A stretch of 64,000 nucleotides of DNA from a bacterium. Its GTDB lineage: Bacteria; UBA10199; 2-02-FULL-50-16; JAJFLM01. The notes under the pieces were generated by a model. That model was not told the DNA's origin. It searched no databases and saw only the letters and a program-made list of their open reading frames with translations. This document shows, one piece after another, positions 1 through 64,000 of the stretch. Numbering within the stretch: the stretch's first letter is position 1; every line of letters begins with the position of its first letter. Position numbers and translations under genes: made by a program. The stretch spans positions 2,208,001 through 2,272,000 of the forward strand of contig CBDCFN010000016.1 in the NCBI GenBank assembly GCA_965216315.1, in the 5' to 3' direction.

Positions 1-1
1 T

Positions 2-403
2 GGCGACAACTGTCCGCTCGTTGTTAACCCGGATCAGGTAGACGACAACGACGACGGCATCGGTGACGCCTGTCAGCTTGATACAGACGGCGACGGGGTA
101 GTTGATGCCCTTGATAGTGACGGTGACGGTGTTGCCGACAAGGACGGTGACGGTAATGACCTCGACAACTGTCCTTTTGATTCCAATCCGATTGAGCCTG
201 GCCAAGAAGCGCAGGGCGATCAAGACGGTGATGGCATCGGGGATGCGTGTGACTCTGACTTTGCGGCTCTCTCCAGTGGTGGCTGTGGCTGCCGTATCGA
301 TGGAGTCAGTGGAAGTCCTGCAGACGTAATCCCATTCTTGATCCTAATGCTGCCGATCGTCATCTTCCGGATGACGCGCAAGAAATCGGAGGCCCAGGCC
401 TAA
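2..403 (+). CDS. 5'-truncated thrombospondin type 3 (TSP3) repeat protein with full MYXO-CTERM-like sorting signal
   Basis: Not in ORF track. Frame 2 reads [24 protein letters not shown]...[12 protein letters not shown]...[11 protein letters not shown]...[25 protein letters not shown] to TAA at 401-403. Confidence 0.85.
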
Positions 404-429
404 GCCAGTATTGGGGGAGGTAACATACG

Positions 430-1326
430 ATGAAGACTTGGATGAAACATATAGTATTAATCGCGGCCTTCGCGCTGATTCCGGCCCTTGCTGTGGCAAT
501 GCCCACAACATACGACGTCGACGGCGATGGCATCGAAAACAACCACGACAATTGTCCTGACCATAGCAATGCAGGTCAAGAGGACAACGACGACGATGGT
601 TTCGGCGATGTCTGTGACGGAGACGACGACAACGACGGCGTCTCCGACCTCGGCGAAGTCGCCCTGGAAACGGATCCGATGGACCCGGACACGGACGATG
701 ATGGTCTGACCGACTTGTTCGATTGTGCCCCGACGGATCCCGAGAAGTACACCTATGAAGACTGCTGGCTCCTCGTGGAAGACACGGGTGGTGACAACGG
801 CGGCAACAATGGTGGCAATAACGGTGGCGGCAACAACGGCGGCGGCAACCCGAACGTCAATCCCGTCGACTCGGACGGCGATGGTTGTTTTGACGATATC
901 GAAATCGGCATGCACACGGATCCATTAGATCCGGATACCGACGGTGACGGCGTTCCTGACTGCAATGACAATTGCCCCATCGTGAACAACCCCGGGCAAG
1001 AAGAGTCAGAACCTACTTCCAACGTCGGTATTGCCTGCGAAGGTGACTACGATGGAGATGGAGTTCCCGACGCAGACGACAATTGCATCTACGATCCGAA
1101 TCCCTTTCAGTTGGATTCCGATATCGATGGTGTCGGTAACGTCTGTGACCCGGATTCGGAAGACTTTGGCGGTCCAGAACCCCTGGTCAATGTTCAAGGT
1201 GGCGGTGGCTCCGGTGGCGGCTGTTCCTTAGCAGCCGAAACCACCACAAACCTGGCTCACCGTGGCACCCTGTTGCTATTAGTCATTTCGTTATTCGGAC
1301 TCGGAATGAGTCGAAAAAAGTTATAA
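430..1326 (+). CDS. Secreted TSP3-repeat Ca-binding surface protein with MYXO-CTERM-like tail
   Basis: GGAGG SD, signal peptide, DxDGDG..DNCP..N.xQ repeats, GGNN linker, C-terminus GGGCSL + hydrophobic helix + RKKL. Confidence 0.85.
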   Translation: MKTWMKHIVLIAAFALIPALAVAMPTTYDVDGDGIENNHDNCPDHSNAGQEDNDDDGFGDVCDGDDDNDGVSDLGEVALETDPMDPDTDDDGLTDLFDCAPTDPEKYTYEDCWLLVEDTGGDNGGNNGGNNGGGNNGGGNPNVNPVDSDGDGCFDDIEIGMHTDPLDPDTDGDGVPDCNDNCPIVNNPGQEESEPTSNVGIACEGDYDGDGVPDADDNCIYDPNPFQLDSDIDGVGNVCDPDSEDFGGPEPLVNVQGGGGSGGGCSLAAETTTNLAHRGTLLLLVISLFGLGMSRKKL

Positions 1327-1351
1327 CGCCTTTAGTGGATCTTGGGAATTG

Positions 1352-1392
1352 CCCCGTGGGATCGGTTTAACCGCCATCCCACGGGGTTTTTT
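1352..1392 (+). terminator. Rho-independent terminator
   Basis: CCCCGTGGGAT...ATCCCACGGGG stem followed by TTTTTT. Confidence 0.8.
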
Positions 1393-1585
1393 ATTCGTCT
1401 TTTTTCTCCGGAAAGGGAACAACTGTTCCATCACTTATATCGACAGGTCCGCCTTTGACTCGATACTCCTCACTCACCCACTTGCCAAAATCAACCAGCT
1501 TACACCGCTCCGAGCAGAAGGGGCGATAGGGGTTATCCTTCCATTCGATCTCTTTTTTACAGTGTGGACAGCGCGCCTGGGACAT
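1391..1585 (-). CDS. yacG: DNA gyrase inhibitor YacG
   Basis: CPHC...YRPFCSERCKLVDFGKWVSEEYRV zinc finger; start taken at MSQARC. Confidence 0.9.
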   Translation of the reverse strand: MSQARCPHCKKEIEWKDNPYRPFCSERCKLVDFGKWVSEEYRVKGGPVDISDGTVVPFPEKKDE

Positions 1586-1602
1586 AATAGTTTTATAGCC
1601 CC

Positions 1603-2847
1603 ATGAGCCCATCAGATGCAATAGCGGTCTACGTTCACATTCCCTTCTGTGAGGTCAAGTGCGGCTATTGCGACTTTTACAGCGTACCGCGAGGATACCA
1701 GGAATTTGATCTACAAGAGAAATATGTCGCGGCGCTGTGTCGGGAGATTGAAATGCGGTCGACCTCCCCTAACCCCTCCTTCGTAAGGAGGGGAACACGC
1801 GTGAACTCCATCTTCTTCGGCGGCGGCACCCCTTCCCTGCTCCGCCCTGACCTCTTAGAACGCATCCTCGTCACTCTTGCAGAATATTTTCAGTGGGATC
1901 AGACGACGGAAATCACGATGGAATGCAACCCAAAGACAATAGATCTGGAGGGCCTACGCGAACGTCGTTCACTGGGCATCAATCGCCTGTCCCTTGGCGT
2001 TCAATCCTTCCAAGATCATTTTCTCAAGAGACTGGGGCGCATCCATAGCGGCCAGGAAGCCAAACAGACTATTTTAGCGGCACAGCAAGCCGGCTTTGAA
2101 AATGTTAATTTTGATCTGATTTTTGCACTACCAGGCCAATCACACGATGACTGGAAACAGGATCTAGAAATAGCACTGGACCTGGGAACACCGCATTTGT
2201 CTTGCTATGCCTTAACGATTGAACCGGGGACACCCTTTGAAAAACTGTATGGCCGCGTAGGGTCGGAGTCAGCCCTACCCAGCGATGACATCGCATTACA
2301 GCAATTCTGGTACACCCGCGAACGTCTAACCCAAGCCGGCCTTGAGGCCTATGAAATTTCCAACTTCGCCCGCCCGGGCTATGAATGTCGCCATAATCAG
2401 CATTACTGGAACTATGGAGAGTACGTCGGCTTCGGTGTCTCCGCTGCGTCTTTCTATAAAATCCCCCCCTTTGTAAAGGGGGGCCAGGGGGGATTTAAAC
2501 GCACGGCAAACGCGCGTGATCTGCAAAAATATATCGATGGTGACTATCAAATAGAAATTGATCCGATTGAGCAAATAACCGCCCAAGGCGAATTCGTCAT
2601 GCTGGCATTGCGCACCCGTGAAGGCCTATCCGAACGGCACTTTAGAGAACTATTTGGAGAGGAATTTACCGAGGTATTTGAAGAGGTGTTATCGCCGTTA
2701 AAGGAACAGCACCCGTCCTCCGCAGTAGCTACTGCTACGGAGGGGGAAGCGGCGCCCCTGCATCATGACCAGGGTCATTGGAAATTGACGGACCGCGGAC
2801 TCGAAGTCGCGGATACAGTGATCTCCCCCTTTGTAAAGGGGGACTAA
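1603..2847 (+). CDS. hemW: Radical SAM haem chaperone HemW (HemN-like), carrying in-frame palindromic inserts
   Basis: YVHIPFC, CxxxCxxC (CEVKCGYC), FFGGGTPS, YEISNFA, HNxxYW. Confidence 0.9.
   Translation: MSPSDAIAVYVHIPFCEVKCGYCDFYSVPRGYQEFDLQEKYVAALCREIEMRSTSPNPSFVRRGTRVNSIFFGGGTPSLLRPDLLERILVTLAEYFQWDQTTEITMECNPKTIDLEGLRERRSLGINRLSLGVQSFQDHFLKRLGRIHSGQEAKQTILAAQQAGFENVNFDLIFALPGQSHDDWKQDLEIALDLGTPHLSCYALTIEPGTPFEKLYGRVGSESALPSDDIALQQFWYTRERLTQAGLEAYEISNFARPGYECRHNQHYWNYGEYVGFGVSAASFYKIPPFVKGGQGGFKRTANARDLQKYIDGDYQIEIDPIEQITAQGEFVMLALRTREGLSERHFRELFGEEFTEVFEEVLSPLKEQHPSSAVATATEGEAAPLHHDQGHWKLTDRGLEVADTVISPFVKGD
1762..1795 (-). repeat. Short palindromic repeat family A, copy 1 (in frame in hemW)
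   Basis: ACCTCCCCTAACCCCTCCTTCGTAAGGAGGGGAA; reverse complement nearly identical to 47709-47744. Confidence 0.8.
2461..2496 (+). repeat. Family A repeat, copy 2 (in frame in hemW; IPPFVKGGQGGF)
   Basis: ATCCCCCCCTTTGTAAAGGGGGGCCAGGGGGGATTT. Confidence 0.85.
2707..2761 (-). repeat. Family B composite REP-like element (in frame in hemW; HPSSAVATATEGEAAPL)
   Basis: Reverse complement GCAGGGGCGCCGCTTCCCCCTCCGTAGCAGTAGCTACTGCGGAGGACGGGTGCTG aligns with 16196-16250. Confidence 0.8.
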
Positions 2848-2906
2848 GGGGGATTTAATTTACATTAGTTTAAATCCCTCCTAACCTCCCTTTACAAAAG
2901 AGAGGA
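2821..2906. repeat. Inverted pair of family A repeats (copies 3 and 4) at the hemW/acnA convergence
   Basis: ATCTCCCCCTTTGTAAAGGGGGACTAAGGGGGATTT...AAATCCCTCCTAACCTCCCTTTACAAAAGAGAGGA; hemW TAA lies inside copy 3. Confidence 0.85.
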
Positions 2907-2909
2907 ATG

Positions 2910-5579
2910 TCATTTACTAGCGAGTTGTCGTAACACGTACTGCAAAATTCCGCCATTACGGTAGTATTCCAACTCATCCGGCGTATCGATACGCGCCATC
3001 ATCTGAAAGTTTTTATCCGTCCCATCGACCTGCACTGTCACTTCTTGACGTGGCTTGAGCGCGGCAATGCCACTAATCGTGAACGATTCACTCCCCTTCA
3101 AGCCCAGAGAGACGGCATCTTCGCCTGCTTTAAATTGCAAGGGTAACACGCCCATTCCAACTAGGTTGGAACGATGGATGCGCTCATAACTCGTCGCAAG
3201 CACCGCCTTGACACCTAGTAGGGCGGTCCCTTTGGCGGCCCAATCGCGGGAAGAACCGGTCCCATATTCCTTCCCGGCGATAACGATCAAATCCGTCCCA
3301 TCGACTTGGTATTTCATCGCTGCATCGTAAATCGACTCCGTCTCCCCCGACGGTTGATAGACAGTCCATCCGCCTTCGGTTCCCGGAGCCAGCTGATTGC
3401 GCAGTCGAATATTCCCAAAGGTACCCCGCATCATCACTTCGTGATTGCCACGACGCGACCCATAACTATTAAAATCCTTAGCTTCCACGCCCCGTTCCAA
3501 GAGATAGGTCGTCGTAGGGCTGTCTTTGGGAATCGCCCCCGCAGGCGAGATATGATCTGTCGTTACCGAATCTCCGAGCAGGGCGAGGACCTTGGCCGCC
3601 TGAATATCCTGAAGCGGCGCGGGCTCTGCGTGCATCCCTTCAAAAAAAGGCGGGTGCTTGACGTAAGTCGAGCGGGTATCCCACTCATAAGTATCGCCTT
3701 TAGGCACCGGTAGTTGCTGCCAGGCTTCGTCTCCGTCAAAAATGCGCCCATATTCCTTTAAGAACATGTCCTGATCGAGCGCTTCATTCATCGCGGCCTG
3801 AATTTCTTCCTGGCTGGGCCAGATATCTTGGAGGAAAACATCCTGCCCGTCACGCCCCTGCCCCAGCGGTTCCTTGGTTATATCCACAGTCATATTGCCG
3901 GCAATCGCATAAGCGACGACAAGTGGCGGCGACGCAAGATAATTGGCTCGTACGTTCGGATTGATTCGCCCTTCAAAATTCCGATTGCCTGATAAGACTG
4001 AAACCGCAACTAAATCATTCGTTTCAATCCCTTGCGCAATATTCTCCGGAAGTGGTCCAGAGTTACCAATACACGTCGTACAACCATAACCCACGATGTT
4101 AAACTTGAGATCGGCTAAGGCCGTCATCAGACCGGCTTTTTCCAAGTAATCCGCAACCACCTTTGAGCCGGGAGCCAGACTCGTCTTGACCCAAGGCTTC
4201 ACGGTTAAGCCCCGCTCAACCGCTTTCTTGGCCAACAAGCCGGCCCCTATCATTACTGACGGGTTTGACGTATTCGTACAACTCGTAATGGCCGCAATCA
4301 CCACCGAACCGTGTTTTAATTGAAATGATTCCCCATCGTGAGTCACATCCGCCGACTTTGTTTCGTCACCGGCTGACACCATGGCATCTATGACACGTGA
4401 AAATGCCGCCTTGGATTCTGTCAGTGGCACTCGATCCTGGGGACGCTTCGGGCCGGCTAGACTCGCAACGATCGTCCCCAGGTCCAACTCTAAGGTATCG
4501 GTAAATTCCGGGTCCGGCATCGCCGGCGTGCGAAACAGTCCCTGCTCACTCAAATACGCCCTAACCAGATTGACCTGCTCCGCGCTGCGTCCCGAAAGCT
4601 GTAAATAGCGCAAGGTTTCCTCGTCGACGGGGAAAAAGCCCATCGTCGCCCCGTATTCAGGGGCCATATTGGCTATGGTCGCACGATCCGCTAAACTCAA
4701 ATGGTCTAAACCGGGCCCGAAAAACTCGACGAACTTACCGACAACGCCTTTTTCACGCAGTCGTTCAACGATCGTCAGGACCAAATCCGTCGCGGTCGTT
4801 CCCGCCGGCAACTCACCAACCAGACGAAATCCGACAACATCCGGAACAAGCATGCTGATCGCTTGCCCCAACATGGCGGCCTCGGCCTCAATACCACCAA
4901 CCCCCCAACCCAGGACACCTAAACCGTTAATCATGGTTGTATGTGAATCTGTTCCTACCAGGGTATCGGGATAGATTTCGTTCGCTTCATTCTTAAAAAC
5001 GACCGAAGCGAGATATTCTAAATTAACCTGATGAACAATACCGGCCCCCGGTGGGACAACACGAAAATTGTTGAACGCCTGCTGCCCCCAACGCAAAAAC
5101 TCATACCGTTCCCGATTACGCTCGAATTCGCGCTGTGTGTTATAGGCGAGCGCATCGGGCCCACCGAAGCGATCGACTTGAACCGAGTGGTCAATAACGA
5201 GATCGACCGGTTGCAGCGGATTGATCAATTTGGGATCCGCGCCCATAGCCTTGACGGCGTCGCGCATGGCAGCCAAGTCGACAACGGCCGGCACCCCGGT
5301 AAAATCTTGCAGAATGACACGCGCGGGTCGAAAGGCAATTTCAGGACGGCTTGCCGTCTGGGCCGGCCACGCCGCGAGAGCTTCAATATCCGCCTTGGTC
5401 ACCGTCTTGCCGTCTTCATGACGAAGCAGGTTTTCCAAGAGCACGCGAATGGAGACAGGCAGACGCTTTAGGTCATAACCCGCCTGGGCAAGCGCGGGTA
5501 GGCTCCAATAATGATAATCTTTGCCCTCAGCGTTCAAAGTCTTGAGGGCCGCAAATGAATCAGGTTGAGATGTAGACAT
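2910..5579 (-). CDS. acnA: Aconitate hydratase A
   Basis: [50 protein letters not shown]; 889 aa. Confidence 0.97.
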
Positions 5580-5684
5580 GACGGAGCTTTAGTCGATATA
5601 CATTGAAATATCAAGTCGACCGGGCAAATGGTACCCCTACGATTTTTGTTTAATTCATTACTGACTATAGGTTACATAGAATTC

Positions 5685-7655
5685 ATGGCTGAAACCGCAA
5701 TAAAAACCTCTGAACGCCTCAACGACCTGACCGTCGTCACCTTTGAGAGCCGCATGGCTAAGAAAGTCGGCAAGCTGCTGGAACGCGAAGGGGCCACGCC
5801 CCTCTTGGCTCCATCGATGCAGGAAATTCCACTCAGTGAGAACTCAGAGGCCTTTCGCTTTTTCGAAAGTCTTCAAAATGGCAACGTTGATATCTTAATC
5901 TTGATGACAGGGGTTGGCACGCGAACCCTCATTGAGACCCTGGAAACACGCTTGAATCGTGACGATATCATTAATGCACTCAACCGCGTGAAAATTGTCG
6001 TTCGTGGCCCCAAACCAACAGCCGCCTGCAAGTCACTGGGAATTAAAATAGATCTCAGTGTCCCTGAGCCGAATACCTGGCGCGAGATCCTCAATACCCT
6101 CGATGAAGACATCCGTTTGAAGGGGAAAAATGTTGCGGTCCAGGAATACGGGATTGCTAACGAAGATTTTTATGAAGAACTCACTCTACGCGGGGCGACA
6201 ATTTGCCCGGTCCCCGTTTATAAGTGGGCCCTCCCGGACGATGTCGGCCCGCTACTCGAGGCCATTGAGCAAATCATCGCAGGTTCCGTCGACCTCGCCC
6301 TGTTTACCAGTGCCCATCAGGTCGTCAATCTACTCGCGCTTGCCAGAGAACGTAACAAAGAAGCCGAACTGCGCCGCGCGATGACTCGCGTTGGTATTGT
6401 TTCCATCGGCCCGACGACAAGTGCCCGACTGCGGCAAGCTCAATTTTTTACTGACTTGGAGGCCTCGCCTCATAAACTCGAGGATTTAATTGAACTCGCT
6501 GCGCAAAGCGGACCGCAGGTCGCCGCGCAAAAAAGGCAGCGCGCTGCACGTGCTTGGGTTCGTGTCGGGGCAGGAGCGGGATCCCACCCGGGCGCAGCAA
6601 GCAACGCCCCTACAAGCAATTATGATGATACATTATTGCTCCGCGCCTGTCGTCGCCAGCCAAATGAACGAATTCCGATTTGGCTCATGCGTCAAGCGGG
6701 CCGTTATATGGCCGAGTATCAAATGGTACGGCAAAAACTTGGTTTTTTAGACCTGTGCAAGAACCCGGAGCTGGCAGCCGAAGTCACTCTTTCAGCCTTA
6801 GAGCGTTTAGGGGTCGATGCAGCGATTATCTTTGCCGACATTCTCTTGCCGGTTGAACCGATGGGTATCGGCCTGGATTTCGCAAAAGGTGAAGGGCCAC
6901 GTATCCTGCGTCCAGTTCGCGATATCGCCGCTATTGAACAACTCCGGCCGGTCGATATCAATGAATCCCTGGGCTTTGTTCTTGAAGCGATTCGCAATGT
7001 CCGGAGCACGATGGACTCCCGCATCCCCCTCATCGGTTTTTGCGGGGCTCCGTTTACGATGGCCTCTTATATGATTGAGGGCAAAGGTTCGCGCAATTAT
7101 ATTCCCACGAAAACACTGATGCATAGCGAACCCAAGGCCTGGCACCAACTGATGGAAAAACTCGTCGCTGTGCAAATTGACTTTCTCACCGAACAACATA
7201 AGGCCGGCTGTCAGGTCCTGCAAATTTTTGATAGCTGGGTCGGAGCCCTCTCTCCTCAGGATTACGAAGAATATGTTCTTGTCCATGTTAAAAACCTCAT
7301 TCAGTCGCTTCCTAAAGATGTACCCGTCATTCATTTTGGCACGGGCACCGCAACGCTCCTCGAACTACAAAAACAAGCCGGCGGCGATGTCATTGGTCTA
7401 GACTGGCGCATGGACATCGGCCCGACCTGGGAACGATTAGGCGACGTTGCCATTCAAGGCAACCTGGACCCCGTTATTCTTTTTTCTGATTTGGATGTTA
7501 TTCGCGCCGAAGCCAAAAAGATACTCGACGCCGTCGGCCACAAACCCGGCTTTATCTTCAACCTCGGTCACGGCATCCTTCCCGAAACACCCGTCGATCA
7601 CGTCATGGCGTTAGTCGATTACGTTCATGAGTGGAAATTTCAGCAAAAGCAGTAA
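5685..7655 (+). CDS. hemE: Fused uroporphyrinogen-III synthase (HemD-like) / uroporphyrinogen decarboxylase (HemE)
   Basis: N-half FESR, MTGVG, VPVYKW, FTSA, SIGPTTS; C-half WLMRQAGRY, IIFADIL, QIFDSW, IFNLGHGI; start taken at MAETAIK. Confidence 0.9.
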   Translation: MAETAIKTSERLNDLTVVTFESRMAKKVGKLLEREGATPLLAPSMQEIPLSENSEAFRFFESLQNGNVDILILMTGVGTRTLIETLETRLNRDDIINALNRVKIVVRGPKPTAACKSLGIKIDLSVPEPNTWREILNTLDEDIRLKGKNVAVQEYGIANEDFYEELTLRGATICPVPVYKWALPDDVGPLLEAIEQIIAGSVDLALFTSAHQVVNLLALARERNKEAELRRAMTRVGIVSIGPTTSARLRQAQFFTDLEASPHKLEDLIELAAQSGPQVAAQKRQRAARAWVRVGAGAGSHPGAASNAPTSNYDDTLLLRACRRQPNERIPIWLMRQAGRYMAEYQMVRQKLGFLDLCKNPELAAEVTLSALERLGVDAAIIFADILLPVEPMGIGLDFAKGEGPRILRPVRDIAAIEQLRPVDINESLGFVLEAIRNVRSTMDSRIPLIGFCGAPFTMASYMIEGKGSRNYIPTKTLMHSEPKAWHQLMEKLVAVQIDFLTEQHKAGCQVLQIFDSWVGALSPQDYEEYVLVHVKNLIQSLPKDVPVIHFGTGTATLLELQKQAGGDVIGLDWRMDIGPTWERLGDVAIQGNLDPVILFSDLDVIRAEAKKILDAVGHKPGFIFNLGHGILPETPVDHVMALVDYVHEWKFQQKQ

Positions 7656-7676
7656 CGGTTTGTGAGTTCTCAAATG

Positions 7677-7713
7677 AAAAGCGCCCGCAGCCTGAATCGG
7701 TTGCGGGCGCCTT
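7677..7713 (-). terminator. Rho-independent terminator (U-tract on minus strand)
   Basis: AAAA-GCGCCCGCAGCC-loop-GGTTGCGGGCGC. Confidence 0.7.
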
Positions 7714-7841
7714 ATGGAGGCAGAGTGATTTTAGGTGCGTATACATATTATCGAAATCAATGGGCTCCATGTTGCTAAAATCTTAATAAATACATATTAT
7801 TATGGATTCATTTGTATACAAATAATTAATATTTAATTATT

Positions 7842-8852
7842 TCAATGCCTTATGAGATCACAAACGGCCTGCACCCAGCGGGGGTGGGTATTGGGGCAGG
7901 GAACCAGGTCGAGGCGCTCTCCTCCGGCCTCCAGAAAGGCGGCGCGATTGCGAATCCCGTTCTCTTCAATTGTCTCCAGACAATCAGCAACGAAGGACGG
8001 ACAAAACATCGTAACTTTCTTCTTACCGCCCCGCGCCAATTCTAATAAAATTTTATCCGTATGCGGCTCGATCCACGGCGTTCGCCCCAGTCGTGACTGA
8101 AAACAGACACTGTACGCATCTTTCGTCAGTCCCAGTCCTTTCCCAATCAACTCTGCCGTCACAAAACATTGATGACGATAACAATAATGATTTTCGAGCG
8201 TGTCATTGAGACAACAATCAGGACGAATCAAGCAATACGTACCACTACGATCACTTTTTCGAATCTGGCGCTCCGGCAAACCGTGAAAGCTGAACAAAAC
8301 GTGATCTGCCTGCGTTCCTTCTACAACGGGACGCCCTATCTCAACAAAGCTTTCTATAAACCCCGGATCATCATAGAAAGGATGCAGAATGCTCAGCTTC
8401 GGCGGATCCCACAGCTCATGCGCAAGCTTTAATACCGCTGCCACCGCTGAACCCGTCGCTGCCGCTGAATATTGCGGATACAACGGTAAGACACGAATCG
8501 CCGTCGCGCCTCTTCGAATGAGTGTCTCCAGTGCCTGCTCGACGGAAGGTCTGCCATAGCGCATGCCCAATTCGACACAGTAACGCCCCCCTAATTTTTC
8601 TTGCACCTGGCGGACGAGCTCCGCTCCGTGTACGAGCAAAGGTGATCCTGAGTCTGTCCATATTTTTCGATAGGCCGCGGCACTCTTGGGGGCTCGAAAC
8701 GGGGCAATGATGCAATTGACGAGAAACCAGCGGGACAGCGCGGGAATATCAATAACGCGCGGATCGGATAGAAACTCTCTTAGATAACGCCGCGTCGCCG
8801 CGGTTGTCGGCTTATCGGGAGTCCCCACATTGACGAGCAAGACGCCTATCAT
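7842..8852 (-). CDS. hemH: Ferrochelatase
   Basis: LLVNVGTP, FLSDPRVI, PLYPQYS, FSFHGLP, FQSRLG, DCLETIEE. Confidence 0.95.
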   Translation of the reverse strand: MIGVLLVNVGTPDKPTTAATRRYLREFLSDPRVIDIPALSRWFLVNCIIAPFRAPKSAAAYRKIWTDSGSPLLVHGAELVRQVQEKLGGRYCVELGMRYGRPSVEQALETLIRRGATAIRVLPLYPQYSAAATGSAVAAVLKLAHELWDPPKLSILHPFYDDPGFIESFVEIGRPVVEGTQADHVLFSFHGLPERQIRKSDRSGTYCLIRPDCCLNDTLENHYCYRHQCFVTAELIGKGLGLTKDAYSVCFQSRLGRTPWIEPHTDKILLELARGGKKKVTMFCPSFVADCLETIEENGIRNRAAFLEAGGERLDLVPCPNTHPRWVQAVCDLIRH

Positions 8853-9289
8853 TAGGAACCTGGTCGAATAACCACCATAATCACGATGAGTATCAAAAGG
8901 AGCGTGGGCACTTCGTTAATAATGCGGCAGGCCCGCTCTGAAAGCGGCCGATGACCATCGAGCATTTTTCCGTGAATACTCGTTGCAAAAAAATGGTATG
9001 CCATCAGGCCCAATACACCCGCCAGTTTGGCCTGAAACCACGGCTGTGACATGATCGACGGCGCCATTGTCACCATCAAGGCACCAAACACAAGAGTCAA
9101 GACCATGGCCGGGTACATGATAATATAAATGAGGCGACGCTCCATAATCGAAAAGATCTTCGCTTCTCTTGGATCATCCCAGTTCTGAATATGATAAACA
9201 AACAACCTGAAGATATAGAACATCCCGGCAAACCAGGCCACCATCGTAATGATATGAAACGCCTTAAACCAAAGATATGCCGTAATCAC
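8852..9289 (-). CDS. hemJ: Protoporphyrinogen IX oxidase HemJ
   Basis: YLWFKAFHII..WFAGMFY..RLFVYH, MERRL, RIINEVPT; four TM helices. Confidence 0.9.
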   Translation of the reverse strand: MITAYLWFKAFHIITMVAWFAGMFYIFRLFVYHIQNWDDPREAKIFSIMERRLIYIIMYPAMVLTLVFGALMVTMAPSIMSQPWFQAKLAGVLGLMAYHFFATSIHGKMLDGHRPLSERACRIINEVPTLLLILIVIMVVIRPGS

Positions 9290-9609
9290 TAAGTTGGCAC
9301 CTCAGTATAAAAAGGATTCGCACCGGCATTGTGATCCGTCACATCGATCACCTCTGCCACCTCGGGTATCAGTTCCTTTATCCGCATTTCGACACCCATT
9401 GTCATCGTCAAGGTAGAAGCCGCGCAACCTTGGCAACCTCCTCCAAACTTTAAATAGGCCTGACGATCGCGCACCGAATCAAGCTCGACCGAGCCACCGT
9501 GAGAAGCAAGTTTGGGATTTATTTCACCAGCAATTAGCTCGCGAATCCGCGAGGCAATTATCTTGTCCGTAATCGGCTTGTCGCGCTTTAGGAAGGATAA
9601 TAAGCCCAT
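9289..9609 (-). CDS. NifU-C/NfuA-type Fe-S biogenesis protein
   Basis: INPKLASHGG, GGGCQGC, DVTDHNAGANPFY. Confidence 0.88.
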   Translation of the reverse strand: MGLLSFLKRDKPITDKIIASRIRELIAGEINPKLASHGGSVELDSVRDRQAYLKFGGGCQGCAASTLTMTMGVEMRIKELIPEVAEVIDVTDHNAGANPFYTEVPT

Positions 9610-9636
9610 ATTATGTGAATAATCACATCTCCAACA

Positions 9637-10065
9637 TTAATCCCAGACGATATTTTGTATTTCATTATCTGAGAAAAAATGTCCAATCTCAAATTGCGCT
9701 GTTTCCGGCGCATCGGAGCCATGAACCACATTACATTGAATATCACTGCCAAAATCGGCCCGGATCGTGCCTTTTTCAGCATCGGCAGGGTTGGTGGCTC
9801 CCATCAACGCCCGATTCTTCTGGATGACACCTTCCCCTTCCAGCGCCATCACGACACAGGGACCCGAGGTCATAAATTCGATAACGTCATTAAAAAAGGG
9901 CTTATCCTTATGGACGGCATAAAAACCCTCGGCTTGCGCCTTATCCATGTGAATGAGTTTCATCGCGACGATTTTGATGCCATTTGATTCAAAGCGCTTG
10001 ATTACTTCGCCGATCAATTTTTTGCGTACGCCATCTGGCTTGACGATAGAGAGAGTCCGTTCCAT
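9637..10065 (-). CDS. ndk: Nucleoside diphosphate kinase
   Basis: [26 protein letters not shown]. Confidence 0.97.
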
Positions 10066-10089
10066 TGCCGAGTTCCTTTCTAAGAATCT

Positions 10090-10965
10090 TTAATTCGGGT
10101 TATAAATTGATTTCAAAGTCGCGCCAATCTCCGCCGTGGTCGGCGCAACGGCTACACCCGCTTTTTCAAAAGCCGCAATTTTTTCCTTAGCGGTTCCCTT
10201 ACCCCCTGCAATAATCGCGCCGGCATGTCCCATCCGTTTACCTGGCGGGGCCGTTTGACCTGCAATCATTGAAACTACCGGTTTCTTGACTGTCGATTGA
10301 ATGTATTCCGCAGCCTCTTCTTCGGCAGACCCACCGATCTCACCGATAAGAATAATCGCTTCGGTTTCCGGATCTTGTTCAAAGAGTTCCAGGCACTCAA
10401 TAAAATCCAGCCCCTTGACCGGATCCCCACCGATTCCGATACAAGTGGATTGCCCGAGACCCATGCGTGTCACCTGGTCAACGGCCTCATAGGTCAAGGT
10501 CCCCGACCGAGAGACCACGCCTACTTTGCCGGGGCGATGGATCTGACCGGGCATGATGCCGATCTTACATTCCCCGGGGGTGATAATGCCCGGACAGTTG
10601 GGACCAATCAGACGTGTCCGCGCCCCCTTAATAGCCTCTTTCACCTTAACCATGTCCAGAATAGGAATTCCTTCCGTAATGCAGACAACCAAATCAAGAT
10701 CAGCCTCGACCGCTTCTAGGATAGCGGCCGCTGCAAAGCGAGGTGGCACATAAATAACCGAAACCGAAGCTCCCGTCGACTCCTGGGCCTCTTTAACGGT
10801 ATTAAAAATAGGAATGCCTTCGAATTCCTGTCCGCCTTTTTTGGGCGTCACGCCGGCAACCATTTGAGTTCCATACTCGACACCCAACCGTGTATGAAAC
10901 TGCCCTGTTTTCCCGGTAATCCCTTGAGTCATTACTTTAGTATCTTTATTAACGAGGACTGACAT
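10090..10965 (-). CDS. sucD: Succinyl-CoA synthetase alpha subunit
   Basis: [28 protein letters not shown]. Confidence 0.97.
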
Positions 10966-12122
10966 TACTTCCCCACCTCCACGACTTTTTGGGCCGCCTT
11001 GGCCAAATCGTCTTCTGATATCAAATCCAACCCCGACTCTTCGAGTATTTTCTTGCCTAATTCCACATTGGTTCCCTGCAATCGAACCACAACAGGCACT
11101 TTAATATGAACCTCTTTAGCCGCCGCGACAACACCCTCGGCAATGACGTCGCAACGCATAATACCGCCGAAAATATTAACGAGTATCGCCTTAACGTGAG
11201 GATCCCCTAAAATGATTTTAAATGCCTCGGTCACTTTTTCTGCGGTGGCGCCGCCACCAACATCGAGAAAGTTAGCCGGCTCCCCTCCGTAGTGTTTAAT
11301 GATATCCATGGTGGCCATCGCCAAGCCGGCCCCATTGACCATACAACCCACGTTGCCATCGAGTTTGATATAGGACAGATCGTGCTCATTGGCAGCCATT
11401 TCACCGGGTTCTTCTTCATCAAGATCGCGCAACTCCTGATAATCCGGATGACGGAACAACGCATTGTCATCAAAGTTGATCTTGGCATCCAAAGCCAGCA
11501 GCTTGTTGTCTCCCGTCACGACTAGCGGATTGATCTCCACCAGACTGCAGTCCGCTTCGACGTAGGCACTGTAGAGCTTGGTAACAAAATCATAAAAGGT
11601 CGCACCGAGATCGCCATCGAGTCCCAACTTGGCCGCTATATCGCGCGCCTGGCCTTCATCAACGCCCGCCGCAGGATCGACAGGGAGTTTGAAAATCTTT
11701 TCCGGGGACTTTGCCGCCACTTCTTCGATGTCCATGCCCCCTTCGGCACTCGCCATGAAGGTCACATGAGAGGTTACACGATCGAGGGTTGCGCCAAGAT
11801 AGAGTTCACGCGCAATGTCGCAGCCCTTCTCGATCAATACCTTCTTCACCAGCTTGCCTTCCGGTCCGGTCTGGTGGGTCACGAGGTTCATGCCTAGGAT
11901 GGCATCCGCAGCCTCACGGGCCGCTGCTTGATCCTTGACCAGCTTGACCCCACCGCCCTTGCCGCGCCCGCCGGCATGGATCTGGGCCTTGACGACGACG
12001 GGATAGCCTAAGGAATCGGCCGCCGAAACCGCCTCATCAACGTCATAGGTTATTTGGCCTTCAGGCACGGGCACGCCGTACTTCCGAAGGATTTCCTTGC
12101 CTTGATATTCGTGGATTTTCAT
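10965..12122 (-). CDS. sucC: Succinyl-CoA synthetase beta subunit
   Basis: [34 protein letters not shown]. Confidence 0.97.
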
Positions 12123-12124
12123 AA

Positions 12125-12883
12125 TTATTTTCCGAGCAGTTTTTTAAAGATTCGTTTGGTCGCCGCGCGTTCCATCTCGGCGATCGAGTAGGTGAGAGGG
12201 ATTTCTTTGGGACATACCTCGACGCAGTTTTGGGCGTTGCCGCAGGACTCCAAACCGCCCTCTTCCATCAGGGCATCGAGGCGAACATCTTCCTGCATCT
12301 TGCCGGTCGGATGGCTGTTAAATAATCTAACCTGTGAAATCGCCGCAGCACCGATGAAAGGGCTGTTTTTATTGACCTGAGGACAGGCCTCCAGACAACA
12401 GCCACAGGTCATACAGCGCGACAATTCATAGGCCATCTGTTGAACGTCCGGAGCCACCTTCGGTCCGGGACCCAGGTCATAAGAACCATCGATCGGGATC
12501 CAGGCCTGCACTTTCTTTAAGGCATTAAACATCTTGGTTCGATCGACGCGCAGATCGCGAATCGTCGGGAATTTACTCATCGGTTCGACACGGATGGGCT
12601 TTTCGAGCTGATCAACTAGCGCTGAACAGGCCTGCCGCACACGACCATTGATGACCATCGTACAGGCCCCGCAAACTTCTTCGAGACACGAACTTTCCCA
12701 GATTACCGGTGTCGTCTTCTTACCCTTGGCATTAACGGGGTTTTTCTGAATTTCCAGTAGCGCGGAAATCACATTCATCGCCCGATGATGCGTGACCTCA
12801 AAGTCCTCCCAATAGGGATCCGCATTGGGGCCGTCTTGACGCCTTATTTTAAAAGGAACGGTCTTTTGTTTCTCGATGGTCAT
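12125..12883 (-). CDS. sdhB: Succinate dehydrogenase iron-sulfur subunit
   Basis: [33 protein letters not shown]. Confidence 0.95.
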
Positions 12884-12886
12884 CGT

Positions 12887-14632
12887 TTATTTATCATAGC
12901 GGCGAGGCCGCGGTTTTATGTACTGGATATCAACATCCTCGTAACTGAATTCAGGCGCCTCCGGCTTGAATTTCGCCTTTGTCGTCTTCAGCCAGTTCTC
13001 ATCATCGCGCTCCGGAAATTCGGGCTTATAATGGGCACCACGACTCTCATTGCGCTTAAAGGCGCCAATCGCAATGACCCGCGCCAACTGCAACATATTG
13101 CCAAGTTGGCGCGCAAATAATAATTCTTCGTTGGCCCAGGTGCCGGTATCCGGCAAACCGATATTTTTATACCTCTCGATAAATTCCTGAATCATTTGAT
13201 CTGCCTTGGCCAGCTTATCATTTTGACGAATAACCGTGCAGTATTCGGTCATCATCGCACCCAACTCCTGTTGCAAAACATGGGGGTTTTCATCGCCGGA
13301 GGATTTAACCAGCGCTTCGTTTAATTCTTCTTGGCGTCTGACTTCTTCCATAAAAAACGCCGCATTGACGTCATCTGAAGAGGACTCGAGTCCGCCGGCA
13401 TACTCGACCGCATTCGGACCGGTAATGAGCCCACCGTAAATGCAACTCATCAATGAATTGGCACCTAGACGATTCGCTCCATGATATTGATACTCGCACT
13501 CACCGGCAGCAAACAAGCCTTCAATATTGGTCATTTGATTAAAATCGACCCAAAGGCCACCCATGGAGTAATGCATGGATGGGAACACCCTCATCGCAAC
13601 TTTCTTCGGGTCATCCCCAACGAATTTTTCATAGATCTCCAGAACACCACCCAATTTTTCCTGCAACATATCGGGATCTAAATGGGATACATCAAGAAAT
13701 ACCTGCGGTTTACCATCAATACCCAAGCCCAGCTCATAAACAGCTTTAAAAATCGCCCGCGTCGCCACATCACGCGGAACGAGATTACCGTATTTGGGAT
13801 ACCATTCTTCCAGAAAATACCATGGCTTGCCATCCTTATAGACCCAGACGCGACCTCCCTCGCCCCGAACCGATTCGGAAATCAAACGATTCTTATCATC
13901 TCCCGGAATCGCCGTAGGATGAACCTGAATAAATTCTCCATTGGCGTAGTAGACACCCTGCTGATAAACCGATGCCGTCGCACTCCCCGTACAAATACCT
14001 GACATCGTCGATCGCCCGTAGATAGCCCCCGGACCCCCGGTGCAAAGAATGACCGCATCCGCTTTAAAAGCAACAACTTCCATCGTCGAACGGTTGATCG
14101 CAACAATACCGCGACATCTGCGCGCATTATCGAGGACGAGCGAAAGAAACTCCCACCCTTCATACTTTGTTATATTGCCTTCGGTCTCATAGCGGCGAAC
14201 CTGCTCATCTAAGGCATACAGCAGCTGTTGTCCCGTTGTCGCCCCGGCAAACGCGGTCCGATGATGAAGTGTTCCGCCAAAACGTCTAAAATCTATCAGC
14301 CCTTCCGCCGTCCGGTTGAACATGACACCCATACGATCCAACATGTAAATAATCGACGGCGCGCGCTCGCACATATTCTTGATGGGAGTCTGGTTTCCTA
14401 AAAAATCGCCGCCATAAACCGTGTCATCAAAATGTTGCCAGGGACTATCTCCTTCCCCTTTCGTATCCACCGCGGCATTAATACCGCCCTGCGCACACAC
14501 GGAATGGGAACGACGCACCGGAACGACGCTAAACAGGTCTACCTGTCCGCCTCTTTCCGCAATGCTCATTGAGGCCGCTAGTCCAGCGAGACCCCCTCCA
14601 ACAACGATAATTCTTGGATTTGTGTTTGCCAT
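12887..14632 (-). CDS. sdhA: Succinate dehydrogenase flavoprotein subunit
   Basis: GGGLAG, RSHSVCAQGGIN, QVHPT, HGANRLGANSL, ESRGAH. Confidence 0.95.
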   Translation of the reverse strand: MANTNPRIIVVGGGLAGLAASMSIAERGGQVDLFSVVPVRRSHSVCAQGGINAAVDTKGEGDSPWQHFDDTVYGGDFLGNQTPIKNMCERAPSIIYMLDRMGVMFNRTAEGLIDFRRFGGTLHHRTAFAGATTGQQLLYALDEQVRRYETEGNITKYEGWEFLSLVLDNARRCRGIVAINRSTMEVVAFKADAVILCTGGPGAIYGRSTMSGICTGSATASVYQQGVYYANGEFIQVHPTAIPGDDKNRLISESVRGEGGRVWVYKDGKPWYFLEEWYPKYGNLVPRDVATRAIFKAVYELGLGIDGKPQVFLDVSHLDPDMLQEKLGGVLEIYEKFVGDDPKKVAMRVFPSMHYSMGGLWVDFNQMTNIEGLFAAGECEYQYHGANRLGANSLMSCIYGGLITGPNAVEYAGGLESSSDDVNAAFFMEEVRRQEELNEALVKSSGDENPHVLQQELGAMMTEYCTVIRQNDKLAKADQMIQEFIERYKNIGLPDTGTWANEELLFARQLGNMLQLARVIAIGAFKRNESRGAHYKPEFPERDDENWLKTTKAKFKPEAPEFSYEDVDIQYIKPRPRRYDK

Positions 14633-15247
14633 TTATAAAAACCGCGTCAGTATTCCTATGCCCAAGCCACCCAGGCCAATAAACATTATCCAGCTCAATG
14701 CTGCAGTAACCCGTTGCGCCTTAGGACCGATTGTCAGTCCCCATGTAATCAGAAAACTCCAGACTCCATTCGAAAAATGAAAGGTAACCGCCAACACGCC
14801 CACGATGTAGAACCAAAACCAATAAGGATTTTGCAGTATCGCCTGCATTTCTTCAAAGTGAAACTCAGTCCCTGCCAAGTAAGATTGAATCCGCGTCGTA
14901 TAGGAATGGGTCGCGATAAAAATCAACGCGAGTATGCCCGTAAAGCGTTGCGCAAAATAAAGCCAATTCCGAGAAAAACCGTAATCCACAAAATTATTCT
15001 CGCCCCGATATATAATCAGCAAACCTACTACGGCATGAAAGAGGATAGGCGCATAAATAGTCGAAAGCTCAATTACAACTACCAACGGCAAGCTGGTTAA
15101 GAATTCTGTATGTTCATTGTAGGCTTCCGGTGAAATGAAAACGTAGGCATTAGAAAAAAAGTGTTGCAGCAAAAAAGCACCGATGGGGAAGATCCCCGCA
15201 AGTGAGAAAAGGCGTTTCAACAAGAAGGGGGTTGTTTTCTGGCTCAT
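14633..15247 (-). CDS. sdhC: Succinate dehydrogenase cytochrome b558 subunit (single-anchor, Bacillus-like type)
   Basis: Five TM helices with His ligands, FHFSNGVWSFLITWG; directly upstream of sdhA. Confidence 0.9.
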   Translation of the reverse strand: MSQKTTPFLLKRLFSLAGIFPIGAFLLQHFFSNAYVFISPEAYNEHTEFLTSLPLVVVIELSTIYAPILFHAVVGLLIIYRGENNFVDYGFSRNWLYFAQRFTGILALIFIATHSYTTRIQSYLAGTEFHFEEMQAILQNPYWFWFYIVGVLAVTFHFSNGVWSFLITWGLTIGPKAQRVTAALSWIMFIGLGGLGIGILTRFL

Positions 15248-15255
15248 AGCATTCG

Positions 15256-16281
<1,026 letters not shown>

Positions 16282-16285
<4 letters not shown>

Positions 16286-17532
16286 ATATTCTCGACGACT
16301 GCCTTTGCAAATTCCGAACACTTGACTAACGTCGCCCCTTCCATTTGTCGGGCCAAATCGTAGGTCACGGTCTTTTGCGAGATAGCCCCTTCGATGCCGC
16401 GAATAACGGCCCGACTTGCTTCTTCCCAACCCAAGTGTTCTAGCATTTGCGCTCCAGAAAGCACTAACGAACATGGATTAACCTTATCCAATCCCGCATA
16501 CTTCGGAGCGGTCCCATGCGTCGCCTCAAAAACCGCCGCTTTATCCCCGATATTGGCACCCGGCGCCATTCCAAGCCCGCCGACTTGTGCCGCGCATGCA
16601 TCGGATAAATAGTCACCATTCAGATTCGGCAACGCAATGACCGAATATTCATCGGGACGCAACAACACCTGCTGAAACATCGCATCCGCAATGCGGTCCT
16701 TGACGACTATTTTGCCCGCAGGCACCTTGCCATCGAATTCATCCCACACTTGTTGTTCACTGATCGTTTGCTCAGGGAACTCCTCGCGAGCGACTTCATA
16801 ACCCCATTCACGGAAGGCTCCTTCCGTGAACTTCATAATATTCCCCTTGTGTACTAGAGTCACACTGGACCGACCATGATCTATCGCATATTGAATAGCC
16901 CGTCGGACCAATCGCTTGGTGCCGAAAGCCGAGATCGGTTTCACCCCAATCCCCGAATTCTCACGAATCGAACTGCCCATATCCTTATTTAAGAATTCAA
17001 TCACCCGATTCGCTTCTGCGGAACCGGCTTCCCACTCGATACCGGCGTACACATCTTCCGTGTTTTCCCGGAAAATCACGACGTCGAGTTTTTCCGGTTC
17101 TTTCACCGGCGACGGAACACCCGAAAAATAGCGCGATGGCCGGACACAGGCGTAGAGGTCCATGACCTGGCGCAAGCGGACATTGATAGAACGAAACCCA
17201 CCCCCGACCGGCGTCGTCAACGGACCCTTAATCGCCACATGAACTTGACTAATCGCTTCGACCGTATCTTCCGGAAGCCAGGTATTGGGCCCGTAAACTT
17301 CATTGGCTTTATCTCCAGCGTAGAGCTCCCACCACTCGATGGCCTTATCGCCATCAAAAGCTTTTTTCACTGCGGCATCGAGAATCAGTCGGGTCGCGGC
17401 CCAAATATCCGGACCAATCCCGTCACCTTCGATAAAACCTATGATCGGATTGTTCGGAACGCTTAAGGCTCCTGCTGGGGAGACCTGGATCAGTTCACCT
17501 GACGTGGGGAGGGAAATCTTCTCTAAAGTCAT
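16282..17532 (-). CDS. icd: NADP-dependent isocitrate dehydrogenase
   Basis: [49 protein letters not shown]. Confidence 0.96.
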
Positions 17533-17559
17533 GCTAAAAAACCTTTATTTTTTATGGAT

Positions 17560-18696
17560 CTATCTCTCACCTATCGGCACAAACTTGAGGTCTCGAGCAC
17601 CCACATAACGGCCCAGGGGACGGATGAGGCGATTATTCCTCATTTGCTCTAATATGTGCGCCGTCCAACCCGAAATACGCGCGATGGCAAAGATAGGGGT
17701 GAATAAATCAACCGGAATTCCGATGATGTGATAAACACTTGCCGAATAAAAATCAACGTTAGGATCAATGTCCTTCTCGTTCTTGACGACTTCCTCAATC
17801 TGGGTCGACATCTCGTACCATTCAGACTGTCCAGAGGCCTCGCCAAGGCGTTCTGCCATCCGTTTGAGAAAGCTGGCCCGTGGGTCCATTGTCTTATACA
17901 CCCGATGTCCAAAACCAAAGATTCTTTGTTTATCCGCTAGTTGCGCCTGAATCCATGAAGACACCCTTTCAGGTTTGCCTATCGCCTGCAACATAGCCAG
18001 TACCTTTTCATTGGCCCCACCGTGCAACGGCCCCTTCAACGTTCCTATCGCCGCCGTCACGGCTGAATAAATATCGGATAAGGTGGCTATTGTAACGCGG
18101 GCTGAAAAAGTCGAAGCATTAAAGCCATGTTCGGCATGGAGAACTAAGGACATATCGAGGGCGTCGACCGCCTCTTGCATCGCCGGCTCACCCTTGAGCT
18201 GATAAAGAAAACGCTCGGCCAAGCTCATGCCTAATTGATGAGGTACCGGCTCTAGCCCTCTCCGCAAACGATCATAGGTCGCAACGATCATGGGAATACG
18301 TGCCGTCAGCTGAATCGCCTTTTCACGTAACCCGGCATCCGAATGGTCGTTGGGCCGGTGATCGTAGTGGGATAATAAAGAAACCGCACTCCGGAGTGCA
18401 TCCATGGGCGCCGCATGCCGATTGGCAATCCCACGGAGTATCTCGATGAGGGAACGGGGCAAATCCGCCTCTTGGTCGAGCGCCTCCCGGAGTTCGCTCA
18501 GTTCGCTCGCTGTAGGCAAGCGCAGATTCCACAAGAGAAAACAGACCTCTTCAAAGCTGATATTACCCGCCAACTCGCGAATATCATAACCACCGTAGAT
18601 CAGCTCGCCGCGCTCCCCGTCAATGGCCGATATGGCCGTATCAGCGGCAATAACCCCTTCCAGACCCGCTTTAAGCTCCATTTTTCCTAAAGGCAT
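17560..18696 (-). CDS. Citrate synthase (short CitZ/PrpC-type)
   Basis: GLEGV, HAEHGFNASTF, GPLHGGANE, GFGHRVY, PNVDFYS. Confidence 0.93.
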   Translation of the reverse strand: MPLGKMELKAGLEGVIAADTAISAIDGERGELIYGGYDIRELAGNISFEEVCFLLWNLRLPTASELSELREALDQEADLPRSLIEILRGIANRHAAPMDALRSAVSLLSHYDHRPNDHSDAGLREKAIQLTARIPMIVATYDRLRRGLEPVPHQLGMSLAERFLYQLKGEPAMQEAVDALDMSLVLHAEHGFNASTFSARVTIATLSDIYSAVTAAIGTLKGPLHGGANEKVLAMLQAIGKPERVSSWIQAQLADKQRIFGFGHRVYKTMDPRASFLKRMAERLGEASGQSEWYEMSTQIEEVVKNEKDIDPNVDFYSASVYHIIGIPVDLFTPIFAIARISGWTAHILEQMRNNRLIRPLGRYVGARDLKFVPIGER

Positions 18697-18755
18697 AGCG
18701 GGGGTACTTTATTGGAATCAGGACTAAAGTCAAGGACGTGGGGCCTAGGCGCCGT

Positions 18756-19697
18756 CTAGAATGATTTCAGCCGGAGTGCCTTCGGAAGAATCCGATAGGT
18801 CGCCGGCAAGACCCCCGGCTGCTCTCCATCGCAATCCAGGAGTACAGACTCTTCCGAGGCAATAGAGACCTTTTTGGCCCGATAGACCTCAACCTGCGGA
18901 TGGTTGCGAATATTGCCCATATAGAGCTGGGGCAGGTGGCGCAACAACTCGGTGACCTTTACGTCGCCGATCAGGACAAAATCCAGCCAGCCGTCATCAA
19001 TGATGGCATCGGGAGCAATATGCATCCCACTGCCAAAATACTGGCCATTCGCGACGACCGCACAGAGCGCTTTTTTGCGAATCGGCTCAGCATCATCAAT
19101 CTCGATCGTGATGTAACGATTCTGGTGGCGTCTGAGTGCCTTAGCTAATCCCAGCAAATAGGCCACGCGTCCCCCAAAAGTCCGCGGCATTTTACTGATT
19201 TCGTCGACAAGTTCCCCGGGCAGGCCGCATCCGGCGATGTTGGCAAAATAGCGTTGCTGACTCAGCCCATCGAGCGTCTTGAACGTGATATGCCCAATAT
19301 CTACCGATCGCGTCTCACGACCACTTAAAAAAGCTATCATCTCATCGGTCGACTTGGGTTGACCGATCGATTTGACATAGTCCGCACCTGTTCCGGCTGA
19401 AATCACTCCCAGTACGGGCTTGGCAACAACCGCTTTGCCTTCATCAAAGAAACCATTGACAACTTCATTGACGGTCCCGTCCCCTCCCACCGCGACAATC
19501 ATTTCATAACCTTTACGTAAGGCTTCCGTTGTCAGGATAATGCCGTGGCCCTGCGAATTAGTAATCTCAAAATCGCAAACTCCAAATTTCTTCTTAATGA
19601 GCTTTTCAAGTTTATCCCACACTTTACGCCCCTGGCCATGACCGGAGCAGGCATTGACGACAAAGAACGTTTTGAAATTTTTAGCAGTTTTGGACAT
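18756..19697 (-). CDS. Diacylglycerol kinase family lipid kinase (YegS/DgkB-like)
   Basis: VGGDGTVNEVVNG, GTGAD, NGQYFGSG, DGE. Confidence 0.9.
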   Translation of the reverse strand: MSKTAKNFKTFFVVNACSGHGQGRKVWDKLEKLIKKKFGVCDFEITNSQGHGIILTTEALRKGYEMIVAVGGDGTVNEVVNGFFDEGKAVVAKPVLGVISAGTGADYVKSIGQPKSTDEMIAFLSGRETRSVDIGHITFKTLDGLSQQRYFANIAGCGLPGELVDEISKMPRTFGGRVAYLLGLAKALRRHQNRYITIEIDDAEPIRKKALCAVVANGQYFGSGMHIAPDAIIDDGWLDFVLIGDVKVTELLRHLPQLYMGNIRNHPQVEVYRAKKVSIASEESVLLDCDGEQPGVLPATYRILPKALRLKSF

Positions 19698-19703
19698 CGT
19701 GAG

Positions 19704-20846
19704 CTATTTCTCCCCGAATTCATCAATGATCTTGCCGGGCCCCTCCGGCCTAATCGCACTGTTCAAAAAATCCACTAAATTCTGTACCTGCATAGAACCT
19801 CCAAATTCCCGAAACCGATTCACGCAAGTCGAACATGAGGACACCAACACCTTTGCATCTGTTTCCTGAAATTCGGCCAACCGACTTTCAGTCATTTTCT
19901 GCGCCGTCTCGGGCCGCGTGACTGGCAACAAACCGCCGCCACCGCAACAATAACTTCCTTCACGCTTCCGGCGAAATTCAATCGGGTCGGTTCCAATAAC
20001 CGTCTTCAAAACCCGCCGTGGCTCTTCATAAACATTGAGATAGCGCCCCAAAAAACAAGGGTCGTGATAAGCAACCTTTGTTTGCACACTCTTGCGGACA
20101 TGAAAATTGCTTTGCTTCATCTGGCTATCTAAAAACTGTGGCAATGAAACAATCTGTGCTTTTACTGGAAAACCATAGATAGGAAATAGCTTATCAAGCG
20201 TATAGACACAAACAGGGTCCCCACAAACAACCAGTGGGTAATCATCAAACATGTGAGAAAGCACCTCGGCATGCTCCTTAAACCCATTAAGATCTCCTGC
20301 TGCCAGCAGTGGATATCCACAGCACTGAATTGCCTGATCAAAAAGACCGAATGACTCGAGACCTAATTTGCCAAAAAGCTCCATGGTATGCTGCACGGTC
20401 TGAGGGTGATGATGGATTTCAGAACATCCTGGAAAATACGTAACAGCGGCAGGACGAAATAAATCTTTTGGAAATTTCTTTTTTAACAGTTCGAGCAACC
20501 GCACTCCATAAGGATTATTGCGATGCTTAAATCGAGCACAAAAATCATAAACACTTTGAGGAGAAAATCCTTTTTTATATGCCTTGGCCCGAAACTGAAT
20601 GAGTACCGAAGACACGGGATTATCAAGTTCGCACGTTTGAGTACTCATCCCACAATCGGCACACTTATAAGCCTGTAATGCCGCCTCATGACTCCACTCA
20701 AGCTTTCGATCCGCCAGTAACTTCATCGTCATCATTTTAGCCCGCGGCGTACTCATCTCATCCTGATCCGCGTCGCTTACGGGACAAGATTCACGGCAGA
20801 GATTGGGACAATAGTAGCAGTGATCTAAGGACTTTTTCATCACCAT
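19704..20846 (-). CDS. Fe-S oxidoreductase with CCG domains (GlpC/GlcF-like)
   Basis: CYYCPNLCRESCP, CADCGMSTQTC, two CCG motifs, YHDPC. Confidence 0.85.
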   Translation of the reverse strand: MVMKKSLDHCYYCPNLCRESCPVSDADQDEMSTPRAKMMTMKLLADRKLEWSHEAALQAYKCADCGMSTQTCELDNPVSSVLIQFRAKAYKKGFSPQSVYDFCARFKHRNNPYGVRLLELLKKKFPKDLFRPAAVTYFPGCSEIHHHPQTVQHTMELFGKLGLESFGLFDQAIQCCGYPLLAAGDLNGFKEHAEVLSHMFDDYPLVVCGDPVCVYTLDKLFPIYGFPVKAQIVSLPQFLDSQMKQSNFHVRKSVQTKVAYHDPCFLGRYLNVYEEPRRVLKTVIGTDPIEFRRKREGSYCCGGGGLLPVTRPETAQKMTESRLAEFQETDAKVLVSSCSTCVNRFREFGGSMQVQNLVDFLNSAIRPEGPGKIIDEFGEK

Positions 20847-21529
20847 CAGACTGACTCCATCATCATCTTTTCAAGGAGAGGAACAACCTTACGTTTCGAC
20901 GCTCGTATCACTTTACCTCCTTGAGACTTGGATAAAGTGGCTGCCTTACTCATATAAGCTTTGACCATACCTTCGAGTCCTGCAAAGCGCACACTGACCA
21001 AGGCAAGTTTATCACTCCTCAACTCAGTAGCCTGCTGCTTTACGTCATAGACCTTTGAAAAGCTGTTACTGATATGCAAAGCTGCCAATTCTTCGACAAA
21101 CTCCTGCCCCTTCACTAAAGACGGCCAATAGGAATAATGCCACTCAATTATTTCAGGCAAAGGATAAAGCCGTAACGTAACATCTTCAAGCTTACCTTGG
21201 CGCGTCCCCATATTTAGAATTAGTGTACGAAAATCAGGGCCCGCCGCAGTCCGCGGTACCGTTTTACTCTTGTAACGTTTGCCATCGTTGCCCATCATCG
21301 TAAACCCGACACAGGCTTTCATGGCCGTTCCGTACTGCGCCTGAAGTAAATTAGGAGGATCTTTATAGAGCCATTGCTGGACACTGAGACTGCGCTGCTG
21401 ATCATTGAGATAGCCCAGCGTATACCCTGATTTGTTGAGTCTCTCTTCTAAGCGTACCCATTTTGTTTGCGCCGAGCATGTCACCAAAAGTGACATATGA
21501 TCCATATCAATATTCATTGCCTCACTCAT
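20846..21529 (-). CDS. Degenerate FAD-binding PCMH-type subunit (GlcE-like)
   Basis: PRTAAGPD, GKLEDVTLRLYPLPE; lacks the N-terminal FAD-binding segment. Confidence 0.6.
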   Translation of the reverse strand: MSEAMNIDMDHMSLLVTCSAQTKWVRLEERLNKSGYTLGYLNDQQRSLSVQQWLYKDPPNLLQAQYGTAMKACVGFTMMGNDGKRYKSKTVPRTAAGPDFRTLILNMGTRQGKLEDVTLRLYPLPEIIEWHYSYWPSLVKGQEFVEELAALHISNSFSKVYDVKQQATELRSDKLALVSVRFAGLEGMVKAYMSKAATLSKSQGGKVIRASKRKVVPLLEKMMMESV

Positions 21530-23100
21530 GAGAGCCCCATCTTTCCCGGGTTCATTATATTGTTGGGATCAAGCGTATTCTTAAAATTTCGGAACACGTC
21601 CATCAAACGACCTAGCTCACGGCTCATATACTTGGCTTTCAAAAGCCCCACCCCATGATGATGCGTAATCGTGCCTCCCGCCTGCAAACAAGCATCCATC
21701 GCATCTCCCCAAACCTGATCATAAACACGCAGTTCCTCAGCGACGGAATTTTGGCGCCCAACAAACGTGAAATAAATGGAGCAACCCTCCGGGTAAGCAT
21801 GTGAAAAATGCGCCATAACAAAACAATGTCGTGCAATAGCTTTACGCACCCTTTTATATAGCTCTTCAAGACAATCCCAGGTTGCGGCCACTTCGATCGT
21901 GTCCACAAAATTACCTTGCGCAAATAGCTCCGGCATTTTGTATGAAACGCTGTAACGATGCTTCCGCCAATGCTCCCCAATAGCCGGCCCCTCATCACGG
22001 CTAATCACTTCGCGACATATCTTGAGCGCTTCGACCTCTTCCGACTTTATAATATCCGGGTCTCCCTCAAAGCCCATCACGAGAACAGAGCTAACCGGCA
22101 TGCGTTGGACGACAAAGTCTACGACACGTGGGTAAGAAATAATCCGATTGAGTGCCTTGCTTTTAAGCGGTTCCACTAAACGCGATAAGGGATTCAAAAT
22201 CGACTCCCGCAACGGCTGCTTGACCGTTTCGAGCCAATCACCCAGATTACCTCCAAGATTCCGCTCATAACCCCACTGCAACAATAAACTGTCTAAACGA
22301 TCATAGAGACGAAGCACCGAAGGGCGTAAACCGGCCTGCATAATACGTCGCAAAGACTGGATGGCCTGCGACAGGTGGACAAAACTAATGCCACGATAAC
22401 GATCAGCCTGCGCTTTTCGATGAAGACGAACGCGGCATCGGGTAACGATACCAAGCACTCCTTCACTTCCGACAAATAACGGAACAGGAGTTACTCCAGG
22501 CAGGCCGGGGATGCGTTTCGACCCGATCGGCAATATTTCGCCCGACGGCAATACCGCCTCAACCGAATCAATCATATCTTCAATATTGCCGTACTTTGAA
22601 GAAAGTTGGCCGGCACCTCGCGCAGCTAAACAGCCGCCAAGAGTCGCCACGAGTATGGAGCTTGGGAAATGACCAAGGGTATAGCCTTTATCATTTAAAA
22701 GTTTTTCAAGCCTAAGGCTATTAATCCCTGACTGGACGATAGCCGTACGTTTTCGCGCATTAATCGATTCAATTTGATCTAACCGTTTGAGATCGACAAT
22801 TACCCCACCACGTACCGGCAAGGTTCCACCCGCAACACCCGATCCGCCCCCAAAGGCAATCAATGGAACTTGTCGCTGTTGGGCCCACTGCACCAGCTTC
22901 ACAACGTCGGCGGTGGATCCCGGCCAGACGACCGCTTGTGGCCAATAAATGGGGCGACCTCGCCGTGATTGAATCAGCGTCCGCGACATCGAATCATGCG
23001 TATAATGCAGACAATCGACCTCTCCGACCGTAACATGCTGATCCCCAACAATTTGTGAAAGCGAACGTATGTCTCGTTTCGACAGTGCCGTCTTCGTCAT
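21526..23100 (-). CDS. FAD-linked oxidoreductase, alkyl-dihydroxyacetonephosphate synthase-like
   Basis: GHFPSS..ATLGG..AARGAGQLSSKYGNIEDM, GSEGVLG, HFSHAY..G.SIYFTF, ITHHHGVG, DPNNIMNPGK. Confidence 0.8.
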   Translation of the reverse strand: MTKTALSKRDIRSLSQIVGDQHVTVGEVDCLHYTHDSMSRTLIQSRRGRPIYWPQAVVWPGSTADVVKLVQWAQQRQVPLIAFGGGSGVAGGTLPVRGGVIVDLKRLDQIESINARKRTAIVQSGINSLRLEKLLNDKGYTLGHFPSSILVATLGGCLAARGAGQLSSKYGNIEDMIDSVEAVLPSGEILPIGSKRIPGLPGVTPVPLFVGSEGVLGIVTRCRVRLHRKAQADRYRGISFVHLSQAIQSLRRIMQAGLRPSVLRLYDRLDSLLLQWGYERNLGGNLGDWLETVKQPLRESILNPLSRLVEPLKSKALNRIISYPRVVDFVVQRMPVSSVLVMGFEGDPDIIKSEEVEALKICREVISRDEGPAIGEHWRKHRYSVSYKMPELFAQGNFVDTIEVAATWDCLEELYKRVRKAIARHCFVMAHFSHAYPEGCSIYFTFVGRQNSVAEELRVYDQVWGDAMDACLQAGGTITHHHGVGLLKAKYMSRELGRLMDVFRNFKNTLDPNNIMNPGKMGLS

Positions 23101-23522
23101 GCGCGTATCGACTCCACTTTACGCTGCATGAGTTCAAACGTCTCCTTAATCGGAACATCCCGAGGACAGATACTTTCGCATCCACTGCAAGAGTCACACG
23201 CCGTTGGGTCGAGATTTGCGTATGGATAATCTGTAATGAGACGAGACGCACTACTGGTATAAAACGAGGGCCCCATAAAATCAGCCGGATTAGTATGAGG
23301 TAAAGCGCGACAAAGGCTGTCACACAAACGACAGGATACACAACGACTGATTTGGTAGAGCAAGGCCTTTTCTTGAGAAGACATCGCGGGAATACCATCA
23401 TCTCGATAGTTGTCCAAAAAAACTTTAATGCCCGGTGACTTATATCTAAAAAGTCGTCGTAAGAGATGCCAAACAAATTGAATACCCAGCACCAATGTTG
23501 CGTACATGGACTTAAAATTCAC
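23097..23522 (-). CDS. Small 2x[4Fe-4S] protein with N-terminal hydrophobic segment
   Basis: CVSCRLCDSLC and CDSCSGCESICP; GTG start overlaps the glpB stop (GTGA). Confidence 0.8.
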   Translation of the reverse strand: MNFKSMYATLVLGIQFVWHLLRRLFRYKSPGIKVFLDNYRDDGIPAMSSQEKALLYQISRCVSCRLCDSLCRALPHTNPADFMGPSFYTSSASRLITDYPYANLDPTACDSCSGCESICPRDVPIKETFELMQRKVESIRA

Positions 23523-24826
23523 CTGACAGCCTCTCTTCCAGCCAGCCAACCACTCAACAAGGCCACGCCACTGCCGGATCCATCGGCTGCCGCGCGATAC
23601 CCGCCGATCACACTCCCCGCCGCGCGCAGATTCGAATACAGAGGTTCATTCCACTGACTCACCGGCCGTAGCGACCGATCCACTTTGACTCCCACCCTGA
23701 ACAACGCATGATCATCAATGTAATCTTGCTCCAGCATATCACCTACAAAACTCGCTCCGGCGACTTTACCATCGACAAACACGGGTAACTCAAAAATAGC
23801 CTCTTTCATAATGTCATGCCTCACCACCCCGCCACCGATGAAACGCCCCGTAGCCAAAATCACCTCATCAAAGTCATACAGATGATCAACATCTCCTCCT
23901 GAAGTCACAAGTTGAGTAATCCGATCCGCTACTGACTCAAAACCCGTGACAGTGCCGGGTAATATTTTAATATTGGCACTGGATAAGGCGGCCTCCAGGA
24001 TCTTATGGCGACGCAATCCGGGAATAGACGGGACCGTTGCTAACACCTCAAAACACTGAGCCCCGCACTGTTTGTGTAATTGTTCAATGAGTCGCGGCCC
24101 TTTTTCAATCCCAATGACCGCGGGCAATAAGACGTGGGTCGCATTAAAGTGTTGAACTTGTTCTCGTAACGCGTTTGCAAGCAGCTCAAAGGTATCGTTC
24201 TCTTCCAGCCGCTCCGCCAAGGCAAAAGGCGATAGAGAATGCTGGGGAACTCCATTGATGCTCAACCAACACGCTTCAACGGAATCAATACTCTTGCCGG
24301 GCAAGCGGGCGGCTACAGACGAAATGACTTTTTTAAGGAGAGGAACGGAAAAACCCGCCAGTCCTGGAATACCTGCGATAAGAAGTCGGGCCTTGCGCCA
24401 TTTGAGAACATTGCCAGGCGCCTGTGATGGATCTGCCAAGGCGGTATATTTGAGTGTGCCTAATGGCGTAAAAAAAGCCATTGTCTCATTCAAGGAACCG
24501 ACCAGATTACGAGGCAAGTGCGTTCCCAAAACTCTGAGCGCTTCATCCATTTCGTCAGCCAACGACGTATCACGCAATGTACGGCTCATCAGCGCATAAG
24601 GATGCTGCGGACGGCGGACGGCAATTTTTTCAATCTGCTCGCGCGGAGATAAAGGTGTTTCATATTCAACCCGAATACGCCGCTCATCAAGCGAACCCAT
24701 GTCCCATGCACCTGACGCCATCGCCGTCGCACCCGGCCTGCCCCCGACGATCGTCACATCAGCACCTTTCTGCTGTGCAGCTAATGCCGCCGCAACGGCA
24801 CTCAAGCCACCCCCGATAATGATCAC
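23519..24826 (-). CDS. glpB: Anaerobic glycerol-3-phosphate dehydrogenase subunit B
   Basis: IIIGGG, PSIPGLR, ILATGRFIGGG, NLRAAGSVIGG, GSGVA; true start may be 24838. Confidence 0.85.
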   Translation of the reverse strand: MIIIGGGLSAVAAALAAQQKGADVTIVGGRPGATAMASGAWDMGSLDERRIRVEYETPLSPREQIEKIAVRRPQHPYALMSRTLRDTSLADEMDEALRVLGTHLPRNLVGSLNETMAFFTPLGTLKYTALADPSQAPGNVLKWRKARLLIAGIPGLAGFSVPLLKKVISSVAARLPGKSIDSVEACWLSINGVPQHSLSPFALAERLEENDTFELLANALREQVQHFNATHVLLPAVIGIEKGPRLIEQLHKQCGAQCFEVLATVPSIPGLRRHKILEAALSSANIKILPGTVTGFESVADRITQLVTSGGDVDHLYDFDEVILATGRFIGGGVVRHDIMKEAIFELPVFVDGKVAGASFVGDMLEQDYIDDHALFRVGVKVDRSLRPVSQWNEPLYSNLRAAGSVIGGYRAAADGSGSGVALLSGWLAGREAVR

Positions 24827-24840
24827 GCTTTTAGCGATGG

Positions 24841-26496
24841 CTATTCTCCTTCATACTGCAATCCCAAAGTGCCTCTAAATATCCCTTGATTAATCTCTTC
24901 CTGCACCAACTGCTCTCCCGTTAAGATATTTTTGCGCGCCTGCCACTGCCGATTGAGAAAATGCTTGAGATCCTTAATCGAACGATCCGCGGACCATTCT
25001 TTAACACTCGCAAGACACGAGAGCGCCGGCACCGCACACAATGCCCCCTGGCATGCGCCGGAACCAACTCGCGTCCTTCTAAATAAATCATCCAAACTCT
25101 CAGCCCATTCATTACGTGCGACATAGGAGATCTCGGCAGCCGTCACCGGTTCACACGGACAAATCACGGTCTTTTCGGGAACATCGGTGCAGGCCTCATC
25201 AAGTATCAGCTTAGCACGCGATCCCTGGCGGTATGAAAGGCGTCTCACAACATACGTATCCAGACCACATTGCTCCGCCGTTGCCCTGACGTCAGGCGTC
25301 TCCTCTCCTCCCGGCAAGGGAACCAAGTGCGTTCGACATTTAGAGGAGACATCAAGCTTTTTGGCTATCAAGTCCGTGGCTTCTTCCGACATTTCACGAA
25401 ATGAAGCCAACTTGCCGCCGATCATACTGATGAAACCATCAACGGCTTCAGTTTGACTATGGTCAATGATCAGATGATCTCGAGACAACTCATCCTCGTA
25501 ACAGTCAGTTCCATAGATAGTCGGGCGAACACCGCGCCATGTACTGATAATGCGGGCCTTGTGGACCTCAGGAAAGACAGGCTCGATCCCTTCAATAAGA
25601 TATTTCACTTCGTCTTCAGTCACCGCAATATTATCGAGGTCCCCATAAAAATCATCATCCGTCGTCCCGATAATCGTTGTGTTCTCATGAGGCGTAATAA
25701 ATATCTGCCGACCATCAATGCACTTTGAAACAATTGCCATATTGGTGAGGCGCCGATCGAGGATGAGATGAATCCCCTTGCCGCCACGTATTTTTACGTG
25801 ACATCGGGCGAGCTCCGCAAACTGCGGTGACCATGGTCCCGTCGCATTAAAAATAATGCGGCCGTAATAAGTCGTCGGGTCCCCTGAAATAACATCGCGC
25901 GTTTTAATACCGGTGACGCGATTGCCCTCACGAATCACTCGCGTGACCAGTGTATGATTGCGAATTTTAGCGCCATATTCCGCCGCGGCGAGAGCATTGG
26001 CGACACAGAGTCGATTCGTATCTATACCCCACTCGTCAAAAGTTACCGCACCGTCTACCGTCGGTGGGATCGCCGGCTCCAAGCTGCGAACTTCATCGCG
26101 GCTCAATCGGGTATGGCTCTTACCGCCCTTCAGCTTCGAAAAGCGATCGTAGACCTCAAAAAAAGTCTCCATGAGTTCCAAGGTAAGCCGGTTCCGCCAT
26201 CGCGAGGATCCGTCCTCATCGAGGACGGGAACGAGAAAAGGAATACGAAAACAAAGGTGCGGCGCAATCTTGCGAATGTAACCCGCATCTCGACAGGCCT
26301 TCTTGGTGGTGCCCACCTCATATTGAAGGTAGCGCGGTCCACCATGAATCATCCCGGAAGAGGCTCCCGTCGTCCCGGCCGCAAAATCATTCTTTTCCAC
26401 CAACAAAACGGTCATACCGCGCATCGCGGCATCGCGGGCAATTCCGGTCCCGTTACAACCCCCGCCAACGACTATGAGATCAAAGGATTCCGCCAT
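24841..26496 (-). CDS. glpA: FAD-dependent glycerol-3-phosphate dehydrogenase subunit A with BFD-like C-terminus
   Basis: GIARDAAMRG, IHGGPRYL, IIGTTD, GVRP, GGKL, CPCE...RTRVGSGACQGALC. Confidence 0.88.
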   Translation of the reverse strand: MAESFDLIVVGGGCNGTGIARDAAMRGMTVLLVEKNDFAAGTTGASSGMIHGGPRYLQYEVGTTKKACRDAGYIRKIAPHLCFRIPFLVPVLDEDGSSRWRNRLTLELMETFFEVYDRFSKLKGGKSHTRLSRDEVRSLEPAIPPTVDGAVTFDEWGIDTNRLCVANALAAAEYGAKIRNHTLVTRVIREGNRVTGIKTRDVISGDPTTYYGRIIFNATGPWSPQFAELARCHVKIRGGKGIHLILDRRLTNMAIVSKCIDGRQIFITPHENTTIIGTTDDDFYGDLDNIAVTEDEVKYLIEGIEPVFPEVHKARIISTWRGVRPTIYGTDCYEDELSRDHLIIDHSQTEAVDGFISMIGGKLASFREMSEEATDLIAKKLDVSSKCRTHLVPLPGGEETPDVRATAEQCGLDTYVVRRLSYRQGSRAKLILDEACTDVPEKTVICPCEPVTAAEISYVARNEWAESLDDLFRRTRVGSGACQGALCAVPALSCLASVKEWSADRSIKDLKHFLNRQWQARKNILTGEQLVQEEINQGIFRGTLGLQYEGE

Positions 26497-26574
26497 AAAG
26501 GGCCATAGGCTACCTTTAAGGACGCAAGGCGTCAATTAAAGACCCACACTGACCTGATCTGGGGGGAACGAGCT

Positions 26575-28203
26575 CTAATCCGCTTCCGAACCCAAGGCGG
26601 ACTCGGCGGCAGAGAGGAGTGACCCGTCATCGATCAGGGCGCGAACCCGCTCGATATCAGGAGTCATGACCCGATCGCGTTCCATAAACGGAACTTCTGC
26701 CCGAATCCGCTCGTACACGGCTTGGAGCGCGGGACTCGTACGGCGGGGCTTACGAAAATCCAGCCCCTGGGCCGCCGCTAGGAATTCGATCGCCAGGACA
26801 TCACGCACATTGTGTTGGATCGCTTCCAGTTTTATCGCCGCGCGGGCACCCATCGATACATGGTCTTCTTGTCCCGCGGACGTTGGAATCGAGTCGACCG
26901 AGGCCGGATGCGCCAAGCCTTTATTCTCAGAAACCAAAGCCGTCGCCGTCACATGGGCGATCATAAAACCACTGCTGGTTCCCGGATCCGGTGCAAGAAA
27001 AGGCGGGAGACCACTTGCATAACGACCGTTAACAAGTTGTTCAATACGCCGCTCACTGATGTTCGCCAATTCGGCGAGGGCAATCCCGGCATAATCCAGT
27101 GCCAGTGCAATCGGCTGGCCGTGAAAGTTACCGCCTGAAATGACTTCGCCGCTGTTCGCAAATACGAGCGGATTATCCGTTACACTTCTTGTCTCACGTT
27201 CCAGCACCTGTTGCACATGTGTCAACGCATCTCGCGTGGCGCCGTGTACCTGCGGCATACAGCGAAAGGAATAGGGATCTTGTACTTTGTCGCAATCGGC
27301 GTGCGAAGTGATAATCTTGCTGCCTAACAACAAGCGCGTTAAAAATGCGGCTGACGTCATCTGCCCTGGGTGTTGCTTTAAGTGATGAATGCGTGGATCA
27401 AAAGCACTATTGGTTCCTTGATAGGCCTCGAGTGACATCGCACCGGCGATGTCGGCCAAGTTCGCCGTCATCTGGGCATCGTAAACTGCCAGCCCACCCA
27501 CCGCCGTCATGAACTGGGTTCCATTTAACAACGTGAGACCTTCTTTGGCCGCAAGATTCAAAGGGGATAGAGCGGCGGCTTTCAACGCCGCAGCGCCTGT
27601 TAATATCTGCCCTTCATATTCCGCCTGACCTTCCCCAATGAGGACCAGGGCCATATGCGCGAGAGGCGCAAGGTCGCCGGAGGCTCCCACCGATCCCTTG
27701 GAGGGAATAACCGGATGGACCCCTTTGTTGAGCATGTCACATAAAAGATCGCAGACACGGGGACGCGTTCCCGAATGCCCGAGAGCGAGAACCGCTGCGC
27801 GCAACAACATCATCGCCCGCACTTGGTCCGTCCGCAAGGGAGCACCCACACCTGCTGCATGAGAACGCACTAAGTTGACTTGAAGTTCGGCAAGCTCCGC
27901 TGCCGGAATGCGTTTCTGGGCATTTCCCCCGAAACCCGTATTGACTCCATATACCGCGCGGTCCCCCTCCCCACCAGCGACGATATCCTCAATCACGCGA
28001 CGTGAAGCCGCCATTACCGGCGTTGAGATTTCGCTGACGGCCACGGGGACGTGTTCTCGCGCAACTGTCGCCATCGCATCCAAGGTCAAATAAGTTTCAC
28101 CGAGAACAACGCAATCATAAGAGCTTGTTGAGGTCGATTGACTGGCTAAAACTGTCGAAGCCAATCCGATAGACGTACTATTAGCTAAACTAAAAAATGT
28201 CAT
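26575..28203 (-). CDS. hutH: Histidine ammonia-lyase
   Basis: YGVNTGFG, LVRSHAAG, ASG (MIO) in GASGDLAPL, QDPYSFRC, GGNFHG, QEDHVSM. Confidence 0.93.
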   Translation of the reverse strand: MTFFSLANSTSIGLASTVLASQSTSTSSYDCVVLGETYLTLDAMATVAREHVPVAVSEISTPVMAASRRVIEDIVAGGEGDRAVYGVNTGFGGNAQKRIPAAELAELQVNLVRSHAAGVGAPLRTDQVRAMMLLRAAVLALGHSGTRPRVCDLLCDMLNKGVHPVIPSKGSVGASGDLAPLAHMALVLIGEGQAEYEGQILTGAAALKAAALSPLNLAAKEGLTLLNGTQFMTAVGGLAVYDAQMTANLADIAGAMSLEAYQGTNSAFDPRIHHLKQHPGQMTSAAFLTRLLLGSKIITSHADCDKVQDPYSFRCMPQVHGATRDALTHVQQVLERETRSVTDNPLVFANSGEVISGGNFHGQPIALALDYAGIALAELANISERRIEQLVNGRYASGLPPFLAPDPGTSSGFMIAHVTATALVSENKGLAHPASVDSIPTSAGQEDHVSMGARAAIKLEAIQHNVRDVLAIEFLAAAQGLDFRKPRRTSPALQAVYERIRAEVPFMERDRVMTPDIERVRALIDDGSLLSAAESALGSEAD

Positions 28204-28230
28204 TGAAAACCCTTCCCTTAATCTTGAAAA

Positions 28231-28842
28231 TTATCGGAATAAATCCAACTGCGGATCCGGCTCGTAAACCCACTCAGAACCGAAACTTTCCCTGAGCGAA
28301 CGGCGCGCAATGTCATAAAAACTGCGGTCATCAAACGGAAAATAAATGACACGCGTATTCCCCGGTGCGGTGGCCCAATGAGTCTGTATATTCGTGAATA
28401 ACCCGATTGAAACGATAGCCGCCATACTAGCGAGACCGAACGAATTGACATCCCAGCGAATCGACGAAAAATTTGTGCATGCATCCCACACCTTTTCTAC
28501 CGCCGCTTCGAGATTTCCTTCCAATGTAGGATCGCTGTAAACACCCAAAAAAAGACGCGTCGGTGTCCCGCTCACTTCACGGAATTTACCCCAACCTTTG
28601 TCAAAGGCTCTTGACCTTACTTCGTGGAAATGCCCGTCATCGTCATCATCGCGAACGTCACTATTAAGCGTTATCTGTAGGTCTATTTCCGCCGTTAAAA
28701 AAGCCTGGCGCGCTGCAAACTGTTCACAGGACCGAGGGTGATAGACGAGTGCCAATGAAGGTCCCGCATTCTGGTTGGCAATTCCAATCGCGAAATGGCT
28801 GAATCCGATGTTCGAAAGCTGTTGGGCCAGGGGCGCAATCAT
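28231..28842 (-). CDS. Hypothetical protein
   Basis: 203-aa ORF co-oriented with hutH; no motif recognised. Confidence 0.55.
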   Translation of the reverse strand: MIAPLAQQLSNIGFSHFAIGIANQNAGPSLALVYHPRSCEQFAARQAFLTAEIDLQITLNSDVRDDDDDGHFHEVRSRAFDKGWGKFREVSGTPTRLFLGVYSDPTLEGNLEAAVEKVWDACTNFSSIRWDVNSFGLASMAAIVSIGLFTNIQTHWATAPGNTRVIYFPFDDRSFYDIARRSLRESFGSEWVYEPDPQLDLFR

Positions 28843-28905
28843 GCCCGCTTATCGACGCGGGCCACAGATAGTTGCGCTCAGCAATGCTTTGAAATGACTA
28901 AGTTT

Positions 28906-29217
28906 TTAGTGGCGTTGCGTCGGATTGCCTGGACGGATCAGCCTTTCTTTAACGCCGTCCGTATCGGCGGCCTCGCCGATAATCATCGCCATCGAGGCGG
29001 CGACGCGCCTGAGCACGCGGAATTTTTTCTTATGGCTCGGCTCATCCTCGTGCAAATCGCTCTGCCGGACCGAAAAGTCGGCGACAAGCGGATTGAGTGC
29101 TTGAGCGTGCTTCGCGTTCCGACCCCGTGCGTCCGCTACGACACTCACCGAAACAAAAGTCGCAGCGGACATGGCGACAACAACCATTGATTTAATTGTT
29201 TTAGCGAGATACCCCAT
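28906..29217 (-). CDS. Small hypothetical protein, possibly secreted
   Basis: Signal-peptide-like N-terminus ending VVADA. Confidence 0.4.
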   Translation of the reverse strand: MGYLAKTIKSMVVVAMSAATFVSVSVVADARGRNAKHAQALNPLVADFSVRQSDLHEDEPSHKKKFRVLRRVAASMAMIIGEAADTDGVKERLIRPGNPTQRH

Positions 29218-29352
29218 ATTCAAACCCAGCCGCTAATTATAAGCTAAATTTTATAGATAAACAAGGACTAAGAATTGGCGAAAAATGGATTCTTGGCTTA
29301 AAGAAGTGTATACTTCCTCAGTCATCCTTCACTAACAATTGGAAACATTGCT

Positions 29353-31089
29353 ATGAAAATCAAAACGCTATGGATTTGCTTAATTGTAGTCTTAAACAGC
29401 TTTATAAACTTCCGTCTCGTCAATGCCGCGCCTGGAGATTTAGACGCCAGCTTCGGTAATGATGGTTTCGTTGTTACGGATGTCAACAACGGCTCAAGCG
29501 AGCAAGTTTTACGAGCTGTCCTCCAGGATGACGACAAAATAGTTGTTGTGGGCATATCCGGCTCATTATCTTCACTCGACTCAATGGTGGCCCGCTACAA
29601 CTCAGATGGATCGCTTGACTCGGATTTCAGCGGCGACGGTCTCGCCACTTTCAATTTAGCCGCCAGCATGAATGCCGAAGGCTTCCTCGACGCAGCCGTG
29701 CTGGAAGACGGCTCCATGCTGTTGCACGGGCTTAGAGACGCGGACAATGATCCCAACATGGAGGCTTTTGAAGTCATTACCCTAAAAGTCGACAGCCAGG
29801 GTGATGTCATCACAAGTTTTGGAACCAGCGGTTTGGCAACACTTCCTGTCGCCGGCAATTTTATTTTTCCAACAAGAATTCACGTGCTACCGGACGGGAA
29901 ATTTCTCTCCGTGGCTTTTTCAATCGATTCCATGGTGCAGAACGTGACGATCGTCACCAGCCGCTTTGATAGCGACGGCAATTTAGACACTTCTTTCGGT
30001 ACCAACGGCTCGACGAGCACGTCGGTTGGCCTCTTCTTTGCCTTCTTTGCTGCTGTTAATTCACACCTCTTACCCGATGGAAAAATTTTAGTTCCGTCCG
30101 GCTTAGTTGATCCCATGGCCCTAACGTCGCAGGCAGGGGTCGTCCGGCTCCTGGATGACGGCAGCCTTGATACGGACTTCGGCGACAACGGTTTTGCCCT
30201 GCTGGATGCGGGTGCGGGTATTTTAACGGCATTCGGCGACGTCGGCGTACAGAGTGATGGTAAGATCGTGGCGAGCGGCGTCTACGGGTTGAACGCCGAC
30301 GAAGATTTTCTAGTGGCCCGCTTCGAAGCCGATGGCACAATCGACACAAGTTTTGGGCCGGGTGGCCAGGGATTCGCGCACACCAATATCGAGGGAAACA
30401 GTATGGACCGGGCACGGGCCTTGCTCGTGCAAGACAATGATAAAATCGTACTCGCGGGTAGCAGCGAGCTCAATGGCTTAGAAGATATGGCCGTTATCCG
30501 TTACAATCCCGACGGCAGTCTGGACAACGAAGCGACCTTTAGCGAGGATGGCATTCAGCTCATCGACTTTCCGGCCAACATGAATGATGAGGCCAGCTTC
30601 TTGCTCGAGCAACCCGATGGAAAACTACTCGTCGGCGGTAACTCTAATAACGGAACCGACGATGATATTGCACTGACGCGGCTTCTCACCGATCCCGGAG
30701 ACCTGGCTATCGATATTAGCGCCGATCAAACGGAGATTAATTTCGGCGAAGAGATCAATCTTACGATATCCGTCGACAATCTAGCGGACACAACCGCCAG
30801 CAACGTCGTCGTCAGCAGCAATGATCCTGCGGAACTCGACTTGGTGTCGGCCACGCCCACTCAAGGCAGCTGCAACGACACTCTGCCCCTCAGTTGCGAT
30901 ATCGGTTCATTAGAAGGCGTAAGCGCTGCGGAAATCAGTGTCACCGCAATATCAATAGACGTCAGCAACTCTGTCTCGTTCGATGTCTCCGTGAGCGGCG
31001 GTATCGACGACACGGATGCCAGTAACAACACGGCAAGCACGAGCTTTAAGATTGGGGCAGGAGGCGGGTGTAGTTTATTACGTTTCTGA
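29353..31089 (+). CDS. Secreted delta-60 repeat beta-propeller + DUF11-like domain protein with minimal GGGCSLLRF tail
   Basis: Signal peptide, seven QxDGKIV..G / DGxLDxxF repeats, DLAI..TISVDN..ASNVVV..DTDASNN. Confidence 0.88.
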   Translation: MKIKTLWICLIVVLNSFINFRLVNAAPGDLDASFGNDGFVVTDVNNGSSEQVLRAVLQDDDKIVVVGISGSLSSLDSMVARYNSDGSLDSDFSGDGLATFNLAASMNAEGFLDAAVLEDGSMLLHGLRDADNDPNMEAFEVITLKVDSQGDVITSFGTSGLATLPVAGNFIFPTRIHVLPDGKFLSVAFSIDSMVQNVTIVTSRFDSDGNLDTSFGTNGSTSTSVGLFFAFFAAVNSHLLPDGKILVPSGLVDPMALTSQAGVVRLLDDGSLDTDFGDNGFALLDAGAGILTAFGDVGVQSDGKIVASGVYGLNADEDFLVARFEADGTIDTSFGPGGQGFAHTNIEGNSMDRARALLVQDNDKIVLAGSSELNGLEDMAVIRYNPDGSLDNEATFSEDGIQLIDFPANMNDEASFLLEQPDGKLLVGGNSNNGTDDDIALTRLLTDPGDLAIDISADQTEINFGEEINLTISVDNLADTTASNVVVSSNDPAELDLVSATPTQGSCNDTLPLSCDIGSLEGVSAAEISVTAISIDVSNSVSFDVSVSGGIDDTDASNNTASTSFKIGAGGGCSLLRF

Positions 31090-31091
31090 AC

Positions 31092-32876
31092 TTATTGTTT
31101 CCGAACCTGTAATCCCAGCTCGCGCAACTGTTTCGAATCAACATCCGACGGCGCTTCGCACATGGGGTCCTGGGCCTTTTGCGTTTTGGGGAAGGCGATG
31201 ACGTCGCGGATCGACGGGGCGCCGGTCATCAACATAATAATACGGTCGAGACCAAAAGCGATACCGCCGTGGGGTGGCGCACCATACTTCAAGGCATCTA
31301 ACAAAAATCCAAACTTCTCACGTGCCTCGGCTTCGTCTATCTTTAAGAGTTCGAACATCTTTTGTTGCAACTCGGTTTGATGAATACGAATCGACCCTCC
31401 GCCGATTTCGTTGCCGTTGAGGACTAAATCATAGGCCTGCGAACGAATCTCATGCGGCGCCCCGTCTAATTTATCGAGGTCTTCTACTTTGGGCGCGGTA
31501 AAAGGATGATGAACCGCCGTATGTCGCGCCTCGTCCTCGTCGTATTCAAAGAGCGGGAAATCCGTGACCCAGACAAAGCGGAATTCATTTTTAGGCAAGA
31601 GGTCTAAGCGCCGCGCCAGTTCTTCGCGCAAATGCCCTAAGGCCTCATTGACAACTTTGGGTCTATCCGCGCCAAAAACGATCAGGTCTCCGTTTTTAAT
31701 CTGCATTGAGGCTTTAAGTTGTTCTTTTTCCGTATCCGAAAAAAACTTCACGATCGGCGACTGCCATTCACCATCATCGCCGACCTTGATGTAGGCCATT
31801 CCCTTCGCGCCGTAGATGCCGACATAGGCCGTCAATTCATCAATAATCTTACGGGAAAGTCCCGCCTGCCCTTTGACATTGATGGCTTTGATAATCCCCT
31901 TGTTTTCCAGCACGCTTTTAAAGACTTTAAACTGACTCTCTTTAAATATTTCGCCGACGTCGACCAGCTCCAGACCAAAACGTAAATCAGGTGTATCGAT
32001 CCCAAAACGCCGGATCGCTTCTTGATAGGTCATACGCTCAAACGGTAACTTCAGTTCCAAACCCAGCGCCTCTTTCCAAAGCGAACCCACCAAGCCCTCA
32101 ATAACATTAATCAGCGTGTCTTCCGTGACAAAACTCATCTCGATATCAATCTGGGTAAATTCCGGTTGACGATCGGCACGCAGGTCCTCATCCCGAAAAC
32201 AACGCACAACCTGAAAATAACGATCAAAACCGGAAACCATTAATAGTTGTTTAAACAGCTGGGGAGACTGCGGCAGGGAATAAAACTGGCCGTGATAAAG
32301 CCGTGACGGCACCAAATAGTCACGGGCACCTTCCGGTGTCGACCTCGTTAAAAAAGGGGTCTCAATTTCTAAAAATCCCGTCTCCGTCAGATATTTTCGT
32401 GCGGCCTGCATCACATGATGCCGCATCATCAGATTGCGCTGCAGAATGGGACGGCGCAGATCCATATAACGATAGCGTAATCGTATATCTTCGCCGGCAT
32501 CGGTATTGTCCTCAATGAGAAAAGGCGGGGTCTCCGAGCGATTAAAGACTTCAAAGGCTTCGACGGCCACTTCGATCGCGCCGGTCGCCAATTTGTCATT
32601 CTGCATCCCCTCGGGCCGCCGTCGCACGCGACCTCGAATTCCCATCACGTATTCCGTCCTCAGGTGATGGGCCAGTTCATGCACCTTGGCATCATCTTCC
32701 GGATTGAAGACAATCTGCGTCACACCCTCACGGTCACGCAGATCCACAAAGATCAAGCCGCCGTGATCGCGGCGCGTGCCCACCCAACCCATGAGTACCA
32801 CTTCCTGATCTATGGAGTCGGCCGTTAGGTCCCCACAGGAGTGGGTCCGTTTATAGGTATGAAGAAATTCTGACAT
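31092..32876 (-). CDS. aspS: Aspartyl-tRNA synthetase, probably non-discriminating
   Basis: [46 protein letters not shown]. Confidence 0.96.
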
Positions 32877-32885
32877 TCAGCCCGT

Positions 32886-33770
32886 TTATTTAATTATCTT
32901 GAATTCGATGCGCCGGTTCTTGGCTCGACCTGCCTTGGTCTCGTTAGATTCTATCGGGTTGCTGTCCCCGTAGCCTTTGGCCACAACTCGGTGCACGCCT
33001 ACACCCTGCAAAATCAGGTATGCTTTGACAACATTTGCACGCGCAATGGTCAAGGCCTCATTGATGGCCGAATCTCCCGAATTGTCGGTATACGCGGATA
33101 CCTGAACTTTGGGGACCTCATTAGGCTTCTCTTTCATGATCGACGCGACGCGCTCGAGTACGCGGCGGTCTCCGTCCGAGAGGTTGGTCGACCAGGCATT
33201 AAAGAGAAAGGGCGGCGTCTTGATTTGACTCTTTTCGGCATCGACAGATACGTCGGCACGCATCGGAACCGACCGGCGTCGCGTCGAGACCCGGGTTCCA
33301 CCCAGCCACATCGGTTCATTGGCTCCAATCGCCAAATCCGACTCATGCGCTCCGCCGCTGCTCGCGGCCGGCGCTGAATAACTGGGTGGTGGCGGTGCCG
33401 CGGCGACAGAACCCGAATGACCTCTCATCCGTGCGTCGCGACGTGCGGCCGCACTGCCGGTTTCTAACTGCAGATCTGACTCGACACCCGTATTGGATGA
33501 CGAGGGTTCCGGTGGGGGAGGCGTATAATGAGGTTCCGGGCGCGGCGTCGGTGTGACCGCCGAGCCACCTTCTCCTCTCATCCGTCGGTTCCTGCGTTCC
33601 GCTTCCTCGGGACTCTCCATCGCACCTTGAACATCCGCTTCATGGGCACGCCGTAGCCGCTCCGCTTCCGGGGACCCTTCTTCGGCAATCCCCAACGGCT
33701 CTTGTGCCATCGTCATCGCCGGTATTAATAACAAACCTGTTGCCAACAGCAGGTACATTTTTATTTTCAT
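32886..33770 (-). CDS. OmpA-C domain protein with disordered repetitive N-terminus
   Basis: Signal peptide; YTDNSG..N..L...RA..V, GYGDSNP, NRRIEF. Confidence 0.88.
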   Translation of the reverse strand: MKIKMYLLLATGLLLIPAMTMAQEPLGIAEEGSPEAERLRRAHEADVQGAMESPEEAERRNRRMRGEGGSAVTPTPRPEPHYTPPPPEPSSSNTGVESDLQLETGSAAARRDARMRGHSGSVAAAPPPPSYSAPAASSGGAHESDLAIGANEPMWLGGTRVSTRRRSVPMRADVSVDAEKSQIKTPPFLFNAWSTNLSDGDRRVLERVASIMKEKPNEVPKVQVSAYTDNSGDSAINEALTIARANVVKAYLILQGVGVHRVVAKGYGDSNPIESNETKAGRAKNRRIEFKIIK

Positions 33771-33797
33771 GGCTTCTTCCCCCTCGAAATCATTTCA

Positions 33798-35060
33798 TCA
33801 TGACGATTGAACCCGCATGAGCAACGATTCCGCATCATCTAATCCAAGTTCTTCTTGTTCGCTCGTGGTCATATTGCGAAGAATCAATTTCTTCGCCGCA
33901 ACCTCGTCCGAGCCAAGAATCACTGTAAAATCCGCACTAATTCGATTCGCGCGTTTCATCAGGGCCTTCAGCCCTTTGTCCTCATAATTCATCTCAACCC
34001 GAACCCCACCTTGGCGAAGCGATTGGGCGAGCGCTATTCCATGGGACATCGCGTCAGAACCGAATGCGGCTACAAAGACCAAGGGCCCTCGCGGCGGTCT
34101 GGCCTCGGCCCTCTCTTGCAACAATGATACCAAACGTTCGACCCCAATTGCAAAACCCACGCCCGGTAAATGAGGCCCCCCCATCAAGCGCAGCAAGCCA
34201 TCATAGCGTCCTCCTCCAGCCACTGAATTTTGGGCCCCCAGCTGCTGGGAGGTGAATTCAAAGGCCGTCCGCTGATAATAATCGAGTCCGCGCACGATAT
34301 TCGGATTGATCGCATAGGAAGAGCCGAGGCGCCCGATGCCTTGCAGGACCCCATCAAAATGCTCCTCACAGTCATCACAGAGGTGCTCTTGAATGCTTGG
34401 GGCCTCCGCCGCAATCGCACGGCACCCCTCCTGCTTGCAATCAAGGACCCGCATCGGGTTCTTCACAATACGCCGCAGGCAGTCATCACAGAGCCGGTCG
34501 TGGCGCTCGTCTAAATAGCTCACCAGGGCGGCCACAAAATCGGGACGACAGACGGTACATCCCAAGGAATTAATTTCCAATTCGAGATCATCAACACCCA
34601 ACAGGCGAAAATACTGATCGGCCAAGTGAATGAGTTCCGCATCAACCATCGGGTGAGAGGACCCAATCACCTCCGCGCCGATTTGGTGAAACTGGCGCAG
34701 GCGGCCTTTTTGCGGCCGTTCGTAGCGGTACATCGGCCCTAAATAATACAGGCGCGCCAAGGGCTCCGTCTGATCATAATGGCTTTGAATGTAGGCGCGA
34801 ATCACTGAAGCCGTCCCCTCAGGACGCAGGCAAATCTTTTTTCCCTGCCGGTCCTCAAAGCTGTACATTTCCTTTTCAATAATAGCCGTCGTCTCGCCTA
34901 ATGTCCGTGTAAACAGCTCCAGGGCCTCAACCACCGGGGTACGGATCTGCCGATAATTGTAGAGGGAAAATAAGCGATGCGCCTCGGCCTCGGCCTGCTG
35001 CCACAGCGTGACCTCTTCAGGCAATACATCGGCCATTCCTCGGATGGATTGGATGGGCAT
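33798..35060 (-). CDS. hisS: Histidyl-tRNA synthetase
   Basis: LRPEGTA, RYERPQKGRLRQFHQ, RGLDYY, GGGRYD. Confidence 0.97.
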   Translation of the reverse strand: MPIQSIRGMADVLPEEVTLWQQAEAEAHRLFSLYNYRQIRTPVVEALELFTRTLGETTAIIEKEMYSFEDRQGKKICLRPEGTASVIRAYIQSHYDQTEPLARLYYLGPMYRYERPQKGRLRQFHQIGAEVIGSSHPMVDAELIHLADQYFRLLGVDDLELEINSLGCTVCRPDFVAALVSYLDERHDRLCDDCLRRIVKNPMRVLDCKQEGCRAIAAEAPSIQEHLCDDCEEHFDGVLQGIGRLGSSYAINPNIVRGLDYYQRTAFEFTSQQLGAQNSVAGGGRYDGLLRLMGGPHLPGVGFAIGVERLVSLLQERAEARPPRGPLVFVAAFGSDAMSHGIALAQSLRQGGVRVEMNYEDKGLKALMKRANRISADFTVILGSDEVAAKKLILRNMTTSEQEELGLDDAESLLMRVQSS

Positions 35061-35152
35061 AGCGCTTCAATTTACAGAATAATTCAGTTTTATTCAATGA
35101 ATTTAAACGTTTACGCGCTCAGTGCTTCATGCTACCGTCCTCAGACGCCTCT

Positions 35153-36217
35153 ATGAAATTCCTCGTCCTAACCTTATTATTTGTAACCAGCCTGACCACG
35201 AGTGGCTGCTTCAATCCCTTCGAATGCCCTTTGGCCCTCCTCGCCCTCTGTGGGGGGGCCGATCCGGCTGAAACCCGGAGTGTCGATGAATTCTATCCCC
35301 TGGCGCTTGGGGGCGTGGCCCCTGACTGGGATATCGTCAGTGTTGAGGAGGACCTGGAATACGAGCAATTACGCTTTACGACCGCAAACCCTAGCCTGCT
35401 GGACCTTGAAATTCCCGCCGGCGAAACGTCATACGAATCCGCCGGCGCCGCTCAGCTCATTCCCATCGACGTCGGCATCACGACAAATACCATCGAAACG
35501 ATTAGTAACGGTGAAAGCGATGTCGTTTTGACCTATGAAACGATTACTCCGCCGCAAAAGCTCATCCAGATTCTCATTGCGGAATCCCAGGGGCCCATGG
35601 CCCGTGAGGCGAAACTTGATGACGCGGGTCAGGTCAAACGTGGGAGCATCAGCCCAACCGGAGAAGCCCTCGCGCACGTGATCCGCAACCGGGTCGAACT
35701 CATCCGCGAGACCGAAACACCCGGCCTGTTTGCCGCCGACGATTTTGATTTTTATGCCGACCCACCGACTTCTGAATACGATGCGGTAATCGAAGCCCAT
35801 TTAGGCGGAATCTATCAATTCTCACCCGTCGATCCAAGTGACATCAATCATGATATCTACCTCAATGCGGATGAGCGCGCTAACCTGGATGAATCGTTGC
35901 TGCAGCGGGCCTATGACCAGGCCGTTGTCAGTGCGGCTTTTGTCTTCAGCGGAACCCTCACGGATTCCACGCGCGACGCTTTCGGTTTTTATTCCCCGAC
36001 GGACGAAGAATATGATGTCTTAGAGGCCGCTTTACTGTCTAAAACGCGGGACCTCCCTGAAAATATCGGCACCGGCGATGACCAATTTCCGGCCTTTGCC
36101 CCGATTCAGATCTTAATTCTGTCAAATATCGTCACGCGCACGGAGGAGAGTACCGTTCCGGCCTTTGTCTTTGTGAGAACGCGCACGGCAGAGGAACCGG
36201 CGGTTATCGCCAATTGA
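35153..36217 (+). CDS. Hypothetical acidic lipoprotein
   Basis: MKFLV..TTSGC lipobox. Confidence 0.7.
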   Translation: MKFLVLTLLFVTSLTTSGCFNPFECPLALLALCGGADPAETRSVDEFYPLALGGVAPDWDIVSVEEDLEYEQLRFTTANPSLLDLEIPAGETSYESAGAAQLIPIDVGITTNTIETISNGESDVVLTYETITPPQKLIQILIAESQGPMAREAKLDDAGQVKRGSISPTGEALAHVIRNRVELIRETETPGLFAADDFDFYADPPTSEYDAVIEAHLGGIYQFSPVDPSDINHDIYLNADERANLDESLLQRAYDQAVVSAAFVFSGTLTDSTRDAFGFYSPTDEEYDVLEAALLSKTRDLPENIGTGDDQFPAFAPIQILILSNIVTRTEESTVPAFVFVRTRTAEEPAVIAN

Positions 36218-36279
36218 TTATGCTGATAAACCCACTAAAATCATTTGCGATTCTTCGTCTCGAGGACTATGTTCATCCT

Positions 36280-37008
36280 ATGAAGGCTTTCCTCCTCGCA
36301 GCGGTGGGGGCCATCATATTGGTGTTGGCTCCCGCTGAGACGGTCCAAGCTGAATTCTCTGATTCAGTGCTCGGCTCCGTTCGCAATATTCAAGAAAAGA
36401 TACTCCTCCGCGTTCAACGCAATATCACTGGAGCGGATGCTTCTACCATGTGGTCGCTATTTGATCAGGATGTCTTGCGTTCACTCAATGGTGGCGTGAT
36501 TCCCCTATCTACGGAAGCACTCAACCGCAAATATGGGTGGACCGACATTCGCATCCCCCTGACTTATACCGAAAAAAAAGGTGAGATAAAAACAGGCGCC
36601 ATCCGCATTCGTTTCTATCCACTTCCAAGCAGGGCAGCCGGCAGAAGCGACTGGCTTGCAGTTTACTATCACGGCTTTGGTGCAGTCCCTTCCGCCACAT
36701 TTCATATCTTCCGCTACAAAAATAACCGTTATATCCGCGCCGCGGCGATGGAAGAATCCGACTTCCTTCACAAAAATGACAACCTGCAGTGGAATGGAAT
36801 CCAAGTTCAAAAAGAACTCCAGCCTGGTCATTTTTCAACCTATTTTACGCCGGCGACAAGCAGCAAGAGCCGCAACCGCGTCCAGGCCCATTGGCATTGG
36901 AATGGTAAAAAGCTAAAGGTTTTACGCTGGTATCCTGAAGTTGATTTCAGAAAGACGAAAGACGGAACGTATGTCTCAGGGCGCGGCGCACCCGTTTCAC
37001 CGGATTAG
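36280..37008 (+). CDS. Hypothetical secreted protein
   Basis: Signal peptide MKAFLL..VQA. Confidence 0.7.
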   Translation: MKAFLLAAVGAIILVLAPAETVQAEFSDSVLGSVRNIQEKILLRVQRNITGADASTMWSLFDQDVLRSLNGGVIPLSTEALNRKYGWTDIRIPLTYTEKKGEIKTGAIRIRFYPLPSRAAGRSDWLAVYYHGFGAVPSATFHIFRYKNNRYIRAAAMEESDFLHKNDNLQWNGIQVQKELQPGHFSTYFTPATSSKSRNRVQAHWHWNGKKLKVLRWYPEVDFRKTKDGTYVSGRGAPVSPD

Positions 37009-38297
37009 CCCTTCTTCTTCTTTTTGCCCTTAAACTGTTTCTCCAACTCCTCCGCCGTTACCATGACCGTCTCATCTAAATTGACGGCGGGAGTTGATTT
37101 TGAAGATATGGTTTTCTGCGTCTTATCGAGGTCGATGCCTTCTTTTTTGGCTTGAGGAGACGGGCTTGGTTTTTCTTCCGGTGGTGGCAAATCATCGACA
37201 CGAACCATCGTTGTTTTCTCAAGATCTTCGTCGCTGATCTTATCATGGAGCCCCTTTGCGGCCGGCGGAGTTTCGGGCGTCGGCAGTTCATCCAAACGTA
37301 CCATCGTCGTCTTTTCAAGATCTTCATCGCTGATCTTGTCATGAAGTCCCTTTGCGGCCGGCGGAGCTTCAGGCGTCACCGGCACATTAGGAAGACCAGC
37401 TTCATCCCGTAACGCACTCAACTCTTCCAAATATTCTTCATCATCAACAAATTCGTTATAAGCCCGTTGGTACAGCTTGGCCGCTCTTTGCGCGTCACCC
37501 GCCTTTACATAAGTCTCATACAGATCTCGAATGATACGCCTTACTTTTTCTCGTTGCTCGAGCTTGAGATAAACATCAATGGCCAATTCCTTAATTCCAG
37601 GAACCGCTTTCATTTCCGAACTCAACGACTCCAAGCGCTCCTGCGCCTTATCGACACTGTCTTTTTCCATATAGAGTCGACAAAGCGCATTGATGAGGCT
37701 CTCATCCGTCGCCTTGTGATAAAAAATCCGTTCATAAACCTCGATGAGAGCGTCCCTATCATTGCGCGCTTTCAAATCTTCAGCGGCTCTCTCATATTCA
37801 CGCAATGAGTCATCCGTGCTGCCCTCTTTTTGATAAATCTCCGCCAGACGAATGCGGCTTGTAATGGCCGATGGATCGGTCTCAACTATTTTTCGGCGAA
37901 CTTCGAGGAGTTCTTTGGAATGACCTGACTGCTCGTAATGATCCGCCACGATAAAATATTGGCTGATAGCATCTTTTTGGAGTCCGACTTCCCTATAAAG
38001 ATCACCCAATTTCTCATTAAGCGTCACCATCGTCGGGTTAAGCTTGAGCATCATTTTAAACAACGCAATCGCTTTGAGGTGGAACCGGTCTTGAACATAA
38101 CGCTGCGCCACTTCGTTATACGTCTCCAAGGCCTTCGCAATCTCTTTACGCTTCACAAAGAGATCTCCCAACTTCACCTTCAAACGCATGTCGTCTGGAT
38201 TCGCCGCAATGACTTTTTGATAAGCCTTGAGAGCCTTATCATACTTGCCATCGGCGACATATTTGTCGGCGGTTTCTATGGCTTTTTCTTTTTTCAT
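37005..38297 (-). CDS. Tetratricopeptide repeat protein with Pro-rich repetitive tail
   Basis: GKYDKALKAYQKVIAANP, KLGDL, RLAEIY helical repeats. Confidence 0.85.
   Translation of the reverse strand: MKKEKAIETADKYVADGKYDKALKAYQKVIAANPDDMRLKVKLGDLFVKRKEIAKALETYNEVAQRYVQDRFHLKAIALFKMMLKLNPTMVTLNEKLGDLYREVGLQKDAISQYFIVADHYEQSGHSKELLEVRRKIVETDPSAITSRIRLAEIYQKEGSTDDSLREYERAAEDLKARNDRDALIEVYERIFYHKATDESLINALCRLYMEKDSVDKAQERLESLSSEMKAVPGIKELAIDVYLKLEQREKVRRIIRDLYETYVKAGDAQRAAKLYQRAYNEFVDDEEYLEELSALRDEAGLPNVPVTPEAPPAAKGLHDKISDEDLEKTTMVRLDELPTPETPPAAKGLHDKISDEDLEKTTMVRVDDLPPPEEKPSPSPQAKKEGIDLDKTQKTISSKSTPAVNLDETVMVTAEELEKQFKGKKKKKG
37182..37373 (-). repeat. 96-bp tandem duplication (32 aa) in the TPR protein tail
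   Basis: PExPPAAKGLHDKISDEDLEKTTMVRxDxLP twice; CCATCG at 37205 and 37301. Confidence 0.9.
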
Positions 38298-38731
38298 TTC
38301 GTTCCGAGCAGACCAATCGCGGCTTGCAAGCCCAATATATAACTTTGTATGCCAAATCCGGTAATAACACCCGCTGTAACTGGAGCCGTATAACTCGTCT
38401 GACGGAATGATTCCCTCGCATGGATATTGCTTATATGCACTTCCACCGCGGGAACAGATACGGATGCCAAAGCATCACGTATCGCGACACTCGTGTGGGT
38501 AAACGCAGCCGGATTGATCACGAGAGCATCACAATCCTGTTCTGCTTGTTGAATACGCGTGACAATCTCACCCTCATGATTTGACTGATAGAACTGCAGG
38601 TCAACACCCCTATCATGAGCCACCTCGTTCATGAGTTTCTCTATATCTTCAAGCGAGATATTCCCGTAAACTTCGGGCTCACGCTTGCCAAGCATATTTA
38701 AGTTAGGGCCATTAATTACAAGAATCTTCAT
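38294..38731 (-). CDS. aroQ: Type II 3-dehydroquinate dehydratase
   Basis: NGPNLNMLGKREPEVYG, QSNHEG, EVHISN..RESFR. Confidence 0.96.
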   Translation of the reverse strand: MKILVINGPNLNMLGKREPEVYGNISLEDIEKLMNEVAHDRGVDLQFYQSNHEGEIVTRIQQAEQDCDALVINPAAFTHTSVAIRDALASVSVPAVEVHISNIHARESFRQTSYTAPVTAGVITGFGIQSYILGLQAAIGLLGTK

Positions 38732-39255
38732 ACGACTGTCTTTTCCTCACCGGTTATCATCTCTTCTAGTTCTTGAATGCGCATTCTCAATTCACGATCC
38801 TTAGGATCTTGCACCGAAAGTTCCTGGAGAATGCGAATGGCTTCTTGGTATTCCCCTTGACCCACCAATATCTCTGCCATTGTCGGCGTGTGCCACATGT
38901 CTTTGCCCTGTACCGACTTTTTTTGCTTTAGTGCCTCCTGCCGCAATTTGGGGGCATATTTTAAAGCTTCCGGGTGACCTGGCATACGAGCGAGAACTTG
39001 CGCGGCCACTCTCTCCGCTTCGGTTTTCCGGTTCAACGCCCAGTATACCGAGGCCTGGATTAAACGTCCACTGATGGAGTCATGGTTGTGCTCCAGCCCA
39101 ATTTTACAGAGTTCTAAGGCCTCATCCAACAAACCCTGATCACGCAAAATTTCGGCCATCGGCACAAATACGATCGAGGCCCGATTACGACTCCACGTCT
39201 CAAAATACTTAAGAAATTGGGTGTGTTCGCGTAAAGGAGCGGGAACTTCGTTCAT
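38728..39255 (-). CDS. TPR protein
   Basis: Helical repeats; TPTMAEILVGQG C-terminal motif. Confidence 0.75.
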   Translation of the reverse strand: MNEVPAPLREHTQFLKYFETWSRNRASIVFVPMAEILRDQGLLDEALELCKIGLEHNHDSISGRLIQASVYWALNRKTEAERVAAQVLARMPGHPEALKYAPKLRQEALKQKKSVQGKDMWHTPTMAEILVGQGEYQEAIRILQELSVQDPKDRELRMRIQELEEMITGEEKTVV

Positions 39256-39268
39256 GGGGAAGGTCTTC

Positions 39269-40408
39269 CTATGCCTTTAATAAGGCGGCTATTTCTTTGG
39301 GATCAACGGACTTCACCTTAACTCTCCCAATCTTTTCAACAAATACATATTGAAGTTCATCGCCACGCATTTTTTTGTCGCGCTTGAGACTCTGTTCCCA
39401 TTCTTTTTTGGAAAACTTGGGAAGTTTAATGGGGAGTCCATAGGCGGCGATGAGATCCGCAACTTCATGAGCAACTTCACTCGAACAGTATTTAAAGTGC
39501 TCGGATATCCGTGCCGCCTGTATCATTCCAATCGATACAGCCTCGCCATGCCCAAACTTGCGGTATTCAGTCAAACGCTCCACGGCATGACCGACGGTAT
39601 GACCAAAGTTAAGCGTCATCCGCTCACCAATCGTTTCCTTTTCATCGCGACTGACAATATCGGCTTTGATTTGACAACAAGTCTGAACAATCTTCTCTAA
39701 ATGCAACGTGTCCCGCTGCAAAATGGCAATACGATTGCTTTGCAAAAATTTAAAAAACTCCGCGTCGTAGATAATGGCATATTTAATCACTTCGGCCAGC
39801 CCACACAAAAATTCCCGGTCCGGGAGCGTCTCAAGGTAACCGACATCAATGTGAACATGGTTGGGCTGATAAAAGGCCCCGATGAGATTTTTACCTTCCT
39901 TGTGATCGACACCGACCTTGCCACCGACACTGGAATCCACCTGCGAGACGAGCGTGGTCGGTACCTGTACATAGCGTATCCCCCGCATGAAAGTCGCTGC
40001 GACAAAACCGCCGATATCCCCAAGCACGCCCCCTCCGACCAGGACCAGCACGCTGTGCCGATCCGCACCTTGATCAAGCAGCCAGTCATAACAAAGCTGG
40101 ACCGTTTCTAGATTCTTATTCCGTTCCCCGTCGGGAAGGATCAGATAGGGCGCCTTCATACCGCGTGCCCGGAGGCTACGCTTGAGATCGGGAACGAGCT
40201 GCGGACCGACAACAGAATTCGTCAGGATCAGGGCGCGCCCATCGGTACAAATAGTCTCTAACAGATCGCAGAGTGGCCCATTGTCATGACTCGAAATATC
40301 GATGCGATAACTATGCTGTTTCAGCTCAACCGTCAGTCCGGAAGGAGCCGCATTGGAGGATCGCTTGGACGACTTGCTCGGGGCTTTTTTCTGAGGTATC
40401 GATGACAT
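39269..40408 (-). CDS. aroB: 3-dehydroquinate synthase (start uncertain, 40408 or 40423)
   Basis: GGGVLGD, PTTL..VDSSVGGK, KNLIGAFYQP, LNFGHT. Confidence 0.93.
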   Translation of the reverse strand: MSSIPQKKAPSKSSKRSSNAAPSGLTVELKQHSYRIDISSHDNGPLCDLLETICTDGRALILTNSVVGPQLVPDLKRSLRARGMKAPYLILPDGERNKNLETVQLCYDWLLDQGADRHSVLVLVGGGVLGDIGGFVAATFMRGIRYVQVPTTLVSQVDSSVGGKVGVDHKEGKNLIGAFYQPNHVHIDVGYLETLPDREFLCGLAEVIKYAIIYDAEFFKFLQSNRIAILQRDTLHLEKIVQTCCQIKADIVSRDEKETIGERMTLNFGHTVGHAVERLTEYRKFGHGEAVSIGMIQAARISEHFKYCSSEVAHEVADLIAAYGLPIKLPKFSKKEWEQSLKRDKKMRGDELQYVFVEKIGRVKVKSVDPKEIAALLKA

Positions 40409-40856
40409 AGTCTGCCTTGTCATAGGACGCTTGGCGCTCCTGGATCAACCGAAGAATTTCCTGCATCGGGTCCGAACCCTCTAAAAGCGGCCTTTCGGCA
40501 GGATTCTGCCCCTCTGCTACCCGCTGGTAGATGGACTCGGGTGTCGCCGTCAAGGCCACTAACAGCCCCGCCGCCTGCATGAGCTGAAAATTACCCTCAT
40601 CCAGAATAGCGCCCCCTCCGGTCGCCACCACGACGGGACTCTGGGCACAGACCTCTTGGAGAACCGCTTTTTCCAGGGCCCTGAAGGCCGCCTCTCCATC
40701 CTGGGCGAATATTTCGGGGATGGTCCGCCCCGCACGCGCCTCGACGAGATGATCGGTATCCAGAAAGGGCCAGCCGAGCTCCTCGGCGAGGAGCAGGCCG
40801 ACGGTGGATTTGCCGGTGCCCATGAAGCCGGTCAGGATGATTCTATCTTGATTCAA
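40326..40856 (-). CDS. aroK: Shikimate kinase
   Basis: GFMGTGKSTVG, GEAAFR, ATGGG, RPLL. Confidence 0.95.
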   Translation of the reverse strand: MNQDRIILTGFMGTGKSTVGLLLAEELGWPFLDTDHLVEARAGRTIPEIFAQDGEAAFRALEKAVLQEVCAQSPVVVATGGGAILDEGNFQLMQAAGLLVALTATPESIYQRVAEGQNPAERPLLEGSDPMQEILRLIQERQASYDKADYVIDTSEKSPEQVVQAILQCGSFRTDG

Positions 40857-42019
40857 TACCTTTTAACCTGTTCCAAATAGCCTTGATAATTCCGCTGCAC
40901 TTCCTCCAACGAATCACCCCCGAATTTTTCGAGAAAAGCATCCGCAATCTCAATCGCGACGATATTTTCCGCAATCAAGGCCGCCGCCGGGACAACGCAA
41001 ATATCGGAACGCTCAATGCTCGCCTCAAAGGCCTCTTTGGTCTGGACATTCACGGAACGCAACGGATTGTACAGGGTCGCGATCGGTTTGAGGGATCCAC
41101 GCACGACCACAGGGGCACCGTTGCTCATCCCGCCGGTGATCCCCCCGGCGCGATTGGTTTCGTGATAAAATCCGCGCCCCTGGTCATAAAAAATTTCATC
41201 GTGCACTTCCGAGCCGGGACGATCCGCCACCTCTTTGCCAATCCCAATCTCAACCCCCTTGATCGCCTGGATGCTCATGACGGCCGCCGCGAGGCGCGCG
41301 TCAAGTTTGCGGTCCCATTGTACATGACTCCCGAGCCCGATCGGTAGACCCGTACATACGACTTCAAAGAGCCCCCCGAGGCTATCGCCTTGCTTACGTG
41401 CCGCATCGATATTTTGCTTCCATTGCGCCTCGGCCTTGGCATCGAAGGTGCGACACTCGGACCCTTCCAAGCGCTTTGCGAGCTCTTCATAAGGCGGACA
41501 CTCCTCACTCACCGCCACGCCGCCGATTTTGGTCACATAGCTATAAAAACGTACCCCCACCGATTCGAGCAGCTGCCGTATCATCGCCCCCGCCGCAACC
41601 CGCATCGTCGTTTCACGGGCACTCGCCCGCTCCAACACGTTGCGGAGATCTTGATGCGCATACTTGATCCCACCCGCCAAGTCAGCGTGACCGGGACGTG
41701 GTCCGTAGACGGCCTTCGCATCACTCTGCTGGGCGGCATCGATCGACATGATCGTCTCCCAATTCTTCCAATCTTTGTTGGGAATCTGCAGACAGACCGG
41801 AGACCCTAAGGTCTTACCAAAACGAATCCCGGCGCTCACCTGGACGACATCCTTTTCGATCTTCATGCGGCCGCCGCGCCCATAACCCCCTTGGCGCCCT
41901 CGTAAGTGCTCATTGATCACATCAAGATCGATCGGCACTCCGGAAGGCATCCCCTCGACGATGACGCTGATAATAGGACCGTGTGACTCTCCAGCGGTTA
42001 AATAGCGAATACGTGACAT
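40853..42019 (-). CDS. aroC: Chorismate synthase
   Basis: TAGESHG, RPGHAD, ERASARET, ERSD. Confidence 0.97.
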   Translation of the reverse strand: MSRIRYLTAGESHGPIISVIVEGMPSGVPIDLDVINEHLRGRQGGYGRGGRMKIEKDVVQVSAGIRFGKTLGSPVCLQIPNKDWKNWETIMSIDAAQQSDAKAVYGPRPGHADLAGGIKYAHQDLRNVLERASARETTMRVAAGAMIRQLLESVGVRFYSYVTKIGGVAVSEECPPYEELAKRLEGSECRTFDAKAEAQWKQNIDAARKQGDSLGGLFEVVCTGLPIGLGSHVQWDRKLDARLAAAVMSIQAIKGVEIGIGKEVADRPGSEVHDEIFYDQGRGFYHETNRAGGITGGMSNGAPVVVRGSLKPIATLYNPLRSVNVQTKEAFEASIERSDICVVPAAALIAENIVAIEIADAFLEKFGGDSLEEVQRNYQGYLEQVKRY

Positions 42020-42091
42020 AGTGATACCTACTTAAAAGGCCGTTTAGAACTTTTGCAATGGGATTTTGAGGTCCGAGGTCCGACGGCTGGT

Positions 42092-42301
42092 TTAGTCTTC
42101 TGGAAAGACCTTCTCTTTTTCAGAGAGTTTAAAGCCCAAGGCGAGGATAATCTTGCGTTTGGTGTCCATCCGGCAGTCTTTTCCCTTTTCAACCCGGTCA
42201 ATTGTCAATGCGGAGATGCCGGCTTTGCGTGCTAACTCGGCCTTACTCATCAACTGCGACTCACGGAGATCGCGTACTGCGTTTTGTTTCGTCCCTGCCA
42301 T
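42092..42301 (-). CDS. Small XRE-family HTH regulator
   Basis: LRESQLMSKAELARKAGISALTIDRVEKG. Confidence 0.85.
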   Translation of the reverse strand: MAGTKQNAVRDLRESQLMSKAELARKAGISALTIDRVEKGKDCRMDTKRKIILALGFKLSEKEKVFPED

Positions 42302-42352
42302 GATGAACCTTTATAAATAATATCCACTCACCTTTATATAAGCAACTGATGA

Positions 42353-42381
42353 AGGTTACACAAACTTATAAACAAAGTCAA
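42353..42381 (-). promoter_or_regulatory. Sigma70-like promoter for HTH-aro genes
   Basis: TTGACT-N17-TAACCT on the minus strand in an AT-rich intergenic region. Confidence 0.55.
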
Positions 42382-42448
42382 TTTATACTATTTTATTGTA
42401 TTAATTAGTTATAATTAATACTAATTGATATATCACAATGGGGACTTT

Positions 42449-42471
42449 TTTGTGACGCAATGAGTCACAAA
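42449..42471. promoter_or_regulatory. Palindromic operator candidate
   Basis: TTTGTGAC-N7-GTCACAAA. Confidence 0.45.
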
Positions 42472-42515
42472 TTGGGTTAAAAAAGGGCCCGAATTGCCTG
42501 GAAATTAAGCAGAAT

Positions 42516-43313
42516 TTACAGGTAAAGTTTTCGCGTGAGCGCCAGATACCAATCGAGAATCTGGGGACCATAAAAGAGATAGAGCCAGGCCGCGAAGGCC
42601 AGGAAGGGCCCATAAGGGATGGCCTGCTTGAGCCCCTTACGGGAGAGCCCCAGATAGATCAGGCCTATTACGGTCCCGAGCAGGGAACTCATCAGCATGA
42701 TGAAGATGACCGACTTCCAGCCGAAAAAGGCCCCCAGCATGGCCGCGAGCTTGGCGTCGCCCAACCCGAGGCCGACGCGCCCACGCAGCCGTTCATAGGT
42801 CCAGCCCAGCACCGCGAGGATACCGCCACCCAGTAAGATCCCGAGCAAGGAATCAATAAAGAGGGCCTGGGCAGGAGCATTCCCGAGATAAAGGTGAACG
42901 ATGACCCCGACCCCGATACCCGGCAACGAGAGGATATCCGGAATAATCAAGTGTTCGAGATCGATGAAAGTAATCGCAATCAAGGGGAGCGTGAGCAAAA
43001 TGAAATAGCCGACATATTGGGGCAGCGTGGGAAAGCGCAGCCAGATGGCGACCGACATGACGGCCGTAATCAATTCGACGCTGGGATAACGGATGGAAAT
43101 CTTGCGCCGGCAATGACGGCAATGGCCCCACAACAAGAGATAGCTGATGATCGGAATATTATCGTACCAGCGAATCGTTTCCTTACAACCGATACAACGC
43201 GAGCGCGGCCGCACGATCGATTCCCCGCGTGGCACCCGGTAAATGACAACGTTGAGAAAGCTGCCCATGATCAACCCGAAGAGAGAGACGTAAACGAGTT
43301 CCAAGCCAGCCAT
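42516..43313 (-). CDS. pilD: Prepilin peptidase (A24)
   Basis: GSFLNVVIYRVP, two CxxC pairs, FIDLE, GLGDAKL, IPYGPFL. Confidence 0.95.
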   Translation of the reverse strand: MAGLELVYVSLFGLIMGSFLNVVIYRVPRGESIVRPRSRCIGCKETIRWYDNIPIISYLLLWGHCRHCRRKISIRYPSVELITAVMSVAIWLRFPTLPQYVGYFILLTLPLIAITFIDLEHLIIPDILSLPGIGVGVIVHLYLGNAPAQALFIDSLLGILLGGGILAVLGWTYERLRGRVGLGLGDAKLAAMLGAFFGWKSVIFIMLMSSLLGTVIGLIYLGLSRKGLKQAIPYGPFLAFAAWLYLFYGPQILDWYLALTRKLYL

Positions 43314-43362
43314 GGACTCTTAGTAGCATCAAGCAAGTACTTGAGGCCAGGAATTCTTAACT

Positions 43363-43758
43363 TCAACTCGCGGCTTTAACGATCACTCCAGCGAGGTTGC
43401 CCAATGACTGACCCAGGCGCTGAAAGGCCCCGATCAGTCCATTGGCCTGTGGTTGTGTCGTCGTCTTAACCTGCGTCCTTGTTGCCGTTTTCTTATCTGC
43501 CTTATGCTCGGCGACTTTTTTAGGGTTGGTCGTTGGTTTCGTAGCCTGGGCCGACGGAGTCGCCGGTTTCGCCGGCTTGGACCCCTTCCCGTCGACGATA
43601 TTTTTCAACGGTTTCTTTGCGATCGTAAATTGAGTTGCCGGTTGGGACGCCGCCGGCTGGGTGACTTTTCTTTGTGAGTCTGACGGCGCCCCGGTCGGCA
43701 AAAATGGAAAAGAACTCCAGTTAAAAATTCCTAATGCGGCTCCACCTGGAAAAGCCAT
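43363..43758 (-). CDS. Hypothetical low-complexity (K/T/P/A-rich) protein
   Basis: GGAGG SD before MAFPGG. Confidence 0.6.
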   Translation of the reverse strand: MAFPGGAALGIFNWSSFPFLPTGAPSDSQRKVTQPAASQPATQFTIAKKPLKNIVDGKGSKPAKPATPSAQATKPTTNPKKVAEHKADKKTATRTQVKTTTQPQANGLIGAFQRLGQSLGNLAGVIVKAAS

Positions 43759-43962
43759 GACACACCTCCAAAAATTTCGTTTACTTGCACCAAGGATTCG
43801 CACCTAACGAATCGCACCCAAATAAGCATCTTACGCTTACGTTCTAGGTTATCGGGTCGGCCAATAATCGAGTTTGGGGCCGGGAGGGCTTTCAGTGGAC
43901 AGTTGAACACACCGAGGAAAGCCCTTTACTCACCCGCGATTTTCTTGTTACCCCTCGATTCT

Positions 43963-44253
43963 ATGCAGCTTAGCCGCGAAGAAGTTGAAAAGATCGCCGA
44001 CCTGGCCCGGCTCAAAATCAGCCACGAAGAGGCGGATAAGCTGGCCGGCCAACTCAGTAATATCCTGACCCTGATGGAGGCGCTGAACCGGCTCGACACC
44101 GAGGGCATCGAACCGACCTCTCACGCCCAAGATGAAGGTACTCCCTTGCGCGAAGATGTCGTCGTCAAAAACACGGTCCGCGATGCCATTCTCGATCAGG
44201 CTCCGGAGCGGGAAGACACCTTATTTAAGGTGCCCAAGGTGATCCAGTCATGA
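43963..44253 (+). CDS. gatC: Asp/Glu-tRNA amidotransferase subunit C
   Basis: [22 protein letters not shown]. Confidence 0.93.
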
Positions 44254-45713
44254 ACTTATATGAACTCACGCTCCATGATCTACACGACAAACTCCGCACC
44301 AAGGAGGTGAGCTCCAAGGAGGTCACGGAATCCGTGCTCGGTCGTATCGAGGCCGTCGAACCCAAGGTCGCGGCTTACATTACCCGGACCGCGGAGCGGG
44401 CCCTTCAAGATGCCGCGCGCGCCGATGATTTTATTGCCAAGAACGATGAGATCAATCCACTGACGGGAATTCCCATCGCGCTCAAAGATATCTTTCTCAC
44501 TGAAGGGATCCCGACCACCTGCGCCTCGAAGATACTCGACGGTTTTATTCCTCCTTATAACGCCACCGCCGTCGAGAAAATGAATCAAGCCCATTGGGTC
44601 TTGTTGGGCAAACTCAACATGGACGAATTTGCGATGGGGTCTTCCAACGAGACCTCACACTTCGGTACTGTGAAAAATCCCTGGAACCTCGAATGCGTAC
44701 CCGGCGGCAGCTCCGGCGGCAGTGCCGCAGCCGTCGCCGCCGATGAATGTGTCGCCACGCTCGGCACCGATACCGGCGGATCGATTCGCCAACCCGCCGC
44801 GCTCTGCGGCGTCGTCGGACTCAAGCCGACCTATGGCCGCGTTAGCCGTTACGGCGTCATCGCCTTCGCCTCGTCACTCGACCAAGTCGGACCGATTACC
44901 AAGGACGTGCGCGATTGTGCGTTGATGTTACAAGCGATCGCCGGCCATGACCCCAAAGACTCGACCTCCGTTGATATTCCCGTCCCCGACTATAGTGCGA
45001 CCCTCGGCCAAGACATCAAGGGTCTCAAGATTGGTATCCCGAAAGAATTTTTCGTCGAAGGCTTGAGCCCCCAAATAGAAGCAGCGGTGCGCACCGCGAT
45101 CAAACAATTTGAATCACTCGGCGCAATAGTCAAAGAGGTCTCACTGCCGCATACCGAATATGCCGTTCCGACCTACTACATCCTGGCGCCCGCTGAAGCT
45201 TCGTCAAATCTGGCCCGCTACGACGGGATTCGTTACGGGTACCGCGACCCGGTCCCGCAGGACTTACTTGAGTTGTATAAAGAAAGTCGCTCCAAGGGCT
45301 TTGGAGACGAGGTCAAACGCCGCATCATGATCGGAACCTACGTCTTGTCGGCAGGCTACTACGACGCCTACTATCTCAAGGCGCAAAAGGTACGAACCTT
45401 GATTAAAAAAGATTATACGGATCTCTTCGATTCCGGTGCAGTGGATCTGATCGTGGGGCCGGTCAGCCCGACTCCCGCCTTTAAAATCGGTGAAAAGACC
45501 GATGACCCCCTCGAGATGTATCTGTCCGATGTCTTAACGATAGCGGTCAATCTCGCCGGGCTGCCGGGCATGTCTTTGCCCTGTGGATTTGTCGACGGGC
45601 TACCCATTGGTTTGCAGCTTATTGGCCGTCCGTTCGGGGAAGAAAAGATGTTACAGGCCGCCCATGCCTACGAACAGTCGACGGACTGGCACCAACAGCG
45701 CCCTTCTCTTTAA
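44250..45713 (+). CDS. gatA: Asp/Glu-tRNA amidotransferase subunit A
   Basis: [41 protein letters not shown]. Confidence 0.97.
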
Positions 45714-45735
45714 CTTGATTGAAATGAAATGCGCT

Positions 45736-46116
45736 TTAAGCGCGGTGACGATTGAGATGGCGTGGACGAATGTGACGAATGTCTAAACTCTGACCGGAAT
45801 AGCGGTCCTCATGGCGTGCGAGCCGGCGGCGACCTTCAAGACGATCCAGTTCATGACTGTCACTCGAGAAGTCCCCGGATCTATCTTCAGGAGAAGAATC
45901 GTCGGCATAGAGTCCCGGCTGGATGCTACCGATCCCGTCACCACCCCCCAGCGCCTCAATTTCTCTAATGCTGAGACCGGTCTCTTGCGCGATCATGTGA
46001 GCATCGGTGACTCCGGCTTCTATATAAGCCATGGCCTGCTCCCGGGGAGTACGACCAAAGGACGTGTCGCCACCTCTATTATTATCAATGTTCATGTTCG
46101 GCCCATCTATTGCCAT
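45736..46116 (-). CDS. Orphan hypothetical protein
   Basis: AAGGA SD and a sigma54-type promoter upstream. Confidence 0.6.
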   Translation of the reverse strand: MAIDGPNMNIDNNRGGDTSFGRTPREQAMAYIEAGVTDAHMIAQETGLSIREIEALGGGDGIGSIQPGLYADDSSPEDRSGDFSSDSHELDRLEGRRRLARHEDRYSGQSLDIRHIRPRHLNRHRA

Positions 46117-46142
46117 AATTAAAATCCTTCAGGTCTATTCAT

Positions 46143-46159
46143 TGCAAGATGAGTACCAA
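46143..46159 (-). promoter_or_regulatory. Sigma54 (-24/-12) promoter
   Basis: TTGGTACTCATCTTGCA, GG-N10-GC spacing. Confidence 0.65.
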
Positions 46160-46290
46160 AACCGGCTTCAAGGCTAACTTTGTAACTTATTGTAATTATG
46201 TAGTTTTCCATAAGACATCGCACCGACTCCTCAAGAAATCCGCGGCCTTCTGTAGACAGAAGACCTCAGATAGGCTAGCCAAGGCCCCTT

Positions 46291-46788
46291 ATGTCCTCGT
46301 GGCTCCTCTGGCTTCATCTTAGCGGAATCATTATCAGTCTGGGCTCGGCCGTGCTCATCGTCGGGGCGGTTTATCCCGGCACGACCTGGATCGAAGATAA
46401 GTCACAGCGTTTTATGATGATCGCCGGCATCCTCAAATATTTTCACCCCCTCTTTCTCTTCGGCATTTGTTTGATTTTTATGACCGGCGCCATCGGCCTT
46501 ACGGACCTCAAGATCGATCTCGGTACCGCCTACTATACAAAGATCGGTTCCGTACTATTGCAAAAATTCGGGCTGACGATGCTCATTTTTCTCTTCGGCA
46601 GCATGCAATGCGTCGGCACCGGGCTCCGCGTTGCCCGCATGGCCAACGGTGTCATCGAATCCGACGAACCAACCAAGACCCGCTACCTGATGAAAATTTA
46701 TCGCACGACGATCATCAATATCATCCTGTTAGCGGTCACCCTCTACATTGGTTTGAAATTACCGGGCGCGATCGCTGCAGGGAGTTGA
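46291..46788 (+). CDS. Four-helix membrane protein (CopD/DUF4149-like)
   Basis: Four hydrophobic segments, WLHL..G.A start; TGATG coupling to the next gene. Confidence 0.65.
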   Translation: MSSWLLWLHLSGIIISLGSAVLIVGAVYPGTTWIEDKSQRFMMIAGILKYFHPLFLFGICLIFMTGAIGLTDLKIDLGTAYYTKIGSVLLQKFGLTMLIFLFGSMQCVGTGLRVARMANGVIESDEPTKTRYLMKIYRTTIINIILLAVTLYIGLKLPGAIAAGS

Positions 46789-48020
46789 TGCTACACCTAC
46801 CTGATCCATTTGCCCGCGTTCTCCAATCCTACGTCAAGGCAAGCTATTACAAAAATACCCGCAAGGCCGACTTTGCCAAACGCGCTTTTACCGAGGGAGA
46901 TTATCGTTTTTTTATGAAGGGTGTTGCTCAATTGAGCGTCTACTTCACGGCCGACCGGGCGAACCTCCCCAAAAATTACTTCAATCAAAAAGAGCTGCGC
47001 TCGGGCTATCTGCTCTATTTTTTACCCATCAATGCGTTGAAAATAGCGGCCTTATTGAAACAAATCCCTCCTGATTTTTTCAAGTCTCCCCGTTCCGTCC
47101 TGGATATCGGAAGTGGTCCTGGCACCGGAGCGATCGGAACTCTACTCCATTTGGGCGCGGGAGAACCAAAACAGCGCCTTCACATCACATTGCTCGATCA
47201 AAACAAACACATCATGACGGATGGTGCCAATCTGATCCGCAGTATGGTCGACGCAAAACTTTGTGCAAAGCCGGAACAACTCAATATGATTCACTGTGAC
47301 CTCGCACGAGACCTCAATCAAAAACTCCCGCGTCAACAACAATACGATCTGGTCCTTATGGCCAACGTCCTCAACGAAATCCGTGACCTGAATCGGCGCG
47401 CCAAGCTAATCAACCAACTTGTTCAAAAACACCTGACACCGGATGGCCGCCTTATCATCGTTGAACCCGCCCTCCGGCGCCAAACTCGCGAGCTCATGGA
47501 ATTACGCGACATGATCGCAGACCGTGAAATCGCCTTTATCGATGCACCCTGCCTGCATCAAGAGGCCTGTCCGATGTTCGCGCATAATACGCGTGATTGG
47601 TGCCACATGTATTGGGAATGGGAACGCCCAGAGTTTATTGAGCATTTGGATGATCTGGTGGGGATACACAAAGATTACTTAAAGGCGTCGTATCTGATCT
47701 TATCAGCTCTCCCCTCCTTACAAAGGAGGGGATTAAGGGGAGGTCAAACTCGACCCCTCCCTCACCCTCCCCTTAGTAAGGGGAGGGAACATATATGGCG
47801 TGTTGTCAGCGGACCGCTAAATTCTAAAGGTAAAAGCGAGCGCCTTCTCTGCGGCCCAAGTGGCCTTCCCCATTTACACCGCCTCATGCGCCTCGACCGT
47901 AACCGTTCCAAGACCAACCAAGACTTCGACCGGGCGATGCGCGGGGACCTTGTTGTCACGGAAGCAAAGGATAAATTGGGAAAACAGGATTCGTTTCGGC
48001 TTAGCGGCGACGGCCTTTAG
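46788..48020 (+). CDS. Rsm22/METTL17-family SAM-dependent methyltransferase
   Basis: VLDIGSGPGTG, ANVLNE, IVEPA, APCLHQEACP..WCH. Confidence 0.8.
   Translation: MLHLPDPFARVLQSYVKASYYKNTRKADFAKRAFTEGDYRFFMKGVAQLSVYFTADRANLPKNYFNQKELRSGYLLYFLPINALKIAALLKQIPPDFFKSPRSVLDIGSGPGTGAIGTLLHLGAGEPKQRLHITLLDQNKHIMTDGANLIRSMVDAKLCAKPEQLNMIHCDLARDLNQKLPRQQQYDLVLMANVLNEIRDLNRRAKLINQLVQKHLTPDGRLIIVEPALRRQTRELMELRDMIADREIAFIDAPCLHQEACPMFAHNTRDWCHMYWEWERPEFIEHLDDLVGIHKDYLKASYLILSALPSLQRRGLRGGQTRPLPHPPLSKGREHIWRVVSGPLNSKGKSERLLCGPSGLPHLHRLMRLDRNRSKTNQDFDRAMRGDLVVTEAKDKLGKQDSFRLSGDGL
47709..47789. repeat. Inverted pair of family A repeats (copies 5 and 6), in frame in the methyltransferase
   Basis: CTCCCCTCCTTACAAAGGAGGGGATTAAGGGGAGGT...ACCCCTCCCTCACCCTCCCCTTAGTAAGGGGAGGGAA = LPSLQRRGLRGGQTRPLPHPPLSKGRE. 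Confidence 0.85.
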
Positions 48021-50985
48021 TTACTTTCTCGGTCTTTTCCGTCACTTCTTCCTTTTCACCGACTTTTTGGACTTCGACGATGTGGAATTCGACACGACGG
48101 TTCTTCGCCATGCCTTCGGCAGTTTGGTTCGTCGCAATCGGTTGTCTTTCGCCACGCCCTTCGGAGGTCAGGCGTTCCGGTTCAACGCCAAAACCAATAA
48201 TCGCCTCTTTGACCTCACGCGCACGATTATTGGAAAGATTGATATTGTACTGATCCGAACCACGATGATCCGTGTGTCCCTGAATGACAACATGGCGAAT
48301 CCACGGTTGGTCGAGCATCAAGGCCGCAACCGCTTTAACCACCGGCTGCGACTCGGGCAGTATCTTCCAGCGCGCGGTCTCGAAATGAATCGGTTCGAGG
48401 ATCACGATCTGACCGCCTTCGAGCCGGACGTAGCTCTTATATGTCACCCGTCTCTCTGTCACCGATGCCGGACGCGGCGCCCGCTTCTTAATCGGCGCGG
48501 CCACATAAGAGAGCATCGCGAAGATGCGGTAATCAGGCGCCCCGTAACCATTGGTAATGCCTAAACCCGCGCCGACAGTGGCGTTAAGGCGACTTTCCAT
48601 AAAGCCCTTACGAATGCCAAACAACCATTCCAGCGGCGACCGATTGGCACGCACCCCGTTAAACGCAACCGAACCGTTTAGTTCGGTCAGACCATGGAGA
48701 TCCCAGGGCTGCCAAATGGGACGACGATAACCAATCCCGTAAAGAAATTCCTGGCCTATGGTCAGGTTAAAGAGATTCTCTTTTTCTCTGAAGCGCATGC
48801 CGATATTGGCCACCACCTTATTCTTCCAGAATTCGACATCATAAACACCACGGACCCCCCCGGTCACACTGGTATCTCCGGTATATTTTGCCGTACTCCC
48901 GGATGGCAAAGTCACAAAAGGAATAACGGCCGCCCCCATCGTCACATTATCCGTTTCCACATCTCCGTGGGTCCACAAGCGGAACTTAGCGGCCAAACCG
49001 ATATCACCGAACGCCGCGGTCGAACTTCCGGACGATGTTCCCACCGGCTCAACCTTTACATTCGGAAAAAAAGGTACGGAAATTCCCAGTTCCACCCAGT
49101 CGGCGAGACCATAGGCCCCGGTCAACGTCATATTAACGTGGTGGTCGACTAGAGAATCAAGCCGCGCCCCGGAACTTACCAAACCCAACTCCAGGGGGTT
49201 TTTTGAAAAGCTAAGACCTAAGCCAAGTGACCAGGCGCGCTTTTCTAACATGCGTGATTCATAGAGATTAACCAGGCCGAGGTTATCGAAGGCAGGACGA
49301 AACAATTCGCCATTGAGCGCATAGGAGGAACATGGAAGCGTCAGACTAACAAGAATAAAAAAAAACGCGAAGTACGGACGCCGGCGCCGACCTCTGAACA
49401 GTGCTAAGGCCATCGCCGCGATTGCCAACAGCAACCAATTGATCCAGGTCGATCGCCCTTTTAACTGAGATGCGTCAATCAACTGGCATGAAGCAAGGCC
49501 GCTCCCCTGAGCCTGAACGGCATCACCGCTGTTTGGAATCGCAATATCGGGATCGACACCATCACCCGGGGTCAGCGGATCATTGTCTATTCCATCGGGA
49601 ATGCCATCATCATCGGAATCCGGATTGGTCGGGTCCGTGCCAATGTCTGTCTCCTCTTCATCATCAAGGCCATCATCATCGGAATCCGGATCACGATAAT
49701 CAGGAATCCCGTCGCCATCCGTGTCGACCGGATCGGTATCCAGATCCGCATCGCCGGCCTCGGTGGCATCCGGGATCGTGTCATCATCGGTATCCAGATC
49801 ACGCACATCCGGAGTGCCGTCGCCATCCGTATCCGTTTCCTCATCGGAGGTGAGACAATCGATCGCATCGAACTCATCCGGGGTAATGCTCAGGTCGGCA
49901 TTGGTATCAAAATTGACAGTATCCGCCTCGTGAATGTCTCGTATCGTATCATTATCGCTATCAATATCGAGATAGTTTGGCGTCCCATCGCTATCCGTAT
50001 CGACGTTGGCGAACCCATCGTTGACATCAATGTCTCCATCGCCATCCGTATCCAGACCTGAAGCCGCCGCCTCTGCAGCACTAATAAAACAATCGCCATC
50101 CGTATCGTGATCGTCGAGATCCCGCTCCGTGATATCGGGAATCCCATCGTTGTCACTATCAGGATCCGAATTGTTGGGGATGTCATCGCCGTCATCATCA
50201 AAAAAGTCTTGTACATCGAGGGTAATACGAATGTCTTCGTCCCCAATCCCGCTATCCGCGAAACTACCCGCCTTAAAGATAATATCCATCGTTTCGTCCG
50301 GATCATTGAGGTCGAGAGTGGAAAAACCAGGATAAGTCGAAAAACCGATCATACTGAATTCCAAGTGTGGCGCGGCACCACTTGGAGAGGCAAAAACCGC
50401 GCTCCCTGTGGCCGCCGCAATGAGACTCCCGTAATAACCCTCCGAAAATGAAGCGTTAAGGCCGAGATCGGGTAAGGCCACCTCACTCACCCGAAAGCCG
50501 CCCGGAGCGCTCCGAACATCTGTTATCCCGGCTACGGCCTCAGGGGTTGTGCCTGGATCGGCATCAAAATCGAGAACCATGGCAAAAAATTCATCGGTCC
50601 CCAAATCAGCATTATCGGATCCGGCTAAACCGGCAAGAATGGCGCTCGTTCCGCCTGGGTCCCCATCTCCATCGGCATCGCCAAAAGGAATCTGAAAACC
50701 ACCCGCATTGCTTTGTTCATAGGTTTTAATCCCGACATCGACCGTGTCGGTCGTCGCATCATAAATCAGGCAAATTTGTTCGACATCAAAGCCACTGATG
50801 GTTCCGGCCGGAAACGCAACCGGCACGCCGACACTCACATCGTTGGGATCGGTAAAACACGCTTCGGCAGGAAAATCGACTGTCACGTCACCTGTGAACT
50901 CAATCGCGCGCGCGCTAACGGGTAATATTAATAAGATGAGTGCAAGAAAGGTGATTCGCATGAAGCGATGTTTGTTGATCATCAT
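48001..50985 (-). CDS. Two-part protein: acidic DxDxDG-repeat surface module + internal Cys sorting signal + second signal peptide + beta-barrel + OmpA-C domain
   Basis: N signal peptide; DTDGDG repeats; QGSGLASCQLI-TM-RGRRRR-hydrophobic-SYA; amphipathic strands; GHTD..N..LS..RA, NRRVEF. Confidence 0.85.
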   Translation of the reverse strand: MMINKHRFMRITFLALILLILPVSARAIEFTGDVTVDFPAEACFTDPNDVSVGVPVAFPAGTISGFDVEQICLIYDATTDTVDVGIKTYEQSNAGGFQIPFGDADGDGDPGGTSAILAGLAGSDNADLGTDEFFAMVLDFDADPGTTPEAVAGITDVRSAPGGFRVSEVALPDLGLNASFSEGYYGSLIAAATGSAVFASPSGAAPHLEFSMIGFSTYPGFSTLDLNDPDETMDIIFKAGSFADSGIGDEDIRITLDVQDFFDDDGDDIPNNSDPDSDNDGIPDITERDLDDHDTDGDCFISAAEAAASGLDTDGDGDIDVNDGFANVDTDSDGTPNYLDIDSDNDTIRDIHEADTVNFDTNADLSITPDEFDAIDCLTSDEETDTDGDGTPDVRDLDTDDDTIPDATEAGDADLDTDPVDTDGDGIPDYRDPDSDDDGLDDEEETDIGTDPTNPDSDDDGIPDGIDNDPLTPGDGVDPDIAIPNSGDAVQAQGSGLASCQLIDASQLKGRSTWINWLLLAIAAMALALFRGRRRRPYFAFFFILVSLTLPCSSYALNGELFRPAFDNLGLVNLYESRMLEKRAWSLGLGLSFSKNPLELGLVSSGARLDSLVDHHVNMTLTGAYGLADWVELGISVPFFPNVKVEPVGTSSGSSTAAFGDIGLAAKFRLWTHGDVETDNVTMGAAVIPFVTLPSGSTAKYTGDTSVTGGVRGVYDVEFWKNKVVANIGMRFREKENLFNLTIGQEFLYGIGYRRPIWQPWDLHGLTELNGSVAFNGVRANRSPLEWLFGIRKGFMESRLNATVGAGLGITNGYGAPDYRIFAMLSYVAAPIKKRAPRPASVTERRVTYKSYVRLEGGQIVILEPIHFETARWKILPESQPVVKAVAALMLDQPWIRHVVIQGHTDHRGSDQYNINLSNNRAREVKEAIIGFGVEPERLTSEGRGERQPIATNQTAEGMAKNRRVEFHIVEVQKVGEKEEVTEKTEKVTKGRRR

Positions 50986-51132
50986 TTGTTATGGAAACTT
51001 GTTTGGCTTCAATCACTAAACACCAACAAGGTCAAGGCAAAACGCAGCTATGCAAACAAAAATACGTATTCTATAAAGAGTTTCTGTGGATAACTCTGAC
51101 GCGCAGCATCTAGCGAGCGACGCGAGCCCCTA

Positions 51133-51444
51133 TTACGTTTTGAACAAACTCATCAGGCCCGGCAAAAAACCGTCCGCCTTACCGGCAATTTTTTCTAATT
51201 CACCGTCATCAAGGTAGACACCGTGACAGCTAAAACACTTATCCACAGCGACACCTCTGAAGATGACTTCGTGCAGCTCCATCCCGCACTTCGGACAACG
51301 CATCCAGTGGAGTTTCTTGAGCTCGGCCTTTTGTTCGGCATCAATCTCGGCGTGGAGATCTTCCGCAAGTTTGCGTTTTTTTTCAGCTTCGACGCGGGCG
51401 AAGTATTCGTCTTCCGGCTTGGAGGGTTTTGATGTGCTACTCAT
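51133..51444 (-). CDS. zf-TFIIB-type zinc ribbon protein
   Basis: EDEYF coil, CPKC...DKCFSCHGVYLDDGEL. Confidence 0.85.
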   Translation of the reverse strand: MSSTSKPSKPEDEYFARVEAEKKRKLAEDLHAEIDAEQKAELKKLHWMRCPKCGMELHEVIFRGVAVDKCFSCHGVYLDDGELEKIAGKADGFLPGLMSLFKT

Positions 51445-51492
51445 GAGCCTATTCTTAGCATAGTATAATTGAAATTTGCAATACCGTACAAT

Positions 51493-52695
51493 CTACCAGC
51501 CACGAAGCTTTGATTTCTTCTTGCCGACACTCGGCTCAGTATAAGGAGGAACGCCTGCAACCGTACACCGTGGGAAGGGCTGCCCCAAGAGCTTTTCAAT
51601 CGTGGCAATCCCCGCCTTGTCTTTCCAAGTCCCAATCACCGATGAAATGCCCTTTTGTCCCGCGCGCCCCGTCCGTCCTGACCGATGGACATAGTCCTCA
51701 GGATTTTGCGGGACTTGATAGCTGATAATTTGTGAAATTCCGAACACGTCGATCCCGCGCGACATCACGTCGGTTGCAACGAGAATGGAATGTTCGCCCT
51801 TCTTAAATCCTTCCAAGGCATGCATCCGCTCTTTTTGACTTCGATCCGAGTGAATCTCAATCGCAGGCTCACCATGCTTTTTAAGATAACGAACCAGCGC
51901 ATCCACATCGCGCTTCATTTGGGCAAAAATGAGAATGGAACCGGGCTCTTCTTTGACGATGGCCAACAGAAGATCCAAGCGTTTCTGCTCTTCCACCAGA
52001 TAAAGACGATGCTCGATCCCTGAAGCCGATGTCCCCGGCCGGGCCGCTTCAATATATTCCGGCGCCTCCATGAATTGGTCCGCAAGGCGTTTAATGCTCA
52101 TCGGCATCGTCGCTGAAAACATCATCGTGCGGTGATCCTTGGACAACATTTTAAGGATCTTTTCGATCTGCGGATAGAATCCCATATCAAGCATGCGATC
52201 CGCTTCGTCGAGCACCAACTCTTCAATCGTCTTGAGCGAAACGTTGCGGCGCTCGACATGGTCCATCAACCGCCCCGGTGTCGCGACGATAATATCCGGA
52301 ATCGCTTTAAGCGCCTTGATCTGCGGGCCCATTTTAACACCACCGATGAGGACCACCGTCTCTAACCTGTGGCTCTTGCCGAAGAAGTCGCAAAATTGCT
52401 TGGTCTGCAGGGCGATCTCGCGCGTGGGACAGAGAATGAGACCGCGAACCCCCTTGCCGTGGGTTAGTTTTTGGACGACCGGCAGGACAAAGGCCGCAGT
52501 CTTACCGGTCCCGGTCTGGGCACAGCCCATCACGTCATGACCCGAAAGCGCAATGGGAATCGCTTTCGCCTGGATAGGGGTCGGATGCTCAAAACCGACC
52601 TCATCGAGGACTTTAAGGATATCGGGCTCCAGCCCCAGTTCCTTAAAACCCGCATCGGTCGTCTCAACGATATGAAAAGGAAGCTCTTCAGTCAC
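51493..52695 (-). CDS. DEAD-box RNA helicase (RhlE-like)
   Basis: PTPIQ, AQTGTGKT, PTREIA, TPGRL, DEAD, SAT, HRSGRTGR. Confidence 0.95.
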   Translation of the reverse strand: MTEELPFHIVETTDAGFKELGLEPDILKVLDEVGFEHPTPIQAKAIPIALSGHDVMGCAQTGTGKTAAFVLPVVQKLTHGKGVRGLILCPTREIALQTKQFCDFFGKSHRLETVVLIGGVKMGPQIKALKAIPDIIVATPGRLMDHVERRNVSLKTIEELVLDEADRMLDMGFYPQIEKILKMLSKDHRTMMFSATMPMSIKRLADQFMEAPEYIEAARPGTSASGIEHRLYLVEEQKRLDLLLAIVKEEPGSILIFAQMKRDVDALVRYLKKHGEPAIEIHSDRSQKERMHALEGFKKGEHSILVATDVMSRGIDVFGISQIISYQVPQNPEDYVHRSGRTGRAGQKGISSVIGTWKDKAGIATIEKLLGQPFPRCTVAGVPPYTEPSVGKKKSKLRGW

Positions 52696-52778
52696 CCGAA
52701 TGGGTGTCTCAGATCCCCCTAGAGCGAGTCAAGCTCCCTTTTAACAGTAACCATGCCAACCACTTTACCTATCCTCAG

Positions 52779-53450
52779 TCAGATCCTCGGTGGAAAAGAC
52801 CATGGGGGTATCGGCTGGGGAGCATTCAAGGACGGCGGCTGGAAATTCTCGAAGGGGTGGAAAGCTGGTTCCTCTTCCTGTACCGGCACCTCATCAAAAG
52901 GGTTGTAAGTGGGATCTTCAATATCCGGGCCTTCGATGATCGGAATCTCGAGCGGAATCTCTATCGCAATCGTCGGTATATACTCGGGCAAGGCAATCAT
53001 CCCCAATTCAATTTCCTCGAAACGGATATTACCGAAATCAACAGCGGCTTCGCTCGGTTCAATCTTGATATAGGGAGAGAGTAGACTCATTTCTTTACCG
53101 AACATCAACGGAATGGCGGTGTCATTCCCCAGGGATAAATCGATCGTGTAGTACTCTCCCGTCCGAACGTAGAAACTAAACGAGCAGTCGGATTCTGTCA
53201 GGTAAGAACGCTCCTTGCCACTGAGGTCCGTCACGATGATCGGACCGGCCGAACAAGCCACTCCCCCGAGGCTCAGGCCCTGGAGCTCAACATCGTGGGC
53301 CCATGGCACAAATCCCGTGACCTGTCGGTATTCATCCGGTGGATTCCCAATCTCGCTGCCTCCTTGCAAGTCGAAGACTTGGGTCTCCCCCCCACATGCG
53401 ACCCCCAAACTAGCAATCAAAACCAATAAAATGAAAAATCGTTTACCCAC
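52779..53450 (-). CDS. Hypothetical lipoprotein with Pro/Glu-rich tail
   Basis: Lipobox GVAC; overlaps the stop of the upstream gene. Confidence 0.7.
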   Translation of the reverse strand: MGKRFFILLVLIASLGVACGGETQVFDLQGGSEIGNPPDEYRQVTGFVPWAHDVELQGLSLGGVACSAGPIIVTDLSGKERSYLTESDCSFSFYVRTGEYYTIDLSLGNDTAIPLMFGKEMSLLSPYIKIEPSEAAVDFGNIRFEEIELGMIALPEYIPTIAIEIPLEIPIIEGPDIEDPTYNPFDEVPVQEEEPAFHPFENFQPPSLNAPQPIPPWSFPPRI

Positions 53451-54306
53451 GCTGCGGCTCTCCTTCCATCTCCGTAAAAGGGATCATCTGAATTCCCAAA
53501 AACACGACGTCTTCCGGCTTATCGTCATCCGCAACCAATTGAAGAATTTCGCGTCGAAACTCCTGAATCTTCTGTTTGAGTTGTGGAAGTCGTTTACGTG
53601 CAATACCCAATGTTAAGGCGCTCACGTCGCGCTGTTCCTTTGCGATAGCGGGCAGGCGCTCTTTGACGATGCCCAACATATTTTGATGATATTGCATGGA
53701 GATCTTCGACACGGCATCCGCGCCTGTCGAGACGAGCGGCTCAGCCTGTTCCCAACGCAGTCGGCCGTTATCGTTTAAGCGTCTGATAAACCGCAGACGT
53801 TCCAATAACCGAATCGATTCAAGCACGGTTTTCTCGTCGACTGCGGGCACCAAACGTGAGGCAATATTCTTGAGAGACCCATCAAAGTCCGCAGCGACAA
53901 TGAGCTCGCGAATCACCGGATGATACCAGTGCGTCCAATATTCATAGTGATCGATAGAAAGCGGTTTCAGCTCATAATATTGACGGAGCTTCACGAGCTT
54001 GCGATAGTATTGTTTTTTGTGGCTCTCCGACTTGGCCTGATTGAAGCAGACGAGGGCACGAAAATAGTCCCTTTGCTGCCGGTCCAACTTTAAACCCTTG
54101 ATAAATTTATTGAGGCTGCCATCGGTAAGGTTGCGCTCCCCGTCCATGACACGCTTGTACATATTCGGGGACTGAAAACCCGCCAAGCGCGAAAACATCC
54201 GCAGCGAGAACCCAAAACTTGACTTCGCTTCCTCGTACCACGCGCGCAAAAAGGCGCGATAGTCCAGAAAGTCGAATGGACTTATATTGACTAAATTTTT
54301 CTCCAT
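53443..54306 (-). CDS. TIGR02147/DUF4423-like HTH protein
   Basis: DYRAFL, FSLR.F...AGF.SP, GERNL, WYHPVIREL, RDVSALT, IQEFR. Confidence 0.85.
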   Translation of the reverse strand: MEKNLVNISPFDFLDYRAFLRAWYEEAKSSFGFSLRMFSRLAGFQSPNMYKRVMDGERNLTDGSLNKFIKGLKLDRQQRDYFRALVCFNQAKSESHKKQYYRKLVKLRQYYELKPLSIDHYEYWTHWYHPVIRELIVAADFDGSLKNIASRLVPAVDEKTVLESIRLLERLRFIRRLNDNGRLRWEQAEPLVSTGADAVSKISMQYHQNMLGIVKERLPAIAKEQRDVSALTLGIARKRLPQLKQKIQEFRREILQLVADDDKPEDVVFLGIQMIPFTEMEGEPQRG

Positions 54307-54424
54307 AATGCACCCAGCCTTGATTAAAGGCTCTGTGCTTGTATCGACTGAAGTTCAAAATTGTACACGGTTTTTTTGACGAATCCTTGCGAATGCGCAT
54401 CCGCGCGGATTCACCTGGGGCAAC

Positions 54425-56500
54425 TTAGCGTTTTAGCAGCAAAGAACAGCCGCCTACACTACGCGCCTTCGGAACGGATGCATCCGAGGATGAATCCGGC
54501 GGATTGACCGTAACCACGTCATCCCCAGGTTGCGTAGATGGAACATTGTCTTCTTCCTCGCTGCTTGGAAACTGACTTTCCGAGCCGGCCTCGACCGGGG
54601 GCTCTTCCCCGTTGTCTTCTCCCGTCATCGAATCGGGAACCAAGCGCGTCGGGAGGCCCATGTTGCCATCAGACTTAGGATCCTGTGCTTCAGGAGTCGC
54701 CGCTCGACCTTGATCCGTGCCACGATCGCGACGTGTCGAATCCTGATCGCTCCGACGGTTCTGACTGGCAACGCGAACGTCGAAAGTCCGCGGCAGAGTC
54801 ATCGACTTAGTCCAGGCTTCCAGCTGCGCCTCGCTCAAATACTCGAGGACATCCTCCGTAAAACCCAGCGCATTTTTTAACGAATACGGCTGACTCACTG
54901 CTGAGATTAACAGGCTGTTACCGGTCATGGCCTTTTGAAACGCCACCATCGCGCGGTCATAATAAGCGCGTCGTTCATGGACATTGTGAATACCGTGCCA
55001 CGTAACCACCTCGGACCAGTCCCCGTGATAGACCTGAAACACGATGTTATCCGCCTGAAAATCCGCATCCTTTTCGGGAAGGAACGTTTTAAACTCAATA
55101 GGTCCTTTATTATCCGCCGCGACATCGATGCGTTGCGCTGCCAATAAATATTGCGGATTGTTATCCGTATCTGCCGCATACACCATGAGCGTCGCCGTCT
55201 TCACATTAAAGAACTGTTCTGGATTTAGTTTTCCGGAGACAAACCAGCCGAAAGACAGCGTGACCATCGACCTGGCTGGCGCCCTTGAATAGGCTGACGT
55301 CCGTCGGCACCGGCAACCTAAACTGGGACTCCATCCGTATCCGTAAATACGAAGTTGTCACCGTTCCCGCCCTGAAAACCGCCACGCGGCATGTAGACGT
55401 GCGGTCGATAGGCGTTACTCTTCACGCCGGCGGCATTATCCGTGAAATAATTATCAAGCAAGAGAAGGTTCCGCCCTTCAATCGCCGCTACCGAATTGTT
55501 CTGAAAATGAGAATCAACGATGACCGTATTGGCGGCCCAGATACCGACTTCGTTGTTCGTCACGCTAACGTGACTAAGAATGACCACTTTGATCACTGAG
55601 CACGCAGATACCGTACTTAAAACCCGAGACCTTAAAACCGGTATAGAGCCCCGGACCGGTAATCACCACACCACACTCTTTACCGAATAATTGATTGTAA
55701 GGAGTGGGATAGCCCTTGCCTTCGGATTGCACGATGCCCGGCGGCAACTGATAGTCCGCTGCTTTGACAAATTCATAGGGTCGCGTCTGAATCCGTCCCG
55801 TGGCATCGCGCTCGTGCGAGAACTCCACACGCGGCCAATGAGCATCTGTCTCAAAAAGCTGCAAGTTTTGCGCATGAGTCACATTATCCCCATGTAATAC
55901 AATGCTGTCCGGACCAAACACCGCTACAGGGCTAAACATTAGAAAGGGTTTTGATAGGGATAAAGTCCTGGATTCCCCCTCATCACTTGCAAAACGAAGA
56001 GTGATACTGTGGAGACGTTGCTTTTCCTGACTCCATTCCGGTGAATTACTTGCATCCAATCCGAAGGTAACTCCCGGCGTATGTTGGAGCCAATTCGGTC
56101 CTGAAAGCTGCATGGCATCCGGAGTCCAGTGTTTAGCAAAGTGCCATTCGGGAGGAATGTCTTCATAACCAATCGTCTCCGTCATTCCATAAATAACGGA
56201 TCCGTATTGCTGGGCGATACCATGCTTACAAGCGGCGTCGTATTTCGAACACGCCGCGTCGGCAATTTTTTGTCGAATATTATATCGTGCTGGTTCCGCC
56301 TGCTTATTAAAATAAAAAACCTTTTGCAGATAAGAAACATCATGGACCGTTATCGGCCAGTCAGCCCCGACAAGATCCACACACTGCCCGGTCGATTCAC
56401 AACTCAGCCATTCTCCGTATTCATCCAGATAGGCCTCGGCCTGCGCCGTCACCAGACTGCACAGGGCCGCTACAATTGATAAAGTGATAAATCGTCTCAT
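54425..56500 (-). pseudogene. Frameshift-split secreted beta-helix protein ending GGCSLLLKR (ORFs 55574-56500, 55318-55596, 54425-55267); pseudogene or assembly error
   Basis: Removing one A at about 55589 gives GICVLSDQ-VVILSHVSVTNNEVGI, paralleling GICVEGGQVLLSRMSISGNGIGV in the upstream gene. Confidence 0.7.
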
Positions 56501-58161
56501 CGTCCACTCCGGTCTGGTCTTTGCAACCGGTTCTTAATCCGCTTGGGTTTCGGCACCGGCACAAACTGACGTGCTGCATCCGCACCAGCCCGCTTTAGTT
56601 CAGTCTGGGGCGCCGCCGGCTGGAGAGGAACCCACTGGAAGTCAGGCGCCTGAAGATTCGCCATCGCCTCTAGTTCTGCCGCGGTAAAGACCGCTACCGG
56701 AATACCGATCGCATAGCTGCGAGGCAATTCATCAACACTCATAAATTCTCTAATCGCCAGGGCCTCCCACGGTTGAGGGCCCAACGGGCTATCAATTGAT
56801 GCCGCAATAAGATGGAGCGGCAGTTCTTTCGAAGCGATGGGACCACTAAAGGCCTGTTCCAGGACCAGGCTGTTACTCTCCGGGATACTATAGAAATCAG
56901 CACTGCCCAGCATGTTTAGTTCCAACCAGCTTTGAGCCACGCCTCCTTGATAAAGACTCGCGTAGACCCCGTGCATGCTCCAACCGGATTCCTGCTTGGG
57001 TTCATTATAGAGGGCGAGTTTCGAATCAGCGCCATCGGAAACAAGCACGGCGCTTTTGAGCAGAAAATCTTCATCGTCCACCCAACCTTGGGGCATTCCC
57101 TTGACCATGTTTCCGGAAAACCAATTCCCTAACAAAAATAAATGCGGCTTCGCGCTCGCACTCAATTCAAAAGTATCACTGTCCTCAAACTGCGAACGCG
57201 CAACAAACAAGGGCGCTTCATCCAGGACCTGCATATGGCTCTCCGCGTTATTCGTAAAGCGGGACTGATTGATGAGTCCACTTGCGACTGCATCACCCAT
57301 CCGCTTAAACCTCACGCCAATCCCGTTGCCGCTAATCGACATGCGGCTCAAGAGAACCTGGCCACCCTCGACGCAGATTCCCACGGGAAAGCCGCTGACA
57401 ATAAAGCGCTTGAGGACGACCGGATGTGCCGATTTGATAATGATCCCGCATTCGCCGGAGAATTCGGGCGCCGGTTTGATCCTCACCGACCACGGTTGGT
57501 TGGGGGCATCAAGCACACTGGAATCCGCCATCCCTAACAAGGCGTCGCCGCGCATGATCAATGGATAATTATTTTGACCTAAGGCGGCGTAGTTATTCCA
57601 AATACCTCCACTGTTTACATTCGGATTGATCACGAGCGGCTCCTTAATCGCAATATCCATGAAGGGCTTAGGACCAATATCTTCTTGATACTTCTTTGGA
57701 GAAAACTGGGGATGATAGTCCGCCGGTGGCTCCGGCAACAATTGAATCGTCGTGGAGGTATAATAAGGGAGTGGCAGACCCCACGCAGCCGGTTCTTCCA
57801 TCATACCGGCCAAATACCACTCCGGTTCTGAATTCGGCCGTACACAAGCAGCGGCGTCTTTTTGATTAATGATCTGCTGTTCAAAGGCGTTACTCCCCTG
57901 CGGCCAGCTGGCTTGTGCCTGGTATTGATCATTAATATTCTGTCCGTCGTCCGCCAGCATCTTCATGATCTTAACGAGATGAGCGCCCATGTCCGCCTGT
58001 GACGGATCAACGGTACAGCTGATCAATTTTTCGCATTCTTCGTAATTAGGACAAGACCAGCCCTCGCCGGCCATCTGGGCCTGGGCCGCTGGGGAAAAAC
58101 TAAACAAGCCAACCACGATCCCGGCAAAGAGATAAATTTTCCGTGAAAATAAAATAGCCAT
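56497..58161 (-). CDS. Secreted protein with a right-handed beta-helix segment
   Basis: Signal peptide ending AQA; ISGNGIGV, FTNNA, GNWFSGN repeats. Confidence 0.7.
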   Translation of the reverse strand: MAILFSRKIYLFAGIVVGLFSFSPAAQAQMAGEGWSCPNYEECEKLISCTVDPSQADMGAHLVKIMKMLADDGQNINDQYQAQASWPQGSNAFEQQIINQKDAAACVRPNSEPEWYLAGMMEEPAAWGLPLPYYTSTTIQLLPEPPADYHPQFSPKKYQEDIGPKPFMDIAIKEPLVINPNVNSGGIWNNYAALGQNNYPLIMRGDALLGMADSSVLDAPNQPWSVRIKPAPEFSGECGIIIKSAHPVVLKRFIVSGFPVGICVEGGQVLLSRMSISGNGIGVRFKRMGDAVASGLINQSRFTNNAESHMQVLDEAPLFVARSQFEDSDTFELSASAKPHLFLLGNWFSGNMVKGMPQGWVDDEDFLLKSAVLVSDGADSKLALYNEPKQESGWSMHGVYASLYQGGVAQSWLELNMLGSADFYSIPESNSLVLEQAFSGPIASKELPLHLIAASIDSPLGPQPWEALAIREFMSVDELPRSYAIGIPVAVFTAAELEAMANLQAPDFQWVPLQPAAPQTELKRAGADAARQFVPVPKPKRIKNRLQRPDRSGR

Positions 58162-58230
58162 GATGTCCTGTCCTTTCGCTCTCAGGCGGTTAAAATAAGC
58201 GCGGCTCCCTGCCGCCTGGGACGAGATATA

Positions 58231-58247
58231 TGCAAGCCGGATGCCAA
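58231..58247 (-). promoter_or_regulatory. Sigma54 (-24/-12) promoter
   Basis: TTGGCATCCGGCTTGCA, about 70 bp upstream of the 58161 start. Confidence 0.75.
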
Positions 58248-58349
58248 GAAGAGCAAAGGGGCAAAAGAGCTAAAATTCTAATAATAACAAATATTTGTAT
58301 ACTTATTATTTTTATAACTGCCTAAAAATACTAGATATTATGGTGATGG

Positions 58350-58370
58350 TAGTCACCATAATGGTGACTA
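58350..58370. promoter_or_regulatory. Perfect palindrome, candidate upstream activator site
   Basis: TAGTCACCAT-A-ATGGTGACTA, about 100 bp upstream of the sigma54 site across an AT-rich spacer. Confidence 0.5.
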
Positions 58371-58402
58371 TTGTCTATTTTTGAATACGAATTATTGGCC
58401 AT

Positions 58403-58439
58403 AAAAAAGGGGCGGTTCTGTAAAGAACCGCCCCTTTTT
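58403..58439. terminator. Rho-independent terminator (bidirectional shape)
   Basis: AAAAAAGGGGCGGTTCT-GTAA-AGAACCGCCCCTTTTT. Confidence 0.88.
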
Positions 58440-58461
58440 CTCAGTAAAGTTCTTTATTGGC

Positions 58462-60276
58462 CTATCTTATTAAACTGCAGCCACCACCAGTCCCAGTCGA
58501 GGTCGTCTCATCCGTGCAATCCGCCGCACAGCCATCGCCGTCATCGGTGTTGCCGTCATCGCATTCTTCGCTGGCATCAACGGTCCCGTCGCCACAGACG
58601 GCCTCCGTTCCGCAGGTGGAGCTACAACCGTCCCCATCGGTCGCGTTACCATCGTCGCACTCTTCACCAGAGTCGACGACGCCGTCACCGCAAAAGGCTT
58701 CAATGCAATTAGTGCGGCAGGCATCGGCCGCGGTATCACTGTTAACGCTTCCATCATCGCAGTCTTCGACATCGGCCTGAATGACCCCGTCACCGCACGT
58801 CGTCGACACACAAGTGTCTAGACACGCATCACCGTTATCGGCATTGCCGTCATCGCAGCCCTCACCGGTATCCGTAACCCCGTCACCGCAAGATGGGTTT
58901 TCACAACTGGTTCGACACGCATCGGGTTCGGTATCGCTGTTGTTGGCTCCGTTGTCGCACTCTTCCGTCGTATCGACAGTCCCGTCACCACACGGACCAA
59001 CCTCGACGGCACCGATGTCGCACGTGCTGGTCCCGTCATTATCGCCATCTTGAGAACGGTCGCTCCCTCGCTGATCCTCCGTCAGGTCCGCGTTGGTTTC
59101 ATCCTTACATCCGCCCGGGTTGCCGGCATCAATGACCGGGCTGTCCTTGAGTGGCCCCAGGGTCAGGGTCGGACCGCCGTTATCCGCTAAGGCGGCCTGC
59201 AAGAGCGGATCCTCTCCGGTGATGTGGTTCGACGTCGCACCACCGAAAGTACAACCGTTGATGTCTTCAAGCAGATTGTAATCATTCGAGGTCAGGGTCG
59301 TGGCGGAACCTTCATCCTTACAATCGGCCGCGGCACCATCCCCGTCCTCATTGACTTCTTCATCGACATTGTCGGCAATAATCGTATTCGCGATCGTCAG
59401 CTCGACTCCCAATGTCCCCCCAAAGGAGATACCGCCGCCATCACCCTGTTCTGTATTGTTGCCCGCCAGGGTCACGCTAAAAAGGTTTGCGTCCACATTA
59501 AAAAAGAAAATACCGCCACCATTATTCAGAGCACTGTTTCCGGCGATGGTGGAATTAACGATATCCACATCGACCGTCGTCCCCACACCTTTGATGTTTA
59601 AACCACCACCCGTGTCCCAAGTCGTTTCATTGCCCGAAATCGTGGAATTCTCGATGAAAACACTCGGTGTCCCGGTGGTCTCATAGACATTGACACCGGC
59701 GCCGCCGGCCCCCGACACACTATTATTGCTGATGGTCGAATTACTGATGATAAGCGCATTCCCTCTGAAATCGATTCCGCCACCACCCCCCTGGCCATGA
59801 TTCTCGGTAATAACCGAATTTTGAACCGTTAGTGAATCCGTTGCATCCACCCGAACACAGACTCCATACGAAGTTGTCGTGGACCCTGTTAGGGTCAGAC
59901 CATCAACAAGAAAAGTCTTACTATTGTCCCCGCTATCAAAAAGGAAAACGCGTCTCGGACCATCAGCATCAATGGTGAGCTGCGACGCACCGGGACCCAG
60001 GATGTCGACCGACTCGGTAATGGCCGGCAAGGCACTGGTCAGCTTGATCGTCCCGCTCACATTGGTCAGATTGATCTCATCGCCCACCGGATTGGCATTG
60101 GCCGCCGCAATGGCATCGCGGAGCGAACAGTCGTTCGTCCCATCACAGGTAGCGGCACAATCCGCTCCACTAGCAGCGACGTCACTGGTATCATCGACGC
60201 AATAAGTCTTGGCTATCGCCGCCGAAGCCGTCGCACTCGTGAACAAGTATAAGAAAACGACAATAAACCGTGACAT
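58462..60276 (-). CDS. Secreted CSLREA / beta-helix / choice-of-anchor Q protein with Cys-rich repeats and GGGCSLIR tail
   Basis: CSLRDAIAAAN, NSTISGN repeats, LADNGGPT..DQRG..CDIGAVE, CGDG..EECDDGN repeats; start MSRF after GGAGGT. Confidence 0.88.
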   Translation of the reverse strand: MSRFIVVFLYLFTSATASAAIAKTYCVDDTSDVAASGADCAATCDGTNDCSLRDAIAAANANPVGDEINLTNVSGTIKLTSALPAITESVDILGPGASQLTIDADGPRRVFLFDSGDNSKTFLVDGLTLTGSTTTSYGVCVRVDATDSLTVQNSVITENHGQGGGGGIDFRGNALIISNSTISNNSVSGAGGAGVNVYETTGTPSVFIENSTISGNETTWDTGGGLNIKGVGTTVDVDIVNSTIAGNSALNNGGGIFFFNVDANLFSVTLAGNNTEQGDGGGISFGGTLGVELTIANTIIADNVDEEVNEDGDGAAADCKDEGSATTLTSNDYNLLEDINGCTFGGATSNHITGEDPLLQAALADNGGPTLTLGPLKDSPVIDAGNPGGCKDETNADLTEDQRGSDRSQDGDNDGTSTCDIGAVEVGPCGDGTVDTTEECDNGANNSDTEPDACRTSCENPSCGDGVTDTGEGCDDGNADNGDACLDTCVSTTCGDGVIQADVEDCDDGSVNSDTAADACRTNCIEAFCGDGVVDSGEECDDGNATDGDGCSSTCGTEAVCGDGTVDASEECDDGNTDDGDGCAADCTDETTSTGTGGGCSLIR

Positions 60277-60315
60277 ACGCACCTCCATAAACCCGCCAAT
60301 TTTTTAGTTCCGCCA

Positions 60316-62628
60316 TTACCGAATCAACGAACACCCGCCGCCGCTGCTAGACGCCGATACGACAATGGTTTGGTTAAACGAACCACTTCCATCGGTACCA
60401 CAATCGACATCAACCGTAATCTGACCGGTCCCTGCCGAACCGGCGGTTAGAATTGTCGTACAAGCGGTGTCATCGGAATAGTTACCGCGCTCTGAAGGAG
60501 TGATCGACCAGCTACAATCACATGTATCGGGCAAATTTTGCGCTAACACGAAAGCCGTTGGCCCCCCACACGTCGCATCCGGCGCATTCAAGGTAACCTG
60601 CTGACCTTCAGTTAACTGAACGAAGTCAACATCCGGGTTGGAGCAGGCCAAGTCGTCTTCCTGTTCGATATTGCAAACATCCGAGCACCCGTCACCGGCA
60701 GTCGTGTTACCGTCATCGCAGTCCTCTCCGCTGTCAACGGTGCCGTCACCACAGACACCGACGCCACCACCGCCATTCTCGTCCGTGCAGTCCGCTGCGC
60801 AACCATCCCCATCTATTGCATTACCGTCATCACATTCTTCACCAGCTTGTAGAACACCGTCACCACAGGCGGTTGCTCCCTCGTTCGTGCAATTCTCTGC
60901 GCAACCGTCACCACTCGTATTATTCCCGTCATCGCATTCCTCACCGGCATCCAAGTTGCCGTCTCCGCAATTGGCCGGCACTTCAAACTGACAGGACGCA
61001 TCGCAACCATCATCGGGATCGTTATTGCCGTCATCGCACTCTTCGCCGGCAGTCATATTAGTTACACTGTCGCCACAAGAAGAACTGGTACAATCGGCAT
61101 TACAGGTGGCTGATTCACCCCCGTCGTCGCAATCCTCTCCCTCGCCAGGCTCCACCACGCTGTTACCACAACCTGGGGCGACAAAAAATTGCCCGTAGAT
61201 TTCAAGCTCGTCTATGGCGAGACCCGCATCGGCATCATCATCGCCTTCCCAGGTGATCAAAAAAAGATTTTCCGTCGTACTGGCACCAATGGCCGGATCG
61301 TTGGCAGCATAATTCGTATCTGTTACCGTATTCCCCATGCTGCTCAACAGGAAGTCGGATTCGAGCTCAGAGCCCGATGATGAAATGCGCTGACCAAATA
61401 TTTCGAAAGCATTATCGGCACCTGTATCATCGTCATCGGCCCGCCAAATGACAAGATATTCATTTGCCGTCGCATTGTGTGAGACTCGCGGAGCCGTTGC
61501 ATCATAAGTTCCGTCATTATCACTGCTCCCCATATCACTAATGCGAAAATCCGACAGTAAAGGTGTCCCGTCATTACCTACCCGACGGCCGAAAATTTCA
61601 TTTTCATTATCAGCCAGACCCGTATCATCGTCATCGCCATACCAGACGACAAGGTACTGATTATCTGTTGAGTTATAAGCCACATCCGGTGAGCGCGCCT
61701 GACGGTTAGCGTCGCTGTCCATGTTACCCATGCTGCTAATACGAAATTCGGAACCATCTTCCGTTCCGTTCGCATTGACAAGCTGACCAAAAATCTCAAA
61801 AGCATTGTCACCACCGGTCGACTCGTCATCACCCTCCCAAACCACTAGGAACTGATTTTCTGTCGCGTTATAGGTAACCGCCGTATTGACTGCATCGAAA
61901 GCTGTATCCGCATTGGTATTTCCCATGTCACTCAGTCGAAGTTGCGAACCCTCCAATGAACCGTCTGTCGCATCAATGCGGCGTCCAAATATTTCCTGGG
62001 CGCCATCAACCGTCGTGCCATTATCATCCGCCTGCCAAACCACAAAGTATTCGTTACTAGTCGAATTGTATGCGATATCTGGATTATCCGCCCGGTAGTT
62101 GGCATCATTATCAGGACCCATCGTACTGATCCGAAAATCAGTTACGTCCGGAGTCCCATCGGCATTAATTATCTCACCATAGATCTCGAATTCATTATCG
62201 GCCAGCGATCCCGAGTCGGCATCACCACGCCAGACAACAAGGTACTGATTTTCTGTAGAACTATAGGCGACCGCAGGTGATACACCGTCATCATTGGCAT
62301 CTCCATCACCATCCATCTGGCTAATACGAAAGCGTGATCCAAGTGGATCCAGGGTATCCGCATCGTAGCGCTGTCCATAAATTTCGAGTTCGTTATCAAC
62401 TATCGAACCGTCGTCTTCATCTCCCTGCCAGACGACTAGAAATTCATTATCAGTAGAATTATAAGCCACGGCCGGATCCTGAGCATCAAAATTAGCATCC
62501 CCATCCGTATCCATAACGCTAATCCGAAAGTCATCCGTCCCGATCTCTGGAGCATAGACCAACATAGACACCAGACTCACAACTATAAACACCATTACAA
62601 CGGAAAAATTGCGTAATGCGTTAAACAT
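60316..62628 (-). CDS. Secreted seven-repeat propeller-like protein with Cys-rich repeats, C-terminal beta domain and GGGCSLIR tail
   Basis: Seven FRISxM..VAYN..N.[FY]LVVW..EI[YF]G repeats; CGDG..ECDDGN..GDGC repeats. Confidence 0.88.
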   Translation of the reverse strand: MFNALRNFSVVMVFIVVSLVSMLVYAPEIGTDDFRISVMDTDGDANFDAQDPAVAYNSTDNEFLVVWQGDEDDGSIVDNELEIYGQRYDADTLDPLGSRFRISQMDGDGDANDDGVSPAVAYSSTENQYLVVWRGDADSGSLADNEFEIYGEIINADGTPDVTDFRISTMGPDNDANYRADNPDIAYNSTSNEYFVVWQADDNGTTVDGAQEIFGRRIDATDGSLEGSQLRLSDMGNTNADTAFDAVNTAVTYNATENQFLVVWEGDDESTGGDNAFEIFGQLVNANGTEDGSEFRISSMGNMDSDANRQARSPDVAYNSTDNQYLVVWYGDDDDTGLADNENEIFGRRVGNDGTPLLSDFRISDMGSSDNDGTYDATAPRVSHNATANEYLVIWRADDDDTGADNAFEIFGQRISSSGSELESDFLLSSMGNTVTDTNYAANDPAIGASTTENLFLITWEGDDDADAGLAIDELEIYGQFFVAPGCGNSVVEPGEGEDCDDGGESATCNADCTSSSCGDSVTNMTAGEECDDGNNDPDDGCDASCQFEVPANCGDGNLDAGEECDDGNNTSGDGCAENCTNEGATACGDGVLQAGEECDDGNAIDGDGCAADCTDENGGGGVGVCGDGTVDSGEDCDDGNTTAGDGCSDVCNIEQEDDLACSNPDVDFVQLTEGQQVTLNAPDATCGGPTAFVLAQNLPDTCDCSWSITPSERGNYSDDTACTTILTAGSAGTGQITVDVDCGTDGSGSFNQTIVVSASSSGGGCSLIR

Positions 62629-62694
62629 ATACCATCTCCCCCTTATTTAATGTACGACTCAGCATTGACGTCTCTCTCATTCCAACTCCATGGA

Positions 62695-63999
62695 TTAACG
62701 CCTAACTAACGAACACCCGCCGCCGCTGGAGCCGGAAGCCGCTCTCACCGTTATCTTCTGGAAGTAACTGCCCACACCGGCGGCCCCGCAGTCAACCGAG
62801 ACCAGAATATTGCCGCCTCCGGTCGTTTCCGGCGTAAAATCCGTCGTACAGGCCGTCGTATCCGCGAAGCTACCGCGGGCACTCGGATCGACCGTCCAGT
62901 CGCAGGTACAACTCGACGGCGCGATCTGGGTCAGCACACTGCCGCTCGGACCGAGGGTCGGATCCGGAGCGTTAAGCGTCTCGACGACACCGACAATCAT
63001 GTTGTTAAAATCAACATCAGGATTCACGCCGGTCAGATCACCGGCGAGATTGGAAATGCAATCCGTCGTACAGCCGTCGGTATTGACGTCGTTGCCATCA
63101 TCGCAGTCTTCACCGGTATCGACGATACCGTCGCCGCAAATCGGCAGGGCACAATCCGACTGACATCCGTCGGCGTCAGTTGTGTTGCCATCGTCACACC
63201 CTTCCCCCGCTGCAGCATTATGGTTGCCATCACCACAGCTTGCGGTCGTACAATCATCATCACAGGTCGACGATTCACCGGACGTATCGCAACTTTCACC
63301 TGCGGTCGTATTCAAATTACCATCGCCACACGTCGCATCCGTGCAGTCATCATCACACGTCGCCGATTCACCACTATCGTCGCAATCTTCACCGGCCGCC
63401 GCGTTCGTCTTCCCATCGCCACAACTGGCAAGCGTACAATCGTCATTACAACTTGCTGACTCGCCACCGCCGTCACAGGCCTCACCGGCCATCGCATTGT
63501 GATTGCCGTCACCACAGCTCACGGCCGAGCAATCGTCATCACAGGTCGGTGACTCACCGGAATCATCGCAGCTTTCGCCGGGATCAATAAATCCATCACC
63601 GCATATTCCACTTTCATAGGCGCCAATATCGCAAACCGTATTGACGGGTCGGGTAAACCCGCGCTGATCCGTCGTGAGCGGGTTGCTGTCTTCATCCGTA
63701 CAACCGCCGGGATTTCCGGCATCAATCGCGGGACTCCCACTAGCCAAGGCATGAGTCTGGGTCGGACCCCCGTTGTCCGCTAGGGCGACCTCAAGGATAT
63801 CAGCGATTACATTGGCTCCGCTGCCAATGATGTTGGTCTGATCGCCCGGTCCCGCACCACCTAAACAGCCCGTGCTATCACCGAGAATGTTGTAGCCTGA
63901 GGATGTCAGCGGACCCGAGCAGTCCGGATGAACCGTAGGTCCTCCGCCAACACTGTCATCGTGATTGCCCGCAATAATCGAATTCTCCACCGTCACGGT
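62695..63999 (-). CDS. 5'-truncated choice-of-anchor Q + Cys-rich repeat protein with GGGCSLVRR tail
   Basis: LADNGGPTQTHAL..DQRG..CDIGAYE, about seven CGDG repeats; ORF runs off the window end. Confidence 0.88.
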   Translation of the reverse strand, partial: TVTVENSIIAGNHDDSVGGGPTVHPDCSGPLTSSGYNILGDSTGCLGGAGPGDQTNIIGSGANVIADILEVALADNGGPTQTHALASGSPAIDAGNPGGCTDEDSNPLTTDQRGFTRPVNTVCDIGAYESGICGDGFIDPGESCDDSGESPTCDDDCSAVSCGDGNHNAMAGEACDGGGESASCNDDCTLASCGDGKTNAAAGEDCDDSGESATCDDDCTDATCGDGNLNTTAGESCDTSGESSTCDDDCTTASCGDGNHNAAAGEGCDDGNTTDADGCQSDCALPICGDGIVDTGEDCDDGNDVNTDGCTTDCISNLAGDLTGVNPDVDFNNMIVGVVETLNAPDPTLGPSGSVLTQIAPSSCTCDWTVDPSARGSFADTTACTTDFTPETTGGGNILVSVDCGAAGVGSYFQKITVRAASGSSGGGCSLVRR

Positions 64000-64000
64000 T

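Follow-up and report, generated by a model that had tools for sequence, protein, structure and literature searches.

A helix-less Gly-Gly-Cys-Ser-Leu tail on exported bacterial proteins, a probable shortened relative of the MYXO-CTERM sorting signal

Five genes in the window (the whole stretch of 64,000 nucleotides analysed here) encode proteins that end almost alike, with a Gly-Gly-Cys-Ser-Leu motif, a few further residues and a stop codon. A sixth gene carries the same motif at the head of a much longer tail that contains a membrane helix. Is the short tail a signal in its own right, where does it come from, and what could process it? The genes concerned are the following.

29353..31089, plus strand: exported delta-60/DUF5122 propeller and DUF11 protein, 578 aa, ending GAGGGCSLLRF-stop (GGCSLLRF tail and stop at 31063-31089)
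54425..56500, minus strand: gene with two frame changes, whose last piece (54425-55267) ends VGGCSLLLKR-stop (GGCSLLLKR tail and stop at 54425-54454)
58462..60288, minus strand: exported beta-helix protein with a choice-of-anchor Q domain and cysteine-rich acidic repeats, 608 aa, ending GTGGGCSLIR-stop (GGCSLIR tail and stop at 58462-58485)
60316..62628, minus strand: exported 770-aa protein with cysteine-rich acidic repeats, ending SSGGGCSLIR-stop (GGCSLIR tail and stop at 60316-60339)
62695..63999, minus strand: 3' part of an exported choice-of-anchor Q protein, ending SSGGGCSLVRR-stop (GGCSLVRR tail and stop at 62695-62721)
430..1326, plus strand: exported thrombospondin-type-3-repeat protein with the full tripartite tail (GGCSL, spacer, hydrophobic helix, SRKKL; about 1216-1326)

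The first-pass annotation of this DNA had picked out the five short tails, and each was found where it had been placed. Its description of the sixth gene, in which a GGGCSL core leads into a hydrophobic helix and SRKKL, holds as well, and this gene served as our long-form reference. In the broken gene both frame changes fall between 55267 and 55574, and a signal peptide opens the upstream piece (55574-56500). Signal peptides are also visible in the window at 29353-31089, 58462-60288 and 60316-62628, which gives the four exported N-termini that had been claimed; the gene ending at 62695 belongs to an 1100-aa (stop-to-stop) ORF that runs past the window edge, and in the whole genome it too is seen to start with a signal peptide. 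The window was said to encode no processing enzyme, and indeed only housekeeping genes lie between the tagged ones.

The tail recurs throughout the genome. Among 2160 stop-to-stop ORFs of at least 200 aa, the motif G[GA]C[STA]L places its cysteine 4-9 residues before the stop in 23 ORFs and 30-37 residues before it in 12, and lies with its cysteine at least 60 residues from the end in just 7. This clustering at C-terminal ends is far above chance. The looser GC[STA]L occurs within 10 residues of the end in 26 ORFs of the whole genome, and these short tails take the form G-G-C-[STA]-L-[ILVM]-[RK] followed by 0-5 residues. Conservation is strict at the cysteine, at the preceding glycine and at the leucine in position +2 (26/26 each), and high at the glycine in position -2 (22/26), at the hydrophobic residue in +3 (24/26) and at the arginine or lysine in +4 (25/26), with a second basic residue at +5 in seven tails. 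Usually 4-6 residues follow the cysteine, at most 10, so that in 24 of the 26 it is the fifth to seventh residue counted from the end, and it is never followed by exactly three residues. The genome also encodes 12 classic tripartite tails, made of a GGC[ST]L core, a helix and a basic cluster; the hydrophobic +3 and basic +4 residues of the short tails are not a feature of these.

Could a helix be hidden beyond the stop? The short tails end with all three stop codons (TAA, TAG, TGA) and nothing helix-like follows in frame in any of the 26; an open hydrophobic stretch was found in another downstream frame for one of them. Read-through, recoding or frameshifting into a concealed helix is thus ruled out, and the absence of a membrane helix asserted for the five tails extends to the genome-wide set, with 4-10 residues after the cysteine and no downstream helix in any frame for 25 of 26.

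The recurrence of the tail on exported proteins, which had been proposed from the window, is equally clear at this scale. Under one uniform rule for all classes, signal peptides were scored in 24 of 26 short-tail proteins, 9 of 12 long-tail proteins and 283 of 1285 other ORFs of at least 300 aa; by eye, 25 of the 26 short-tail proteins have one. The 26 proteins are Sec-exported and mostly adhesin-like, and they fall into at least 10 unrelated sequence clusters.

Short and long tails occupy the same slot. Half of the short-tail proteins (13/26) have a long-tail paralogue in the same genome (E<=1e-10), among them the beta-helix protein at 58462..60288, whose paralogue is 40% identical over 596 aa. 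Across the phylum, 22 homologues of the 29353-31089 protein have a complete 3' end: 11 end in the short cysteine tail, 10 in a cysteine followed by helix and basic cluster, and one in neither. Its closest orthologue (G001, 46-47% identity) keeps the short tail, and its sister-family homologues carry the full helix-bearing tail in the same place. The idea that orthologues might continue into a transmembrane helix is therefore right for distant homologues of other families (26-34% identity over the aligned stretch) and wrong for the closest orthologue, and the helix-bearing tails of these distant proteins show that the short one descends from a long tail and is no artefact. The short tail keeps the Gly-Gly-Cys-Ser-Leu signature and the basic end; the spacer and the membrane helix are lost. 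Since sister-family homologues, and paralogues of half of the tagged proteins, bear the long tail in the same position, sequence comparison argues that the short tail is a derived, selected form of the MYXO-CTERM-like signal of this lineage, in line with the earlier suggestion that it is the helix-less counterpart of the long tail of the same genome.

Within this small phylum the tail is conserved in five families. A strict DNA pattern (GGC[S/T]L-x-R-stop) gave 90 matches, spread over 19 of 93 genomes; the reversed pattern used as control gave 6. Its distribution is patchy: it is multi-copy in about 9 of the 93 genomes, belonging to families f1, f5, f9, f14 and f16. In 301 genomes of another phylum (that of G094, labelled Myxococcota) the same pattern is at background, with 12 matches against 17 for the control.

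Existing models do not see this tail. None of the five short tails matched an NCBIfam model, MYXO-CTERM (TIGR03901) included, at E<=10. The long tail of 430-1326 has no TIGR03901 match either, so this model is insensitive in the lineage. With the JDVT-CTERM model a long tail of the genome scores 8.2 bits (cut-off 27) and the short tails nothing. At the level of titles and abstracts, we found no description in the literature of a helix-less MYXO-CTERM or CAAX-like bacterial tail. HMM-based annotation is thus blind to it, and tagged proteins are likely to be annotated as soluble or "truncated".

Candidate enzymes lie outside the window. The genome has a single CPBP protease gene (PF02517), about 300 kb away, whose product (Mrt) passes the myxosortase core model (Mrt_core NF040914, 118.1 bits for a cut-off of 100) and falls below the subtype cut-offs of MrtP (175.8 for 250), MrtC (129.3 for 195) and MrtX (106.2 for 180). 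The EExxxR, FxxxH and HxxxN residues do not vary among 25 orthologues, and Mrt is a myxosortase-type protease with its catalytic residues intact. The mrt gene lies directly downstream of lgt2, which encodes a diverged paralogue of Lgt, in the order lspA-lgt2-mrt. This cluster is conserved phylum-wide: Mrt_core is present in 40 of 41 relatives, an Lgt2-type ORF directly precedes mrt in 42 of 43 genomes (the exception being a contig end) and 38 of 42 other loci have lspA upstream of lgt2. Lgt2 belongs to Pfam LGT (168 bits, cut-off 24.9) and falls below the Lgt equivalog cut-offs (TIGR00544, 103.2 for 118.9; NF000778, 143.2 for 334). It has invariant equivalents of R143, G154, R239 and E243, carries phenylalanine in place of Y26 and does not keep H103. 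A second, better-scoring Lgt, presumably the housekeeping one, is encoded 4 kb from lgt2 and is 28% identical to it. Searched with phmmer against solved structures, Lgt2 gave no match, and a profile was needed for alignment. A complex prediction of Lgt2, Mrt and a 40-residue short tail, run without controls, gave no answer (score 0.00).

Several leads on these enzymes were discarded. A 503-aa open frame in G010 that looked like an Lgt2-Mrt fusion is an overlapping frame across separate genes. A C..GCC signature is no mark of Lgt2, being present in the housekeeping Lgt of the same genome; in the phylum of G094 it is found in 24 of 301 genomes, in Lgt1-like tandem pairs with no mrt nearby. The proposal that Mrt is kept only for short tails where long ones are absent proved unusable, the long-tail HMM being insensitive in many families: it finds no terminal long tails in G010, G077 and G079, and weak long-type segments lie inside giant ORFs there. 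Such segments persist in the tag-rich genomes, so Mrt is not kept for short tails alone.

One residue of Lgt2 may vary with the tag. Residue 91 is aspartate in all 9 genomes with at least two strict tag matches (18 genomes have Asp overall), and the 66 genomes with a different residue have one match at most, a link picked post hoc among about 280 columns. Five genomes without Asp91 have one perfect tag each and five with it have none. On phylogenetically independent pairs the link is not significant (sign test, median p 0.125): of 8 pairs, about 3.8 go in the same direction, none in the opposite one and 4.2 show no difference. The profile alignment places Asp91 where arm-2 of E. coli Lgt begins, next to the front cleft.

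On balance, we favour the view that G-G-C-[ST]-L-[ILVM]-[RK](x) functions as a C-terminal signal for sorting or modification and is a shortened descendant of a MYXO-CTERM-like tail; Lgt2 and Mrt may process it. Once the protein is exported, Lgt2 (or else the housekeeping Lgt) would attach a lipid to the cysteine thiol on the periplasmic side of the inner membrane. The residues that follow would then be cut away by Mrt, much as Rce1 does with CaaX, or would stay, there being no helix to remove. The C-terminal lipid would keep the protein on the cell surface, which it might reach by a type II route given that the genome has a secretin gene. The hydrophobic +3 and basic +4 residues would stand in for the helix and the arginine cluster, holding the tail at the enzyme, and the basic residue might pair with Asp91, on arm-2 of Lgt2. 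A more specific version, which we offer tentatively and hold to be possible rather than probable, makes the tail the periplasmic counterpart of the CaaX box: a helix-less lipid-anchor signal of eight residues, with Lgt2 as the lipid transferase of MYXO-CTERM and Asp91 reading the terminal arginine or lysine, allowing the helix to be lost repeatedly.

One might instead speculate that losing the helix turns anchored proteins into soluble ones, the cysteine tail being left unlipidated and used, for instance, for recognition by a secretion machinery or for a disulfide with an anchored partner. A tail with no helix has indeed no obvious access to an intramembrane lipid transferase, the same families occur with both tails in one genome, as expected of an anchored and released pair, and extracellular MYXO-CTERM proteins are reported in the available part of Guo et al. 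(PMC11980579). Yet a released protein needs no tail, and here 24-26 of the 26 proteins retain the -1 glycine, the cysteine and positions +2, +3 and +4; other families have the same tail too, and what is kept is exactly the signature of the long tail around the cysteine. We thus regard release as unlikely.

Alternatively, the short tail could be read by a separate enzyme or carrier limited to tag-rich genomes, its likeness to MYXO-CTERM reflecting ancestry only. Mrt and Lgt2 are near-universal in the phylum and most genomes that encode them lack short tails, so their presence does not predict the tag, which is found in 19 of 93 genomes; the +3 and +4 residues also differ from those of long tails. 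But the search for an exosortase or sortase in the genome found none, the two rhomboid-family genes it does have belong to a family detected in all 14 control genomes, and the neighbours of the tagged genes in the window offer only housekeeping functions; we hold a separate reader to be rather improbable. Lastly, the tails might be no feature at all, being decayed long tails, errors of assembly or stops that translation passes to reach a helix. Frame changes do interrupt one of the five genes upstream, yet 26 loci end alike with three different stop codons and nothing helix-like after them, their post-cysteine residues are conserved and distinct from those of long tails, and the tail recurs in independent assemblies of other families, which leaves this very improbable.

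If the favoured reading is true, the helix is dispensable for recognition, so surface anchoring via a cysteine may not need one, and the eight-residue tag becomes a candidate for surface display. To our knowledge, LPXTG, PEP-CTERM, GlyGly-CTERM, PGF-CTERM, MYXO-CTERM and its kin, and all other small signals described in bacteria and archaea are tripartite, with a helix that keeps them in the membrane. The same applies to the cysteine-type signals, and to Lgt substrates, in the available parts of the Haft preprint (10.1101/2023.06.07.544157) and of PMC11980579. JDVT-CTERM, Synerg-CTERM and CGP-CTERM share with our tail a small size, a C-terminal position, an invariant cysteine and CPBP-type enzymes, and GlyGly-CTERM is likewise a small C-terminal sorting signal; all four are tripartite with a helix, unlike the short tail.

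The closest relative is MYXO-CTERM (TIGR03901). Both tails lie at the extreme C-terminus of signal-peptide proteins, with a Gly-rich signature, an invariant cysteine and a basic end; both occur on many unrelated proteins per genome, with homologues elsewhere bearing another tail or none; a protease with the myxosortase core is encoded in the genome, and the full tripartite tail occupies the same slot in homologues and paralogues. On the other hand, the short tail lacks the spacer, the transmembrane helix and the arginine cluster, has one cysteine rather than GCGC and no HMM match, the protease passes the core model only, not those of MrtX, MrtC or MrtP, and the lineage lies outside the Myxococcia, Polyangia and Bradymonadales covered in the available part of the Haft preprint (10.1101/2023.06.07.544157). 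The working model for MYXO-CTERM, as given in the available part of PMC11980579, posits an unidentified "Lgt-like acyl-transferase" ahead of the myxosortase, for which the lspA-lgt2-mrt cluster offers a concrete candidate. The same source reports that MrtX cleaves MYXO-CTERM in E. coli, a host without Lgt2, so a dedicated transferase is not required in that system.

Lgt2 also recalls the lipoprotein pathway (Lgt, LspA): it is a Pfam LGT member with catalytic equivalents, encoded next to lspA, and the tail read backwards looks like a lipobox (hydrophobic, L, S, C) with a basic residue in front of it, although the cysteine is C-terminal, the topology inverted and the short form devoid of a hydrophobic signal segment. 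CaaX processing, eukaryotic and archaeal, consists of prenylation followed by Rce1 cleavage, and the box is defined by a cysteine exactly fourth from the end of a cytosolic protein. The loose CaaX likeness suggested by the first-pass annotation stands for the cysteine a few residues from the end, followed without a helix by small and aliphatic residues (C-S-L for C-a1-a2), and for a protease of the same CPBP/Rce1 superfamily with lipidation expected ahead of cleavage. It fails in that the proteins are Sec-exported rather than cytosolic, the tail ends in a basic residue, the cysteine is never fourth from the end (it stands fifth to seventh in 24 of 26), and the candidate transferase is a paralogue of Lgt, not a prenyltransferase. 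If the favoured reading is right, the short tail would bring the myxosortases of bacteria closer to the logic by which Rce1, their eukaryotic relative, handles CaaX.

A conserved C-terminal tail, specific to exported proteins, replaces the tripartite Cys signal of this lineage, and the source genome has a single intact myxosortase adjoining a dedicated Lgt paralogue. The tail is a real, strongly non-random feature. The five helix-less ends described in the window by the first-pass annotation were all recovered at their positions when checked against the sequence. The open reading frame (ORF) at 430-1326 is the long form, as had been claimed: its GGGCSL core leads through a spacer into a hydrophobic helix and SRKKL. 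We listed stop-to-stop ORFs throughout the source genome (2.96 Mb, 16 contigs, 98.3% complete). Of the 2160 ORFs with 200 or more residues, 23 carry G[GA]C[STA]L with the Cys 4-9 residues ahead of the stop and 12 with the Cys 30-37 residues ahead of it; in only 7 is the Cys 60 or more residues from the end. A wider rule, GC[STA]L at most 10 residues from the end, gives 26 short-tail ORFs in this genome. Aligned on the Cys, they have Gly at -1 in all 26 and at -2 in 22, Ser, Thr or Ala at +1 and Leu at +2 in all 26, Ile, Val, Leu or Met at +3 in 24 and Arg or Lys at +4 in 25. The stop follows +4 immediately in 14, and 1-5 extra residues are present in the other 12. The 12 long tails have G-G-C-[ST]-L in common; their +3 and +4 residues are small or polar, and then come a spacer of about 10 residues, the helix and a basic cluster. 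Since +3 and +4 differ between the two forms, the post-Cys residues of the short form are separately constrained. One source-genome short-tail ORF near the window ends in GGCSLIRK, and a tail HMM found an extra long-tail candidate missed by the regular expression (G000:C16:1726722-1726832, forward strand, E 1.4e-6; G000 is the source genome and C16 the contig of the window).

Checks for artefacts were made on the same 26 short-tail ORFs. TAA, TAG and TGA are all in use as their stop codons, none of the 26 has helix-like sequence in frame past the stop, and an open hydrophobic stretch lies downstream in the other two frames in only one of them. The gene at window 54425-56500 (reverse strand), which ends in GGCSLLLKR, has two frame changes between 55267 and 55574, and its upstream piece (55574-56500) has a signal peptide. 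This broken gene reflects either a pseudogene or assembly errors.

The carriers of the tail are typically exported. Under a uniform rule (basic start, hydrophobic window and small-x-small site), signal peptides were found in 24 of the 26 short-tail ORFs against 283 of the 1285 remaining ORFs with 300 or more residues, which bears out the association first proposed from the window; judged by eye, the figure is 25 of 26. Nine of the 12 long-tail ORFs pass the same rule. By sequence, the 26 proteins form at least 10 clusters, and the head domains in the window include a delta-60/DUF5122 propeller with DUF11, a choice-of-anchor Q beta-helix and the cysteine-rich acidic repeat TIGR02232. The mature N-terminal part of ORF 58462-60288 (window region 60130-60160) contains CSLRDAI, which we take to be a CSLREA-type motif. 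It resembles the C-S-L-I-R of the tail, possibly by coincidence.

Short and long tails occupy the same slot. For half of the short-tail proteins (13/26), the source genome also encodes a long-tail paralogue (E≤1e-10), and the protein of ORF 58462-60288 is 40% identical to a full-tail paralogue over 596 residues. Across the phylum, 22 homologues of the 29353-31089 protein have complete 3' ends: the short Cys tail closes 11 of them and a full long tail 10, and one has neither. The short-tail homologues are found in relatives' genomes G001, G010, G073, G074, G075 and G080 and include a source-genome paralogue; long-tail ones are found in G029, G083, G084, G020, G082, G067, G036, G024 and G073. 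The first-pass annotation had counted orthologues continuing into a transmembrane helix as evidence against a helix-less signal. Long-tail homologues do exist, and to that extent the objection stands, but the closest orthologue (G001, 46-47% identity) is short-tailed. Given the slot shared by paralogues and homologues, the short tail is a derived form, alternating with the long tail and conserved within lineages.

A 2997-residue open frame of four units lies outside the window (G000:C16:2348413-2357406, reverse strand). Units 1-3 each close with an entire long tail (GGGCSL, spacer, helix, RRR), after which the frame continues, with no intervening stop, directly into the Met and signal peptide of the following unit. 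The arrangement resembles a polyprotein that would be cut into four anchored proteins. Giant ORFs on contig C38 of G010 have weak internal segments similar to those of this frame.

We examined the distribution of the tail in the phylum as defined in the genome grouping (93 species genomes, one class), using a strict DNA pattern, G-G-C-[S/T..]-L-x-R-stop, and its reverse as control. The strict pattern gave 90 matches, spread over 19 of these genomes, and the control gave 6. Per genome there are 8 (source genome) and 5 matches in family f1, 18, 24, 11 and 2 in f9, 6 in f14, 4 in f16 and 2 in f5; allowing one more residue adds matches in the same genomes. Around the matches in G074, G010, G077, G079 and G070, seven tail-bearing ORFs have a complete 5' end, and five of them pass the signal-peptide rule. 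Among 301 genomes of another phylum (that of G094, with a seed record labelled Myxococcota), the strict pattern gave 12 matches and the control 17, with at most 2 matches per genome.

Which enzymes might process such tails? As already remarked for the window, none is found among the genes between the tagged ones, which encode tRNA synthetase, shikimate-pathway, prepilin-peptidase, amidase and helicase functions. The sole PF02517 gene of the source genome, mrt, lies about 300 kb from the window. Two loci of note are:

Window 42516-43313, reverse strand: prepilin (type IV leader) peptidase gene, among housekeeping genes between tagged genes.
G000:C16:1904925-1906997, about 300 kb upstream of the window: lspA-lgt2-mrt cluster, conserved; relatives' loci L004-L021, L043 and L075-L105.

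At 118.1 bits, Mrt clears the cut-off (100) of the myxosortase core model NF040914 and falls below the cut-offs of the subtypes MrtP, MrtC and MrtX; its CPBP residues EExxxR, FxxxH and HxxxN do not vary among 25 orthologues. Directly upstream of mrt, and overlapping it, lies lgt2. Its product reaches 168 bits against Pfam LGT, falls short of the equivalog cut-offs on the NCBIfam models, and is 28% identical to the better-scoring Lgt encoded 4 kb away. The gene order is tamB, an Omp85/POTRA gene, lgt1, a 169-residue ORF, ileS, lspA, lgt2 and mrt. The Mrt core is present in 40 of 41 relatives. Of 43 genomes examined, 42 have an Lgt2-type ORF immediately 5' of mrt, and in the remaining one the locus is cut by a contig end. 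Of 42 other loci, 38 have lspA upstream of lgt2, and the other four are cut or have tandem lgt2. No Lgt gene was found within 4 kb of the more distant mrt loci L022-L042. Neither exosortase nor sortase was found in the source genome, which has two rhomboid-family genes and a secretin. Tandem Lgt2-type genes precede mrt in two genomes of family f7 (G008:C2:252153-253703, G081:C52:4322-5875). Tandem Lgt pairs with a C..GCC signature occur in 24 of the 301 genomes of the phylum of G094 (loci L165-L170); these are nearer to housekeeping Lgt than to Lgt2 and have no mrt within 1.5 kb.

Aligned with E. coli Lgt (5AZB; E 1e-25), a profile of 24 Lgt2 sequences shows no variation at the counterparts of R143, G154, R239 and E243; it has an invariant Phe in place of Y26 and does not keep H103 (the roles of the E. 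coli residues are those described by Mao et al., PMC4728403). Lgt2 has Cys where E. coli Lgt has N146 and E151, but the housekeeping Lgt of the source genome shares this trait, which does not distinguish Lgt2. The Lgt2 of the conserved cluster is a candidate for the lipid transferase postulated for MYXO-CTERM.

We compared alignment columns of Lgt2 between 7 tag-rich and 31 tag-free genomes, and then in the rest of the phylum. One column, chosen after the fact, was conspicuous, that of residue 91 (motif VEAP-D-YY; within G000:C16:1905574-1906425). Asp91 is found in 18 genomes, with strict tag counts of 8, 5, 0, 2, 18, 1, 1, 0, 0, 0, 4, 2, 24, 11, 6, 0, 1 and 1. Another residue is found in 66, of which five have one match and none has two or more. 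Asp91 is thus present in all 9 genomes with at least two strict matches and in 9 of the 75 other readable genomes; the residue was unreadable in 3 genomes, and 6 had no Lgt2 match at E≤1e-35. Within f9, Asp91 genomes have 18, 24, 11 and 2 matches and two Ala genomes 1 and 0; within f14, Asp91 genomes have 6 and 1, and a Leu and an Ala genome 0 each. On 8 phylogenetically independent pairs, about 3.8 go the same way and none the opposite way; the direction is consistent, yet the trend falls short of significance, with a median sign-test p of 0.125 (range 0.06-0.25). We regard the association as suggestive: Asp91 does not suffice for the tag, nor does the tag strictly require it. Residue 91 corresponds to P83 of E. 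coli Lgt, where arm-2 begins, an amphipathic element beside the front cleft (PMC4728403). Asp91 could lie opposite the basic +4 residue of the short tail.

In the reading we favour, with moderate confidence, the Cys would be S-lipidated at the periplasmic face, the few residues after it would be either trimmed by Mrt, as in CaaX/Rce1 processing, or kept in place, and the C-terminal lipid would then keep the protein on the surface. That the short-tailed proteins are instead a released form seems unlikely to us. Ser at +1 and Leu at +2, kept in both tail forms, fit one shared recognition of the post-Cys residues. The hydrophobic +3 and basic +4 of the short form would stand in for the helix and Arg cluster. 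Against this reading, the soluble short tail would have to reach an intramembrane enzyme. We give somewhat less credit still to the short tail being read by a separate, unknown enzyme. The current working model for MYXO-CTERM assumes an Lgt-like acyl-transferase, of unassigned identity, that works ahead of myxosortase (PMC11980579), and the conserved lspA-lgt2-mrt genes supply a candidate for that step.

The possibility that an existing HMM already captures the tail was not borne out: no NCBIfam or Pfam model matched the whole proteins at E≤1 or their 40-residue C-terminal segments at E≤10. The long tail reaches only 8.2 bits on the JDVT-CTERM model (cut-off 27). Our literature searches found no description of such a helix-less Cys tail. 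All four Cys-type signals are given as tripartite with a helix in the preprint by Haft (10.1101/2023.06.07.544157), whose passages on these signals mention no helix-less form, and the same architecture is described by Guo, Haft and Wall (PMC11980579). Compared with MYXO-CTERM, the short tail lacks the helix that defines the family and is not a strict member. The reading that fits best is a signal of the MYXO-CTERM kind in a new variant that has no helix.

Follow-up and report, generated by a model that had tools for sequence, protein, structure and literature searches.

A probable fusion of a surface module to a TraB-like barrel-OmpA protein through an internal Cys motif and a second signal peptide

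In Myxococcus xanthus, TraA and TraB are separate partners whose ORFs overlap by 4 bases, with a Cys-tagged surface receptor and an OmpA-domain partner lying head to tail (PMC3325183), and the initial annotation of the locus described here correctly presented them as two proteins. The MYXO-CTERM tag (TIGR03901) and its myxosortases (MrtX, MrtC, and MrtP) form a sorting system (PMC11980579; preprint 10.1101/2023.06.07.544157), in which MrtX cuts the MYXO-CTERM of TraA in M. xanthus and in E. coli (PMC11980579). Another M. xanthus gene, MXAN_5598, was read by Guo, Haft and Wall (mBio 2025; PMC11980579) as a traA/traB-like gene fusion, and the authors propose that its N-part is processed and anchored via an internal tag. 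For MXAN_5598, both the architecture and the proposal for the N-part are already in print, and the idea is not new. In the accessible portion of that paper, the discussion of MXAN_5598 mentions neither a second signal peptide nor signal peptidase, and neither split orthologues nor a T-run.

We compared these systems with a gene in a 64,000-nt stretch of bacterial DNA (the window). The ORF is open over 994 codons plus a stop (994 aa) and comprises the following features, all on the reverse strand.

48001..50985, reverse strand: whole ORF, encoding a proposed precursor that joins a surface module (A) to a TraB-like barrel-OmpA protein (B); likewise a single ORF in 26 relatives
50908..50985, reverse strand: N-terminal signal peptide, residues 1-26, ...VSARA/IEFTG (hydrophobic peak; N-termini of relatives)
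50200..50907, reverse strand: N-module, residues 27-262, beta-sandwich with a GDADGDGDPG loop (AF2 pLDDT 91.7)
49546..50199, reverse strand: Asp-rich calcium-binding-type repeats, residues 263-480, thrombospondin type 3-like (composition, 34% Asp)
49477..49515, reverse strand: Cys motif QAQGSGLASCQLI, residues 491-503, where lipidation and cleavage are proposed (conservation)
49396..49446, reverse strand: first hydrophobic helix WINWLLLAIAAMALALF, residues 514-530, proposed stop-transfer anchor (hydrophobicity; AF2 helix 509-529)
49378..49395, reverse strand: basic loop RGRRRR, residues 531-536, proposed cytoplasmic loop (sequence of the joint)
49357..49365, reverse strand: run of nine T on the sense strand, FFF 541-543 (exact T9)
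49318..49377, reverse strand: second hydrophobic segment PYFAFFFILVSLTLPCSSYA, residues 537-556, ending SYA, internal signal peptide (aligns with signal peptides of B orthologues)
49294..49317, reverse strand: LNGELFRP, start of mature B, from residue 557 (string located in the ORF)
48436..49317, reverse strand: TraB-like beta-barrel, residues 557-850, about 12 strands (NF033763; AF2 strands 585-828)
48004..48435, reverse strand: linker and OmpA-type peptidoglycan-binding domain, residues 851-994 (PF00691; OmpA-like folds)

The strings quoted for the junction in the initial annotation are each found exactly at the position given there, and its reading of the locus as a single-ORF fusion is borne out. 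The 26 relatives also carry a single ORF (827-1072 aa, 33-62% identity), with a query coverage of at least 93% in 24 of them, and both halves are conserved, with a mean column identity of 42% in the alignment of relatives. Logan contigs from 4 runs (2 samples of 1 study, possibly the genome's own source) span the joint and show no difference, stop, or indel.

The C-terminal half had been called TraB-like, and this holds beyond the OmpA domain. The barrel by itself matches the TraB model NF033763 (model positions 23-299, E 1.1e-24, 86.4 bits), PF00691 covers residues 868-963 (68.6 bits against a cut-off of 27.2), and the whole protein scores 186.9 bits against the TraB model. The barrel match begins at model position 23, just beyond the length of a signal peptide. 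B thus resembles TraB across both barrel and OmpA domain, but its scores (187-200 bits) lie below the TraB cut-off of 700. In addition, one ORF stands here in place of two, and nothing in the present gene points to membrane exchange or kin recognition. The best PDB fold match of the barrel is FapF, the amyloid-subunit transporter of Pseudomonas (5o65, 5o67, and 5o68; E 5e-10 to 5e-9), with about 280 aligned columns, a TM-score of 0.58-0.67 normalised to FapF, and 12-15% identity; FapF, however, has no OmpA domain, and a common fold is no proof of transport.

The N-terminal half was ruled out as a TraA, as it has neither a PA14 domain nor the Cys-rich repeats of TIGR04201. The N-termini of the relatives end in a small-x-small site followed by [IVLT]xFTG, and the gene call in the protein database begins at Met9 (P0002, 986 aa). 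A Pfam search of the window's own N-module matched no family, and the N-modules of 24 relatives gave only GEVED (2/24) and FG-GAP (1/24). The nearest folds are binding modules of the CBM9/glucodextranase-C type, with borderline scores (VIA Z 8.3, 7.7, 7.6, and 7.2; best Foldseek E 4.8e-3), and the module is also found on its own in many phyla. In the Asp-rich repeats, TSP3_bac matches three stretches below its cut-off (E 0.0053, 17 bits against 25); the repeats are modelled with high pLDDT, and relatives carry PF18884. The present protein follows the layout of MXAN_5598, in which an adhesin-type N-part leads into an internal sorting motif with a Cys and this in turn into an outer-membrane beta-barrel and an OmpA domain (PMC11980579), but the two N-parts are unrelated. 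A search of this genome for AgmC_N gave no match, and the controls of that model matched nowhere either. The MXAN_5598 locus is a cell-division cluster, whereas the neighbours of ORF 48001..50985 are housekeeping genes.

A Kyte-Doolittle scan of the ORF shows only three hydrophobic peaks, one at the N-terminal signal peptide and one at each junction segment. Neither G494 nor C500 varies in the 27 aligned sequences, 21 of which have two hydrophobic segments around a basic loop that contains no more than one acidic residue, the residues themselves being variable. The initial annotation had seen here a complete Cys/helix/Arg tag followed by a new signal peptide ending in SYA. The anatomy of a myxosortase-type tag, in which an invariant Cys is followed by a helix and an Arg-rich tail, is indeed present, and a myxosortase-family protease is encoded in the genome. 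The tag differs from MYXO-CTERM in being internal, in being followed by a signal peptide, and in the 13-residue charged spacer from Cys to helix in this gene. The internal tag scores 7.4 bits against the MYXO-CTERM model, under its cut-off of 20, with no match in a second scan, and 4.8 bits against a profile built on 18 C-terminal tags of its own genome, a match confined to the helix part. We propose a dual role for RGRRRR, which would end the tag and at the same time open the internal signal peptide as its n-region. Signal peptidase I is predicted to cut between residues 556 and 557 (window positions 49318/49317), and the -3/-1 rule holds in all 26 relatives that have a junction segment. AF2 confidence is low precisely at the proposed cut regions (495-512 and 549-560), with confident domains on either side. 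A single hydrophobic segment is present in 5/27 sequences and none in 1/27; under a simple topology B would be left in the cytoplasm or the chain uncut in such relatives, and these forms do not fit the hairpin model.

Split orthologues provide a counterpart to the second segment. Thirteen stand-alone B proteins (49-67% identity) each have a signal peptide and a small-x-small site before LN, and in 5/5 distinct split loci the B gene begins with an ordinary signal peptide whose small-x-small site aligns with ...SYA/LNGELF. The second segment of the fused form therefore occupies the place of the B signal peptide, as the initial annotation had suggested. Gene A of all five split loci keeps the Cys motif at its end but stops 4-7 residues past the Cys, with no helix in any frame. 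Thus, the conserved Cys motif can exist without a membrane helix, which weakens the case for the helix as a component of an obligatory sorting tag. On the B tree, fused and split forms flip into each other at least 8 times, a pattern as compatible with a nearly neutral fusion as with a selected one. The genome itself also holds the unfused layout, with seven stand-alone TraB-like genes, several adjoining Cys-tagged genes. The flips, the helix-free split A genes, and the T9 run in the joint are new here.

To control for chance, a composite rule was applied to the ORFs of the genome: small-small-Cys-x-aliphatic, a spacer of 6-20 residues, and an uncharged hydrophobic window of 15 residues, followed by a net basic tail and another hydrophobic stretch containing a small-x-small site, with no fewer than 150 residues to come after it. 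When the helix was permitted one N, Q, or H, six internal joints were found, this gene among them, and 20 residue shuffles gave none each. The stricter first rule gave five joints against none in shuffles and missed this gene because its first helix contains an Asn. A tag-plus-signal-peptide joint is also present in four other ORFs of the genome. The architecture itself recurs in the 26 relatives and the published MXAN_5598. Moreover, an unrelated two-helix polyprotein family is present in 60 of 93 genomes of the phylum, where 18 of the 20 loci examined are in-frame fusions with two helices.

The genome encodes the enzymes that such a joint would use. Its single myxosortase-family protease, a CPBP protein, scores 118.1 bits against the myxosortase core model, above the cut-off of 100; it is nearest to MrtP and MrtC and under the cut-offs of both, and an Lgt paralogue lies directly upstream of its gene. 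A GspD secretin is also present (522 bits against 351). As in the MYXO-CTERM system, the core protease is accompanied by many similarly tailed proteins, and at least 18 have a C-terminus in which G-G-C-[SQ]-L is followed by a spacer, then a helix, then a basic tail. True C-terminal tags of this genome also score below the MYXO-CTERM cut-off (7/14 match at E<0.1, best 19.4 bits), and 1/14 passes JDVT-CTERM.

The gene is probably a naturally occurring fusion, in frame, of two genes paired in the manner of TraA/TraB (A, residues 27-500; B, residues 557-994), made as one precursor that would be cut in the inner membrane. A would enter Sec by the N-terminal signal peptide until helix 514-530 halts transfer, with RGRRRR kept in the cytoplasm, and segment 537-556 would then resume export as an internal signal peptide. 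A cut by signal peptidase I after SYA would free B for the outer membrane, where its OmpA domain would bind peptidoglycan. The helical hairpin may retain A until Cys500 is lipidated, for which the Lgt paralogue encoded just before the myxosortase gene is the candidate enzyme; the single myxosortase-family protease would then take the hairpin off, and A would move to the cell surface, possibly through the GspD secretin or else through the FapF-like barrel of B, its putative partner. Glycoprotein polyproteins of the flavivirus type likewise have a membrane anchor that runs directly into an internal signal sequence, forming a hairpin that signal peptidase cleaves on the far side; they are viral, belong to the eukaryotic ER, and share no common descent with the present gene.

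Other explanations of the single ORF were weighed against this processed fusion. That a homopolymer error or a recent mutation fused two genes, making the ORF an artefact or a dying gene, is extremely improbable: the joint does hold a T9 run, where sequencing and replication errors classically arise, but the frame is preserved in 26 relatives from independent assemblies, the contigs from the 4 runs are identical base for base, and the A and B halves are both conserved. It is also quite improbable that the chain stays uncut, either as an inner-membrane hairpin anchor or, where helices are absent, as an autotransporter-like passenger-barrel chain. One relative, P0014, lacks any hydrophobic segment from the Cys motif to the conserved LN start, so that at least one relative is a plain passenger-barrel chain; the nearest fold of the barrel is also a polypeptide transporter. 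However, P0014 is one sequence on a 3.2-kb contig, the roughly 28 residues from the second helix to the barrel are too short for an inner-membrane hairpin and an outer-membrane barrel together, the -3/-1 site is preserved, and the split orthologues function as two proteins. Overlapping genes in the same frame, with B made mainly from an internal start at Met525, RGRRRR as its n-region, and the A-B read-through as a tolerated by-product of a lost stop, are unlikely but deserve more weight. In 7/8 fused loci an in-frame ATG, GTG, or TTG lies 26-32 codons before the cut site with a plausible signal peptide, a 2997-aa four-module ORF of the same genome has a canonical SD with an ATG, spelled in Arg codons, at 3/3 joints, and the frequent flips suit nearly neutral loss and gain of a stop. 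Yet an SD-like motif 4-11 bases upstream is absent from all 8 candidate starts, hydrophobic segments often contain start-like codons, and the relatives share no Met at a fixed position. Fused forms have the helix and basic loop (21/27) and split forms are helix-free, as expected from the topological need of a single chain and not from a simple lost stop; simple lost-stop fusions should resemble the one-helix clade, a minority (5/27).

The T9 run raises a further reading, tentative and compatible with the processed fusion as an add-on: programmed slippage of the Thermus dnaX kind, in which RNA polymerase or the ribosome would gain or lose one U. Runs of nine A/T bases are prone to slippage, and genes avoid them; in T. 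thermophilus dnaX, an A9 run leads to about 50% shorter product via a nearby out-of-frame stop (PMC1088944). The present gene likewise has nine A/T inside it with out-of-frame stops close behind, but the shorter chain would in this case be exported and bear a sorting tag, and slippage here is predicted from sequence. Shifted messages would soon stop and yield A alone with an ordinary C-terminal tag, and in-frame messages would yield the A-B precursor. The run may thereby let the cell produce the first half alone; A would then be made in excess of B, and the 'equimolar' partners of the initial annotation become doubtful should the conserved T9 cause slippage. Of 8 distinct two-helix fused loci with DNA, 7 carry an exact T9 between differing flanking codons (own, G003, G002, L097, G052, G089, and G064; four family codes of the phylum and one metagenome contig), as against 0/5 split loci and 0/1 one-helix fused locus, a distribution that suggests dnaX-type slippage. 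The split form L098 retains FFF without a T-run, which also speaks for slippage. Given FFF and independence, three TTT in all seven loci have a chance of about 10^-5.7 (TTT share in the background of these genes, 0.36-0.74), a figure that overstates the case because the lineages are related. Genome-wide, A/T runs of nine number 17, with none longer, and 5/98 FFF are all-TTT. In the present gene, one T more or less leads to a stop 6-7 codons past the run start; across the seven loci, loss of one T gives a stop 3-7 codons from the run start in five and 15 in the other two, and gain of one T gives a stop after 3-41 codons. Against slippage, the contigs give T9 only, being blind to minority forms, the run shifts in position (downstream of the loop in five loci, within it in G089, and upstream of it in G064), and the distant fused clade G042 is without T9. 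A replicate in the unrelated two-helix polyprotein family failed, with an exact T9 in 1/18 fused loci, the own genome's copy; T8 in four others, plus T7 runs, are what Phe-rich helices alone would yield.

The minus strand at 48001-50985 reads as one open frame of 994 codons, and the strings that the initial annotation had quoted from it were all found where it had placed them. The hydropathy profile of the 994-aa protein shows three peaks only, which are the N-terminal signal peptide, residues 514-530, and residues 537-556. The features of the protein, in residues of the minus-strand product, are as follows:

Residues 1-26: signal peptide
Residues 27-262: beta-sandwich module
Residues 263-480: Asp-rich (34% Asp) thrombospondin-type-3-like repeat region
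After the Asp-rich repeats: Cys motif QAQGSGLASCQLI, followed by a 10-residue charged spacer and the helix 514-530
After this first helix: RGRRRR and a second hydrophobic segment, 537-556, ending in SYA
C-half: conserved LNGELFRP start, barrel to about residue 850, and OmpA domain

We refer to the surface module (residues 27-500) as A, to the barrel-OmpA part (residues 557-994) as B, and to the stretch from the Cys motif to SYA as the joint. Relatives were drawn from a search of a protein collection in which 7999 candidates were scored, yielding 26 proteins of 827-1072 aa with 33-62% identity, 24 of which cover at least 93% of the query. No variation occurs at G494 and C500 in the alignment (27/27 for the Cys), and small residues stand at -3 and -1 ahead of the conserved LN start in 26/26. 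Of the 27 aligned sequences, 21 have two hydrophobic segments, and the loop between them holds 1-13 Lys/Arg and no more than one acidic residue; five have one segment and one has none. The helix residues themselves are unconserved across the relatives, and variable residues in helices that are kept are the pattern expected under selection for physical properties. The composite pattern of a tag followed by a signal peptide occurs at six internal joints in the ORFs of the genome, compared to none in 20 shuffles; a stricter version of the pattern gives five joints and misses the gene under study because of an Asn in its helix. AlphaFold2, run on the 27-sequence alignment, gave a mean pLDDT of 78.8; in the model, residues 509-529 and 536-548 are helical, and confidence is low precisely at 495-512 and 549-560. 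The adjoining genes are unrelated housekeeping genes, encoding an Rsm22-like methyltransferase, a zinc ribbon protein, a DEAD-box helicase, and a CopD-like membrane protein.

The joint is covered without any difference by Logan contigs of four runs (two samples of one study, possibly the source), and no stop between the halves, which would have undone the initial annotation, appears at the assembly level. An assembly error at the run of nine T in the joint (T9) is ruled out by the 26 single-ORF relatives together with the identical Logan contigs, and an altered genetic code for AGA/AGG is ruled out by an AGA codon at the nearly invariant R733. We conclude that the gene is genuine and conserved and encodes an envelope polyprotein of a kind that is known but has hardly been described.

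The proposal that the C-half is related to TraB is borne out by profile comparison. The TraB model (NF033763, exchanger_TraB) scores 186.9 bits on the whole protein in two stretches and 200.3 bits on the C-half, far below its cut-off of 700, and B is therefore a TraB-like protein rather than TraB. The barrel alone matches model positions 23-299 with an E value of 1.1e-24, while the OmpA domain falls at model positions 381-503, so the likeness to TraB is independent of OmpA. OmpA (PF00691) is the sole Pfam family in the C-half (residues 868-963, 68.6 bits against a gathering threshold of 27.2), and the order of signal peptide, barrel region, and C-terminal OmpA domain is that of TraB. In the AlphaFold2 model, residues 585-828 form about 12 strands, and an OmpA fold comes after them. 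The best PDB match of the B barrel is FapF, a polypeptide transporter with a 12-strand plugged barrel (Foldseek E value 5e-10 over ~280 columns; TM-score 0.58-0.67 normalised to FapF; 12-15% identity).

By the domain searches, the N-half is not TraA. TraA carries a PA14 domain and Cys-rich TIGR04201 repeats (PMC3325183), and both are absent from residues 1-543 in searches with Pfam and NCBIfam. No Pfam family was found in the window's own copy of the N-module (50200-50907, minus strand), and among 24 aligned N-modules Pfam detected GEVED in two members, FG-GAP in one, and nothing else. The predicted fold of the N-module is confident (pLDDT 91.7), and its nearest folds are carbohydrate-binding sandwiches, namely CBM9 (Z 8.3), Sas6 (7.7), the glucodextranase C-region (7.6), and BACUNI_03838 (7.2), values that are borderline on the structure-comparison tool's own scale. 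Foldseek gave no match to the N-module at E <= 1e-3; an atlas search returned only unnamed clusters (best 0.89), plus a lead to Glucodextran_C at 0.81. The module is marked by FTG..DF and a GDADGDGDPG loop, with loci L029-L081 among the carriers. It occurs alone at the protein N-terminus in records from Chloroflexota, Planctomycetota, Verrucomicrobiota, Saprospiraceae, and the archaeal Methanothrix.

A search with the B-half alone recovered 13 stand-alone B orthologues (49-67% identity), each with its own signal peptide and a small-x-small site before LN. Orthologues (E <= 1e-84) are present in 10 of the 93 species genomes of a phylum-level set, fused in some and split in others. Eight changes between fused and split are required on a tree of 44 B-halves, and well-supported branches force six to seven of them, with FastTree and IQ-TREE in agreement. 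We read five distinct split loci (L102, L103, L104, L109, and L098), and in all of them the invariant Cys of gene A is followed by only 4-7 residues before the stop, the ending being Cys-Ser-Leu-[Ile/Val]-[Arg/His] plus 1-3 residues, with a helix in no frame. We also considered whether another frame of these loci might supply gene A with a helix and a basic tail, and rejected this, as none does. The short tail after the invariant Cys recalls the CaaX box and the CaaX-protease ancestry of myxosortases. In addition, the genome encodes seven stand-alone TraB-like proteins (427-542 aa), and several of their genes adjoin Cys-tagged genes; at positions 761642-767576 of contig C16 the order is tagged, tagged, TraB-like. 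Such barrel-OmpA genes are interleaved with Cys-tagged surface-protein genes both there and at positions 249450-259061 of contig C15, and these interleaved clusters are the unfused form of the A-B partnership, present several times in one small genome.

At least 18 proteins of the genome (2.96 Mb, 98% complete) have a C-terminus in which G-G-C-[SQ]-L is followed, after ~8-17 spacer residues, by a helix and a basic tail; an N-terminal signal peptide is present in nearly all of them. Among 14 such tails scanned, MYXO-CTERM (TIGR03901) was found at E<0.1 in seven, all below the 20-bit cut-off, and one of the 14 passed the JDVT-CTERM model. Tagged proteins of this kind also lie at the edge of the window:

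Window 1-403, plus strand (C16:2205968-2208403): end of a Cys-tagged protein of 811 aa
Window 424-1326, plus strand (C16:2208424-2209326): complete second Cys-tagged protein of 300 aa
Just upstream of the window: third Cys-tagged protein, 1298 aa

The tag in the joint has the tripartite anatomy of MYXO-CTERM, with the invariant C500, the helix 514-530, and the Arg-rich RGRRRR, and it is not C-terminal, ending at residue 536 of 994. It scores 7.4 bits (E 5.9) against the MYXO-CTERM model, whose cut-off is 20, and a second scan gave no match; the profile of the genome's own 18 tags gives 4.8 bits, short of significance. Its outline fits those tags, with Cys-Gln-Leu as in 2/18 and 13 residues from Cys to helix. 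Membership of the internal tag among the C-terminal tags of the genome is, however, statistically unsupported.

The second hydrophobic segment has the anatomy of a signal peptide, with RGRRRR followed by PYFAFFFILVSLTL and then PCSSYA (hydropathy and the -3/-1 rule). Because the split B orthologues carry their own signal peptide at this place, the segment is taken to be the signal peptide of B, consistent with the initial annotation, which had placed a second signal peptide here: it is predicted from anatomy and aligns with the N-terminal signal peptides of the split orthologues. The genome has a single CPBP protease gene, whose product scores 118.1 bits with Mrt_core (NF040914; cut-off 100) and is nearest to MrtP (175.8, cut-off 250) and MrtC (129.3, cut-off 195), below both. 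Directly before this gene and overlapping it is a divergent second lgt copy (103 bits, below cut-off; locus L015, C16:1903461-1906751), with the housekeeping lgt (157 bits) about 4 kb away. An lgt copy beside a myxosortase-family gene agrees with the published suggestion that Cys tags are lipidated by an enzyme of the Lgt type. A GspD secretin is also encoded in the genome.

In the reading that we consider best, and rather probable by analogy with known systems, A would be exported through Sec, the first helix would halt transfer, and the Arg loop would stay cytoplasmic; the internal signal would then restart export, and a cut by signal peptidase I would set B free, after which Cys500 would be lipidated and the hairpin removed by myxosortase. 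The cuts, the topology, and the lipidation are modelled on TraA/MrtX (PMC11980579); what is shown directly is the anatomy of the protein with its conservation, the homologies of its parts, and that the enzymes are encoded in the genome. The main weaknesses of this route are the failed tag profiles, the helix-less split forms, and the relatives with one helix (P0021, P0023, P0025, P0026, and P0027 (L028), which form one clade) or no helix (P0014). For these one-helix and no-helix relatives the simple topology fails, leaving the inner-membrane crossing of the barrel half unaccounted for. Production of B from an internal start within the fused ORF would be an alternative to cleavage, and a candidate start does lie 26-32 codons before the cut in seven of eight fused loci, but none of these starts has an SD-like motif, and we regard this origin of B as quite improbable. 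As to cleavage, the mechanism of the initial annotation, in which a sortase-like protease and signal peptidase cut one product into two equimolar partners, is plausible and partly supported, and equimolar amounts of A and B are doubtful.

T9 lies at 49357-49365 inside the internal signal peptide; gaining or losing a single T brings the frame to a stop 6-7 codons from where the run begins. A/T runs reach nine at most in this genome, with 17 of that length, and FFF is encoded by nine T in 5/98 cases. The exact T9, with different flanking codons, is present in seven of the eight distinct two-helix fused loci with DNA, namely the gene under study, locus L097, and the loci of genomes G003, G002, G052, G089, and G064 (47-68% identity in the barrel), and its position shifts around the loop from locus to locus. 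The distant G042 clade, the single one-helix locus, and 5/5 split loci lack it; among the split loci, L098 keeps FFF in mixed codons. The probability of this pattern calculated from codon usage is ~10^-5.7, given FFF and independence; because the T9 lineages are related, the true significance is weaker than this. An intrinsic terminator made of the GC-rich Arg codons and T9 was also considered; no consistent hairpin lies ahead of the run in six loci, and T9 is therefore not a terminator.

The site combines three features expected of a dnaX-type slippage site, which are a run of nine A/T, near out-of-frame stops, and nucleotide-level conservation among orthologues. In Thermus thermophilus dnaX, an A9 run with a close out-of-frame stop yields about half of the output as the shorter product (PMC1088944), and the joint has the same design at the DNA level. 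The shifting position of the run speaks against a programmed slippage role, as does the 853-aa family described below, in which one of 18 fused loci has the exact run. We hold such a role of T9 as a possibility, tentatively and with some doubt; if it is true, recoding would here serve a new purpose, fixing the proportion of two envelope partners. We consider it rather unlikely that the joint is a two-level device, combining protein cuts, RNA-level ratio setting by T9, and helix-independent processing in split relatives. In such a device, the sorting-tag helix and the internal signal peptide would allow signal peptidase and a myxosortase to divide a single precursor, giving a surface protein with a lipid anchor and an outer-membrane barrel. 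T9, kept only in the fused form, would make part of the messages stop shortly after the tag, and the ratio of surface protein to barrel would be set from a single gene. The bare Cys-x-aliphatic tails of the split relatives would then point to CaaX-like, helix-independent processing by the same protease family.

The architecture and a proposed processing of the N-part are printed in one paragraph on MXAN_5598 (PMC11980579). As for AgmC / MXAN_5598 itself, the gliding_AgmC_N model (NF047640) matched nothing in the genome, and it also matched none of the control genomes. In a limited literature search we found no report of bacterial outer-membrane polyproteins with an internal signal peptide or of bacterial polyproteins with signal peptides more generally, no report linking TraA/TraB outer membrane exchange to slippage, and, among the papers listed, no mention of a second signal peptide. 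Within the scope of this search, several points appear to be new: that the second segment is matched explicitly with the signal peptides of the split orthologues, that the family has switched repeatedly between the fused and the split layout, that gene A ends without a helix where it is split off, that joints also link modules other than OmpA partners, and that T9 goes with the fused state. Within one orthologous family there are fused forms with two helices, with one, and with none, besides split forms, and this series amounts to a ready-made natural experiment on the separate roles of Cys motif, helix, and internal signal; because the Lgt paralogue adjoins the myxosortase, it also bears on how C-terminal Cys tags get lipidated.

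The joint recurs outside this gene; a search for the same architecture elsewhere had been suggested in the initial annotation. With the tag profile, internal tags were detected in four more ORFs of the genome, and in each of them the tag continues in frame into a further signal peptide. Loci of this genome with joints of this kind are as follows:

C16:1726212-1728476 (L117): 754-aa ORF, a small module followed by a lipoprotein-type signal and seven FG-GAP repeats (seven-blade)
C16:1082894-1086394 (L118): 1166-aa ORF, two paralogous beta-helix modules joined
C16:2348413-2357406, minus strand (L010), ~76 kb past the window end: 2997-aa ORF, four PMP-repeat/TSP3 modules with a GGGCSL-helix-basic tag at the end of each; the three internal tags continue in frame into signal peptides
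C16:822614-825175 (L116): two-part 853-aa ORF with a GE.GC.L tag, helix, basic loop, and signal peptide; its conserved ~190-aa SPQWWS module matches no Pfam family

Each of the three joints of L010 keeps a canonical SD and an ATG written in Arg codons, and a stop codon is absent. The L116 family is present in 60 of the 93 genomes of the phylum; of the 20 loci read, 18 are in-frame fusions that have two helices and a small-x-small site, and some other loci are split. T9 was rejected as a general mark of such joints: the exact run occurs in one of the 18 fused loci of the 853-aa family, this genome's own copy, where it lies in the internal signal peptide, and T8 occurs in four others. Bacterial envelope proteins are usually taken to be made one gene at a time, and the production of several exported proteins from one chain is known from some viruses. 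The family of the gene under study and at least four other ORFs suggest a reusable joint of sorting-tag helix, basic loop, and signal peptide, by which one chain would give at least two exported proteins. A helix, an Arg loop, a second helix, and a small-x-small site also precede an OmpA-type part in proteins of 2475 and 2913 aa from Pseudomonadota MAG records (L075 and L077), in which the joint motif is Gly-rich and Cys-less (GlyGly-CTERM-like).
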